This document shows positions 1 to 64,000 of a stretch of DNA of 64,000 bases, one piece after another. This stretch comes from Antedon mediterranea (Eukaryota > Animalia > Echinodermata). The stretch spans positions 3,400,201-3,464,200 of the forward strand of contig NC_092670.1 of NCBI RefSeq assembly GCF_964355755.1. The letters are read 5' to 3'. Numbering within the stretch: the first letter of the stretch is position 1; each line of letters opens with the position of its first letter. The position numbers and the translations under genes were made by a program. Below the pieces are notes generated by a model. That model saw only the letters and a list, made by a program, of their open reading frames with translations. It was not told where the DNA came from and ran no database searches.

Positions 1-800
1 GTTGGGCCGCCGACAAGTTGAGCCGCCGGTAATTTCTATGAAACGCCCAGTGCGTCTTTTACGACATTTCGCGTAGTGATAGAGTGGTGTCCTAGTACAT
101 AAGTTCATGGTCTTTAGGTTTATTGTGTCATGAAAATAAATAATAATTACATACTACAATTTTGTTGTAGTTGTACACAGCAAAGGAAAGTAGTCATATT
201 TAATAATTTAATTGTTTTTAATCTTTCAAGGTAAAAATGCACTCCATAATATTTTTCTCGTGTGTATGCCTACCACGTAAAATCACGTTGTTTCTCATGA
301 CTAATAGAGTATTGATATTCTTCGAATGAGGTTAAATAGTTATTATTTTTTATTTACTATCTTTTAATATCATATTTTATTGAATTTTACAATGTTAATA
401 CACAAAATATTTTACTAAAAAACGGTGATTTTATGCAATTATTTTACCGAAAAATGGAGTTGGCCTTGTTCATACAACTGCCGCCGTCTGAGGGGGCAAC
501 ATGTTTACGTCATTTTTGGCTAAAAACGATCATTTTCGGTCATGTTTTAGGCCTTATATTTTGGAATCTACCAAGTCAGATATTCATAATTATTTCTCTT
601 TAATTATAATATTTAATAATATATACTAAAAACCGTGATATATAAACTTTGGAATATACATCGTTATATCTAATAAGTAATATAAATAGAACTTCTATTA
701 AATAGAAACGAGCACCGGCGAAAGTAAGCATTTGGCGTTTCATAGAAAATAACGTTTTTCTGGCGGCGGCTCAACTTGTCGGCGGCTCAACTTGGCCTAA
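1..800. mobile_element. Non-autonomous TIR element, left end cut by the window
   Basis: Bases 1-50 (gttgggccgccgacaagttgagccgcc...ctatgaaacgcc) are inverted at ~733-791. Confidence 0.65.
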
Positions 801-1422
801 TCCATGCTTCCTTCCTGCAGGGGGCTATCGCCAGTAATGAATACTTGATAATACTATAGGCCTAGTCTAATGTAGACCTACAGATATGAGATATTTTTAG
901 GAATATGATTGTGAATGATGGATGACTTTTATACATAACAAGAATTATGAGCGTTACAGCAACAACATTGGTTAGACGACGCCATGATTCACGTGTATAA
1001 ACATAGGAAATGTGCCGCCCTCAACGGTTTGTTATGATTTTATACCCACTCGGATTTTAGACGCCGGTTCGCCATTTCTCTCTATTGGTGGTATGTCACA
1101 CTCAAATCAGTCCTTTGTCCAGGCCTGTCATTATAATTGGTTCAGAAAAAAAATGATCATAATGTATATCTTAATCAAAAAAGGACCAAATACAGTAGGC
1201 ATTATAGAAAAATACAGGATTATATTGTTATTTTAGTACTATAAATTCAGTCTTTTTTATCCTCTTAATTTTAGCTGTAATAATAGTTTTGTGTAAATTT
1301 TGTTTTTGAGGTTACAATCATCTCCGTAAGGATGAAACGACAATTAAATTGTATTATTGTAAACAACTCTAAAGTAGGTATACATTATTAATGTATACAG
1401 TATTACAATTAGGTTATGTATT

Positions 1423-3810
1423 TCATTCTGGAACTAGGCAGCCTTCATCCAGCTTCGCCTTCTTTGTAGTACCACCAGCATGGTCTGTTGCACTCAGTTG
1501 GACAAACAAACTGTTTCTGAAAATTGTATGATGGTGTGGCAAACCATTTGCAATGTAGGCCTACCATAATTTGTTATTGTGACATCCACAAATTTTACAT
1601 GGACCACCTTTCCGCAAAGGGTGTGTTGCAATACAATTACTTATTTTAGGCATTACTTACCTTTTTAATTTAGCATTTTCAGTTGGTAATTTTGAATACA
1701 GATCTTCTTGCCACTCACTGGAAGGAATAGAATATTTATAGAGATAATACTAAAAGAATAGAATAACAGAATAATTGGGTGTGTCGAAAGCGAAGACCTC
1801 GAAAGCGAAGAACGAAGACCGAAGACCTCGATTGCGAAGACCCTACGAAATGGTAGTGTGCACAAAATCTGACCAAAATCATACAAAATCGTGATAACAC
1901 CTTGAATTTACAGATTCTAAAAAAAGATTTCGATTTTAATCGTTATGTTATCAAAAAACATGACTTTATCTATGAACAAGCTCACGCGTTTTCGCCAATT
2001 GAGTTAATATGTGATATGGTTTACGAACAAACACATCGCGCTATTTGCAAGGCGACGGACGCACAAGATGGACACGCACACTGTAGAATTGAATTGAATG
2101 CAATATTAATTAATACAGTATTACTACGGTTCCGATAACTTTATGTCACACGTCGCCTACAATTTAAAACCATAGCCAATTGTATAGAAAAGTATAGAAA
2201 TAAACTACAGTAAGTAAATTGTAAGAAGTAAAGGATTGCGATAGGCATATTTAGGCTAATTTTAGAGCCTATATAAAAAGTGTCCTTATCATAGATTTTA
2301 CACTTGTTTTTAAAAATGTTATACGCGTGAGTACAACTTAGAGATCCTTTTTTTTCATTTAAATATGTTGATATATAATATTTATTATCTATAATATTTG
2401 CCTGTTGTCTAAATGTATGATTAAATACAATAAGATATTTATTTTCCTTTAGTCATTCTGTACAGTATTTTAAACTTTTACATTTTCCCCATTGTAGGCC
2501 TATACTACAGTAAACTATTGCTGATTTAATTATTCACCAGTTTAAAAATGTTTTTCTAATGTATTCATAATGGACAAATGATATTATCAGTATCGGTTAG
2601 TGTGGATTAGCCTAAATAGGCCTATCGCAATCCTTTACTTCTTACAATTTACTTACTGTAGTTTATTTCTATACTTTTCTATACAATTGGCTATGGTTTT
2701 AAATTGTAGGCGACGTGTGACATAAAGTTATCGGAACCGTAGTAATAATTAATTAATATTGCATTCAATTCAATGCTACAGTATGTGCGATGTCCTTCTT
2801 GTGCGTCCGTCGCCTTGCAAATAGCGCGATGTGTCTGTTCGTAAAACCATATCACATATTTTTTTTTAAAAAAGAGTTAAAACTCCATTGGCGAAAACGC
2901 GTAAGCTTGTTCATAGATAAAGTCATGTTTTTTGATAACATAACGATTAAAATCGAAATCTTTTTTTAGAATCTGTAAATTCAAGGTGTTATCACGATTT
3001 TGTATGATCTTGGTTGGATTTTGTGCACACTACCATTTCGTAGGGTCTTCACTTTCGAGGTCTTCGATCTTTGCTTTCGAGGTCTTCGCTTTCAACACAC
3101 CCCAGAATAATTAATATATTAATTATTATTTATTTAGTGGCATGGGAATTATTTAGCCTAGGCAGCCTAGTTTTTACTATAGTATAGGCTAGCCAGGCTA
3201 AGGCCAGTATACTTTACTAGACCTATATGCCTATGCTAGGGTGGATAGGCATACTACTGGATACCTACTAATCTAGGCATAGGTTACCGTATGTCTAGGC
3301 CTACTATAATAAACGTAGCCTAGGTAGAAGGCAGGCCTAGTTTAGGCCACATTTAATAGGGCCTTATAGCTATAGCTAGGCCTACAGTCTGAGTAGCTAG
3401 TCTAGCTAGGCCATTATCCCTTTTATATATTAATATCGTACCTAACTACAGTATACGGCCCTCAGCAGGCTAGGCCTAGCCTAGGCTATACATATAGGCC
3501 TAGTCTAATCATTTATAGCCAGCCATGTGAGATCATCGCAAATTAGGACTTTCTGTCCTAGCCTAAGCCTCGCCTAAATAAAAGGCTAGTAGGCCTCTAG
3601 CCTTTTATTTACCTAGTCTAGGCCCTCTGTCTAGCTACTACTACTAGGCCCTACCTAGGCTAACCGGATGTACGTCCTGCTCACTCTAACAAGGCTAGGC
3701 CTACTACTACTAGGCCTACGGACTAGGCCTTGCCAAGGCTATCTCATGACTTAATCGGAATAAACTATAAACAGTGTTTAACAACGATGAACCACCTTCT
3801 CATAGGTCAT
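1423..3810 (-). CDS. Candidate 3-exon small protein (~65 aa)
   Basis: Exons 3796-3810 (MTYEK, weak donor GTGGTT), 1661-1749 and 1423-1516 splice in frame to MTYEKYYLYKYSIPSSEWQEDLYSKLPTENAKLKRNSLFVQLSATDHAGGTTKKAKLDEGCLVPE*. The last two exons have strong splice sites. Confidence 0.5.
1777..3102. mobile_element. Foldback MITE, ~485-bp TIRs, GGGTGT termini, 10-bp TSD (Mutator-like)
   Basis: TSD cagaataatt at 1767-1776 and 3103-3112; arms at 1777-~2260 and ~2606-3102. Confidence 0.88.
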
Positions 3811-4893
3811 AATCGATATATACTTAATTAAAGCATATTATTAAGTTATAAAAACACATTTTCATTAGTTGGGACGCGCAAATCCGACTATTCAGAAAAA
3901 TGTAAACAAATCAAATGGTAAAACTTACATGACCCTGCAACTTTTCCGAACCAGTGACTTACGGAGAAAATTTTAACTTTATCGTCTGATTTTTCTCCAA
4001 ATGAAATCGATTGGCTAACAAAATATACTTATTAGGAGACTTGTTAACCAAATTAGAAAAATTATAATATTTGAAAATTCAAGATATTAGCCTAGGGGTG
4101 TCACGAAACCTAATAAGACCACGAAAGCTAAGACCCCCTAAGACCTAAGATCACGAAAGCTAAGACCCAAGACCTAAGATTACAAATTCTAAGATATACT
4201 ACAGCTTAAAAACAATACTTGTTTATCCATACATAATTTTAAACACAGTAGGTTTCATTTATTACCATAAATATAATTAAATACTACCGCAAAACATAGA
4301 TAAACTCACATTATTTTCGCCCGTTGAGTAAATGTCTATTTTTTTCTTTACAACAAACAAACTTGACGGGTTGTTTGTTGGTATATATTTACTCCATTGT
4401 GTTGGTTCAGAGGATGTTTTTCTTACGCACCTGCCTTTCTTGTATTTTGACTCCAAATTTGTTGACTAACTTTATCCTGAATACCACACTTTAAAATTAG
4501 GATTTATAGGTACTTTCAGAAGGAGAAACACATAAAAACAAATAAATAAATCCTTTAAATTGATGATTTTACAGACATGTTTCTTTGTATACTGTAACTC
4601 CTCGAGCTCCCCATGCTCAATGTTTTTGTTTCTATGGAGCGCCAAAAGAGCAACAATAATAGTACAAGTATAAAAACAGAAAGAAAACGAAACAAATCAT
4701 GATTTTTAAATTAAAATTTATTTGCCAGTATTTATTTCTTCGTACTTGCATGATTATACTATTATCATTACAATTTTAATTTTACATTGTTCCATCCACA
4801 CTGTAGATGGACTCCACAGAGTTTTCAGCCCTCTAAATAATTTTTGCTCTTTTGACGTTCCATAGAAACAAAAACATTGAACATGGGGTAGGC

Positions 4894-6496
4894 CAAAGAA
4901 TATATATCACAAGAATGAGTAATCCGCGATTTTCCCTGTAACAGTAATATTGTCCATGTGGTAGGGCGCCGCCATAAGTGTGGATGTATCTGGGATGTAT
5001 ACAACTTTTTGTGACGGTTTCAATAATCAAAGGCTAGACCACCGGTAGTATTTTCATGATAAAAAATGTTATCAACTACATGCCAACATCATGTTAAATA
5101 CTATTTGGATATTTAATTGTTCGTTTTTTATGCAATTTATTTAGTAAAAACTGCCGTATAAACAGTTTGCTTTATCAACCGGGCGCTACGATAGCGTGAC
5201 CGGGCGTGTTGGTGTTTACGCGTTTTCACGAAGGATTGTTTAATAATATTCCTATATTTAACTTGTTTCTGGTAAAACAAATAAATGTTAATAACATTTA
5301 ACATTTTGTCCTATTAATAACATGTATTTTATACTAATTTATATCATAAAAACAATACCTAATTTTCGTAGAGTAGTACACGGCAATGGTAAAGAATAGA
5401 CCGTGCTGAGTAACGATTCATTGATTTTTGGTGTTGCTGTGTATGTTAGGCCTTTTTTGTGAACTAACTTAGCATGTTAGTAAATAATTGTCTGTAAAAG
5501 TGAATGTACACTATAGTTTGTTAGTAAATATGTATTATAAAATAGTTTACAATTGCAAAAATTATTATCATAATTCTATTTAATGTGACATGTATTATAT
5601 CTATTAAATCAAGTCTTATTTAGTATGTATACATCCGCCCTTATGAGGGCAGGCATCACTCACTGGAGCCAGAGCCATATATATAAAGAGTTACGACATT
5701 GAAGATTAGAAGCCATGTTTGTGTTTCCTGTAGTTCTTGCTTTGTTTTTAGATTTTTTTGTCTATGAAATAACGCTTATATTCCGTTTTTATTTTAGTAA
5801 TTAATTTTATTAATGGTATTAATTTTGTAACATATATATATTGTGTCTATAATAACAACAGAATAAATACTAGGGCCTACATGCAAGTCAGGATACATCA
5901 AAGCATGAACCAATACAAATTCACCCCTCTTTTTATACAGTATATGCTCTCTGTGTGTTTTAACACAAACTTTCAGAGACTCGTTCATCATTTCATTTGT
6001 AATAATTTGCCTTTATTATTTTAATATTGTTCATACCTATTCAATATATTAACAAATATATCCACGACACTTTATTATTTTATTTAGTCATCAAAGCATG
6101 CATTATGAATTGAAAATATTACATAATTGTTATTAATGGGACGTAGTTATGGGATGTTTCATTCCAAAATCAATCAATCAAACTTTATAATGTACTAGCG
6201 TACGCGTGCGCAATATTCTTTGGCGCAAGTGGTTCTGTACGCTGTGCACGTCGATATTCCACCGTAAAATGTGCAATTACATTTTTTTTAATATAAGAAA
6301 AAGTTTTAAGTAATTTCTTGCTCCTATACTTTACATGCATTAACGGAGACAAGTTTGACACAAATTGATCTGCATATCACGCGACTTAAATCCAATGTCG
6401 TAACTCTTTATATATATGGCTCTGACTGGAGCTCTCTGTTACTAATTTCTCATGCAAAAATCGCGGAATACTCATTCTTGTGATATATATTCTTTG
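4894..6496. mobile_element. Nested TIR element (CAAAGAATATATATCACAAGAATGAGT termini; P-like)
   Basis: 27-bp perfect TIR; absent from the homologous site at ~57940. Confidence 0.8.
5670..6424. mobile_element. Doubly nested TIR element, 8-bp TSD (P or hAT superfamily)
   Basis: TIR CAGAGCCATATATATAAAGAGTTACGACATTG; TSD actggagc at 5662-5669 and 6425-6432. Confidence 0.85.
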
Positions 6497-9312
6497 GGTA
6501 TAGGCCTACTGCTACTGTACTGTAGGCTAGTCATGCGAAATTCGCAAACAATTTGTGTGCGAGAAAAACGTCTGTAAAAATCATGTATTTGTTACTTTTT
6601 ATGTGATTCTTTTTCATAAAAGTGCAAATTCTAAGGTGTGGTATTCAGAATAAATGTTGGGAGTTAAAATACAAGGCAGGTGTGAAAGATAAATATTTGT
6701 AATCTTAGGTCTTGGGTCTTAGCTTTCGTGATCTTAGGTCTTAGGGGGTCTTAGCTTTCGTGGTCTTAGGTTTCGTGACACCCATTATTCTAATTATAAC
6801 TTCTGTTTTTTTCAAGTTTTTTTCGCGTGAAGCTTCGTCAAGTTTTGTAACGTATGAGGGCGCTACACAACTCAATCAAACAAATAGATGAAAAACGTTC
6901 GATTAACAGAATTATCGCGAAGTGGCTTTCCCACTGAAAGTTAATCACTTCCGTAGAAAAAGAAACGGAAAAAAATGTTTTCACTTATAAAATGACAAAA
7001 GAAAAGAAAAAAAAACAAAAACCAATTGGCTGGCAGCCAATTTGACCATTTTTTTTTGCTTTAAATTACAGTTTTTTCAAGTAAATATATTTTTTTTCGA
7101 TCCAATTTTTGGTCAAAGTGGATAACTATTATGTTACATTAAAATGGCATATTCAACAAAAATTTTGTTAAGAATTATTTTTGCAGGGGGACAAATACAT
7201 CTTTCATAGGTCAATGGTTCAGGATATTAAATTCCATACAAATTATAATGTCCATGTGTGTTTCTCTATATGCACACCAATGTTTATTCCTATTTATTAT
7301 GTTATTCATTGGGTACAAAAGATTTAGCTAATTGATGTTGTCGCACTTTGTAGCACATTTTATGATTTTATAAACAAAATATTAAATGCTTTAATTGTTT
7401 ATGTTTGTTTTTGTTTCATTTTCAGAGAGACTAGGGATAATGATGCAAATAAAATAAAAAACTATGAAAATTCAACTTTTTTAAAAAGGGCCTAAATATT
7501 TTCGAAAATGATCAATTTTTGCCATGTGAACAAAATGTCAACAAAATTACACCCTCTGTTGGTGAATGCATGAATTACGAAAGTTTTCAAAATAATAATT
7601 GCATATAATTAGGTTTTTCAGTATTTTATTTTATATATATTATCATATAAAACAAACTTGTTGGTATTTACCTACTTCCCTCATCATGGACATCTTTAAA
7701 CACTGTGTACGATTGTTTGTAATAACAACCACTAATAACTCATTCAATTAAGTATTTAAATATATCATGTGATTTGAATAAAAATGAAAATAGACTTCCT
7801 TTTGTAGGCCTACATTTTTATCAAATAGTGGAACTAGTTACATCACGTCATCCAAAAGAGTGTAACATAAAATAACTACTAAAAATCATTTTAACATTTT
7901 AGTAACTAACCTTAATTTCTTTGTGGTATTACAGAGAAAATGAGTACCTGTTTCCTCCTAATGGACGGGTCAGTCATATACATTAAGGTGATATAAGCTG
8001 TGGCTGCAGACAATGCATATTGATTTTATTCAATTTTATGATGCCTAAAATCACTCAGCCATGACCTTAGTTATAATAACAATGCAACTGCTGTTTATAC
8101 AATCTGTATTGAACCCTGCAAATATGAAATGCCAGAGAAGTATAAATTTATAATAAATTCACTGCTGAATTAAAAACTAAATTTAATCGAAAGACAGCAG
8201 CAGTTTTGTGTTTAAATGTTTCCTTAGTTTATACTATATTATCAGCCTATCATGTCTAAATTAGAAAGAACAAGTTATGGCATCCCTGAATGACGTTCTT
8301 TACAATGCAAACTTTGATAACTGTACAAATAACGGAGTCAATGGTTACAAGCATTTGATATTAATTGTATTGTTAATAATAGAACAATCCAAGCGATGTT
8401 ACTGTATATCATGGACCTATGGTTATATGAACAAAATAAGTAATGAATAAGTATGAAACGCCAAAGAATTAAACAGAATTGATTACAAGCACACTGTTAA
8501 ACCATGGACCAAAATTATAGGTCCATGGTTTAACTGTGTACTAAAAATCAAGTATGTTTGTTAGGAGGAGTACCGTAATAAAAACATGGTTCTCTAAAAG
8601 CTTGCTATCATTTGTTCATTTATGATTTAGTTCTTGATAAACCTTGGTATGATCAGTATGCCTTATTAATCAGGCCGCTCTCATTTAATAAAGTTAAATC
8701 ATTTTTTCTACGAATCCATACACAATTTTCCCAAACTAGCTGGATTATTAAAAGCTGAATGATATTATTAGTTTTTTTTAGTAGAAGTTTGGGCTATAAT
8801 AAAAAAATTAAATTGTGACACTCAGAATTGTTGTTTTGAAAATAGCACTAATTGTTTTTTTATTTATTCTTCCTCACATCTCAGATCAATGCAATAAAAA
8901 TGTACTGATTTTGTTTTTTAATTTTTAAGTGGTACTTAATTAGGTTTGAATAATCAATCAGAGATTTTTTTTTCAACAATGTCCATGTTTTCAATGTGTG
9001 CATTTTTTGGTGTTGAAGTGTTTTTTTAAAACTCTATACAGCTTATTTGTGTAAAATGTAAGACAATTGTGCCTTAATTGTTTGTTACGTCAATGACTAT
9101 AGTTTTCCTAATTATTAGTACTAGAAATAGCACCAATCAAAATTCCTTGCACATGCAAATTTCTTGTACCATGGAGGAAATATATATTTCTTCCATGCTT
9201 GTACCATGGACCTATAAATTATAGGTCCATGCTTGTACTCAGCTTTTTCCTTTTGTTGTACCATTATTTGTGTAATACTGTTTGATTACAGTATACTGTT
9301 TAGAATTGGTAT

Positions 9313-12300
9313 TAGTCCGGTGGCAGGAGGGGGGACATCACCACCCGAAAGGGGACAAATTGCCATCCAACCTTTCTAGACCAGAATTTTCCGTAGATTA
9401 CGAATATGGAAGGTAATCGATCAGGATAGGAAGCGTTTTTGAGATATAAGGGGTCAAAGTTCAAAATTGACCAATATAAAAACATGCTATATCTCTGGAA
9501 ATTCTGGACGTAGTGAGATAATTTTGGTGTCAAATTGTTCACAATGTATATGTTTATATTAGCTCTAACAGAACTTTCTTTGAAAAATTTACCGGAAACC
9601 CCATTGTTAGCAATTTTGACCTTTGACCTCTTTTTGCTATATCTAAGTAACGGCAGGTCGGAGAGAATTAAAAATAGGAGCAAATTGTTCCCAAGATATA
9701 CATTTATATTCAGTATAACAGATGATATTGCTTGAAAATGACCGGAAGTGTGGTTATTAACCTTTGACATAATTGAATAAGGTTATAAAAACATAAATTA
9801 ATAAATATTTGTCGTAAGAAGCCAATTTTGGTGTCAAATTGTTCACAATATATATGTTTATACTTGCCATAATGCAACATTTTTTTTCAAAAAGTGACTG
9901 AAACACCTATTTTTTTGTAATTTTAACATTTGACCTGTTTTTCTCATCTAAATAACGACATGGCATAGAGATTTCTAACGGCAAATTGTTTATAATAGAT
10001 ATTTTTATTCAATCTAATAGATTATACTGTTTGAAAAATACAAGTGTGATTATTGCCTTGAAATCCTGTACATAAGAGCCTATCAGGGCGGATTTAATTC
10101 AAAGAGGTGTGGAAGGGGAATAATACTATTACTATACAGTACAATGTCTTTCTTTTGAGCAATTTCAATCAGGTATCCATGTAGGCTATATCCAATAAAC
10201 GGAATGTACGGCTCAGAGAGAATTCAGAAGTTACACTTGGTTCATTTTTGCAAATCCATATGGGTTCCTTTTAAAAGGATTGAGGGTGCACAGACAGGCT
10301 TTTCCCATGGCTTAATATTAGAACCTACAGTTTTAGTTACCCGATATATTTCTAACACAGTAACTTATGTAGCCAAATGCATTGATCCAACACAGGAGCC
10401 AAATGTAGAACTGAACATACAGTAGTAGAGAACCACAGAAGGGTCTAAATAGATGACCTGCTGTTGTTTCATTTTATGCAAAATCCAAATCGGTTCCTTA
10501 AGGATCGAGAGTGCACAGGCAGCTTTATTCCATGTGCCTGTCTATATAAACCCACATTGTCACCCCTTATATTTCCATTATGAGGCTTAATGTCCATGGA
10601 TGACCGGCCCTTGGGTTAATTTGGGCAAATCCATAAGTGTTCCTTAAGGATCGAGAGTGCAAGGCAGCTTTATTCCATGGGCCCCGCCTGTCTATTATGA
10701 ACCCACAGTGTCACCCCTTATATGTCCATTATGGGGCTTAATGTCCATCCATGGAGGACCGGCCTTTGGGGGTTAATTTGGGTAAATCCATAAGTGTTCC
10801 TTAAGGATCGAGAGTGCACAGGCAGCTTTATTCCATGTGCCTGTCTATATAAACCCACAGTGTCACCCATTATATTTCTATTATGGGGCTTAATGTCCAT
10901 GGAGGACCACCGGCCCTTGGGTTAATTTGGGCAAATCCATAAGTGTTCCTTAAGGATCGAGAGTGCACAGGCAGCTTTATTCCATGGTTCTGCCTGTCTA
11001 TATAAACCCACAGTGTCACCCATTATATTTCCATTATGGGGCTTAATGTCCATGGAGGACCGGCCCTTTGGTTAATTTGGGCAAATCCATAAATTTTTCT
11101 TAAGGATCGAGAGTGCGCAGGCAGCTTAATTCATGGGCCGCGCCTGTCTATATGAACTCACAGTGTCACCCCTTATATTTCCATTATGGGCTTAATGTCC
11201 ATCCATGGAGAACGACCGGCCCTTGGGTTCATTTGGGCAAATCCATAAATGTTATTTAAAGATTGAGGGTGCACATTTAGTTTTATTCCATAGTTCATCT
11301 ATGAACTATTTACCCCATACTAATTTCTAATACAGGGCCTTATGTAGCACACCACATAGAGATCCCAAAAGGGTCCTTAGAGGTTCATTCGGGCAAATCC
11401 ATATAGGTTATTTAGAATCCTTTGTATACAGGAAACTCTTTCCTGTATGGGCCAAACTATATAAAAATTGTGGTCTGTCTGTGTAGTGAGTTGTGGATTG
11501 AGTTTGGCCACCTGGATCTGCCTATGCCTTATCCTGTACGAATTGGTATTCTCTGGTTCTGATGAATAGTAGTTTATTTTCCAAAAACGAATATTGTAGC
11601 CCTAATAAATGCAACTGTATAGTGACAAATCATTGAAGGTCAGCGCAAAATTTTAACATCATAACATTTTAATCGTCATAATATTAATTTTATTATTTAT
11701 TTTACAGTATTATATTAATATATTTAAAATAATGCGCACTAGAAAAAATATAAAAATACCATAACTTCTCTGATCAAATAACGTGATTACATTTATTAAC
11801 ATCGATCTCATAGTTTGAATAACTTTGCATTATTTAGTAGGCCTATAGGCCTATCATTTATTCACATGTTGACCTTTGACCAATGTCAACTTGTGTAATG
11901 ATAAATGTGCTCTTTTGATTGTGTATGATTGATAGATGTCTTAACAGAATGATAAAACATAACATTTTGTCTTAAATGTTAGTTTTTATTTGGTTTTAAA
12001 TGCAAATTGTGTGATTGGTCAATATTGACATTTGACCTTTAATTGCAAAGTATTTGTTTTATAAGGCGACTGAATAACACCATACAATACCTATAACCAT
12101 ACAAATGTATTAAAAGACCAAATTGAACTTTAATAAATTGGTTATAATACATATGTATATAATACATTGTTATAATTGGTCAATTTTAAACTTTGACCCT
12201 TATCTCTTCCTATTCGCTTCCTATCCTGATCGAAGTCTGATTTGATTAAATACAGTATTATAATGAAATAACATAACTTTACTAATCAAATAATTTGATT

Positions 12301-12848
12301 ACTTGTAAAACCATCAATATCATAGTTTGGACAACGTTGCATTTATTTGTTAACTAATACGCGTATTAAAATGTTGACCTTTGACCTTATGTCAACTGAT
12401 GAAATTGACCTTATGTCAACTGATGAAATGATGTATTCGCTCTTTTACATTGCGTATGATTGATTAATAGGATGAGAAAACATCCAATTTTTATTAAATA
12501 TTTGTTTTTATTTGGTTTTATAGGTACGTTCTATGATTGGTCAATATTGACATTTGACCCTTAATCACAAAGGATTTTTTTTTCATAAGGTGATTGAATA
12601 GACACTTATAATCATAAAAATGTAATAAAAGACCAAATTGTGCTTCAATAAATTTGTTTTAATACATATACATAATACATTGTTGTAATTGGTTAATTTT
12701 GAACTTTGACCCCTTATATCTCGAAAACGCTTCCTATCCTGATCGATTACCTTCCATTTTCGTAATCTACGGAAAATTCTAGTCTAGAAAAGTTGGATGG
12801 CAATTTGTCCCCTTTCGGGTGGTGATTCCCCCTCCTGCCACCGGACTA
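9313..12848. mobile_element. Non-autonomous DNA transposon, ~170-bp TIRs, TAG...CTA termini (Academ-like)
   Basis: tagtccggtggcaggagggg... is inverted at the right end; 3-bp tat flanks both sides; no transposase ORF. Confidence 0.75.
10470..11410. repeat. ~152-bp tandem repeat (~6 copies) inside the Academ-like element
   Basis: ggg(c/t)aaatccataa recurs at ~10623, 10780, 10929, 11079 and 11235. Confidence 0.85.
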
Positions 12849-13269
12849 TATTGTGGTACAGGAGACATGCATAGTTGGTGATATTGTGTTCTTTCAACTA
12901 TTTAACAAAAGTGTGTAAAATCGTTCGATGCTTGAAATCCATTATGGTTATAATGGGTTTTCCTTTCTTCCTTTCAACTCAACAAATAAATTGTATGAAT
13001 TAAACGCCACAGAATTATGAAAGCAAATAACTTGTATGAAACGACACAGAACTGTATTGTAGAACTATCCTAAAAATATTGTTTTTTTGTGGAGTCAAAA
13101 CCCAGTTTTATATCAGAGAGATCTGTTTTTTAATAAAGTTATATTTGTATAATTATTTTGAATAGAAACCTTTTATTTTCAGTAAATTTATTCTCTATTT
13201 TATCATTGATAAAAAAAAAAACAATTGAGTTTTGGTACTATAGTATTGAAAGTACAATGTAATAGATAA

Positions 13270-13990
13270 CCCATTTGTATGAGAGATGCAGAGTGAGATT
13301 AGAGATAGACATGATATCCCATTTGTATGTGAGATGCAGAGTGAGATTAGAGATAGACATGATATCCCATTTGTATGTGAGATGCAGAGTGAGATTAGAG
13401 ATAGACATGATATCCCATTTGTATGTGAGATGCAGAGTGAGATTATAGATTGACATAATATCCCATTTGTATGTGAGATGCAGAGTGAGATTAGAGATAG
13501 ACATGATATCCCATTTGTATGAGAGATGCAGAGTGAGATTAGAGATTGACATGATATCCCATTTGTATGTGAGATGCAGAGTGAGATTAGAGATAAACAT
13601 GATATCCCATTTGTATGTGAGATGCAGAGTGAGATTAGAGATAGACATGATATCCCATTTGTATGAGAGATGCAGAGTGAGATTAGAGATTGACATGATA
13701 TCCCATTTGTATGTGAGATGCAGAGTGAGATTAGAGATAGACATGATATCCCATTTGTATGTGAGATGCAGAGTGAGATTAGAGATAGACATGATATCCC
13801 ATTTTTGTATGAGAGATGCAGAGTGAGATTAGAGATTGACATGATATCCCATTTGTATGTGAGATGCAGAGTGAGATTAGAGATAGACATGATATCCCAT
13901 TTGTATGTGAGATGCAGAGTGAGATTAGAGATAGACATGATAACCCATTTGTATGTGAGATGCAGAGTGACATTATAGATTGACATGGTA
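13270..13990. repeat. 48-bp minisatellite, ~15 copies
   Basis: Unit cccatttgtatgtgagatgcagagtgagattagagatagacatgatat. Confidence 0.95.
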
Positions 13991-14548
13991 TCCTACAATT
14001 CAAGGATCTACATAAAAGAGTTTAATATATAAAAGAGATTTTATAAAATAGGCTAATTAAATTTCTTAATTTAATTATTAACTATTTTAAATGATATAAT
14101 GTTTATTGTTCAAAAAATTGTTTAAATCAATTTTGTGGGTTTTTATGTTTACTTTATGGTTTGTAATATTGTGTTTCTTCATAAGAGATGTATGCGATAT
14201 TATTCTACAGAGAGAAAATAAAGGAAGGAAATAAATGAGTATAATAAACCACAACTAGCTGATTAAGGAAATATACAGCTTCCTACCTATTTTTTTAAGA
14301 GTGAAAAAAGAAAAGAATAAAAAAGAAAGATTTTGGGGGTGGGGTTTGATAGAGGGCGAAGCGGGGTTCTCGAGCCCACTAATAGTAACAAAAACACTTT
14401 AGTAATACACAGGGGTAAAGTATAGTGGGAGGTATTGAGGTCCCCCTTACAAGATTAAAAATGATTATTGTATGAAAATTCTTTTAAACGGCATCAATCT
14501 GTGTTCAGTCAGCAGCCCCAACCGTGATTGGGGCTGAGGTGGATGGAG

Positions 14549-15391
14549 ATGTAACTCTTTAGTGTCAGGTGAAACTTTCTATTATTTAAAAGTCGAAGAT
14601 AGCCAGGTCTCGGGTCCATTCTATTGTCGCCACAGATTGATATCTTCATCAGTACTTCTATGAATGGATGATTCGGTGGGAACACGAACGTTAGTTGATC
14701 ATACCCAGTACCGTTTTGATCGTACGATTAATCGGGAAACCACGTCACGATATCGAAACGCGGCAGGCTGAAGGCGCTTGACCTTTGACAAGATCGCCTA
14801 AATTTTTAGTTTTTAACTTTACAATACTTAGTGTTGTATATTCTGGTACAGCCGCTCCATGATCTCTTTGCTTTTCTTCCTTATATCTTTACTCTTTTTA
14901 AAAGTTTTACTAACGTTTTTATTTTATTTTATTATAGGCTATTTATATTTTTGCTTTATGTACACGACAACTAACGATCAAATAACAGTTTTTCACATCG
15001 CAACTTATACAACGTAATTTTGAAAACTACAACCATTTTTCTATATACATACAACGTACATTTCTAGTTTAACAAAAACATTTTTCTAAACTTTCTATTA
15101 TTTAAAAGTCGAAGATAGCCAGGTCTCGGGTCCATTCTATTGTCGCCACAGATTGATATCTTCATCAGTACTTCTATGAATGGATGATTCGGTGGGAACA
15201 CGAACGCTAGTTGATCATACCCAGTACCGTTTTGATCGTACGATTAATCGGGAAACCACATCACGACGCTAGTTGATCATACCCAGTACCGTTTTGATCG
15301 TACGATTAATCGGGAAACCACATCACGACAATTGTCATAGTATGTGCAATGGTTTAAGAGTGTACATGTAACTCTTTAGTGTCAGGTGAAA
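14549..15391. repeat. Insertion with two ~178-bp direct repeats, bounded by a 26-bp duplication
   Basis: Repeats at ~14572-14750 and ~15088-15266 (plus a 62-bp partial third copy); atgtaactctttagtgtcaggtgaaa at 14549 and 15366. Confidence 0.75.
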
Positions 15392-15412
15392 ATTTATCAA
15401 TGATTATTAAAA

Positions 15413-15845
15413 TATTATTATTATTATTATTTATTGCCAAAAACCAGTTACAAACAAACAAAAACACAGAAACTAAGGGAGTAGGCAGGAACCTAAAAGT
15501 GAATCTAATCACTATAACAAGAGTTCAGGTTCCGTACTCCCAAAGTAACAACAATGATATAAAATAAACTATATAAAAATATTTAAATAAAAAATAGACG
15601 AATCAACAGTGTCAATATAAAATAAACGGATAAAATACATAATAGTCGATTCAACAAAGTCAATATAAAACATGTGATTTAAGTGAATTTAAAAATGTTG
15701 GAAAACTGTCTAAAATTAAACAATTTTTAATCATTTCCGGTAATTCTTCCCACAACCTAGGGAATATATTAATAGCGGAATGATGAAGACAATTGGTTCG
15801 AGCATAGTGATGAATGAACTTAAGTGTATCAAATGCTATATTATA
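15413..15845 (-). mobile_element. Decayed LINE 3' end (CR1/L2-like), interrupted by a hAT MITE
   Basis: Peptide RTNCLHHSAINIFPRLWEELPEMIK...FLNSLKSHVL resembles a LINE ORF2 C-terminus; (AAT)n tail at ~15413-15432. Confidence 0.6.
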
Positions 15846-17049
15846 CAGTGGCGTATCCAGGATTTTGAAGTTGGGGGGGCCGGGAATTGCCAATTTGCCG
15901 ACAAAATTGGTGTCATTATCTGTACATACACAACGTCTCTGATCAATATATGTTCTAGGATTACATAGTCATATTGTCTTATATGGGATAACGATGCAAA
16001 ATTAAAACCAAACCAACATTATCTGTTAGTATGTTGTATTCATATTACAATAAAGAAAGAATTAGGAAAATCTGACTGTAGTTTTCGAAATATAGGGTCT
16101 AAAACATCGCCGAAAATGATCGTTTTTAGCCACAAAAGAAGTAAAACAATTTACGCTATTTTTGGTTAAAATAATTACATATAATTACGTTTTTTAGTAA
16201 TTTATTTTATATACAGTATTACCATTGGAAATATCACTAAAACATGTTATTAAATGCTTATAAAATATATAAAGTTGTTTACTTAACGGAATTCGGACAA
16301 ATTCATTGCTCTAACTTTGTGTAGTAACGATCAGAGAGATTCATGGACCTGGTACACGCGCGAGAGAAAACATTCCGCTGAGGGTGATTCGCATCCACCA
16401 ATCAAATCAGCTAGAATCCTAAATCATTCAACCGTGAGCAATGCCAATCGCGAGAAAGTTCAGCTTTGATTGGCTTACGATGACATCATATCACAAAATG
16501 GTGGTTTTGTAGTTGAGCCTCACGGAATATTCTGTTCCAAAAATGAAATACATGGATATTTTTTATGGTATATGTGCTTTTTCTTTAAAAATTTGGATAA
16601 TAAAGGCCTCATATTGAGAAAAAAAACCGGGTTTTTGGCAAAGCACATGGCATGTGGAACTATATAATCTCTTAGCGTAGGAAGACATACAAATCTCAGG
16701 TCATGAGAGGCTCAACTGCATGCAAAAACAAGGTTTTATGGTAAGGTCAAAGACTTTTGAGTAAACAATCTACCGCGTACGGCCGTACGTACGTGCTACA
16801 CATTTTTAACGTGTTTCGTTAGATGTAATGCAAATAAAAAATAGTTGATCTGAAGGGATCAATGATGATATGATATGTAAATAAACAAACACTCAAAAGA
16901 ATTATGTTTACAGTTCAATTATTGTCAGAATAAATAGTTTATTTTTTTCCCCGGCACCTTTGTTTGCCGACGGCCGCGATGATGTGCCGACGGAAACGAA
17001 ATCAGGGGGGGCCCGGGCCCCCCCGGCCCCCCTACTGGATACGCCACTG
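15846..17049. mobile_element. hAT-type non-autonomous element
   Basis: TIR CAGTGGCGTATCCAG; perfect 8-bp TSD atattata. Confidence 0.9.
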
Positions 17050-18051
17050 ATATTATACACCTATACTGCCATCAAGTCTTTTATAAAGTTATTTTCAACA
17101 GCGCCACCAATGATTTGAAATATAATAATAGTAGCTTTATGTATGTTCTAGTTGTGTTCCCTTTCATTGTTTTTTTATCTGTTATGTATTTTACATAAAT
17201 AAATGTCATAAATCGCATAAATAGACGTAAAAGTTGATATGCAAACCAAGAATTCAAGCATATCTGTATAATTGTGAAATATATTGAGGTAAAGAAGACA
17301 AGTAAAAATACACTGTAAATAATTTATACATTATTTAAACCAAGCATTGTCAATATTGTCATAGTTATCAGGAGTGATTTTGTGTAACTTTTCATAATGA
17401 TAACAGGCCTCAATTTTTGCATAATATATCATGTAAATGGTGGATACCTAATACATTTACAAATTGCAAATTAATTTATATTTAAACTTTTGTACACTTT
17501 TTTTTACACGTTGTTTTATAACTGTAAAACTATCAATTAATTTCTTGGTTTCCATTGCTTCTTACAATTTATTGTATTTTTCTTATATAATTATATGTCA
17601 TACAAAACCATGATAAAACATAAACAAAATCGATTCACAATATATGATTTGTTTCACTTTTATTTACAAAAATATAAGTATTTTATCCTCATTTATTTAT
17701 AGCCAATCAAATGTACAAATATACAAAAAAAAAACATGAAATAAACAAAAAAGTAAATACAAAAATAAGACTTCTTCAGATAATAGGAGGAAAGTAACCT
17801 GGGTTACATAATAAACAAAATCAAATATGTTAAATACAAATATATATATATTGTAACATGCAGTTGAGTGCACTTTGGTTCAAAACTATATGACCCAATC
17901 ATGTGACCCAAGACCAACATATACTGACAAGATGGGAAATTTTAAAATCTTGATGCATAAATATACAATATAAATGTGCATGCCCTACAAAACTGTAGAT
18001 ACAAAAAAAATCTGCAGGAAAAAAAAATATGAGTGTAGGATATAGTAAACA

Positions 18052-21000
18052 AATATACCTTGAGAGTTTCTGGTTTAAACTATGAGCAGACTTGCCTCCA
18101 AAGAAATACTAGTTACTAATATACCTTGAGAGTTTCTGGTTTAAACCATGAGCAGACTTGCCTCCAAAGAAATACTAGTTACTAATATACCTTGAGAGTT
18201 TCTGGTTTAAACTATGAGCAGACTTACCTCCAAAGAAGTACTATTCACTAATATACCTTGAGAGTTTCTGGTTTAAACTATGAGCAGACTTACCTCCAAA
18301 GAAGTACTAGTTACTAATATACCTTGAGAGTTTCTGGTTTAAACTATGGACAGACTTGCCTCCAAAGAAATACTAGTTACAAATATACCTTGAGAGTTTC
18401 TGGTTTAAACTATGAGCAGACTTACCTCCAAAGAAGTACTATTCACTAATATACCTTGAGAGTTTCTGGTTTAAACTATGAGCAGACTTACCTCCAAAGA
18501 AGTACTATTCACTAATATACCTTGAGAGTTTCTGGTTTAAACTATGAGCAGACTTACCTCCAAAGAAGTACTAGTTACTAATATACCTTGAGAGTTTCTG
18601 GTTTAAACTATGGACAGACTTACCTCCAAAGAAGTACTAGTTACTAATATACCTTGAGAGTTTCTGGTTTAAACCATGAGCAGACTTGCCTACAAAGAAG
18701 TACTAGTTACTAATATACCTTGAGAGTTTCTGGTTTAAACTATGAGCAGACTTGCCTCCAAAGAAGTACTAGTTACTAATATACCTTGAGAGTTTCTGGT
18801 TTAAACTATGAGCAGACTTACCTCCAAAGAAGTACTAGTTACTAATATACCTTGAGAGTTTCTGGTTTAAACCATGAGCAGACTTACCTACAAAGAAGTA
18901 CTAGTTACTAATATACCTTGAGAGTTTCTGGTTTAAACCATGAGCAGACTTGCTTCCAAAGAAGTACTAGTTACTAATATACCTTGAGAGTTTCTGGTTT
19001 AAACCATGAGCAGACTTACCTCCAAAGAAGTATTAGTTACTAATATACCTTGAGAGTTTCTGGTTTAAACCATGAGCAGACTTACCTACAAAGAAGTACT
19101 AGTTACTAATATACCTTGAGAGTTTCTGGTTTAAACCATGAGCAGACTTGCTTCCAAAGAAGTACTAGTTACTAATATACCTTGAGAGTTTCTGGTTTAA
19201 ACCATGAGCAGACTTGCTTCCAAAGAAGTACTAGTTACTAATATACCTTGAGAGTTTCTGGTTTAAACCATGAGCAGACTTACCTACAAAGAAGTACTAG
19301 TTACTAATATACCTTGAGAGTTTCTGGTTTAAACTATGAGCAGACTTACCTACAAAGAAGTACTAGTTACTAATATACCTTGAGAGTTTCTGGTTTAAAC
19401 CATGAGCAGACTTACCTACAAAGAAGTACTAGTTACTAATATACCTTGAGAGTTTCTGGTTTAAACTATGAGCAGACTTACCTACAAAGAAGTACTAGTT
19501 ACTAATATACCTTGAGAGTTTCTGGTTTAAACCATGAGCAGACTTACCTACAAAGAAGTACTAGTTACTAATATACCTTGAGAGTTTCTGGTTTAAACTA
19601 TGAGCAGACTTACCTACAAAGAAGTACTAGTTACTAATATACCTTGAGAGTTTCTGGTTTAAACTATGAGCAGACTTACCTACAAAGAAGTACTAGTTAC
19701 TAATATACCTTGAGAGTTTCTGGTTTAAACTATGAGCAGACTTGCTTCCAAAGAAGTACTAGTTACTAATATACCTTGAGAGTTTCTGGTTTAAACCATG
19801 AGCAGACTTGCCTCCAAAGAAGTACTAGTTACTAATATACCTTGAGAGTTTCTGGTTTAAACCATGAGCAGACTTGCCTCCAAAGAAGTACTAGTTACTA
19901 ATATACCTTGAGAGTTTCTGGTTTAAACCATGAGCAGACTTGCCTCCAAAGAAGTACTAGTTACTAATATACCTTGAGAGTTTCTGGTTTAAACCATGAG
20001 CAGACTTACCTCCAAAGAAGTACTAGTTACTAATATACCTTGAGAGTTTCTGGTTTAAACCATGAGCAGACTTGCCTCCAAAGAAGTACTAGTTACTAAT
20101 ATACCTTGAGAGTTTCTGGTTTAAACCATGAGCAGACTTGCCTCCAAAGAAGTACTAGTTACTAATATACCTTGAGAGTTTCTGGTTTAAACCATGAGCA
20201 GACTTGCCTCCAAAGAAGTACTAGTTACTAATATACCTTGAGAGTTTCTGGTTTAAACCATGAGCAGACTTACCTCCAAAGAAGTACTAGTTACTAATAT
20301 ACCTTGAGAGTTTCTGGTTTAAACCATGAGCAGACTTGCCTCCAAAGAAGTACTAGTTACTAATATACCTTGAGAGTTTCTGGTTTAAACCATGAGCAGA
20401 CTTACCTCCAAAGAAGTACTAGTTACTAATATACCTTGAGAGTTTCTGGTTTAAACTATGAGCAGACTTACCTCCAAAGAAGTACTAGTTACTAATATAC
20501 CTTGAGAGTTTCTGGTTTAAACCATGAGCAGACTTGCCTCCAAAGAAGTACTAGTTACTAATATACCTTGAGAGTTTCTGGTTTAAACTATGAGCAGACT
20601 TGCCTCCAAAGAAGTACTAGTTACTAATATACCTTGAGAGTTTCTGGTTTAAACCATGAGCAGACTTGCCTCCAAAGAAGTACTAGTTACTAATATACCT
20701 TGAGAGTTTCTGGTTTAAACTATGAGCAGACTTACCTCCAAAGAAGTACTAGTTACTAATATACCTTGAGAGTTTCTGGTTTAAACCATGAGCAGACTTG
20801 CCTCCAAAGAAGTACTAGTTACTAATATACCTTGAGAGTTTCTGGTTTAAACCATGAGCAGACTTGCCTCCAAAGAAGTACTAGTTACTAATATACCTTG
20901 AGAGTTTCTGGTTTAAACCATGAGCAGACTTGCCTCCAAAGAAGTACTAGTTACTAATATACCTTGAGAGTTTCTGGTTTAAACCATGAGCAGACTTGCC

Positions 21001-22876
21001 TCCAAAGAAGTACTAGTTACTAATATACCTTGAGAGTTTCTGGTTTAAACTATGAGCAGACTTGCCTCCAAAGAAGTACTAGTTACTAATATACCTTGAG
21101 AGTTTCTGGTTTAAACTATGAGCAGACTTGCCTCCAAAGAAGTACTAGTTACTAATATACTTTGAGAGTTTTCTGGTTTAAACTATGAGCAGACTTGCCT
21201 CCAAAGAAGTACTAGTTACTAATATACCTTGAGAGTTTCTGGTTTAAACTATGAGCAGACTTGCCTCCAAAGAAGTACTAGTTACTAATATACCTTGAGA
21301 GTTTCTGGTTTAAACTATGAGCAGACTTGCCTCCAAAAAAGTACTAGTTACTAATATACCTTGAGAGTTTCTGGTTTAAACTATGAGCAGACTTGCCTCC
21401 AGAGAAGTACTAGTTACTAATATACCTTGAGAGTTTCTGGTTTAAACCATGAGCAGACTTGCCTCCAAAGAAGTACTAGTTACTAATATACCTTGAGAGT
21501 TTCTGGTTTAAACTATGAGCAGACTTACCTCCAAAGAAGTACTATTCACTAATATACCTTGAGAGTTTCTGGTTTAAACTATGAGCAGACTTGCCTCCAA
21601 AGAAGTACTATTCACTAATATACCTTGAGAGTTTCTGGTTTAAACTATGAGCAGACTTACCTCCAAAGAAGTACTAGTTACTAATATACCTTGAGAGTTT
21701 CTGGTTTAAACTATGGACAGACTCTCCTCCAAAGAAGTACTAGTTACTAATATACCTTGAGAGTTTCTGATTTAAACTATGAGCAGACTTGCCTCCAAAG
21801 AAGTACTAGTTACTAATATACCTTGAGAGTTTCTGGTTTAAACTATGAGCAGACTTGCCTCCAAAGAAGTACTAGTTACTAATATACCTTGAGAGTTTCT
21901 GGTTTAAACCATGAGCAGACTTGCCTCCAAAGAAGTACTAGTTACTAATATACCTTGAGAGTTTCTGGTTTAAACTATGAGCAGACTTGCCTCCAAAGAA
22001 GTACTAGTTACTAATATACCTTGAGAGTTTCTGGTTTAAACCATGAGCAGACTTGCCTCCAAAGAAGTACTAGTTACTAATATACCTTGAGAGTTTCTGG
22101 TTTAAACTATGAGCAGACTTACCTCCAAAGAAGTACTAGTTACTAATATACCTTGAGAGTTTCTGGTTTAAACTATGAGCAGACTTGCCTCCAAAGAAGT
22201 ACTAGTTACTAATATACCTTGAGAGTTTCTGGTTTAAACCATGAGCAGACTTGCCTCCAAAGAAGTACTAGTTACTAATATACCTTGAGAGTTTCTGGTT
22301 TAAACTATGAGCAGACTTGCCTCCAAAGAAGTACTAGTTACTAATATACCTTGAGAGTTTCTGGTTTAAACTATGAGCAGACTTGCCTACAAAGAAGTAC
22401 TCGTTACTAATATACCTTGAGAGTTTCTGGTTTAAACTATGAGCAGACTTGCCTACAAAGAAGTACTAGTTACTGATATACCTTGAGAGTTTCTGGTTTA
22501 AACTATGGGCAGACTTGCCTCCAAAGAAATACTAGTTACTAATATACCTTGAGAGTTTCTGGTTTAAACTATGGGCAGACTTGCCTCCAAAGAAATACTA
22601 GTTACTAATATACCTTGAGAGTTTCTGGTTTAAACTATGGGCAGACTTGCCTCCAAAGAAATACTAGTTACTAATATACCTTGAGAGTTTCTGGTTTAAA
22701 CTATGGGCAGACTTGCCTCCAAAGAAATACTAGTTACTAATATACCTTGAGAGTTTCTGGTTTAAACTATGGGCAGACTTGCCTCCAAAGAAATACTAGT
22801 TACTAATATACCTTGAGAGTTTCTGGTTTAAACTATGAGCAGACTTACCTCCAAAGAAGTACTAGTTACTAATACT
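18052..22876. repeat. 66-bp tandem array, ~73 copies
   Basis: Unit aatataccttgagagtttctggtttaaactatgagcagacttgcctccaaagaagtactagttact; stops in all six frames. Confidence 0.97.
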
Positions 22877-23600
22877 ATTACTATTTGGAAGCACCAATCA
22901 ACCCATAGTTTTAAATAGAAACTTAAGTAGGCAACCAATGTATATTTGTTTTTATATTGTGGATCAAACATTTTAACACACCTAATGTTCTAAAGTAAAC
23001 GTTCAATTTATCCGTCACTTCCAATTTGAATCGAATTTCAAAAAGCTATAGGCTATTTAAGAATGTGGTGCTCGGATTTTGGCAGCGAAGTAGAGCAGAT
23101 GGCGCACTCTACAGTTTGGTTCAACTACCAAAAAAGCTGGATGTGCAGTAGTAGTCATGTGACGTCATTATTTGTTTAACAATAATCAAATATATTTAAT
23201 TATATTTTAGATTATTGTTTAACAATAGTAAATGTTTCAGCGATGTTTTCTCACAAAATATTCCCATACCAATGGTTGAACCAATTCTCCAAAATAATAC
23301 CTCCCCCGCCCTATGGTGGGGCATTAATGTTCAACTGGCTCTCTTTATAAACAAAAACCCAAGTTAACTTCCCTTGCAAATAATTACTTTATACAAATAA
23401 GATAATTCAATACTGAAGTTGACAGCATATTCACAAAACCACTAAAATTATCCTATTCCAATGGTTGAGCAGATTTAGCTCCTATTATGGAATATCTCAT
23501 GTGAATGGTTGATCTAAATCCTCAGAGTGCTATGCCTACTATTATTATTATTGTAAATTAAGAAAGCCTAACATAAGTTATTTATGCCTTGCAGAAGGAT

Positions 23601-24590
23601 TAGAACATGATAAGATCTAACTTGGGTGACTGAGGTGGGACCCCTACATTTAACACATTCAGACTAGGTGGGTACTAGAACATAAGATAAGATCTAACTT
23701 GGGTCACTGAGGTAGGACCCCTACATTTAACACATTCAGACTAGGTGGGTACTAGAACATAAGATAAGATCTAACTTGGGTCACTGAGGTGGGACCCCTA
23801 CATTTAACACATTCAGACTAGGTGGGTACTAGAATATAAGATAAGATCTAACTTGGGTCACTGAGGTAGGACCCCTACAATTAACACATTCAGACTAGGT
23901 GGGTACTAGAACATAAGATAAGATCTAACTTGGGTCACTGAGGTTGGACCCCTACATTTAACACATTCAGACTAGGTGGGTACTAGAACATAAGATAAGA
24001 AGATCTAACTTGGGTCACTGAGGTTGGACCCCTACAATTAACACATTCAGACTAGGTGGGTACTAGAACATAAGATAAGATCTAACTTGGGTCATTGAGG
24101 TGGGACCCCTACAATTAACACATTCAGACTAGGTGGGTACTAGAACATAAGATAAGATCTAACTTGGGTCACTGAGGTGGGACCCCTATATTTAACACAT
24201 TCAGACTAGGTGGGTACTAGAATATAAGATAAGATCTAACTTGGGTCATTGAGGTGGGACCCCTACAATTAACACATTCAAACTAGGTGGGTACTAGAAC
24301 ATAAGATAAGATCTAACTTGGGTCACTGAGGTGGGACCCCTACATTTAACACATTCAGACTAGGTGGGTACTAGAACATAAGATAAGATCTAACTTGGGT
24401 CATTGAGGTGGGACCCCTACATTTAACACATTCAGACTAGGTGGGTACTAGAACATAAGATAAGATCTAACTTGGGTCACTGAGGTGGGACCCCTACATT
24501 TAACACATTCAGACTAGGTGGGTACTAGAACATAAGATAAGATCTAACTTGGGTCACTGAGGTGAAACTCCTGCATTTAACATATTCAGG
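23601..24590. repeat. 77-bp tandem array, ~13 copies
   Basis: Unit tagaacataagataagatctaacttgggtcactgaggtgggacccctacatttaacacattcagactaggtgggtac. Confidence 0.95.
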
Positions 24591-24685
24591 CATAGTGGTA
24601 TTAGTAACCTACGAACCCTAACACACAAGCCCAACAGAGTAAAGTCCTATTTCTATCCTAGTGTAGCATTAGGATAACGTATCTC

Positions 24686-25138
24686 AATGTATCGGTTTCA
24701 ATTCTAGTTAGTCTTTTTCTAGCCTAGAATAACGATTTGAAACGTATCTCTTAATTTCAATTTTAGGGAACACCCTAAAATATCGGTTTTCAACGAATCA
24801 CTGATAGCAAAGCCTGTACTAATTCATGTATTTCACTGGTGTGATAACAGAGTACGACACAATAGCTTTGTTATCTTTGTTTCTTAGTAGTTCCACTGGG
24901 GAATTCTAGGAATGTATCAGTTTCTATTCTAGTTAGTCTTTTTCTAGCCTAGAATAACGACTTGAAACGTATCTCTTAATTTCTATTTTAGGGAACACCC
25001 TAAAATATCGATTTTCAACGAATCGTTGATAGCAAAGCCTGTCCTATTCACGTATTTCACTAGCATGATAACAGAGTACGACACTTAGCTTTGTTATCTT
25101 TGTTTTTTTTTAGTAGTTCAATTCAGGAATTCCAGGAA
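24686..25138. repeat. ~225-bp tandem duplication downstream of the stop codon
   Basis: aatgtatc(g/a)gtttc...ttctagttagtctttttctagcc at 24686 and 24911. Confidence 0.85.
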
Positions 25139-25347
25139 TTCTTCAATTTGTTTAAATTAATTAAACACACAACAGTGTTATGAAAAGAAGTAATGATGAT
25201 TTTAGGTTTTAGGTATGTTGAACAACCTATACCATTATCCGAGAGGGTGGTGATATGGATGTTAAAGTTCTGTTTGTAATGTTTTCCTCTGTTCGGAGAG
25301 AGAGATTATTGTTTGTGTTTTGTGTAGTCATTGAGGGAATGGAAATA

Positions 25348-25910
25348 TCAATTATCTAAACTTGTCAATGCATTAACTTCATTAATCATTTCATATTCCC
25401 TAAGTTTCTCAATGAATTCATTCATCTTCTCTCCTTCTGTGAGATACCCTTCCATTTCTAATCTTAGAATTAAAGAATACGGATCAGTTACTTCACTAAT
25501 GCCATAAAATCGTCCAATGGTTTTCATGTTTTTAAAGCTTACCTTTTTACAAAATTTTAACAATTTTATACGATGATCTGAAAAGGTTTCAATTTGAACA
25601 TCTTCAAATTTTGGTACATGCCATTTTGGCTTTATCACTTCTTCAACACCACCCATCCCACACAATTTAATCAATTGGATTAGAACACGTATGTCAGTAC
25701 ATTTGATAACTCCAGGAAGGATAAGCAAGCTAATTAGTTCATGTGTATTTTCCGCCCCCTGGATATCGAAAAGTGTCATTTCACAATTCGGCCTATTCAT
25801 GAAGTCGCTAATCACCATTTTCATCTTGTTTAAACATTTTCCTCGGCCATGTGTGTCACACCAATTAGATACCCCTGTTATCAATTCGTTGAAGTCCGGG
25901 CGTGACAATT
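25348..25910 (-). CDS. Terminal exon: tandem death-effector-domain-like (death fold) region
   Basis: ORF 25348..25908 shows two helical units (FNELITGVSNW...LIQLIKLCG and FSDHRIKLLKF...LILRLEMEGYL) resembling DEDs. The exon is solid; the domain name is an inference. Confidence 0.7.
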
Positions 25911-28900
25911 CTAAAACAAAGATAGTAGACGAGTTTATAAATTTTAAATGACGTATTTCTCGTAGTGTGAATGGTGAATTTGACCATTAACTCCAGATTC
26001 ATATCATTTCATAGGATAGGCCCAGCTGATGTACACATTTAATTTTGTAAAAAGTGTCGTCGACAATATATATATTTCCAATATATTTACTGTAATTCAA
26101 CCAATGTAATTGAGGTATTGGGCAGAGTCAGAGTCAAAACCTATACAGAGATAAATTAATTGCCTTTTGGAATTAGTTTGAACACTGATATGAGGGTATG
26201 TTCAAATCCATGGAGTTATGCTTTCATATCACAAGCAAGGTTATAATTATAATTATCCTCTGAAGTGTCAAGTTTCCGGTATGCAAGAGTAAATTTTATT
26301 TCAAAATCATTGGTGCATGACTTTCATATCGTAAGTGTTGTACACTAATCTTGTACCTCAAGCTGTAGTAACAAACAAAAGGTCATTATTGTATCAGGTG
26401 GCTTCTACCAATCTTTTACTGGTTCAGACCGCATGGAATCCTATGTCGTGTATAATACGAACACAACCCTGTAGGTCTGAATATGCCCTGAATGCTTCTT
26501 CAAACAATGCACAGTAATTAATGTCAAAGAAAACAATTTAAAGGAGGGATAAACTGGTTTGAAAACATGAACAATGCGCAAATTAAAATTGTAATGTCTC
26601 AATTTACAAATTGTGACAATTGCCACCACTCAAATGTTACATTTGAAAAAAATGCATTGAAAATTGTCAACAAGTGTGTTCATTCAAGCCAAATTGAATT
26701 TATATTAGGAAATTGTAACATTTGTAATTTTAAATACCTGTTAGTTTTATTTGTTTTTCTTTAGGTCTTTCCTCCACAACATTCTTCTGAAACTTATCAG
26801 CAAGATCTTTTTGTCCATGTTCTCTTAGAGCCTCACACAATACATCAAGTTGATTCAATTTACTACTAATGTTCCTCCAAAATTTCAGAATTTCTTCTGG
26901 AGATTTCATAGTTGTAACTTCAGACAATTCCAAGCCCAAAAGAACACCTAACTGTTCACAGTTAACAGTTTCTTCAGATACTTTCCAAATAATTGAATCA
27001 TCCACATAACCTTATAAAATAGCAAAAATAAAGATAAATTCATCCAACAGTAAATGAATTGATTAAGTTTTCAAATATATGATCCTTCAATTTATAATGT
27101 CATAATAAAATCTACAAAATCATTACCTTGGAGATGAGACTGTGGCGGTATAGCTGTAAAAATAGATATGTATTTATCAACAAAATGTTCACAAGGTATT
27201 ATTTGTTTGAAGATTGTTATTAGTTATTACAAGTTCTACAGTATGCTATAGATATATTATATATTTTAAAACTGTTTATTCTTAAAATTTACTTACATTC
27301 AACATCAGTCTGTGAAGTAGCTATAAAAAAGAAATAAATATTAAATAAATGTAATTTCATCTTATATGGTATTACCATAGCGAAACGTATTGTTGCATTA
27401 ATGTGCATATGGCTGAAAAAATATTGTACCGTCCATTTCCCAATTTTTAATTAAATGCTTTTTATTTTAATATTAAGAACAGTAAAATATTTGACAAAGC
27501 AATAAATCTGGTTACTTACATCTTGGTATTACTTTATTTCCAAATAATTTACGGTAAAGTTTCACTTTCATTTGATTGCTTCCACAAGGTAACACATCTT
27601 TGTCAAACTCGCGAATAACATGCATGTGAGCATTTTGAATGTTTGGACTACATGCACAAGGGATGTACATCCTTACTTCAAGACCTCGTGCTCCAGTCTG
27701 ACTGAACACTTTTAATTCTGTTTGAAGGAAACGAAGCACCTAAAAAATGGCATTTTACAAAATGTTTAAAATACTGGAAAATATAAAATCAATATTCTCA
27801 ATCAATATTACTATGAAAATTGAATCCTAAACAAATGTTGAATAAATGCAAATTATTTTAACAATGGTGGCCTTTTATTATAGGATAAAAAGTACTTATT
27901 ATATTAAAACACTTTATTTATATTATTTTTATGAATAGTTTTAAAGTAATATTCCTAATGAAATCTTTCATAGATTGTTCACTCATAAATATTTAGAACT
28001 AAAATTAATGTATTCTGTATATCTCTTTTGTTTGTTACCACTATTTACTATTACCTTCTTACAGACTTTAGGCTGTGGTTTCTCATCTTTTGTACGCTGC
28101 CGTTTTTTTTGCTTATCAGTATTGAAGCTCTTTGTTCTGACTATTGTTGTCTACAATATCAAAATGATCAAAATTGTTAGTGGTAGTTTTTTAAAATTTA
28201 TTATTTCAATTTTATGTGGTGGAAACAATTATAAATCTCACTCATTTTAATATTGTACAATATATACACTTTAAAATTCTTGAGCTTTTCCAACTTGTAT
28301 CAATTATTGATATAAAGTTTGCGATACACCACGTATATTAGTTTCTATTGAGTTTCTCAAAGTTTCGATCAATATGCTTTGAACGTCCTCAGAAGTCACA
28401 ATGCAGGAAGTCCAGGAAAGTGGGAATATAAGTGAAATAGGTTGGGGCTGGTGTGAAAGCTACACATTTACCTGTAACATACGACAATGCTTAATGGTAG
28501 CCACATATAAAATGACTTGATGATTGGCATCAATGTTCAATTCTACATGCTCATAGGATAGGTGCCCAATTCCATAGTCTTCCATTTGAAATTTCTCAAT
28601 GAACTTTGTTGCAGCACGTTGGAAAAGATCGTCTGGAAGATAGCTACCAAAATCATGAAATAGAGAAATTGCACGCTTTTCTTCAAATTTAGGTGGTTGT
28701 GAGGCATGTGGTTTCAAACGTGAAAGAACGTAGAACATTTTTTCATTATTCTGTGTAAACAAAAAATTATTTAAAAACTAGTAGATCTGTAGGCTATATA
28801 TAGGCTAGAAAATTAAAATATTAATATGACATTAGTATCAATACCTTTGTATTTTTTTGTTCACACACTAATCCAAACTTTTGCATGAGAGACACAAAGA

Positions 28901-31900
28901 ATGTTAATGTCTCATCAGAATCACAGATCTTCTCCCACAGATGTTTTAGCAATCCACCTTTTAAAATGCCTTTTTCCAGCATCCTCCAAGCTGGTCTCAT
29001 AGCTGGTACCTATTATTTTACAAAAATAGAATATAATTAAAATTTTAATTTATTAATTCAGAGTAACATTGGTAGGCCTATAATTGATTTTTTTTTCCTG
29101 TTCTAATATATAAACATCTCATGACCTGTAGGCTATGTTTTGTTTGTCTTTATTGCAGTTCACAATATTTATGGTAAGCAGAATGACAAAGTGGATTTGT
29201 AGACTCATGTCTGCCAAAGCTACTCAGGCCAAGTTGAAATAATGTATTGATCTTTGAGTTCATATGATTGTATGATGGGTACCTATATCTCAGAGAAGTT
29301 ATTTCCAATCAAAATTTCAAACATTTATTAAACAAATTTAATTTTGAAGCATGTCATTATGTTGCTGCACGTCAGTATGCAAAACATTGTTTTGTATTGA
29401 AATATATTTATTGCTAACCATATCTTTATTGTCTATGACAGTGATGATTGTCTTAAACATGTCAACTAGTTGCATCAAATCTACAACTATTATATCTCTT
29501 AGTGCCTCATCATCTGGGTAATAGAGAATCACGCCGATGTCATGTAAATACTCAAGCAGAACTTTGTGACCTTCTGTTACTTTACAGACTTCTTTGAGTA
29601 CTTCATCTTGAATCTGTTAAAAAAAATAGATTGATTAAAACCATATGACAATTCTAAAACAATTATAATAAAAAAACAGTTTATTTAATATACTATCAAT
29701 TTTCAAATAGTCTTCTGGATTACAAAACCTGCTCTCAAAACATTGTGTACTAGTATATTTAGAATGTAATTCCTCTATTTTTTATATTTTCCCAACTTTA
29801 ATGTAACAGTACATAGTTATAAATACATACTATAGAGATTTAACTTTATATATCAAGTACATCTACTGGTGAATATGGTAGTTGACTGAAAGCTTAATAT
29901 ATTTATTTATTCTGTCTTTATACTGAACTAGATGGTACGCTCGCTTCGCTCGCGTACCATCTAGGTCGTGCCCACAGATGGTTCTCGAATACATAATAAT
30001 TTCAGCGTTAAAAAACTGGCGATTTCAAATGTACGTACCGCAGGACAATAATACATGTCGTGTACAGGAACGAATAAATAGACACTGTGATTTATGTACT
30101 CAACTAAAATCAGCACCCTATTACTTCCGAAAGAGAAACTTGTCACAAATAAGACCAATTGTTTAAGTCAAATTTAAACAAACTTAATTTGTGTTTTGTA
30201 TGTAACATTAGGGTTGAGGGATGGGGAAGAGGATGGGTGCAAAGAGGAACAATGTTAAAATATATTCTTTATCCATTTAGTAACGAAATATTAATTGCTT
30301 TCATGTTTTACAAATAATATACCACTAAACACAGTAAAACATTGCGATGTAATACTTTGTTGAAACTATCACCGTCCTAGTCGATTGAAATAGTACAGAA
30401 CATGTAACGATACATCACCAAGACGTGTATATGTTTATAATACTGTATAATGTAAAACAATTTGTGAAAACCACCTCTATTCGGGGAAAATCATAAATTC
30501 GATTTAATCGTCAATAAATATTAAATTATCTAACTCAACTTAATTAGTAGGCCTAATGGTTTTCAATTGTTTCTTAGAGCCAATTCATACTTAAGTTGGT
30601 TCCTACCCTACCCACCAAAGTTGTTCTGCGTTTAGGGCATGTGATGTACCGTAGGCCTATTCTCTACTGGTTTTACAACGCTACTCATGCCAGTGAGGGA
30701 AAGGTGATGATGTGGGTGGTTTAACTGCAATAATAAAGATTTGTACATAATATACGGCGAGTGAAAACGCTAGCTCATTATCCGTTTAAAAAAAAATTAT
30801 ATCCAACCTCTGCAGCACAGATTGAAAACAAAAATGGATCGAATTTCGAGTATACAGTACTGTACTTGCCTTTATATTACGACGCCTGAGGGAATAGACA
30901 CTTGTGAAACAGAGATTGGAATGTTCCATTCATCACAAATCAATACATTTGTATAATCGTATATTAAATCTATCAAAATAGTATTTTTTTAAGAAAATCG
31001 GCCTGTCTTCAACATTATGATGCTGTACTCTAGCTGTTCAACCAGTTTTCAGCTATTAAAAACAATTATCATAGGAGGAGATAGGAAAATGCGAAGCCTC
31101 CTCGTATTTTTGTGGCGGGTATTTTTCAAGATGGACATCCATTAGACAGTGTATACCACGATCGGAAAACACCCCTATTTGGGGCAAATCGTTGAACCTA
31201 AATTCGTTTTAATCGTCAATAACTAATTACCTAACTCAATTTAATTAGTAAACAGGGTTACATCAGATGGTTAAAATCAGTACCGAAAGTATGAACGAAC
31301 TTTATATACCATCGAGTAGAAATTCTAGAAATAAACCGAGATTTACCGAATTTTGCCCTTACGTAAATTTATATATAGATGACACTTTCAGTGCTAAAGC
31401 ATTGATTTCCAAAGTGGTTCAGTAGAGAAAAATTAACAATATAATAAAATAAAAAGTAATTTACATTAGTAGACACATTTACAAAAAGGTAACTATCTAT
31501 AAAACATACAGTATATATAAAAAAAATGGAGGGAATTAAAGGTAAAAGGTACTTAATCAGTAATAATATTAAAATCAATCCAAAATATTATTTTGGATTG
31601 AATTTTTAAAAAGTGTCATAGATTTAATATAAAAAAAATAATTGTTTTATTCAGGCCTAGGATTTTAATGAGGAATTTTATTTTTGTGCCTTAATGCTAT
31701 GTGTGATTATGCTATTTTCACTACAACCATCTGTATGCAAATTTGGTGGAATGGTTATGTAACCAGCCTTTCAACTAATAACAATAGTTTCAGTTGATTA
31801 ACAATAGAACAGCAATGCCAAAAACAAACCTCCAAAATTTAATGGAGTGGTCCTTGACTACATATCTATCTGTATTTTCATTTTGGTAAAGGTCTTTCAA

Positions 31901-34900
31901 TAACTTTTGAGTAATCCTGCTAACAAACAAACAAACCGACAAACAAACAGACACATGCGATTGACTACATAAACTTCCTTGGCGGAGGTAAATAATTGAT
32001 TGGTAAGAAAATGTTAATATGAACCTATAGATGGCTATAAATTTACCTCTTACATCACACCACCTGTACATTTTCAGATGATTAAAAAGTAGCAATGTAT
32101 ACCGAAAATGGAGATCTGACTAATCAATATAGAACAAATACTGTAAACCTTATTTGTGAATCTTTCTTTATAAAAGAAATTGCCACATTATTAATAATTC
32201 ATTCAATTATTAATATTGAACGCTATTGTCTATAAATTCTTGCACCTAACCTCAGAAGTTGGTAAATAGATGTGCTTCTTTCTGCTGTGGATTTCTTGTT
32301 GAACTCGCAGCCATTTTATTGGCAAAGTGCGAATCATTTTCTTTGACAAATCCAGTATTTGTTTCATGATGGCAGAAGCATTGCTCTGTTCAAATGGTAC
32401 ACTGTTTTCAATGGTAAAAATAGTTGAACACACCATAGTTTCATATGGTTTGTCTTTTAGGGCTTCCCAAATTTTATTTTCTATTTCTTTAACCTGAAAG
32501 AAAGATATACATTTGTTATGTAGTTTCTAATATTTCTTATTTTAATCAGATTAATTAGAATAATCAAAAGACTATTTAGATAGTGATTGCTAAACGTTGT
32601 GATCCAGTTTTAGGATTAAAAAAATAGAAGATTGAATCCACTGCCTATGAAAAAAGTTTCTGCATTGTTGTGTCATGGTGATTTCTCTATGGTAGAGTCA
32701 ACTCACCTGTTCTTTCCTTTCTTCTTCAGTTCCTTTAAGGCCATTTAAATGTGTACCTATCAGTAATACAGGAGGACAAGGCTGACCATTTATCTTTGCG
32801 TCAGGTCTACTGTTTGTGTATATGGACTGAATCCAAGAAAGAATGAACTCCAGATTTGTCATTCGATGGTCATAATTGTTTCCCTAAATTTTATAAGTAT
32901 ATATGATAACAAAAAAATGTTTGTAGAACACTCAATTTTAATTTCTTTGATCATGTATAATACTGTATACAACAATTGAAAAAAACGTAATTGTTCAATC
33001 TATTGTTATTCATTTATTCAGTAATGGAGGAAAAGAATGTTCATTTATTAATGTAGTTTGTGTTGAATTGTCTATGGATAAAAAGATGTGAGAAGCTAAT
33101 TGATAAGTCTTAAAACTTTAAGATGTGTTCAGAGCAAAGGTATACATTTTTCACTATAAAGCAATCACAATCAAGGAATTGAAAATAGTGTTTAAAAACT
33201 AATAAAATTCAGCTTACAGTTGTTGGATCCAAAACTTTAGCTTGGGCATCGAGATCATCACAAAGGTTGAATACTACGCATACAACAGCAAAAGATACCA
33301 TGAAGATCTATGAGATCAATTAAACAGTGTATTAAAAAAATGGTGAATATAAAAAAATGCTTGATTATCAATGAAATTTAAATTTGGAAATGCAGTGTTT
33401 GTTTTTCATAGTGTTTTAATTTTTAGATTAAAAAAATAGCTGAGTCTAGACTACTACTAAATTTATTACAGGTTTGCCATATGATAGATATTTGTTGCTA
33501 GAATTCATAAGAATAATATTTTACTTGTTTATTTTTTTACTACTGTATATTAGTGTTGTCTTATTAGAGGAATTGTGGGGAATATAGTTATATTACCATG
33601 CTGGGTCATGCAGGCTCCATGCCGGCATCAGGTAAAATATCCAGTATATACCAGCTGAAAGTTGGTATATACTGGATATTCCGATCCCTGCTGTAGATAG
33701 TTATGCTGGTAACGATACAGGCAGTGGCATAACGCAGAGGCCTGATGCCCCTGGATTAGGAACCCCAGGCCCTCCAAGGCTGGAGGCCTAGGGCGTTTTT
33801 AGCCCTTTTTGACATATTTTAATGCCTGTATTTTCCTCTGGACACTGCCCAGGGCCCCCACATGCTCCGGGGCTCCTGGTTTTAGCCAGTGAGTGTTCAT
33901 AGCCATTACGCCACTGGATGCAGGCATCATTGGTCTCTTGAATTTGAATTGGTTGTTGTTTTTTGGCAGTTGGTGAGCATTCAATTATTTCCCTGTTTAC
34001 CATTCAGAATCTCTTCCTGAATGCTACCAATGATCTGAGCATTTACACTACCATTCAAAATATCTCCCTGAATTTTTATTTATTTATTTATTTAGGTTTA
34101 AAAAACACATACAAAACAGCAGCCATTGGCTGATAACGTTTGTTTACAATCAATATACATATATAATTAAAAGTAAAAGAGGCACAATTACAAACAGCAT
34201 AGAAAAATAACTATATATTATAAAACACAAAATACAGTATTATTCGTTCATAAAATTGAGTACGTCATTATTATTATTATTATTTAAGATTATTATTAGT
34301 ATATAAATTATTAAAATTATTATATAAAAGGTCGAAACGGCATCGAGAAAGTGAGAAATAATCATGGAAATCAACCCATATCAGTTAGCATTAATAAACT
34401 TAACAATCGTAGGTATGGCAGACCTTTGGTATCGTTCAGTTTTACACCTGGGGGGAAGGAGACTTCCGGTACTAGTTGTATTAGACCTAAGGGTTCTCTT
34501 CTGCCAGCGGCAAGGAGGTAGCATGTCTCGAAAACAGTTGGACTTGAGTAACCCCCTCCCAAAGGACAACACAAGAGTGTCTCTCCTTGCCTCGAGAGAA
34601 GGTAACCCTGTAACCTCTAGGGCATTGTCATAGGAAATGTAGGTAGCACCTAACATTATTCGACATGCTCTTTTCTGGATGGTCTCAATGCTGCTGGCCA
34701 TTTTTTTGGTAATAGCACCATGCCATACCTGGCAAGCGTATTCCAAGATGGGCCTATAATACTGGCATTTTGCTTCCACGCCTGTGAGAAAAGGGCTTTA
34801 TGTACTTACCCGCTGCATCACATGATAAATTTGTTGTCCTCCGAAATCCCAGATGTTCATCACAAACTTGTCGCTAGTCACCTTGTCATCACTCCCTTCT

Positions 34901-37900
34901 TTCTGAAACTCAACTATTAATTTTTCAATTTCTGACGGAATCTTTATCTGGTCATCTCTTCCTTCTTTCTCAATCTCTATCTTTGAAGGAATCTTTGTCT
35001 GGAGTTTTTCTTTCTCTATATATTCATTAAAATAAATTAAAATTAAACATCCAATAGCATGTTTAATATGTATGTCATTTTTCTAGGCCTTTTATTAGGA
35101 TAATTTATTTTAGGATTCTAATTATTTTAGCAATGGTGATTATAATTATTAATTAATATAGAAAAGTGCATTGTTAGCCAAGATCCCAACAGAATAACAC
35201 ATTGTCTGATGATTTCAGGTTCCAAATTAGCTTCCCTAATAATTCTACTCGGCTTTTCGTTCCCTACTCAAAAAGAAGAGTTGTCGATATAGTGCCTTTG
35301 CAATTGCCACGTATCTTGAAAGCACTCTTCGTCAATTAGTGAGGATGGAATTTTAAGATATTCGTCTTTCATTGAATTTGTTTTGAGGATTTTTGTATAA
35401 TATTTATTTTGTTTAATACTAATATACAAATATAGTTAACAGAGCTAAAGCTAACAGAGGTGCCTTGAAAATAGGTCTGGTTGTGTTTTAGACACAAAGG
35501 CCCATAGTTTTAATGAAACAAAGTTTGAAAAAAAATTTGAAATAGGCAAAGTATATAAAACATTAAAAGACACTAACTGTTCTAAAATCTTTAATTAAAT
35601 TAATCCACCTTTTCCATCTTAAATCAAATATGAAATTCCAGGCCACAAGTCAAAAACCCATGTAAAAGTCAGTGCTTAGTTTTGGTAGAGCAGACAGTGA
35701 AATATTAGGTGAAATGTAATAATAATGCACTTAAAATTCCTATTAACATTTTTACTTACCGTCATCCATTTGGCTTTCTTCTGTTTTAGTTGATTGTGCT
35801 GGATTTTCTTTCTCCATATGTTTCACAAGTGTTTTTTGGGGAGAATTTTCATTGCCAGAAGGCTGTTTTGCTGATGCTGTTGTAACCTCTGCTTGTAGCA
35901 CACTATTCTTGTTATCAGAAGCATTTTCTGTTGATGCTGTTTCACGTTTTTCTTCTCGCACATCACCATCAGAACCATTTTGCTTTTCTTTCAGTTGTTT
36001 TGCCACATTTCTAGCAACTGCTTCCTCATACATTTCAGAAGCTTGAGCTTTAAAAAAATAAAAATTGATTTTGTATATTATACTTGGATACTATGAATAT
36101 GTTAATTATTATTAAACATTTTAAAAGGAAGAAACACACATATCCATGGTAATTACAGAATAAATCTAGTTCTGTGTTGTACCAAAAATAATTTAGGTAA
36201 AAAGAAGCAAGGTAAGAATGGTATCAATTTATTTTAAATTTGTTTAAATTAAAGCAGTAATCAAGAAATTGTATGTAAAACAGATTATTATATAAATAAC
36301 ATCCATAAAACATGACAATATAACTTCATAATCAGATTAAAGAATTAAGGAATTTCTGTGAAGCAGCTTTCATCAGATAGCTGACAGCGCAGCAAGAAAA
36401 ATATGGGAGGCTTTGTCAAAAAAGAAATGTTCGCAAACGTGTGTTGATAAATGTTGGCTAGTTTCGTAAGTATACTTCTTTAAAAAAAATTCAATTTCCA
36501 GTAAGCAGAACAATAAATGCAAAATAAACATGGGTGGATGGAGTACCATGAAAATTGCCAATAGTACAAACAATTAAGCACTATCAAAGTGGCTCTCCAA
36601 TACTTCAAACCAAAAAAATATATAAGGGTAAGGGGGTTAACAGTATTAAGTTTCGAATAGTACTTGGAATCCAGCACAACACATTTTTAAACAGGATAAA
36701 ATGGAACAAGTCTGGGACAAAGTCTTTGGTGCTAACTGGGTTAATAATTTAGTATTTTGCATCTTTTTTTGGTTTAATTTGCATGTTAATGTATACTTTC
36801 TGTTTCTTGCCATATTGTTTCATCTGCATCATCTTGAGAACACACTGTTTTTGTTGTTGCTATGGCATCAGTTATTTCATGCTTTGATTTAAAACTACAG
36901 AAAAAAATGAATATTATTATTTCACTTCAATAGCCATACAATATATATATAAACCCATCTTAATCATTCAATGTTTTTCAAGTCAGCCTTTTGGGATTAT
37001 ATTAATATTATTATTAGTGTATTTATAACAAAAATGAATATACAAAGAGTAATATTTTTCAGTTGGCTCATAAAGTATGTTTTGGTGTCATCAGTTAATT
37101 AAAAGTAAATTCCCATAAATTGATAATGATAAAATGCCTACAATTGAGAAGAATATGTTTAAATGTATATTAAAACTAAAATGTACACATAGATTATGTC
37201 CCGTGAGTCAAGATAGATTTTCAACTCAAACCCCTTTAATAGTAGTGATATTTGGGGGAAAACAAATATTTTTGGTTTTTTTAATTATTTGTCATTCAGA
37301 GCATTGGGGTCTTGGTGTATGTTTTTAATTTAATAAATTGTTTTAAACAACATTGATACCACAATTTTCTTACCTTTTCCTTAGTAATGAATTGATAGTA
37401 GAAGTTTTTCCTACTCCCTCAAGACCTACAAAAATAACTCTGCCCTGTTTAACTCCAGTTTTCCCTTCTTCCAGGGCTTCATTGAATGCTCTAACTGCTT
37501 CTGGTCCTCGAGCCCGTATCTCAATTGGAGTGGAATCTTTAAAAAATAAGTATTTAATAGTACTTTTACAATAAAGTTATTATATATTTATTATTACTAT
37601 GCATTCATATTGGACACTTAATTAATACCTCTCACTTTTTTTTAATTTATAATCCTTGTTAATTTGCTTTTAGAATGATTTTATAATGCACGATTTCTAT
37701 AGGTTATTTCATTAAAATAACCGATACATTTTATTTTGTAAATAATAGTTGATAATAATAATATAAAATAGAATACTTTAATAAATACCAATATCTTACC
37801 ATCAAAGTTGCTGAGCCTTTGTAATATACTTGGATGTTGTAACATTGTAGTAGTACCAAGAAAACCAACTGCAAACTCTCTTGCCACCTTTAGATTCTTA

Positions 37901-40900
37901 CTTTCTCTTATCATCTTCCATTCATTATCATCCAAAGGAGTAAGTAATTGCCTTACATCTCCTGTACTTTCACTCTCTGTGTGTTCACTTTCACATAATT
38001 TGCACAAGTAAAATCCTACCAATGACTCTGCTATCAACTTGTGAGGAGGCATGAATATCCGTTCAAAGTTGGATTTTGAAATTGGTGCTTCTTCATAAAC
38101 AAATCCAAGTTTCACGGACATGTCAACCAAATCTGTACTCGTATGTTTATCATTAAAATCTTTCATCTTTATTAAAAGTTGATTTACTTTTAGGCTATCA
38201 TACATACATTTTCCCAATAAAATCATAGCATTTACATACTTTGCTGGAGTGTCTTCAAATTTAGAAAGCTTTGCGAATTGGTTTTGTTTGTTGAACTGAT
38301 TTAAAATGCTATGAAATATTTCCTTAAAAAGATTAGCTTTATCTTTAGGAAGACTTTGATTGTCTTCCCATAGAATACAAATTGAAAGAAGTAGCATTGG
38401 ATTTTTGCACATTGAATATACGTCCTCGTGTTTTCGTTGCCTACCCTGATACATAATATCTAATTCTCTTCTAAGGGATTTTCCCATTTCTGGTTTTTCA
38501 AAATACTCAAAGTGTTTGTTAATATACTTCCCTATGCTCTCTTCATTAAATCCCTTAACTCTTACATGTATGTTACACTCTTTTTTGAATTCATCTATGT
38601 TTTCTGACCGGGAAGTAAGTATCACAGTACTTTTTTTTAAAGAGTTTTTTCTGAAAAGACTAATTACGCTTTGATTATTGAATCTCAATTCCTCTAATCC
38701 GTCAAGTAGCAACACAACTTTATTTTCATGTTTCTTTATAAATTTCTTAATTACCCGTGCATCTTTTGGGAGATCTGTGTCTAAATTAAAATCTGTCATA
38801 TCCAGTTGCTTTGCAATTAAATCACATATATCTTCATCTTTTTCCAAATCCCTTACACATAAAAGAAATACAATTTTACCTTCAAAGATATTGAATTTAT
38901 TAAGTGTAGCCCATGTGTATGATATATGCCTTAATATGGTAGTTTTTCCAATACCTCCCTGTCCTTCAATGAGAGCTTTACATCCAGGTGTGGAGCTAAT
39001 TACATCTATCACTTCTTCTAATGTTGTTGGTTTGCTGGTTTCTGTATTGTTTTCACGTTCTATAAGCAGTTCCATATCAGTAAACATCTGTGAAATGTCA
39101 ACTTTGTATTTCTCACGCATTGTTGCAGGTGTAAATATACTGGCCTGGATACACTTGTCCTTTTGTATGTGAATCAGATATGTTTGTATTATTTCTAAAA
39201 ACAAGGAAATATTTTGGGTATTGCTAAACTGCGCAAACCAAGCGCAAACCTAAAAAACCCTGCGCAAACCTCCTCCAAATAACTTATTATTGGTTCTATC
39301 ATGACCAGGACTATAATTTATGAAAAAAAAATTATGAAATTGCGGTTAAAGTTGGTGAAAAACATCATTTTTTGGGTAAAATGTAAGATTTTACAGTGTA
39401 AATGGCGCAAACCTAAAAAAAACCTGCGCAAACCTCCTCCAAATCACTTATTATTGGTTCTATCATGACTAAGACTATCATAGCAGGTAATTTATGAAAA
39501 AAAAAATAATGAAATTGCTGTAAGTTGGCTTTTTTTGGGAGAAAAACATCATTTTTTTGGGTAAAATGTCAGATTTTACAGTGTCAGCCAAGCCAACTTA
39601 CAGTAATTTCATAATTTTTTTTTCATAAATTACTTGCTATGATAGTCCATGTCATGATAGAAGCAATAATAAGTGATTTGGAGGAGGTTTGCGCAGATTT
39701 TTTTTAGGTTTGCGCGATTTACACTGTAAAATCTGACATTTTACCCAAACAAGGCCAACAGCCATTAAGTCGCGTGCTACAATGCATAGTGATACCGGAC
39801 CGACAGACAAACAGACCGACAGACAGACAGACCGACAGACAGACGGACCGACCGACATAGTGAACTATACTGACCGAAATTACTGAACATGTTTAAAAAT
39901 GTTGAAATGTTTAAAAACATTTATATTTTTTTAATTTACACGTGCGTAGCCTGTCACTTTTGTAATTTCGAGTTGAAAAGTAAGTCAAGAAAACAGAAAT
40001 CGGGTAAAAAGAGTGCGCAATAACATTTAACGCGCAGTGCGTGCGCAAAAATCTGCGCACTCATGGCAATTTTGTAAACGCTTAAAATTGCCTGAAACGT
40101 ACTCTTATTTCATCGAAAATAAATTTTGAAAATTTTAAGCGCGCGTGCGCATGCGCTACGCACGTAATTGTATTGCCATATGATGATTTATGCCCTGAAA
40201 TTTATGAGTACCAAATTTTATTTAATTGTGATTCATGGTTGTTGTTAAGATATGATTACAAACGTGATTTCGTTAAATCGTGCGTAGACCGCGTAATTTT
40301 TTATTGCGCACCGTGAAAACATAACCACATCGATTCCTGGCCATAAGGAATATTCTGTGAAAAATTGACTTAGCTAGATTAAACTGATATGAAGATAAGG
40401 TCATAAAACGATAAAACGCATAGTGATACCGGACCGACAGACAGACCGACAGACAGACAGACCGACCGACCGACATAGTGAACTATAGAGTCGCTTCCAC
40501 GCGACTAAAAATGATGTTTTTTGCCCCAAAAATAAGCCAACTTACAGTAACTAGATGGTACGCTCGCTTCGCTCGTGTACCATCTAGTTCGTGCCCACAG
40601 ATGGTTCTCGAATACTGTACATAGTAATTTCAACGTAAAAAAACTGGCGATTTCAAATGTACGTACGGCAGGACTATAAAACATTGTCGTTTACAGAAAC
40701 AAATAAGTAGACACAATGATTTATGTAGTCAACCAAAATTAGCACCTAGAAACTTGTCACAAAATGAGTCGACATTTGTTATTTGGACTCACTTAAACAA
40801 ACCCAATTTTGTTAAATTATTCTTTATATTTCTTTATTATCCAATCATTAACGAAATATTTTTTTTATAGGCCTATAAATAATATACCACTAAATAGAGT

Positions 40901-43900
40901 AAAACATTTCCGATTTAATACTTTATTAAAACTGTCACTGTCTCATGGTCGATTGAAATATTAAAGTACATTTAAAGACCACTAATACGTTTATATTTTT
41001 GTAATTATTAATACAAACGTTAAGAAACAACTGACGGTAATAACGTATTATATTATTATGTGTTTATAATCTAAAAGTAGGGGCTACCCACACTCACAGT
41101 GATAAAGTTTATTAGTATATTTGTTTATATTATATCTAACAGTACCAACACACTTATGATTCAAATGGCGATCAAAAGTGGTTAATACCTATTTGCAGTA
41201 TTGTATAGCATTACAATACTATTTCTGTTTATTCTCCAAGGGTCTATAAATTTACCTACTTGTGTTAAACCATGGAGGTATTTTGCTATAATTTGGAATG
41301 TTCCATTCATCGCAAATAAATACATTTCTATAAACGTATATTAAATCTATCAAAATAGTATTTTTTAAAGAAAATCGGCCTGTCTTCAACATTATGATGC
41401 TGTACTCTAGCTGTTCAACCGGTTTTCAGCTATTAAAAACAATTATCGTAGGAGGAGATAGGAAAATGCGAAGCCTTCTCGCATTTTTGTGGCGGGTATT
41501 TTTCAAGATGGACATCCATTAGACAGTGTATACCACGATCGAAAAACACCACTATTTGGGGCAAATCGTTGAACCTAAATTCGTTTTAATCGTCAATAAC
41601 TAATTATCTAACTTAATTTAATTAGTAAACAGGGTTACATCAGGTGGTTAAAATCAGTACCGAAAGTACGAACCAACTTTATATACCATCGAGTAAAAAT
41701 TCTAGAAGTAAGGCGCGATTTACCGAATTTTGCCCTTACGTAAATTTATATATAGATTTCATAATTTTTTTTTCATAAATTACTTGCTATGATAGTCCAA
41801 GTCATGATAGAAGCAATAATAAGTTATTTGGAGGAGGTTTGCGCAGGTTTTTTTTAGGTTTGCGTGATTTACACTGTAAAATCTGACATTTTACCCAAAA
41901 CAATGATGTTTTTCACCCAACTTACAGCAATTTCATAATTTTTTTTTCTCATAAATTACCTGCTATGATAGTCCTGGTCATGATAGAACCAATAATAAGT
42001 GATTTGGAGGAGGTTTGCGCAGGGTTTTTTCACGTTTGCGCTTGGTTTGCGCAGTTTAGCAATACCCAATATTTTTAGCTTGATTAAACTAAAGTTTTAT
42101 TAATATATCATTACATTTATTTATGTGATATTTCATAAAATTGTTGAATGTTTTGCATTCCTCTAATTATTTTTATGTTTCTAATTTTGTATCTATATAT
42201 AAATTTACGTAAGGGCAAAATTCGTCAAATCGCGTGTTACTTCTAGTATGAATGTTTACTCGATGGTATATAAAGTTGGTTCGTACTTTCGGTACTCATT
42301 TTAACCACCTGATGTAACCCTGTTTACTAATTAAATTGAGTTAGATAATTAGTTATAGACAATTAAAACAAATTTTAAAGGTTCAACAATTTTCCCCAAA
42401 TAGGGGGGGGGGGGGGAGGTTACCGATTGTGGTATACACCGTCTAATGGATGTCCATCTTGAAAAATACCTGCACATAATAATACGAGGATGCTTTGCAT
42501 TTACCTACCTCGTACGATAATTGTTTTTAGTATCTGAAAACCAGTTTAACAACTCAAGTACAGCATCGTATAATGTTGAAGAAAGGCCAATTTTCTTTAA
42601 AAAAAATACTATTTTGATAGATTTAATATACGTTTATACAAACGTATTGATTTGCGATGAATGGAACATTCCAATCTCTCTTCCACAAAGCGTCTATTCC
42701 CGCAGGCATAATAACACAAAGGCAAGTACTGTAGGCATAATAACACAAAGGCAAGTAGGCCTACACTCATATAAAAAAAAGTTGATTCATTTTTTTTTTA
42801 ATCTGTGACTGCAGAGGTCGGATATAGGTATTTTAAAACAGATAATGAGCTGATCACGTTTTCAGTCGCCGTCTATATCTGTACAATCAACTTTATTGCA
42901 GTTCAAACACCACCCACATCACCATCAATATTAATTAATACTGTAATTACAACAAAAATAAACATCGTATTGGTGTATCATTACATTTATTTACTATTTG
43001 TTCCTTAAATTTGTTCCTCTTTGCACCCATCCTCTTCCTCATCCCTCAACCCTAATGTTACATACAAACCACAAATTGGGTTTGTTTAAATTTGACTGAA
43101 ACAATTCGTCTCATTTTGTGAAAATTTTCTCTTTCAGGCAGAAGTAATTCCCAGGGTGCTAATTTTAGTTGACTACATAAACCGTGTCTATTTATTCATT
43201 CATTCCTGTAAACGACATTGTCCTGTGGTACGTACTTATTATCTATATATAAATTTACGTAAGGGCAAAATTCGGTAAATCGCGCGTTACTTCTAGAATG
43301 TTTACTCGATGTTATATAAAGTTGGTTCGTACTTTCGGTACTGATTTTAACCACCTGATGTAACCCTGTTTACTAATTAAATTGAGTCAGATAATTTAGT
43401 TATTGACGATTAAAACGAATTTAGGTTCAACGATTTGCCCCAAATAGGGGTGTTTACCGATCGTGGTATACACTGTCTAATACATGTCCATCGTGAAAAA
43501 TACCCGCATACAATAATACGAGGATGCTTCGCATTTTCCTATCTCCTCCTACGATAACTGTTTTTAATGGCTGAAAACCGGTTGAACAGCTCGAGTACAG
43601 CTTCATAATGTTGAAGACAGGCCGATTTTCTTTAAAAAATACTATTTTGATAGATTTAATATCCGTTTATAGAAATGTACTGATTTGCAATGAATGGAAC
43701 ATTCCAAATTATTGCATACCTCCATGGTTTAACACAAGTAGGTAAATTTATAGACCCTTGGAGAATAAACAGAAATAGTATTGTAATACTATATACAATA
43801 CTGCAAATAGGTATTAACCACTTTTGATTGCCATTTGAATCAAAAGTGTGTTGGTACTGTTAGATATAATAATTATAAACAAATATACTAATAAACGTTA

Positions 43901-46900
43901 TCACTGTGAGTGTGGGTAGCTCCTACTTTTAGATTATAAACACATAATAATATATACTTTATTACTGTCAGTTGTTTCTCAACGTTTGTATTAATTAATA
44001 ATTACAAAAATATAAACGTATTAGTGGTCTTTAAATGTACTTTACTATTTCAATCGACCATGAGACAGTGACACTTTTAATAAAGTATTAAATCGGAAAT
44101 GTTTTACTCTATTTAGTGGTATATTATTTATAGGCCTATATAAAAAAAATATTTCGTTACTGATTGGATAATAAAGAAATATAAAGAATAATTTAACAAA
44201 ATTGGGTTTGTTTAAATGAGTCCAATAACAAATTTCGACTCATTTTGTGACAAGTTTCTAGGTGCTAATTTTTGTTGACTACATAAATCATTATGTCTAT
44301 TTATTTGTTTCTGTAAACGACAATGTTTTATAGTCCTGCCGTACGTACATTTGAAATCGCCAGTTTTTTTACGCTGAAATTACTATGTATTCGAGAACCA
44401 TCGAGCGAAGCGAGCGTACCATCTAGTTATTAAAATTAATAAAATTACTGGGTATTCGAGAACCATCTGTAGGCACGAACTAGATGGTACGCGAGCGAAG
44501 CAAGCGTACAATCTAGTTAATTTAAATTATCTAGCTTCATTCCTTGAATAGTTTTTGTCACGCAATCATAAATAAGCTTTATAGAGTGAGTGTGACCCAA
44601 TATAATTTTTAATTACGTTAATAATTTTTATAATTTGGAACTATCTATATATAAATTTACGTAAGGGCAAAAATCGGTAAATCGCGCGTTATTTCTAGAA
44701 TATTTACTCGATGGTTGGTTCGTACTTTCGGTACTGATTTTAACCACCTGATGTAACCCTGTTTACTAATAAAATTGAGTTAGATAATTAGTTACTGACG
44801 ATTAAAACGAATTTAGGTTCAACGATTTGCCCCAAATAGGGGTGTTTTCTAATCGTGGTATACACTGTCTAATGGATGTCAATTTGAAAAATACCCGCAC
44901 ACAATAATACGAGGACACTTCGCATTTTCCTATCCCCTCCTACGATAATTGTTTTTAATAGCTGAAAACCGGTTGAACAGTTCGAGTACAGCGTCATAAT
45001 GTTGAAGACAGGTCGATTTTCTTTAAAAAATGCTATTTTGATAGATTTAATATACGTTTTTACGGGGTTTATACAAATGTATTGATTTGCGATGAATGGA
45101 ACATTCCAATCTCTGTTCCACAAGTGTTATTCCCTCAGGCGTCGTAAAGGCAAGTACTGTATACTCATAACAGAAATTCGATCCATTTTATTTTTATTCT
45201 GTGCTGCAGAGGTTGGATATATATATTTTTTAACGGATAATGAGCTAGCGTTTTCAGTCGCCGTACATTATGTACAAATCTTTAATTGCAGTTAAACCAC
45301 CCACATCATCAACCTTCCCTCACTGGCATGAGTAGCGTAGTGGTACGAAGGATCAACAACAACTTTGGTGGGTAGGGTAGGAACCAACTTAAGTATGAAT
45401 TGGCTCTAGAAACAATTGAAAACCATTAGGCCTACTAATTAAGTTGAGTTAGATAATTTAATATTTATTAACGATTAAATCGAATTTATGATTTTCCCCG
45501 AATAGAGGTGGTTTTCACAAATTGTTTTAACATTATATATAAACATACGTCGTAGTGTATCGTTACATGTACTGTACTATTTCAATCGACTACGACGGTG
45601 ATAGTTTCAACAAAGTATTTACATCGCAATGTTTTTACTGTGTTTAGTGGTATATTATTTGTAAAACATAAAAACAATTAATATTTCGTTACAAAATAAA
45701 GAATATATTTAAAAATTGTTCCTCTTTGCACCCATCCTCCCCATCCCTCAACCATAATGCTACATACAGAACACAAATTAAGTTTGTTTAAATTTGACTT
45801 AAACAATTGGTCTCATTTTGTGACAAGTTTCTCTTTCTGAAGTAATTCCCAGGGTGCTAATTTTAGTTGAGTACATAAATCACAGTGTCTATTTATTCCT
45901 TCCTGTATTATTGTCCTGCATTATTGTACATTTGAAATCGCCAGTTTTTTAACGCTGAAATTATTATGTATTCGAGAACCATCTGTGGGCCCGACCTAGA
46001 TGGTACGCGTACGCGTACCATCTAGTAATTTAAAATATACTCAACAGAGGGCAGCAAAGGATTTTTATGACATAAACCTAAAACTTGTATAAGTGTGAAA
46101 GTGAAAATATTCTTATTAAAAACTAAAATATATAACATTAAGAAATATTGTTATTTATCTTAACATCTCTCTTTATCCATATCAATGACGGTTTGGTGCA
46201 CCGTATAGGCATACGAACCTAATTAGCCTATTGAAAGAATATTGAAAGAGCGGATATGTTTACTATGGTAGGAATGCCATGCTGTAGACAAGGATCCCCT
46301 TTACTGTACTTGTAAAATTATCATTAAATCCAAAATCGGTTTATAAATTCTAGCATCTTATATAGTTAATTTACTTCTTCAGTTTGTTTGATTTTTATTA
46401 CTATCATAATGATGCCATTTGTATTCAAACATATACTTCAGAAGTAAAAATTAAAACTTTAGGGTTAATTACTATAGATAATTGGGCATACTGATTATTA
46501 TTATAGGTGATATATACGAAAGCCCATTAATGCCATTTTAAGTATATGTTTTTCGAACGTAATCCGTTATAACGAATTAGTAATTCGTTTGAACGGATTA
46601 ATAATCTGTTTAAACGAATTAGTAATCCGTTCAAACGAATTGCAACATATACAACAAGTGCCATTTAAAGTATATGTTGTAATTCGTTTGAACGGATTAC
46701 TAATCCGTTCAAACAAATTACTAATTTGTTTAAACGGATTACTAATTTGTTCAAACGGATTACTAATCCGTTCAAACGAATTACTAATTTGTTTAAACGG
46801 ATTACTAATTCGTTCAAACGAATTACTAATTTGTTTAAACGGATTAGTAATCCGTTCAAACAAATTACTAATTCGTTCAAACGAATTAGTAATCCGTTTG

Positions 46901-47595
46901 AACAAATTAGTAATCCGTTTAAACAAATTAGTAATTTGTTTGAACGGATTAGTAATCCGTTTAAACAAATTAGTAATTCGTTTGAACGGATTAGTAATCC
47001 GTTTGAACAAATTAGTAATCCGTTTAAACAAATTAGTAATTTGTTTGAACGGATTAGTAATCCGTTCAAACGAATTACAACATATACTTTAAATGGCACT
47101 TGTTGTATATGTTGCAATTCGTTTGAACGGATTACTAATTCGTTTGAACAGATTATTAATCCGTTCAAACGAATTACTAATTCGTTATAACGGATTACGT
47201 TCGAAAAACATATACTTCAAATGGCATTAATGGGCTTTCGTAGATATACAGTATGAATTAAAAGTATTCAACATGTTTGATATTATAAGTGATACACTGT
47301 AGGCCTACAGTCATACCTGTATGACCCCAAGGGTAATGAATGTCATTTACTTACATCCAATACTGATAAAATAGTTCAGAAACCTTATAATTGTGTACAA
47401 AGCAATTATTGTAGCAGCTTGATTGGCCACCTTAGAAATTCAATGATTATATTGTATAATTATTGTTGCAGTTGATTTATTTTTGACAATCAGGGGATTC
47501 AATAACTGAATTATAAAATGGATCTGATTTGCATTATTATAGTAAACATTACAAGTAAACTCACCTTCTTCTTCTGATTTAACCTCTTTGTTCAT
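25348..47595 (-). CDS. Spliced gene (18 coding exons, ~1510 aa): NACHT - Roc - COR - Death domain - tandem DED-like protein
   Basis: Exons 47565-47595, 37800-39194, 37374-37536, 36797-36894, 35760-36047, 34810-35015, 33218-33307, 32707-32883, 32251-32493, 29419-29613, 28845-29009, 28472-28750, 28055-28150, 27520-27739, 27297-27320, 27127-27153, 26738-27010, 25348-25910. All have GT-AG boundaries with compatible phases, sum to 4533 nt and have no internal stop. The start codon and the join between NACHT and Roc exons are inferred. Confidence 0.8.
26738..27010 (-). CDS. Death domain exon (phase 1-1)
   Basis: CEQLGVLLGLELSEV...EILKFWRN...LDVLCEALREHGQKDLADKF fits the DD pattern LG..LGL / L..W / L..AL...G..DLA. 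Confidence 0.85.
27127..27153 (-). CDS. 27-nt linker microexon (phase 1-1)
   Basis: CAG acceptor, GTAATG donor; reads SIPPQSHLQ. Confidence 0.7.
27297..27320 (-). CDS. 24-nt linker microexon (phase 1-1)
   Basis: TAG acceptor after a T tract, GTAAGT donor; reads STSQTDVE. Confidence 0.7.
27520..27739 (-). CDS. C-terminal COR exon with a Cys/His cluster
   Basis: YIPCACSPNIQNAHMH...LPCG; matches ORF 27512..27739. Confidence 0.82.
28055..28150 (-). CDS. COR-B exon with a basic stretch
   Basis: TTIVRTKSFNTDKQKKRQRTKDEKPQPKVCKK; 96 nt, phase 0-0. Confidence 0.8.
28472..28750 (-). CDS. COR exon (A/B boundary)
   Basis: FYVLSRLK...FHDFGSYLPDDLFQR; matches ORF 28460..28762. Confidence 0.88.
28845..29009 (-). 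CDS. COR exon
   Basis: WRMLEKGILKGGLLKHLW...SLMQKFGLVC; 165 nt. Confidence 0.88.
29419..29613 (-). CDS. COR-A exon
   Basis: LLEYLHDIGVILYYPDDEALRDIIVVDLMQLVDMFKTII, the COR LxxLHxxGxILY signature. Confidence 0.92.
29928..31379 (-). mobile_element. Non-autonomous Helitron (subtype A)
   Basis: 5' TCTATATAT end, 3' hairpin gatggtacgcgagcgaagcgagcgtaccatc plus CTAG, inserted between A and T with no TSD. Confidence 0.9.
31835..31992. repeat. Short unclassified interspersed repeat with (caaa/caga)n
   Basis: Microsatellite followed by acttccttggcggaggtaa; boundaries approximate. Confidence 0.45.
32251..32493 (-). CDS. Roc G5 and start of COR
   Basis: IFTIENS...LPIKWLRVQQEI; 243 nt. Confidence 0.88.
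32707..32883 (-). CDS. Roc exon with G4 motif
   Basis: TNLEFILSWIQSIYTNS...PPVLLIGTHLNGL; 177 nt; GTGAGT donor. Confidence 0.9.
33218..33307 (-). CDS. Roc exon (strand after switch II)
   Basis: IFMVSFAVVCVVFNLCDDLDAQAKVLDPTT; 90 nt, phase 0-0. Confidence 0.85.
33722..33916. mobile_element. hAT MITE
   Basis: CAGTGGC termini; TSD gatacagg / gatgcagg. Confidence 0.8.
34074..34765 (-). mobile_element. 5'-truncated LINE (CR1/L2 group) 3' fragment
   Basis: RPILEYACQVWH...IETIQKRACRI...LPSLEARR is an ORF2 C-terminus; (TAAA)n tail at ~34074-34094. Confidence 0.88.
34810..35015 (-). CDS. Roc exon with G3 motif
   Basis: ...KFVMNIWDFGGQQIYHVMQR; WDFGGQ at 34834-34851; GTAAGT donor. Confidence 0.92.
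35760..36047 (-). CDS. Low-complexity insertion exon inside Roc, 288 nt, phase 1-1
   Basis: Matches ORF 35752..36033 (E/K/S/T/N-rich); GTAAG donor. Confidence 0.8.
36797..36894 (-). CDS. Roc exon 2 (G2 / switch I region)
   Basis: FKSKHEITDAIATTKTVCSQDDADETIWQETE. The acceptor is good but the GTATAC donor is weak. Confidence 0.7.
37374..37536 (-). CDS. Roc domain exon 1 (G1 / P-loop)
   Basis: PIEIRARGPEAVRAFNEALEEGKTGVKQGRVIFVGLEGVGKTSTINSLL; G1 at 37400-37426. Confidence 0.9.
37800..39194 (-). CDS. NACHT (NLR-type STAND NTPase) exon, 1395 nt, phase 1-1
   Basis: Walker A GQGGIGKT (38941-38964), Walker B VVLLLDGLEE (DGLEE at 38689-38703), sensor-1 ILTSR, NP motif CKNPMLL and winged-helix PHKLIAE. 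TAG acceptor at 39195-39197, GTAAG donor at 37799. Confidence 0.92.
39748..40509 (-). mobile_element. DINE-1/HINE-like (Helentron-associated) element
   Basis: Hairpin gtcgcttccacgcgac, (gaca/gacc)n microsatellites, inserted in an A/T run of the host. Confidence 0.65.
40551..41756 (-). mobile_element. Non-autonomous Helitron (subtype B)
   Basis: Same ends as subtype A. Removing it restores cttacagtaa|tttcataa, which is intact at ~39597. Confidence 0.92.
42192..44516 (+). mobile_element. Non-autonomous Helitron (A-like, diverged) containing a nested copy
   Basis: TC start at 42192; hairpin plus CTAG end at 44516. Confidence 0.85.
43242..44426 (+). mobile_element. Non-autonomous Helitron (subtype B), nested
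   Basis: TC start, CTAG end; reverse complement of 40551-41756; 3' hairpin partly deleted. Confidence 0.88.
44644..46025 (+). mobile_element. Non-autonomous Helitron (subtype A)
   Basis: Reverse complement of 29928-31379; hairpin plus CTAG end. Confidence 0.9.
46515..47242. mobile_element. Palindromic MITE with internal 21-bp repeats and 6-bp TSD
   Basis: TACGAAAGCCCATTAATGCCATTT termini; TSD gatata at 46509-46514 and 47243-47248. Confidence 0.88.
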
Positions 47596-47615
47596 TGGTA
47601 TCACTGGCTTTGAGT
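47565..47615 (-). CDS. 51-nt exon containing the candidate start (ATG at 47595, MNKEVKSEEE)
   Basis: CAG acceptor at 47616-47618 and GTGAGT donor at 47564. The phase-1 end joins in frame to EIIQTYLIH of the NACHT exon. Confidence 0.6.
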
Positions 47616-47908
47616 CTGTTTAATAAATAGCAAATGACAAGAACTGAATTTTTACAATTCTACAGTACCTCAAGAAAACCAATGCTTAATGCCACAAATT
47701 AAGCATAAAAGTTATAAGAAATATTATACAGATATTGACTGCTTAGAGGTTAAATATAAGATTTGCCGAGGGGATGTCTAATCTTATATTTCACCGATAT
47801 AAAAGGTGATATCTGTTATATTACATAGCCAACAACAAGTAGAATATCTGCTGTTAGGGTAGGCCTCCTTTTGTATTGTATGTAAACAAGCCTGCCTAGA
47901 CACCTTAC

Positions 47909-48200
47909 CTTGCAAAGAATAATATACAGATAATTTCTAATTAATGATTCCTTGCAATAAAATATTCACTAGCCTAGGTCGTTTAAATAATAACAGAAGA
48001 ATTTCCATCAATAAGCCTACATTAATAATAATAATATTATTATCAGGTAGGCCAAATAAATAATAATTCGTCTTTCGAGCCAAATCACCGGATGTTCGCC
48101 ACGTCGCGCGCGTACCGAGTTACCGCTGTGAGTATTAATCAATCACAAACGATCTTTCATCACATCTAGGGAGGACTAATAACAAATGAGGGCGCTATGT
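47909..48200 (-). promoter_or_regulatory. Candidate non-coding first exon and promoter of the NACHT-Roco gene
   Basis: Strong CAAG|GTAAGG donor at 47908 and a CpG-rich patch (cgtcgcgcgcg, ~48100). The 5' boundary is approximate. Confidence 0.35.
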
Positions 48201-48243
48201 ATGCATAGTTTAAATAGTTTAGTTGATTAATTTCTTCAAGCAA

Positions 48244-48320
48244 GTTCTGTGGCGCAGCGGATGAAGCGTTGTCTTGTGATGGAGTGACAATTCGTCGCGA
48301 GTTCAAGACGCAGTGGATGA
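48244..48320 (+). mobile_element. tRNA-derived SINE head (degenerate)
   Basis: A-box TGGCGCAGCGG and B-box-like GAGTTCAAGAC at tRNA-like spacing. Confidence 0.5.
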
Positions 48321-49364
48321 CTTTTGTTTATCTATCGGCAAACGCGAGCGTTTTCACACGAAAATTATACAGTCAATATCATCGTACTCAAGAATTTGCT
48401 GGATTTTATATGTTTAATGACAGGGGACACGATAATTACGCGAAAATTACTCATTCAATATCATCGTTCTCGAGGATATACGATTTACGATCCTTGCAGC
48501 GGTAGTCATGTGATGCAGTTTCAACCAATCACGTTCACGTATTTACATAGGCTATGTAATATAATTCAATAATGTGTGCAATATGAATGATAGATAGTTT
48601 GTGTGAATAGTACATAATGAATAGTAAATCCTATTCATCTCCAAAAATTTATTTTAAAACTTGCTTGAAAAAGTAAATTTATTTTCTATTACCTGCCATG
48701 TTGTAAACTTTCTGTTTTCGTTTCTAAAAAAACAAGAAATGTTGCATTAAAGGATAAATCAATCAATAATACAGGATAAATCAATTAAAAAATATCTTAT
48801 AACAATCATATTATTAAAGAAATCATAAACTAAAGTGTTCCATAGCTCATTTAATTAATTTAACACTGTATCATAAATTCCGTTTGTTAAAGGTACGGCA
48901 AAATTGCATTACATCATAATGGGGTGGTGGTACACGTGTCATCGTATAAGGACTTTGGATTTGTTTTATCGCGAAAACAGTGATAAACCGCTTAATATTT
49001 ACTTTATGCTTCATTTATCGCTATTATCGCAGTCGTGTGTGACAAAAACTAAATGTAGCCTACGTCTGTTACTATTGAAAAGCCAAAACATGTTGATTTT
49101 AATTCTAGAATACAGAAAACCGTTTCAAAAGAGGCCTACTACATACTATAACCTATTAGCCTTATTATATGAGTTTGTTTATGTAGGGAAAGAAAGCGGT
49201 GCCAGCTCATAGTATTTGAGGGCCCCTTGTCTGCATTTGCTTGTTGTTTATGGTCACCATCTGTAAACAAAGTTTAATAAAAAATATAAGCCTAAATAGG
49301 CCATTTAGAATAAAAATAAAACCCTCACATATTAGTCCAAGAGCATTAGTTCATAAGTATAGGC

Positions 49365-49960
49365 AGACCCGGAAATTTTTGGTAACAAGCTAATTTTTTC
49401 AGGAAAGGTCCAGAACTATGATTGGAACATCATACTAAAAGTCCTGAAAAATCCTCCTTGTGCTCTCCGAGAAATCCAAGATGGCGTCCAAAATGGCTGC
49501 CATTTTAATTAGTCTATAACTTTGTAACCGCTTGTCATAGAGTAATGGTTTTGGTGTCAAATAGTTCACAGTATATACATTCCTATTTGCTCTAACAGAA
49601 AATGTTGTAAAAAAATGGCCGCTACTACAGTTTCTGGTAGTTTGACCTTTGACCTGGTCTTATCAAATCTCGGTAATGGCTTGTCACAGAGAATTGAGAT
49701 TAGGCCCAAATTGTTCAGAACATGCATATTTTTATTTGGTGTAATGAAATATTTTATCCCAAAATGACCGGAAGTGAGGTTATTGACCTCTTATTGACCT
49801 ATTCATATATCTTTTACCGTATCTCAAGAAATATTTATCGTATAGCGTTACTTTTGGTGTCAAATTGTTTGGAATATATACATTTCTATTTAGTCTAATA
49901 CAACAGTTTGCCCTAAAATGCTCGGAAGTAAGTTAAAATATTGAAAATTTAAAAAATCAA
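49365..49960 (+). mobile_element. Fragment related to the left arm of the 9313-12848 element
   Basis: Shared motifs ttttggtgtcaaat, gacctttgacc and aaatgaccggaagtg in the same order. Confidence 0.55.
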
Positions 49961-51302
49961 AGAGCTGCATACGGTAGGCAGAGTATATGAGTATATATAT
50001 ATATCTGGACTGGATAGACTAATCACAATCAATTTTTTCTTCATCATTAGAATAGGAGGCCTGCTTTATTTTCGTAACACAAGAACCTGGGGAAAATGTT
50101 TTTTAATACAAAATAAAAACAATAGAAACAGAAATTTGGCTTTACTATATTTTTCTTAAATAAATGCTGAGGTATGGTGTTTTATTTACGGCAAATTTTG
50201 TCATAATTGTAGGGCTGAGATCTAGGCCTATACACAGTGGAAATAATGATGAAAACACGTGGGTAAGAGCACATGAATATGCAACTAGAAACAACCTGAA
50301 TGACGTACTTCCGTTGTAACGATAATCGTACGCTATGGGTCTGAACACCTCGTTTTTTTCTCTGCGGTTTGTAACGTGACCTTGCTAGTAACGTTGTACG
50401 CTAAAACGGTCTAACGCCACGGGTCTGAACAGGGCCTTAATTACTTCTAATTTGGCTATCAACATATCGGATTATAATACTACTAGTGTATGTTGTATAA
50501 TGAAATAATATTTGAGATTGAGTGCATGTTTTAAATGCTTTATGTAACGTCCACCAACCACATAAACTTGCTCTAGACTACAGCATCGACGTTGTCGCCC
50601 CTTATTAAACGTCTGGATTCAACATTGCTAGGCCCCGGGGCTGTCGAGTCACAGATACAGTTCACACATCATCCATGCAGCCTTGCGCCGCCGATAGGCA
50701 TTAACAGACGCGATATGAAAAAAAATCCGAAGTCCTTATACGATGACGTCACACGTACCAGCACCCCATTGGCTGATTATAACGTACCTTTAGCAAACGG
50801 AAGTTAGGATATGGTACCGTATCTTCAGCCACGGCGTTAATCTAAATATAAAATTATTCGCAAGAAATAACACAATTCTTGAATAAAAATGAGTAGCTGT
50901 GCAAAACTAAAAGTATATTAGAAATTTACAAGAAAAAAACAAACTTAAAAATTGTGATGTTCGGAAACAATAAACTACTAAAAACAGCTCTTTAAACAAT
51001 AAACTTTTAATTGGATCACTCGATCGTATAACGATATAACTAAACAACAATGTGTTATGTGTCACGTGACAGCTAGCGCTGTACTACAAAAGCGTGTTCA
51101 GAACATTCCTCCTTTTTTAGATTTGATATGATATGGGTTATAATATAAAGTCTGTTAAAATGAGCAATATTTAAAACATGGTTATACTAAAAGTTATTTG
51201 CGAAACATCAATTATCAATATCATTACTTTGTAGTGTAATTATTAGTATCATAAATCTGTGATGATCATCAAAACAACTGTTCATCAAATCCAATCAAAC
51301 GT

Positions 51303-53305
51303 TCAATTATTATTTAAATCTAATCTGTCAGGAGCCTTGCGAATTCTTCCTGATCTGCGAGGTTCCAATTCTGGTGAATTAGCTGTAGTTGTAGGTTTAG
51401 GTACAGTATCTGATAAATCATTAGGGTTGATTGAAGATTGTTCCATAGTTGTTTGGTTTGGTGTTAGCTGGTGCGGTAGTATTTCTTCAGTTTGAACTGG
51501 TAAGTTGATTGTAGTCTGCTCTGTAATTTCAGGCGGTCTACTAACTTTCTCTTCCGGAAACCGCTTTCGAATGTGGTCGATGTGTCGACGCCATTCACGG
51601 CCATCGTCCAAATGTACGTTAAAGGAAACTGGACCTAACTGATGTTGAAGCACACCAGGTAACCATTTTGGTTTACCAGAAAAGTTCACTACCCATACTG
51701 AGTCTCCCTCATAAAATGATCTCTCATGCGTTTCTCGTCCTGCTATCATTGTAGCTTGTTTATCCAGTACATGGTTCTCCATATTAGGGCAAACTAAATC
51801 AAGTCGCGACCTAGGACGTCTTTTCATTAGTAATTCTGCTGGTGACTGACCAGTAGTTGACTGTGGTGTTAATCTGTATTTTGCCAGGAATCTATATAAT
51901 CTTGACTCCAAGTCCTCACCTACAGTTTTCTTTAACCCCTCTTTCACAGTTTGCACAGCTCGTTCCGCTAGACCATTACTGGCTGGATGGTATGGTGAGC
52001 TACAGATATGTTTAATACCATTATTTTTGCAAAAGGTCTGGAACTCGTGGCTGGTAAAGGGGGTACCATTGTCTGATACTAGACTCCATGGCACACCATG
52101 AGTTGCAAAGGTTTGACGTAACTTGATTAAGGTAGCTGATGTTGTGCTTGATGCCATAATGTGTGCATCAATATACTTGCTATGAGCATCAACTATAACT
52201 AGTATCATTTTCCCTTCAAACGGGCCTGCGTAATCAATATGTATGCGATACCAGGGTTTCTCTGGCCACTCCCATGGATGCAGATTTGCTTTTGGTGGTG
52301 CTTTCCCGTACTGCTGACAAGTAGGGCATCCCCGAACAGTAATTTCTATATCCATGTCAAGATTAGGCCACCAAATATAAATTCTTGCCAATGATTTCAT
52401 ACGTACAATGCCAGGATGGCTTTCATGTAATTCTGACAGTAGTATTTCTCGGCCTTGAGCTGGGATTATCACTCTTGAACCCCAAAGTAAACATCCTTTC
52501 TGTGTGGAAAGTTCACTCTTCTTGCGATGGTACATTTTGAATTCTTCTCCCACCCCGGAAGGCCAACCTTGGAGTGTATATTTAAGAACTGCAGACAACA
52601 ATGGATCTCTTGCTGTCCATTTCGCTATCTGCGGTGCTGTCACTGGAGTATTGTTCAGCAAGTTCATTGAGAGCACAATTTCCTCTGGAACAGGAACAGT
52701 AGCTGGCACAGTGGCTAACGGCAGTCTACTGAGACCATCTGCATTGCCGTTTTGGGTACCAGGCTTGACATCTTTGCGCAGAAGATTATTTAGTGGTGCC
52801 AAAGCAGTGCTGAGGTTTCGCAAGAATCGATGATAATAATTTATCATACCCAAGTAACTTTTCAGCTCTGAAGTGTTCTTTGGGATAGGTGCCTGTGCCA
52901 CTGCCTGGACTTTCTCTTTAGTTGGGTGTACCCCTTCAGCATCTAGTTTATGCCCTAGATACACACATGACTCCTGCATAAACGTACACTTTTCTCGCTT
53001 TAGGCGTAGTCCTGCATTTTGAAGTCTAGTTAGGACAAGCATTAAGTTTGCGTTGGCTTCTTCCTGCGAAGCTCCTGTCACTAACACATCGTCTAAGTAC
53101 ACTGCAATCTTCGGAATTCCTTGTACGATTTGTTCCATCAAGCGTTGGAATATACCGGGTGCTGATGAGATACCATAACACATCCTGGTGTAAACAAACA
53201 ACCCATTTGTTGTGTTGATTGTTGTTAGTTTTTGTGACCCCTCGTCAAGCTCAATTTGTTGATAAGCATGACTGAGATCCAACTTGGAGTAGAATTTCCC
53301 TCCAG
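51303..53305 (-). pseudogene. pol: RT C-terminus and integrase; RNase H deleted
   Basis: YLDD; HHCC (HESHPG...CPTC); DDE integrase (HIDY, SDNG, AER). LRKDV|KPG joins directly with no RNase H. Confidence 0.9.
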
Positions 53306-56300
53306 CTAGCTTGGTATAAAGGTCTTCGATGTTTGGAATTGGATATCCACTTTTGCAGCAACGTTAACAGTAAGCTTGTAATCGCCACAAATTCTCACAT
53401 CCCCATTAGCTTTTAGAACAGGGACAATAGGTGCAGCCCAATCTGCAAATTCTACTGGTTTAATCACCCCTTCTGCTACTAATCTATCCAATTCAGACTC
53501 TACTTTAGTGCGTAGTGCATGTGGAACTGGTCTAGCTTTAAAGAATCTGGGTTGTACTTCCTTATCAATCCACAATTTTGCTTTATTACCTTTTAGCGTA
53601 CCAAGTTCATTTTTGAAAAGCTCTGGAAAGATCTGTGTATAGTCAAGTTTGTCTAGATGATGTACGGTTGCCCAATTTACTTTCATCTGTTGTAGCCAGT
53701 CTCTGCCAAGTAAACTTGGACCCTTGCCAGGTACTATCAACAATGGAAGATTGTAACTTTTCTTCTCATAGCACACATTCACCATAGTCTGACCTATTGG
53801 TTCGATGATCTCTCCTGAGTATGTTCGTAGCTTCGGTAAGCAATCTGTATTCAAGGTCAGGTTACCTTTCTTTATGTTTCCAAATTGTTCTTCACACATT
53901 AGACTTGTTGTCGCTCCTGTGTCAATCTCCATCATTACTGGTACACCATTAAGTGTAACAGCGCACATGTAAGGCTTCACATATTTTCCTAAGGTATCAG
54001 ATTTAAATAAAGGAAATCCATACTCATCAACATCAATTGTTGCCGCCTTCGCCGATTGTACCGGAATCTCTGTTTCAGTTTGTATCATGTGCATATTATT
54101 TGCCGGTGTGGTTGCCTTGCAAACTGAAGCAAAATGGTTTGATCGTTTACATTTATGACATTGTTTTCCCCAGGCTGGGCAAACTTTATCACGCTTCTCC
54201 GTACCATGACAACCTCCACATCCTGTGCAACGACGGTTATTTGTTTCTGGCTTTGCTTTATGTTTACCTCCTTGCTTCCCTCCATATTTCGGTTTTCGAT
54301 GTTGGTAGTACTTCTGCTTGTGTTCTACCACATGTATAGTTTTTTCTGTCTCTACACCTCCCGCCATTGCTTTTGCTTGTACCTGGGTGGCTTCTAGCGT
54401 TCGACCAAATGTAAGTAATGCTTTTAGTGTCATGTTTGCTTCACTTAAGCCCTTGTTGCGGACCTTTACAAGTTGACAGCGTTGGATAATTTGCGATTTT
54501 ATTTCCGCTTCCTTATCCTGGAACTCACAGTTCTTTGCTAGTTGGCACAACCTAGCATAGTATTTGTCCAGCAATTCAGCGGGGTGCTGGGCAGCTTGCC
54601 TGAACATGAACACTTCATACTCAACATTACGTTTAGGTGCAAAGTACTATAACATATAATATATACTTGATATTTTATGTTATGTTCCGGACTCCAATAA
54701 TAATGAAAATACACACTTCAAATTTGTATAGTGGTTTTAGATGTTTTATTCTCACTGCTTTTATATCTACACATGTGCTCGGTCTTAATTATCTTCTTTC
54801 TCTGTCGCCCTCTATCGGACGTTATGTCTTGTATATTTGGAGGGTTACATTATTCCCCCTCTCACTGAGAAGTGTCCCACTTCTTCAAATTATAGAATAA
54901 TTACAGTATTATTCGGAACATTAAATTAGTATTTAGAAATCCATATTATGAATAGTTTGATATAGGTTATTTTAGCAATTGTATATTAAATAACATCAAG
55001 TGGACATCTGTGTTAAAGGATTGGTAATTGGTAAACAAAAACGTGTTTGGTAGGTTTGGTGATTGGTAACTTGCTAACTTTATTGGTAGGTGTGGTGATT
55101 GGTAAATTGGTAGGTTACTTGGTAACATCTGATTGGTCTCAATCTAAAATAAAAGTCTCTCCGCCAATTCTACATTCTCCACAAAAAAAAAAAAATCTAT
55201 CACTCTCTGCAACAATAAAAATAAAACTCCAATCATATAATATACGAAAACCGTACATCAGCACCTCTACCTGCAACATATGAACTGCATACGAAACAAC
55301 ATTCATTCAAACTCATTCTCTGTCTAAATAACATACGAACAGCGTACCTTATAAACTGACAATCAATAAAACATACACATACATACTGTATGAACAGCAT
55401 ACAGTACAGGCCATCTTCAAACATAATCAATAAAAACACAATAAACAATCTCAAAATATTCTGGAATAATCAGGCTGATGAAAACATATTTTGACTGTAA
55501 ATGTAGATCGATGACTGAACAGGAACAGGAGGAGGCCCCCAACCACTAACTAAAAACCTGGATAAAACAAATCTATTCTACTGTAACAAACACTTGTGCA
55601 AAAAAAAATTACGCGCGCGCACGGCAAAATCATACCCTCTGCGTATATCTTGTCCTTATCTGCATCCGCGCAAAAAAAAAATGAATAAAGAAATAAACAA
55701 ATAAATAAATAAAACTGTAGAGTAACCGTTACTCTAAAAAACGTTTCGGTAATTTAACAACTCTACCACATCTTGTGGTTTCAGGAACAGAGCGATGCAT
55801 TTGTTTGGTATCCTGTTGAATATGAGGTAAAACCAAAAATTCTCTTCTTTTGATGTAGCCATTGCTAACAATTAAAAATGCAACGTGTGTCCATGTACAG
55901 TATAAATGAACAGGATCTTACACACATGGTTATGGCTGGGCAAGTATAAACACGTCGATCGTTTTTAATCTTACACAGTACTCGAATAATTAATGTCTGT
56001 ATGTAACTGCAGTAACAAGATGATCGAAGTATGAATGAAATCATATACTGTACCGTTAATTGTAGACAATCCGAAATAAATAAAATGAAATTCTGACAAG
56101 AGTATACTATCCGTACGGCGTATCGGAACGGCTCCACAGACAGCGAACGTACGGCGTAGTCCGTGCTGTGTTGTGTGGCGTGAATGTTTGGAGTCAGGCT
56201 ACAGCGATTCGATGTAGTCTTGCCGATGTAAATTACAAGAAAACTGGTCACGACACCAATATAACATATAATATATACTTGATATTTTATGTTATGTTCC

Positions 56301-56701
56301 GGACTCCAATAATAATGAAAATACACACTTCAAATTTGTATAGTGGTTTTAGATGTTTTATTCTCACTGCTTTTATATCTACACATGTGCTCGGTCTTAT
56401 TTATCTTCTTTCTCTGTCGCCTTCTATCGGACGTTATGTCTTGTATATTTGGAGGGTTACAGTACGTTGTCAATTTTTCTTTTGTTTCTAGATAAGTTTC
56501 GTTCCCCGTCGTGTGAGTTTCACTTATTTCAAACACATCCTCTCCTCCTAGGTGGAGTAACATTGCTCGTTTCCGTCCGTCATCGGTAATTGCCTTAGCA
56601 ATGAGAAAATTATCAAAACGCTTAAGCCAGCGTTCCCACCTAGTTGGTGCCGTTTCCGTGGGTTCAGATTTGAACGGTAAAATAGAAGACTTAATGTCCA
56701 T
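53306..56701 (-). pseudogene. gag-pol: gag-protease-RT N-terminus, split by a nested LTR element
   Basis: ATG at 56701; LTTY|FAPKRNVEYE rejoins across the insertion; Zn knuckle CHKCKRSNHFASVC, protease IDTGA, RT WAAPIVPVLK..RICGDYK; frameshift at ~53340. Confidence 0.9.
54648..56461 (-). mobile_element. Non-coding (TRIM/LARD-like) LTR element nested in gag
   Basis: 202-bp LTRs at 54648-54849 and 56260-56461 (2 mismatches seen), 4-bp TSD gtac, PBS TGGTGTCGTGAC (tRNA-His-like), PPT gagaggggg. Confidence 0.92.
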
Positions 56702-57131
56702 TGCTGTTTAATAATGGTCGTATAATAGTACTGAAAACTCACGTATATAGTAGGCGGTCGTTAGCCTACGGTGGTTGCTAAGTGTGAATGTGATGCGCGT
56801 CCTCGCCGGTACCGCAATGCAATTACTTCGCTGATCGGTGATATTAATTCTAGGCCTACTTGCTGATGGCCTAAAATATTGCCTTGTAGCCCAAGTAAGT
56901 AATGATTTTCTGAAGGTTCTTTGTATATTGAGTAAAATCCTCGTCGCCAATTATGTGATGTTCGGAAACAATAAACTACTAAAAACAGCTCTTTAAACAA
57001 TAAACTTTTAATTGGATCACTCGATCGTATAACGATATAACTAAACAACAACGTGTTATGTGTCACGTGACAGCTAGCGCTGTACTACAAAAGCGTGTTC
57101 AGAACAAAAATTGTGTAACTACCCTAATTTG

Positions 57132-60100
57132 GGGTGTCACGAAAGCTCAGACCACGAAAGCTCAGACCCCCTAAGACCTAAGATCACGAAAGCTAAGACC
57201 CAACACCTAAGATTACAAATACTAAGATATACTACAGCTTAAAAACAATACTTGTTTATCCATACATAATTTTAAACACAGTAGGTTTCATTTATTACCA
57301 TAAATATAATTTAATACTACCGCAAAACATAGATAAACTCACATTATTTTCGCCCGTTGAGTAAATGTATATTTTTTCTTTACAACAAACAAACTTGACG
57401 GGTTGTTTGTTGGTATATATTTACTCCATTGTGTTGGTTCAGAGGATGTTTTTCTTACGCACCTGCCTTTCTTGTATTTTGACTCCAAATTTGTTGACTA
57501 ACTTTATCCTGAACACCACACATTAAAATTAGGACTTATAAGTACTTTCAGAAGGAGAAACACATAATAACAAATAAATAAATCCTTTAAATTGATGATT
57601 TTACAGATGTGTTTCTTTGTATACTGTAATGTAACTGACCTCAAGCTCCCCATGCTCAATGTTTTTGTTTCTATGGAGCGCCAAAAGAGCAACAATAATA
57701 GTACAAGTATAAAAACAGAAAGAAAACGAAACAAAAAAACTTATCATGATTTTTAAATTAAAATTTATTTGCCAGTATTTATTTCTTCGTACTTGCATGA
57801 TTATACTATTATCATTACAATTTTAATTTTACATTGTTCCATCCACACTGTAGATGGACTCCACAGAGTTTTCAGCCCTCTATATAATTTTTGCTCTTAT
57901 GACGTTCCATAGAAACAAAAACATTGAACATGGCCCATGGGGTAGGCCTACTGTACTGTAGGCTAGTCATTTTGTGTGTGAGAAAAACGTCTGTAAAATC
58001 ATCAATTTAAAAATGTATTTGTTACTTTTTATGTGATTCTTTTTCATGAAAGTGCCAATTCTAAGGTGTGGTATTCAGAATAAATGCTAGGAGTTAAAAT
58101 ACAAGGGGGTAGTAACAAAGTGCGAGGCAGCGAGGCACGCGAGGCAGGGAAGGCATGCGAGGCAAGTCAGAAATTTATGCGAGGCATCGTTTTACCATCA
58201 TCAAAAAATGCGAGGCATCATTTTATCATTTCTCAAAATTGCAAGGCAGGAAATCACCGAAATTGAAGTAGCCTAGGCCTAGGCCCGCTAGGCTAGTTTC
58301 CTTTTGCACCTGCCTTGTATTTTAACCAACTTTATCCTGAATACCACAGCTTAGAATTAGTAGGCCTACTTTAATGAAGAAAAATCACATAAAAGTAACA
58401 ATAAATCCATTAAATTGGTGATTTTACAGACGTTGTTTTTCTCGCATTTCGCACACTCAATGTTCAATATTTTGGTTTCTATGGAACGCCAAAAGAGCAA
58501 AATTAATTAGAGGGCTAAAAACTCCATTTATATTTAACGCATTATTTGGTGAAAATCAAGTACAATTTCAATAGATTTTGTCACTGTCAGTAAGGAAAAA
58601 TGTTACTGTTGATAATGTACACGGTTTCGTTAACCTTTTAAAGAATAAAATAGAAAAATTCATCATAATATCCTTAGTAGGATGTCCTAGATCTAGACTA
58701 GGTAGTGATGTTGATTTAGGATCGATTATTATTCTTTGAAAACAGAACAGTATCAGCAGTAACATATTACAGCATTTTTATTGACAAATTAACAAATATA
58801 TTGAAATAAAACGTGTTTTTCACCAATAAATGCATGAGAAATTGACGCATTCCACTGAGTTTTAGTCCTCTATTATCGTTGCTCTTTTGGCGCTCCATAG
58901 AAACAAAAATATTGAACATTGAATAAGTGAAATTCGCGAACAGTGTGCGAGAAACACGCCTGTAAAATCATTAATTTAAGGATTTATTTGTTACTTTTTA
59001 TGTGATTCTTTCATTAAAGTACTCATGAGGTATACCTCTAAGGTGTGGTATTCACACGATAAAGTTAGTTATCAAATTTGGAGTAAAAATACAAGCGAAG
59101 GAAACTAGCGCCAGGTTTATTAGTACGTACATGGACAACAATAAATAAAAATCGTTCGTAATATACCTAGCTTACTAAAACAGGAATAGTGTATCATTAT
59201 TAAATATTACACCAATTATTATTATATCAAAATTGATTAAATTATTTTCTACATAGGCCTCTTATCTAGGTTAGGGCTAAGCATATTAGCTAAAGTTTAA
59301 TTTTAGGCCTAGTATTACAATTGTCGGACGTAAGTCTTTTTTCACACGCGCTCCAGAATTCTGTCGCAATTTTTTTCTTTGCGGCATGTTATTGGATCGC
59401 CATATCAGTTACCTTTTATTCACCGCCAGTTATTGAACTTGTCCTGGCAATCGCTGTTCACATTATTTGCGAGAGAGGTACACGTGTTGTTCCTAGAGAA
59501 TGGAAGGTCAAAAATGTCTTTGGCACGCCGCTCAGAGAGAAGTCTGTGCGTTGCTGCTGAAACCACGTGCTATAGGAGGGGAATGCACCACAATAATCCT
59601 CTGAGCTGAGGGCTGAATCATTCCGCTACCTGCTAAATAGTAAAGAGGGATTTTCCATCTCTCGGGTCTACCGGATCTAGGCGCAGGGGTGTGACAAAAT
59701 ATTATTTTCACTCTGCTATGTTCGAGAGACATGTGAGTGAACACGCTCGAAATGCCAACAAACATTGCAGTCATTTGATGAGTGTGTCGCTATAACAATT
59801 ATTGTTTATCGAAAGTTGAAGACTGTCGTTCAGATTTTTGAACCGTAGTTTGGGCACTTTTGTAAAAGTAAAATTTGACACGATATGACTTGAATGAAAA
59901 AACAATCGTTACATAAAAATAAACAACATGATGAGTGTATACACGAATCTATTTAGATACGCTTGTATCGATTGATTATTAGGCCTATAATATAGCATAA
60001 TAGCACGTTAAGATATGCCTCGCACCTTTTTGAAATTGTAAACTATATGCCTCGCATGCCTCGCACTTTTGGAAATGATAAAATGATGCCTCGCACAAAT

Positions 60101-60264
60101 ATTTGGCATGCCCCGCATGCCTCGCTGCCTCGCACTTTGTCAACACTCAATACAAGGCAGGTGCGAAAGATAAATATTTGTAATCTTAGGTGTTGGGTCT
60201 TAGCTTTCGTGATCTTAGGTCTTAGGGGGTCTGAGCTTTCGTGGTCTGAGCTTTCGTGACACCC
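57132..60264. mobile_element. GGGTGTCACG-terminated TIR element (copy 2), 10-bp TSD
   Basis: TSD ccctaatttg at 57122-57131 and 60265-60274; homologous to 4096-6783. Confidence 0.9.
58107..60148. mobile_element. Nested Mutator-like non-autonomous element, 9-bp TSD
   Basis: TIRs with (gcgaggca) repeats; TSD aatacaagg; empty site visible at ~6668. Confidence 0.88.
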
Positions 60265-60979
60265 CCCTAATTTGTTTGTATATACCTGAGCCTAATAATA
60301 ACCTACTTCAGGGTGATTGTGGCTACCATGCCAATGTATATTTACACAAAGTTCAATATGATGTTCAACCATGAAATTGCCAAGCGACTTTGTGGTTAGT
60401 ATGAAACGCCAAAGAAGTATTAAATCAGATTTTATTTATTATTTAATTATTAGTAATACTGTACAGGTAAACATGTGCACCCCTTTTGAAGAGTGGAAAA
60501 CAAAGATATCACTGTAACCTTAAAAAGCTGCTTAAAAACACCTTCCTTACAATTTGTGACGTTTTGTAAAAATAATACATATATATTACTTTAAAAACAT
60601 TAAACCAGGTCATTCCTTGTCCTAAATGTACGTTTTATGGTAAATTATGATAAAAAGTGAGAAACAATGCACTACCTAAGTAGCTCGCGGCGACTGACCT
60701 CTCGTGGACGGTCTTTAGGCCTAGCCTAGCTAGGCTTAGTTTTGTAGGTCTAGCTGGTAAACATCGATAACGTACGAACATCGTACGCTAGCTATATACC
60801 TAGCCTGACGTTGTATAGTTGCTGCATTAATTGTCTTTCTATTTTTGCCAGACTCTGTTAATACAATAAATTGGGGAAAACCGGGTATTTTCGCTGAAAA
60901 GTTAGGAGTCTTTCATTTGTTTTGGCCTCACGATCGATCGAAAAGTGGTGGGTGAATTACAGAAGAAAAACAGAAATCA

Positions 60980-61200
60980 AAGATACTATAGCGCCACGAA
61001 GTGGCGCAAGATAGGGAAGTCCTATCTCTTATACACTGCGCATGAGTGAAATTCCATGGGCAGCCATTCCGGCAAGCAAGTTACGCGATCACATACCCCG
61101 GAAGTGTATAATAAACCATTGAACCACATTCACGTGTGACGTGTTATTGTTTGTTCGGGAAGTTTTCTCGTGTTGTATTGGGTAAATTGTAGTGGTAAGT
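60980..61200 (+). promoter_or_regulatory. Candidate promoter / non-coding first exon
   Basis: CCGGAAGTG (ETS-like), TGCGCATG (NRF1-like), CACGTG, then a G|GTAAGT donor at 61195; acceptor-like tract at ~61858. No ORF identified. Confidence 0.35.
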
Positions 61201-63591
61201 TTTTAGAATATATATTTTTTTGTTAGTAAACATTAACAAAATTATTAAATTGTTGTTTAAATTTAGTTCAGGCAGGCGTTTCTGCGCAATCCGATCTAGG
61301 GCCTAGATAGTAGTAGGCCTAGTAGGCATATTTAATGCCTAATACTAGGCCTAGTTTAGTTAGTATGATTAATAAAAAAAAGTCTGGGAGGATGAATGAT
61401 ATTGATTGGCGTCTTGATAGATGGATCAAACAAGGCTTGGATGGATGGAAGATTAAGAAAAAAACTGAAGCTGTTCGGGAATTAGGAGTTTTTAATAAAC
61501 ATGTACAAGACAATATAGCGTTTTATTAATAATAACATTAACAGAAATAATTAAATGTAATGAAATAAAAAATCGTGAGGATGTTATTGTTTGTTTTTTT
61601 TTATTTAATAAATTTAAATTATAAATTTGATCCTCATATTTATTTTGTTCTTCATCTTTATTTGAAAAATATTTAGTTAATTAATGTAAACATTTTTGAA
61701 TACTTACAATATTAATAAATAGTAGGCTATTGACTTTTGTTTTGAATTTAAAAATGTATAGTATTTTAAAATACTATAATAACATAAGTAATCAAATGAT
61801 TATGTAACAGTTCGAAAAGTGACCAAATAATTTAATGATATATTTTTCCCTATTTCAGAAAGATGTCTGTCATCATACTGTAAAATTGAGAAGATAGATG
61901 ATTGAGTGCAAAGTGGTATTTTACACAAGAATTAATACAAAGGCCAATAGTAATAATAGTAATAATAGTTTATATTTTTGATTCTTGAAAAGGAGCAGTA
62001 TCCTATGGGATTACAAATAAACTCACTATTTTCACACACCTCATACTTTAAAGTGAAAGGAAATAACCAGAATTCAGTTATTATCAGTACTGTTGTTTAG
62101 GCCTATCGGCTTCTTTTGTAATACAAGAAATCAAAATAATAGAATTTTCCTTGTATTTAAGAAGGCTAAAACCATACATTCGTAATTTATTTATTGAGTG
62201 TATTTAATTATTCCATCATTATTTATTAATATTGTATAAAGTGAGATTTTTCAGTATTTTTATTGCATTTTAATCCTGTCTGTAATATTGAAAGTTGAGC
62301 TAATAAAAGTGGGTTGAAAAGAACAAATTATGATTATGAATTTTTAAAATTAATATTTAATACTTTTACCTTTTTGAAATTAAAAAAATGTAACAATTGT
62401 TTTTGTATCTAGTAATGTATGTACAGTATACTACAGTTGTGGCAGATCGTAGTAAAATTCCCCTTGCAATGAAATAACTTTGTAGGCCTGAAGCACACAA
62501 AATAGAAAGAGAGGGTCCGAACAGGGGAAAGAACATCCCCCTGCCTATCAATTTAAAAAAAGAAAAATTAAAAAGACAGTTTTGGACAATATATTTGGCA
62601 ATTATTACAATTCATCTCCAAAAAATGCTTCTCTCGCACATAAACTAAGCCATCATCCCAGCCTAGGCCAAACGCGGCCGACCTTGGGCGTGAAGTGCGT
62701 AGCATCGCGCTGCGCCCCGCGACACTATTTATAACTATGCCTCAACCGACTGCCTACAAAATTCGTCCTCCATACAGTCAGTGTTTATTCTGTAGCCGTT
62801 TGAGGTTGGACAGTGATATACGCATATGTAATTGTAATATCAAATGGAGTAAATTTATATAATCGAATTTTATATAGATGTTCTTTCATTTTGACGCGAA
62901 AGATAAAATAAAGTCGTACTATTTATCGCGTAGATGTAAATCCTATTTGTTTACATTGATTTGGTGGCGTGCCGCATTGCCTACTGGGTAATCCGCTTGC
63001 CGGAATGGCTGCCCATGCAATTATCATTTTTCGAGCGTCAGTTCCATATCTTGCGCCACTACGTGGCGCTATACGATCTTTGAAAGAAATATCAATCCGC
63101 GCGCAATGCATTTTGGGATTTATAGCGGGCCGCTATAATTATTAGAATCAACTTATTTTTCACATTTTTAACCATTTAAAGACGAAAAAAGTTATCGTAA
63201 TAGGACCAAATAGTATTATTTTTACATTAAATATAGTTTGTGATCTTAAAATAGATCTAAAAAACGTAGGGAAGGTGTCTTTGGCGGGGTCTTTGGTCAA
63301 TGGTTCAGGATATTTAGTATTCCATGCAAATTATAATGTCCATGTGCGTATCACTTCGTATATATGATTATTTATTATGAGTACAGTATTTATGCACACC
63401 AATGTTTATTCCTATATTCATTTCGGTATACTGGGACATCAGCTCATTAATGTTGTATCGCATTTATGATTTTATAAAAAAAATAATAAATTCTTGATTG
63501 TTTAATGTTTGTTTTTGTTTCATTTTCAGAGATACTAAGGACGATGCAAATAAAGTAAATAACTATTATTACAGTAAATCAACAATAAAAT

Positions 63592-64000
63592 CAGTGGTGG
63601 CGCCAGCGGGGGGGGGGGGGCTACGGGGGCTCTAGCCCCCTCGTCGGGGAGCCTAGGGCCCCCCCCCACGGGTACTTTTTGTCGGGGAATATAATATACA
63701 GTAAAAAACGTTCGCGTTCACTTCATATAGCTTCAGCGCCTAGAAAACCACGACGTTCCATTGACCGTGAGAGTACGTCAGAGTGATATTATGCACTTTA
63801 TGTATTCATTATTGCCAGCGATCTAACTTACTACTAAACATTAGCTAGGTACGCACTTGTCTGGCGGTATCCCTTTGTACGAATCGTTCAACGTTGGGTC
63901 GAGACGCGTGATATCAAGTTTCATCCAGGGACCAAAATGTGCAATGTAGTTATTTTCCAGGCGAAGTTTACCGACGGTTACCGAAGGGAACACGTGTACT
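63592..64000. mobile_element. Start of a hAT-like element, cut by the window edge
   Basis: CAGTGG terminus followed by G/C runs, as in 15846-17049. Confidence 0.45.

Follow-up and report, generated by a model that had tools for sequence, protein, structure and literature searches.

Alternative switches in death and immunity proteins

In systems for death and immunity, the switch is described as either a STAND ATPase or a Roc-type GTPase (PMC8195603, PMC7159879), and within death systems the two are said to serve as interchangeable cores (PMC8195603). Roc-COR cycles between monomer and dimer (PMC6337361). In bacterial and invertebrate LRR-Roc-COR-effector proteins, the switch is Roc-COR and the effector at the C-terminus varies (PMC8195603, PMC5094078, PMC9334734); examples are the AP-GTPase systems and the LRR-Roc-COR-TIR proteins of sea anemones and Aplysia. 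In these systems, as the cited accounts present them, STAND NTPases and AP-GTPases substitute for each other, whereas the Antedon mediterranea locus analysed here has both in one reading frame.

DAPK1, in which an N-terminal enzyme is regulated by GTP binding (PMC6337361), offers a second parallel. Its layout, kinase-ankyrin-Roc-COR-Death, resembles that of the Antedon fusion in having a Death domain after Roc-COR, no LRRs and a catalytic module N-terminal to Roc, but in the fusion NACHT replaces the kinase and ankyrins and a tandem DED is added. This is a likeness of layout, and orthology is not claimed. A link between LRRK2 and NLRC4 has reportedly been observed in mammals (PMC5626397). A sponge gene model also carries COR and NACHT in one predicted chain, but in the reverse order, with a kinase and LRRs, and Roc is not among the domains listed for it; this model is one automated prediction and may have merged neighbouring genes. 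No paper describing NACHT-Roc-COR in this order was found in a search of mainly non-subscription literature. The architecture is apparently absent from print, save for the reversed COR and NACHT of the sponge model.

The Antedon locus and its domains

On the minus strand of the window, the whole 64,000-nucleotide stretch of DNA that was analysed, 19 exons rebuilt from the sequence are all GT-AG bordered, phase-compatible and stop-free, giving 1519 aa from the ATG at 48699. The 18 exons and approximately 1510 aa first proposed correspond exactly to the reading from the ATG at 47595 (18 exons, 1510 aa). The more likely coding start is the 7-nt exon at 48699, as in RefSeq XP_071952566. The features are as follows.

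48693..48699, minus strand: exon 1, coding part, 7 nt with start codon; N-terminus matches RefSeq XP_071952566
47565..47615, minus strand: exon 2, short linker exon containing ATG 47595; XP_071952566 identical
37800..39194, minus strand: exon 3, 1395 nt, phase 1-1, NACHT NBD-HD1-WHD and start of HD2 (Pfam, motifs, fold)
38964-38938, minus strand: Walker A, in exon 3
38712-38689, minus strand: Walker B, in exon 3
37537..37799, minus strand: 263-bp intron from NACHT exon to Roc exon; used by RefSeq XP_071946662, bridged by a second copy
37374..37536, minus strand: exon 4, Roc alpha-0 helix and G1 P-loop (37426-37400) (Pfam, PDB matches, motifs)
36797..36894, minus strand: exon 5, Roc G2 region (exon chain, family alignment)
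35760..36047, minus strand: exon 6, charged low-complexity insert within Roc (exon chain)
34810..35015, minus strand: exon 7, Roc G3 (34851-34834) (Pfam, motif)
33218..33307, minus strand: exon 8, Roc (exon chain, RefSeq)
32707..32883, minus strand: exon 9, Roc G4 (32760-32743) (family alignment, motif)
32251..32493, minus strand: exon 10, Roc G5 and COR start (Pfam, alignment, motif)
29419..29613, minus strand: exon 11, COR-A (Pfam)
28845..29009, minus strand: exon 12, COR-A (Pfam)
28472..28750, minus strand: exon 13, COR second half, by position and family conservation; no Pfam COR-B match
28055..28150, minus strand: exon 14 (RefSeq)
27520..27739, minus strand: exon 15, where the conserved Roc-COR block ends (family conservation)
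27297..27320, minus strand: exon 16, 24-nt linker (RefSeq)
27127..27153, minus strand: exon 17, 27-nt linker (RefSeq)
26738..27010, minus strand: exon 18, Death domain (PF00531 6.4e-5, 23.4 bits against a cut-off of 22.6)
25348..25910, minus strand: exon 19, tandem death effector domains and stop codon (profile, structure)

The predicted chain runs NACHT, Roc, COR, Death domain and tandem DED, without LRRs. Searches of the window by tblastn with all fetched proteins returned no further exons, no LRR exon (as had been predicted) and no death-fold exon upstream of the NACHT exon. Exon 2 is of the linker type that precedes NACHT in Antedon NLRs, and RefSeq protein P0173 starts with a peptide similar to that of exon 2.

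Exon 3 matches Pfam NACHT at 1.3e-23 in a single-exon search and contains the STAND NTPase features: Walker A (aa 97-105), Walker B (181-188) with its second acidic residue, sensor 1, HD1 and WHD. A D-to-E change in Walker B stays acidic and is common to 2 of 62 crinoid proteins. The predicted fold is that of a NACHT (pLDDT 86), with NOD2 and NLRC4 as best structural matches (E about 1e-17). Similarity to paralogous NLRs ends at 37855, so most of HD2 is absent; a novel 18-residue tail then runs to the donor. Reading this tail as a decayed LRR end was rejected, its best local score of 35 being equalled in 33 of 100 shuffles. To call the NACHT itself intact would therefore overstate the case: its motifs are present, but the domain is cut just after the winged helix. 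The complete HD2 and C-terminal LRRs of a bona fide NLR are missing, as is its N-terminal death-fold effector, only 19 aa preceding the NACHT exon, as in XP_071952566.

The remainder of the chain is a predicted Roco GTPase of the LRRK2 type, with a Roc bearing G1-G5 and an adjoining COR. In single exons, Pfam detects COR-A (3.4e-7), Death (6.4e-5) and Roc (1.6e-3), the last being weak and split over exons. In the joined RefSeq XP_071946662, Roc reaches 3.1e-12, COR-A follows immediately at 8.3e-15 (55 bits against a cut-off of 35.3), and Death scores 2.3e-3, below its cut-off. The Roc motifs (G1 at aa 522-530, G2 at 545-550, G3 at 723-728, G4 at 808-813 and G5 at 852-856) agree with 20 aligned relatives, the G2 and G5 labels being an assignment made here, and Roc matches the prokaryotic Roco structures 4wnr and 3dpu in the PDB. 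Pfam searches of 14 exons and of XP_071946662 found no kinase such as the N-terminal calmodulin-regulated one of the DAPK1 group. Exon 13 was rejected as a peptidase, its ESM Atlas matches being sub-threshold only. Exon 19 holds two death-effector folds in tandem, of the caspase-8 and cFLIP type (AF2 pLDDT 91): its best structural match is the caspase-8 tDED (Z 17.8, rmsd 2.5, 165 residues), with profile matches to cFLIP (9e-6) and caspase-8 (2e-4). It had no direct Pfam DED match, and on its own returned nothing useful from phmmer against the PDB. Pfam, motifs and structure together recover every element originally predicted for this half, namely Roc G1-G5, COR, a Death domain and a second death-fold region.

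The junction between the NACHT and Roc exons

The predicted 263-bp intron between the halves (37799-37537) joins phase 1 to phase 1, and RefSeq uses the same intron. Nevertheless, RefSeq draws two models at this locus. XP_071952566 (P0178; 280 aa) is identical to aa 1-270. It covers exons 1 and 2 together with the first half of exon 3, the NACHT exon, and a weak cryptic intron takes it to its end. XP_071946662 (P0137; 1157 aa) has its start within that same exon and matches aa 363-1519 at 100% identity. It is thus conceivable, though rather unlikely, that the NACHT ATPase core and Roc-COR never occur in one mature protein. The gene might be split as annotated, into a 280-aa NACHT fragment and a 1157-aa WHD-Roc-COR-DD-tDED protein; exon 2 might be joined to exon 4, which is phase-compatible and gives a plain Roco; or exon 3 might continue to the stop at 37681.

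Annotation favours separate proteins, since a 99.8% identical duplicate, XP_071952373 (P0110), is annotated only from Met577, the first Met past the junction, in exon 6. Skipping is permitted by the phase 1-1 symmetry of exon 3, which means that exon 2 could splice directly to exon 4. Weak constraint on the NACHT lineage points the same way, as does the finding that 0 of 185 fetched proteins combine NACHT with Roc-COR, in searches bound by word seeds and length windows, so that distant fusions in other phyla could be missed. However, exon 3 is uninterrupted between the two RefSeq models, with 1395 nt free of stops and frameshifts, and XP_071946662 itself splices exon 3 to exon 4. The terminal intron of XP_071952566 has very poor splice signals, its stop-reaching acceptor scoring -3.1 against 3.8-14.0 for 17 training acceptors. 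The junction sites score 8.1 (donor) and 7.6 (acceptor), the donor being tied with other GT sites in exon 3 (7.1-8.2). Exon 4 has no Met ahead of its P-loop, and Roc therefore needs an upstream phase-1 exon.

Raw DNA contigs (three runs from one DNA sample) contain a second copy, with about 5% divergence, that spans the junction and keeps both junction splice sites. In the read-through frame, all five of its changes alter the protein and one is a stop, which breaks that frame. In a rough simulation that let exon 3 evolve neutrally from the time when the two copies with the junction diverged, it kept its open frame in 5-29% of runs. The second copy differs from the window at 18 of 231 nt, with 3 gaps, in NACHT segment 37891-38121, against 12 of 263 in the intron; because the NACHT segment differs more than the intron, this copy shows no sign of purifying selection on NACHT.

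Run X5, taken by guess to be RNA, has a loose end at 37389 resembling a paralog's spliced exon 4-5 join. It holds only traces over 37538-37825, with no 37800/37536 joint among those listed, and is uninformative on expression. The window's own junction-intron letters are absent among the contigs listed for X1, X2 and X4, possibly through filtering, which carries no weight.

Ancestry of the halves and the proposed role of the hybrid

The two halves have separate ancestry. In a quick tree, the NACHT sister is the Antedon NACHT-LRR protein XP_071964220 (P0001; 84% identity, support 99), and by FastTree the Roc-COR sister is the tDED-Roc-COR-tDED protein XP_071944699 (P0143; 85%, support 99). The fusion's tDED is nearer to Roco tDEDs (40-43% to XP_071944699) than to those of NLRs (28% or less). 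Crinoid NLRs (tDED-NACHT-LRR; nearest XP_071964220) share with the fusion NBD-HD1-WHD, the linker exon type and the tandem DED family, but the fusion has no N-terminal effector, a cut HD2, no LRRs and its tDED at the far C-terminus. The crinoid Rocos XP_071944699, XP_071950759 (P0168; Ank-Death-Roc-COR-Death) and XP_071945975 (P0113; TAZ-KIX-Roc-COR-tDED) have the Roc-COR core, the G motifs and the C-terminal death folds in common with it and, as it does, lack a kinase and an LRR array; in the fusion, the N-terminal slot carries the NACHT exon instead. Across this family the N-terminal modules vary (ankyrin, Death, tandem DED, TAZ-KIX, NLR LRR tail), and the TAZ-KIX piece may resemble an integrated decoy. 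Having death folds at the C-terminus and no LRRs is usual in the family, so the death folds rightly predicted at this C-terminus are not peculiar to the gene. These relatives are 'uncharacterized' database entries, and no paper on them was found in the literature searched. By sequence comparison, the gene is a young NLR-to-Roco chimera whose Roc-COR-death-fold body belongs to the crinoid Roco family; it probably arose recently, in one lineage, as a hybrid between two immune gene families that are expanding.

Lineage-specific changes in Roc-COR avoid conserved columns (p<=0.0005), whereas in NACHT such avoidance is not clear (p=0.08). Changes in HD1-WHD sit in more conserved columns than those of the sister (p=0.047); the NBD alone does not differ from it (11 vs 7 changes, p=0.41), and 117 of 124 strongly conserved NACHT positions are kept. 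Constraint on NACHT appears relaxed relative to sister paralogs, and Roc-COR is clearly constrained.

We favour, with a probability of roughly 50%, the reading that the locus encodes one hybrid protein acting as a Roco-type death-signalling scaffold. The NLR 5' part (the linker exon and a NACHT exon cut after the winged helix) would occupy the swappable N-terminal slot of a crinoid Roco, the rest being the Roco gene body, Roc-COR-Death-tandem DED. Through its GTP cycle, Roc-COR would switch the protein between monomeric and dimeric states and thereby bring the Death and tandem DED domains at the C-terminus into clusters; these domains may in turn recruit FADD-like or caspase-8-like partners. 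The immune or cell-death role proposed at the outset is likely. NACHT would be a young docking, oligomerisation or decoy module, joining, for example, paralogous NLR rings. This is more likely than a second ligand-gated switch, because NACHT lacks LRRs and most of HD2 and its constraint seems relaxed.

We doubt that this is a true two-switch protein, with DED and Death clustering under the joint control of ATP-driven oligomerisation by NACHT and of the GTP cycle of Roc-COR, and with Roc-COR in place of the HD2-LRR brake. Such control would fit the presence of all NACHT and Roc nucleotide motifs, the still acidic Walker B and the NOD2- and NLRC4-like fold. Mouse NLRC4 is activated when HD2 or the LRRs are deleted (PMC7583971), and a NACHT that lacks HD2 would thus require some other brake. 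In effector type, the tDED matches what crinoid NLRs carry N-terminally, and a second Antedon Roco, XP_071954574 (P0139), has the LRR tail of an NLR at its start (78% identity over 36 aa). Yet the fusion is known from a single lineage and was not found among the Anneissia proteins returned, its HD1-WHD changes fall in the more conserved columns, and both halves are still close to unfused paralogs, which leaves little time for co-adaptation. The original prediction of two co-equal switches is weakened by the loss of most of HD2 and by the unequal constraint on the halves, and joint control is possible but unsupported. A chimeric assembly at the junction, or a fresh silent pseudogene at this locus, is very improbable: the region is repeat-rich, with near-identical duplicates (XP_071952373) and many NLR paralogs, but the separately assembled second copy spans the same junction, Roc-COR avoids change in conserved columns, and 19 of 19 exons are open with canonical splice sites.

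We speculate, as an unlikely extension, that NLR genes have been grafted onto Roco genes more than once in Antedon. The result would be a novel immune receptor class in which a STAND ATPase is followed in series by a Roc-COR GTPase, the latter taking over as brake from HD2-LRR, and in which the tandem DED that recruits caspases has been relocated to the C-terminal end. This gene would be the LRR-less form, and the XP_071954574 locus a possible full NACHT-LRR-Roc-COR form.

The finding concerns one gene, perhaps in two or three copies, in one genus. With both switches in one natural chain, the coupling of their nucleotide cycles could be studied, and one could ask if Roc-COR is able to hold a NACHT in check. 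The gene, even if it is no more than a young chimera, shows that exons have been shuffled between the NLR and Roco families of crinoids, and it draws attention to a crinoid Roco family, so far undescribed, whose N-terminal slot accepts varied modules.

Gene model and public annotation

Rebuilding the exon chain from splice sites on the minus strand, with one exon added through a database protein, gave a final model of 19 exons, all GT-AG, that starts at the ATG 48699 (minus strand) and encodes 1519 aa. The first splice-site pass already formed an open frame of 18 exons; the database protein revealed the additional exon, 28150-28055. The original prediction had claimed 18 exons and about 1510 aa and, from the ATG at 47595, the rebuilt frame comprises 18 exons and 1510 aa. 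Its 263-bp intron between the NACHT and Roc exons was recovered at that size, with phase 1 at either side.

Exons flanking the NACHT-Roc junction (splice-site model)
39194-37800, minus strand, NACHT exon (exon 3)
37536-37374, minus strand, first Roc exon (exon 4)

Single exons matched the Pfam families NACHT (1.3e-23), COR-A and Death, and the joined RefSeq protein XP_071946662 matched Roc (3.1e-12) and COR-A (8.3e-15). The last exon alone gave no Pfam match. It resembles the N-terminal modules of crinoid NLRs, which give weak DED matches, and its profile matches cFLIP and caspase-8. The structure model of this exon (pLDDT 91) aligns with the caspase-8 tandem DED over 165 residues (Z 17.8, rmsd 2.5), with Foldseek E-values of only about 4e-3.

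Public annotation divides this locus between two Antedon mediterranea RefSeq proteins, both of which agree with the window letter for letter. XP_071946662 (1157 aa) is identical to residues 363-1519 of the model, crossing the junction by the same 263-bp intron, and XP_071952566 (280 aa) is identical to residues 1-270, then exits the frame via an intron within the NACHT exon and stops. No database protein was found to hold the full architecture. On a splice matrix trained on the gene's remaining introns (17 training acceptors self-scored, 3.8-14.0), the XP_071952566 intron has an acceptor of -3.1 and a donor of 5.1, the junction intron has sites of 8.1 and 7.6, and the junction donor is equalled in score by several further GT sites of exon 3. 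We take the split to be a probable artefact of annotation. XP_071952566 might instead come from the duplicate locus of XP_071952373, a duplicate of the Roco part that is 99.8% identical and annotated from Met577.

The surrounding DNA is rich in repeats. Possible 5′ untranslated exons, picked out by eye at 49260, 50840-50788 and 50086 (minus), precede the start codon, in the interval that separates the gene from a Ty3/gypsy-type LTR retrotransposon (50953-57106) situated 2.3 kb upstream of that codon. The element has 153-bp LTRs that are 99.3% alike, Pfam matches to protease, RT and integrase in overlapping frames, and a gag region broken by a stretch in which 205 bp are directly repeated (at 54648 and 56260). 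In intron 7, an open stretch without a Pfam match (34384-34797, minus) begins right at the exon 7 donor and resembles the 3′ terminus of LINE-type elements. One dispersed repeat family, whose copies reach about 1.5 kb and are numerous in the DNA runs, occurs in both orientations in introns 10 and 2 (29927-31380 and 40550-46026).

Tandem arrays in the window
13265-13993, 48-bp unit x 15
18052-22874, 66-bp unit x 73, 97% match
23601-24589, 77-bp unit x 12.8
46559-47198, 21-bp unit, inside intron 2

Ancestry of the parts

In a quick tree of 62 rows, from which the three RefSeq proteins of the locus and its duplicate were excluded, the NACHT exon has as its sister XP_071964220, an ordinary NACHT-LRR protein (84% identity, support 99), and the pair is nested within an Antedon expansion. 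Roc-COR is sister to XP_071944699, a tDED-Roc-COR-tDED protein (85%, support 99; FastTree, 34 rows), which is also the nearest relative of the C-terminal tDED. Exon 2 is similar to the linker ahead of NACHT in NLRs. Together, these affinities show that the gene unites the 5′ portion of an NLR gene with a Roco gene body.

The NACHT motifs had been described as intact, which holds for Walker A, Walker B and sensor 1, but the domain itself is truncated. In crinoid NLRs, the exon continues past the motif whose last residue is aa 466 and extends into HD2, followed by LRRs. Here, similarity to paralogs ends at 37855, exactly where the loose ends of paralog contigs depart from the window, and an 18-residue tail follows instead of HD2/LRR. 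Exon 3 also contains another phase-1 donor-like site at 37901 (minus, score 7.1), from which joining to Roc would also be in frame, with the novel tail dropped.

Among automated gene models, crinoid Roco N-termini vary (ankyrin, Death, tandem DED, TAZ-KIX), and the N-terminal tDED of one such model, P0133, shares 87% identity with that of an NLR. Two Roco models, XP_071954574 and XP_071954575, open with a 36-residue piece 78% identical to an NLR LRR tail, and may represent the 3′ portion of another NLR-Roco fusion, this one complete. Another, XP_071945975, joins CBP-like domains (a TAZ zinc finger and KIX) to Roc-COR-tDED, and looks like an integrated decoy, or like a merged model. The NACHT-core profile matched 123 of 185 fetched proteins and the Roc-COR profile 60; none of the 185 matched both, which only the rebuilt model did, and the fetched Anneissia japonica proteins included no fusion.

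The nearest printed item, in the accessible part of PMC12909245, is a sponge gene model, STYK-COR-DEATH-NACHT-LRRx9. In the portions available, PMC8195603 and PMC7159879 present STAND NTPases and AP-GTPases as alternatives, the Roco architectures given by PMC11378527, PMC5094078 and PMC9334734 include none with NACHT, and PMC8913654, PMC11508797 and PMC2858798 make no mention of Roc in NLRs. A term search of the available text of PMC3879445 for the latter returned 0 matches, and the accessible parts of PMC10236652 and bioRxiv 2021.06.07.447441 held nothing further on the architecture. The original prediction treated the architecture as possibly new, and we found no description of NACHT-Roc-COR in the openly available literature, which included few supplements. 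Judged from sequence, the domain order is real and apparently undescribed.

Readings of the predicted combined protein

Tandem DEDs nucleate caspase-8 filaments. Beyond the frame, domains, truncation and ancestry, which the sequence shows, our leading reading, with a probability of about one half, is that the predicted protein is a Roco-type scaffold that would cluster its Death and DED domains, and that these would recruit FADD-like or caspase-8-like partners. The NACHT would then occupy the slot that other family members give to interaction or bait modules. With GTP, Roco proteins alternate between a monomeric and a dimeric state, and DAPK1 has an N-terminal kinase under the control of GTP binding (both from the part of PMC6337361 available).

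It is unlikely that the NACHT and Roc-COR cores are absent from one common protein. Three runs of one DNA sample contain a contig across the junction (37456-38121 in X1 and X2, 37456-37836 in X4), which by its sequence is an allele or paralog of the window. This second copy retains both junction splice sites. It differs by 12 substitutions plus 1 insertion within the 263-nt intron, compared with a single substitution over 118 bases of flanking exon (Fisher p=0.05; 0.04 counting the indel). In the read-through frame, 5/5 of its changes alter the protein, one of them to a stop, which counts against the refuting case named with the original prediction, in which the NACHT exon reads to its own stop at 37681. 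The NACHT part of the second copy (37891-38121) differs at 18/231 bases with 3 gaps (net +3 bases), exceeding the divergence of the intron, and this counts against our own reading.

Genuine two-switch control by NACHT and Roc-COR is slightly less likely still. The NACHT exon is predicted to fold as NBD-HD1-WHD (pLDDT 86; best structural matches NOD2 and NLRC4), and keeps 117/124 strongly conserved positions, of which 15 other rows changed 1-11. NLRC4 is held back by HD2 and LRR, and deleting these activates it (PMC7583971, in part). In a rough column-conservation test devised after the fact, the columns that hold the 36 lineage-specific NACHT changes average 0.61 in conservation, where the background is 0.66 (p=0.08), and the sister XP_071964220 scores 0.51 (p<1e-4; difference between the two, p=0.039). 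All 8/8 reference rows (7 proteins) reach p<=0.001, and the NBD alone does not differ from that of the sister (p=0.41). This suggests that constraint on the NACHT has relaxed or shifted, chiefly in HD1-WHD. An artefact or pseudogene is highly improbable; in the same test, the Roc-COR of this gene reaches p=0.0001-0.0005.

Most likely, the gene, with its clipped NACHT, is a single product of recent shuffling that brought together two known families, both expanding, within one genus of feather stars.

Follow-up and report, generated by a model that had tools for sequence, protein, structure and literature searches.

A probable NLR-Roco chimera in the crinoid Antedon mediterranea and phase-1 module reuse among its relatives

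Introduction

Exon shuffling at phase-1 introns is well known, mostly for extracellular domains. Class 1-1 shuffling, the same kind as in the crinoid case presented here, has been described in animals (PMC8001218) and in lancelets, where 1-1 exons account for 40-51% among shuffled exons as compared to about 28% (PMC4284660). Accounts of invertebrate NLRs describe lineage-specific NACHT expansions with death-fold partners, as we find in crinoids, and LRR-less NACHT genes are known from the sponge DEATH-NACHT clade (PMC2858798, PMC3879445). The Rocos of Trichoplax and brown algae (PMC11378527) and the TIR-Roco of Aplysia (PMC9334734) also combine Roc-COR with varied immune or death domains, and exon shuffling in phase 2 has been described for the LRRs of algal Rocos (PMC11378527). 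Finally, in the LRRK2-NLRC4 complex, a Roco likewise acts together with an NLR in innate immunity (PMC5626397). Here, we describe a gene that joins the two families in one open reading frame.

Results

Gene model

We analyzed a window of 64,000 nucleotides (NC_092670.1, positions 3,400,201 to 3,464,200); the RefSeq proteins that match the gene belong to the crinoid Antedon mediterranea. The exon model, built from the sequence (except that the 96-nt exon at 28150-28055 was taken from RefSeq protein P0052), has 19 exons on the minus strand, 1,519 open codons, and GT-AG at 18 of 18 introns. It encodes, in order, NACHT, Roc-COR, a death domain (DD), and a caspase-8-like tandem DED. The features are as follows, in window coordinates and with phases at both exon ends:

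48699-48693, minus strand: initial coding exon (the ATG and 4 nt more), 0-1, from sequence; RefSeq P0138 starts identically
47615-47565, minus strand: 51-nt linker exon, 1-1; resembles the repeated pre-NACHT linkers of crinoid NLRs
39194-37800, minus strand: NACHT exon, 1395 nt, 1-1
39194-37856, minus strand: portion of the NACHT exon that derives from an NLR (NBD, HD1, WHD, start of HD2); 5' border common to paralogues
38444-38296, minus strand: 149-nt GT-AG intron within the NACHT exon; exact match to P0138, from annotation only
37855-37800, minus strand: foreign tail of about 18 codons that follows the break and ends in a phase-1 donor
37799-37537, minus strand: 263-nt phase-1 intron joining NACHT and Roc; spanned by short-read contigs, junction also in P0079
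37536-37374, minus strand: exon that opens Roc and carries the G1 P-loop, 1-2; phase-1 acceptor common to Roco paralogues
36894-36797, minus strand: next exon, 2-1
36047-35760, minus strand: 288-nt exon with the conserved helix and variable part of the Roc insertion, 1-1
35015-27520, minus strand: remainder of the insertion, then Roc G3-G5 and COR; nine exons separated by eight phase-0 introns, with a phase-1 end
35015-34810, minus strand: exon opening that stretch, 1-0
33307-33218, 32883-32707, 32493-32251, 29613-29419, minus strand: first 0-0 exons of Roc-COR
29009-28845, 28750-28472, 28150-28055, minus strand: remaining 0-0 exons (seven altogether)
27739-27520, minus strand: last Roc-COR exon, 0-1
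27320-27297, minus strand: 24-nt linker microexon, 1-1; also in P0052 and P0079
27153-27127, minus strand: 27-nt linker microexon, 1-1; also in P0052 and P0079
27010-26738, minus strand: DD exon, 273 nt, 1-1; Pfam Death
25910-25348, minus strand: last exon, tandem DED (an N-terminal module in crinoid NLRs)

The exon sizes and phases quoted in an earlier, sequence-only reading of this DNA are all correct in the model, and the Roc-COR block does begin and end in phase 1. That reading had also described the introns in the C-terminal half of Roc and in COR as mostly phase 0, which is true of all eight that follow the G3 exon up to the last COR exon, and had placed the domain borders at phase-1 introns. 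Indeed, phase 1 accounts for 7 of 7 introns outside Roc-COR and for 2 of 11 within it (Fisher p = 0.0023; the chance of seven phase-1 introns is 0.3^7 = 2e-4, given the 5:3:2 phase background from PMC7259759); as the module borders were set after the gene had been inspected, these p-values are descriptive. On paper, skipping of the NACHT or DD exon would preserve the frame, as predicted; so would skipping of any of the seven phase-0 exons.

A NACHT domain that is cut within HD2

The NACHT exon has the hallmarks of an NLR: it matches Pfam's NACHT (1.3e-23), aligns as a whole with residues 96-512 of NLRC4 (Z 30.4), and contains Walker A and B, HD1, and WHD. Walker A and the WHD histidine are intact, while Walker B reads DGLEE (DGLDE in 62 of 71 rows). 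Just 19 residues precede NACHT, and the gene has no N-terminal effector domain, no complete HD2, and no C-terminal LRRs. We considered that a lost N-terminal tandem DED might lie in introns 0-1, but in tblastn with the 51 NLRs, the last exon alone gave a tandem DED.

The likeness to NLRs ends at residue 466, inside HD2 and 55 nt before the donor of the NACHT exon. (We take HD2 of NLRC4 to end near residue 580.) Past this point, NLR paralogues stay coding: paralogue contigs depart from the window at 37851-37855, and those that leave at 37855 with an open coding frame number seven in run X5 and eight in run X4. Among the 66 NACHT relatives that reach the break, the conserved HW-type helix follows in 59 and a variant form in 6, while 1 diverges; the fusion gene's tail occurs in none of them, and it has no other match within the window. 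The first LRR motif lies 157-164 further residues along in four close paralogues and 87-88 in two others. The sequence-only reading took the NACHT exon to be a module that was shuffled whole. Its 3' end, however, is a novel junction that lies 55 nt beyond the break in HD2, so the exon is no intact plug-in.

The Roco half and the death-fold domains

In RefSeq P0079 (XP_071946662.1), Roc is followed by COR, with Pfam scores above the cutoffs (Roc, 47.2 bits, 3.1e-12; COR-A, 55.4 bits, 8.3e-15). G1 and G3 of Roc are intact. G4 reads THLN, and the usual aspartate is absent in all of the crinoid rows listed; P0109-P0111 read THAD. G4-G5 are described as variable among Rocos (PMC6337361). An insertion in Roc of about 144 residues is present in all 26 rows that have both G1 and G3, and the 288-nt exon carries 96 of those residues. 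This exon had been proposed as a module in its own right, but it is part of a family-wide insertion.

The DD exon matches Pfam's Death (23.4 bits, cutoff 22.6). The structure model of the last exon (pLDDT 89.9) is predicted to fold like the tandem DED of caspase-8 (Z 17.1, rmsd 3.1, 167 aligned).

Modules are reused among crinoid NLRs and Rocos

As the sequence-only reading would have it, NLR and Roco paralogues carry the same modules in other combinations and with the same borders (these architectures rest on automated gene models, in which most intron phases had to be deduced from protein borders). Depending on the gene, Roc-COR is preceded by ankyrin, DD, tandem DED, TAZ-KIX, or a piece of an NLR's LRRs. 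In the fusion gene, the modules have phase-1 introns on both sides, which makes them class 1-1. The borders that recur in other architectures are those of the Roc-COR block, the DD start, the tandem DED, and the NACHT start, as judged from protein borders and, for the Roc acceptor only, from DNA: the acceptor is at the identical base in four paralogue contigs (run X5, agreement 0.68). The NACHT 3' end and the borders of the 288-nt exon do not recur. Thus, the idea of plug-in modules holds for the domains that paralogues exchange at these borders and fails for the NACHT exon and the 288-nt exon.

If the 5 residues on either side of an intron are taken as its zone, the phase-1 zone and the phase-0/2 zone each hold about 6% of residues; of 162 informative alignment ends, 53 fall into the former and 3 into the latter. 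In the tandem-DED tree, NLR and Roco copies interleave, and one Roco and one NLR are 78% identical across their first 200 residues. On the same chromosome, P0080 and P0081 begin with an NLR last-LRR piece, which is 78% identical to P0005 across 36 residues and is followed directly by Roc. We also considered codons starting with G as a signature of module starts (DD, 36/36; tandem DED, 16/18; NACHT, 46/65; Roc, 18/27; background, 29%), but we dropped this test, as an equal bias was present at three of the eight control positions in phase 0.

Two ancestries

Separate trees of NACHT and of Roc-COR (quick searches, with SH-aLRT support only) are mutually discordant, and no single fixed architecture emerges. 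The fusion gene's NACHT is nested among A. mediterranea NACHT-LRR genes, as sister to P0001 (support 99). Its Roc-COR is nested among NACHT-less Rocos, with P0091 as the nearest distinct relative (support 98). NACHT and Roc-COR occur together only at this locus among about 130 relatives; the protein searches returned cluster representatives only (P0079 was hidden behind P0052), so further fusions may be missed. A NACHT-Roc-COR fusion is described in none of the titles and abstract openings listed by our literature searches, which covered a library with few subscription papers.

RefSeq models and reads at the locus

Residues 363-1519 of the model are reproduced without a difference in P0079, which therefore shares every junction of the model from the donor at 37800 onwards. 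P0138 (XP_071952566.1) uses exons 0 and 1 and the NACHT acceptor, but its intron at 38444-38296 causes a frameshift and a stop, for a product of 280 amino acids. There is no full-length RefSeq model, as P0138 ends inside the NACHT exon and P0079 begins at Met363 (in-frame methionines exist upstream). What these two models feature is a frameshifting intron in the NACHT exon, not exon skipping. The downstream part also exists as a nearly identical duplicate, P0052, with 2 differences in 943 residues.

Short-read contigs from three runs, all from one sample, span the break, the tail, the intron, and the Roc exon; in their coverage, the contigs look like DNA. A variant copy of the junction (run X5, record 22) has 13 differences; of those listed, 12 are in the 263-nt intron and 1 is exonic. 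Run X1 was considered as RNA and set aside, as it covers introns and repeats in a DNA-like way; it has little single-copy coverage, so its gap at the junction is uninformative. Contig depth was 18-28 at the junction (runs X2-X4) and 39-51 for several downstream contigs. The lower depth could reflect a downstream duplicate or a single haplotype, but we set it aside as evidence, since depth is not copy number.

Explanations for the locus

The gene's exon structure, its two ancestries, and its intra-exon break are established, as is the reuse of modules at phase-1 borders across both families. It is probably a recent NLR-Roco chimera that arose when the NACHT exon was broken by a DNA rearrangement and a phase-1 donor preserved the frame. 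Could a misassembly across multi-copy NLR and Roco loci have created the junction instead? Close copies of both halves are numerous, and P0052 is a downstream near-duplicate, but contigs bridge the entire junction, which makes an error extremely improbable. The sequence-only reading, in which a symmetric NACHT exon moved whole via introns and its regulated skipping yields Roco-only or DD-less isoforms, is distinctly unlikely. The phases are as it stated, such skips would be in frame, and paralogues do skip linker exons in frame. However, the break within the exon contradicts the proposed origin, and in 19 RefSeq-labelled pairs of paralogue isoforms, the in-frame skips removed linkers and never an internal NACHT or DD exon; where paralogue isoforms do lose a domain, the first or the last exon is an alternative one (P0009, P0080).

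A complete NLR (NACHT-HD2-LRR) might have been fused first to a Roco at a phase-1 intron, with a later deletion taking HD2 and the LRRs. P0080 and P0081 show that such a join occurs, and the last residues of the tail loosely resemble the end of an LRR motif. On the other hand, the tail matches the collected proteins no better than shuffles do (46 versus 41-50, in six frames), and the Roc-COR of P0081 is not sister to that of the fusion gene, so we consider this order of events unlikely. A more serious contender, which we view as possible if doubtful, is that the locus is a by-product of gene turnover, with a short NACHT fragment, a downstream Roco message, and an open frame that is simply young. 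The RefSeq models abut end to end (a stop near 38261 and a start at 38166), Walker B is altered, many paralogue models are fragmentary, and the fusion was seen just once. Against this, 1,519 codons are open across 18 canonical introns, the mostly intronic differences in the junction variant are a weak hint of constraint, and P0138 could instead derive from the near-identical duplicate.

Discussion

If the gene is a chimera, then its NLR front end comprises the start, the linker, and the NACHT cut within HD2, and its Roco back end comprises Roc-COR, the death domain, and the tandem DED. The rearrangement would have broken the NACHT exon, and, thanks to the phase-1 donor 55 nt beyond, the reading frame would have run on into the Roc exon. 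Shared phase-1 borders would explain why such joins often stay in frame.

A NACHT that lacks LRRs and the greater part of HD2 may be poorly self-inhibited and may oligomerise; mouse NLRC4 is reported to be activated by loss of HD2 or of the LRRs (PMC7583971, PMC5626397). In such oligomers, the C-terminal DD and tandem DED would come together in clusters and recruit FADD-like or caspase-8-like partners, with Roc-COR as a putative nucleotide-dependent switch, and the frameshifting intron in the NACHT exon would cap the output of full-length protein. That a full-length protein works this way in the animal is a tentative prediction, which we view as less likely than not. We are more skeptical of the broadest version, in which crinoid NLR and Roco genes share one pool of phase-1 modules and this locus encodes a working two-switch immune protein, with a de-repressed NACHT ring, DD/tandem-DED clustering gated by Roc-COR, and the frameshifting intron as a brake; as a whole, this seems rather unlikely.

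Judging from the sequence, known phase-1 shuffling has yielded an architecture that was not found in print and whose function is putative. In this one animal, death-fold modules are exchanged between two families of intracellular NTPases, and recent swaps are still visible. The case also illustrates that a symmetric exon is no proof of whole-exon shuffling.

Relative to class 1-1 shuffling as described (PMC8001218, PMC4284660), the crinoid modules are intracellular and all-helical or NTPases, one of them is a block of 12 exons, and the NACHT joint is a break within an exon that was rescued by a phase-1 donor. Compared to the invertebrate NLRs in PMC2858798 and PMC3879445, the fusion gene lacks an N-terminal effector and LRRs and has a cut HD2, and it has Roc-COR and a C-terminal DD and tandem DED. 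In contrast to the Rocos in PMC11378527 and PMC9334734, it has an N-terminal NACHT; and, unlike in the algal Rocos (PMC11378527), shuffling in crinoids involves whole domains, is in phase 1, and is common to the NLR family. LRRK2 and NLRC4 are separate proteins that are described as meeting through a WD40-LRR contact, with a kinase step (PMC5626397), and the fusion gene lacks those domains. If it is expressed, it would place an NLR ATPase and a GTPase of the LRRK2/DAPK type in one chain, which would be a natural test of switch coupling.

Gene structure and intron phases

The minus strand from 48699 to 25348 encodes a single gene with 19 exons, 18 introns that are all GT-AG, and an open frame of 1,519 codons. 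The encoded domains are NACHT, Roc, COR, a death domain (DD), and, in the last exon, a tandem DED; a confident structure model of this exon matches the caspase-8 tandem DED (Z 17.1).

39194-37800, minus strand: NACHT exon
37855-37800, minus strand: tail, where the NACHT exon no longer resembles NLRs
37799-37537, minus strand: 263-nt intron
37536-27520, minus strand: Roc-COR block
27010-26738, minus strand: DD exon
25910-25348, minus strand: last exon

A sequence-only reading had proposed that this gene was built from plug-in modules bordered by phase-1 introns. Our exon model agrees with its sizes and 1-1 symmetry for every exon it named, with phase 1 at both ends of the Roc-COR block, and with a mostly phase-0 interior (a run of eight consecutive phase-0 introns). 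Phase 1 accounts for 7/7 introns outside Roc-COR and 2/11 inside (Fisher p=0.0023); the usual phase ratio is 5:3:2, according to an excerpt of PMC7259759.

Three RefSeq proteins from Antedon mediterranea (P-numbers denote the RefSeq proteins we collected) correspond to this gene. P0138 is identical to residues 1-269 and P0079 to residues 363-1519. P0052, in which 2/943 residues deviate from the gene product, probably represents a duplicate of the gene's downstream part. P0138 is exactly reproduced by a frameshifting 149-nt GT-AG intron within the NACHT exon; the start of P0079 lies about 95 nt downstream of the resulting stop. Therefore, RefSeq likely splits the locus between these two models. 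P0138 might belong to the duplicate instead.

The NACHT exon is broken within HD2

The NLR likeness of the NACHT exon stops at residue 466 (base 37855), 55 nt upstream of the donor. The exon's model aligns with NLRC4 residues 96-512, and by the domain limits we take residue 512 to be early HD2. Among the other NACHT hits, 66/72 extend as far as the break point: 59 continue with a conserved HW-type helix, 6 with a variant of that helix, and 1 diverges there and then ends. The gene's tail was found in none of these 66, and its matches to all collected sequences were no better than those of shuffles. Contigs of related gene copies from runs X5 (7) and X4 (8), which behave as DNA, also depart from the window at 37855, and what follows there is open coding sequence rather than an intron. 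The join is no artefact of assembly, because contigs of three runs from one sample, with between 5 and 31 differences, bridge the break, the intron, and the Roc exon.

Modules are reused among NLR and Roco paralogues

Module reuse among the paralogues is real. In relatives, Roc-COR has one fixed starting residue whether it is preceded by ankyrin repeats, a DD, one or four tandem DEDs, a TAZ-KIX piece or an LRR piece, and one fixed final residue whether linkers, DDs or a tandem DED come next. In P0091, tandem DEDs flank Roc-COR on both sides, with borders that match this gene's exons. Alignment ends fell 5 residues or less from a phase-1 intron in 53/162 informative cases and near a phase-0 or phase-2 intron in 3/162; each zone is about 6% of the protein, and these counts are descriptive since paralogues are not independent. 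Four DNA contigs of Roco paralogues carry an AG exactly where this gene has its 37536 acceptor (agreement 0.68).

Quick IQ-TREE trees with SH-aLRT support placed the domains among different relatives. NACHT is sister to the NACHT-LRR protein P0001 (SH-aLRT 99) within an Antedon clade (50 rows, after removal of one isoform and of any hit that spanned no more than 350 residues). The nearest relative of Roc-COR is P0091 (SH-aLRT 98; 33 chosen rows). The tandem DEDs of NLRs and Rocos interleave, and strong branches force at least 5 label changes (51 rows, excluding 10 isoform or duplicate proteins). Roc or COR is absent from 51/51 long NACHT relatives and, by Pfam lists, from 11 shorter ones; among the 70 Roco-like and 60 NACHT proteins collected, only P0079 has NACHT and Roc-COR together.

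The paralogues thus lack a single fixed architecture, and the plug-in origin holds for modules reused among them, but the NACHT exon is not intact and the 288-nt exon is no plug-in. That exon belongs to a Roc insertion present across the family: G1 and G3 are 141-231 residues apart in 26/26 rows having both motifs, the first helix of the exon is conserved, and the insertion extends into the following exon.

Several paralogues merit mention. The first 200 residues of P0075 (a Roco) and P0003 (an NLR) are 78% identical, a recent tandem-DED swap. P0055 (XP_071945975.1) is the model of a close Roco paralogue in which zf-TAZ and KIX, domains characteristic of CBP/p300, precede Roc-COR and a tandem DED follows it; either a piece of a coactivator was captured or two genes were merged in the model. 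A single model, P0104 (XP_071952298.1), combines the end of COR with DD, ZU5, and a tandem DED. P0080 and P0081 (XP_071954575.1, XP_071954574.1) are Roco models that open with an NLR last-LRR piece (78% identity to P0005 over 36 residues); they may represent another NLR-Roco chimera, located on the chromosome that carries this gene.

Isoforms

As the sequence-only reading supposed, skipping the NACHT or DD exon would keep the frame, and so would skipping any of the seven phase-0 exons. Among paralogues, 19 pairs labelled as isoforms in RefSeq show no skip of an internal NACHT or DD exon (one further pair turned out to compare two paralogues). These pairs differ by skipped linkers (5-67 residues), minor shifts of splice sites, and alternative first or last exons (the tandem DED is lost in P0009 and the C-terminus in P0080); the P0011 pair loses 55 residues in frame inside NACHT. 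Between the Anneissia isoforms P0120 and P0122 there are 15 substitutions; the first 8 of them lie in COR, at residues 519-558. Mutually exclusive duplicated exons may be the source of this pattern.

Repeats and mobile elements

46510-47247, intron 1: near-perfect palindrome, foldback-element-like (368-nt arms 97% complementary, 2 nt apart, 21-nt repeat base)
40600-44402, long intron: 1.17-kb inverted duplication (94%); same repeat family at 29927-31380
34381-34797, minus strand, intron 6: 138-codon frame, multi-copy in contigs, no Pfam match; resembles the end of a non-LTR retroelement
51303-54646, minus strand: LTR retrotransposon-like frames (RVT_1, integrase core, H2C2 matches)
54648-54852 and 56260-56464: two copies of a 205-nt repeat
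18052-22874, downstream of the gene: satellite, 66-nt unit x 73, zero CpG within 18001-22000
23601-24589, downstream of the gene: satellite, 77-nt unit x 13

Origin and predicted function

We lean towards an origin in which a rearrangement cut an NLR within HD2 and set its front before a Roco block; the phase-1 donor in the tail would then pair with the Roco family's phase-1 Roc acceptor. It is possible that there was instead a full NLR-Roco ancestor with a later internal deletion, as P0081, which joins the last-LRR piece of an NLR to Roc, would suggest.

Deletion of HD2 or LRR activates mouse NLRC4 (PMC7583971, PMC5626397), and the NACHT here is therefore predicted to be prone to oligomerise. 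Its oligomers would cluster the DD and tandem DED, recruiting FADD- or caspase-8-like proteins; clustering would be gated by the Roco monomer-dimer cycle (described in part of PMC6337361), and the frameshifting intron in the NACHT exon would limit dose. That the predicted full-length protein works is a tentative proposal, and the locus being a by-product of gene turnover is about equally probable. Counting against function, Walker B is DGLEE here (DGLDE in 62/71 rows) and the Roc G4 has no Asp.

At G4 (window 32883-32707), the usual Asp is absent in every crinoid Roco row listed (for example THLN, THYE, THLG, THKG), unlike in P0109-P0111, where it is present. Crinoid Rocos may differ in nucleotide preference.

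Comparison with known systems

Within a limited literature search, we found no description of a NACHT-Roc-COR protein or of an NLR-Roco module pool shared in crinoids. Class 1-1 shuffling (PMC8001218, PMC4284660) and NLR domain shuffling (PMC2858798, PMC3879445, PMC8998645) are already in print, as are Roco proteins of varied architecture (PMC11378527, PMC9334734, PMC8195603). Lacking an N-terminal effector, a full HD2, and LRRs, the gene falls outside the NLRs; it does have the Roc-COR that defines a Roco.
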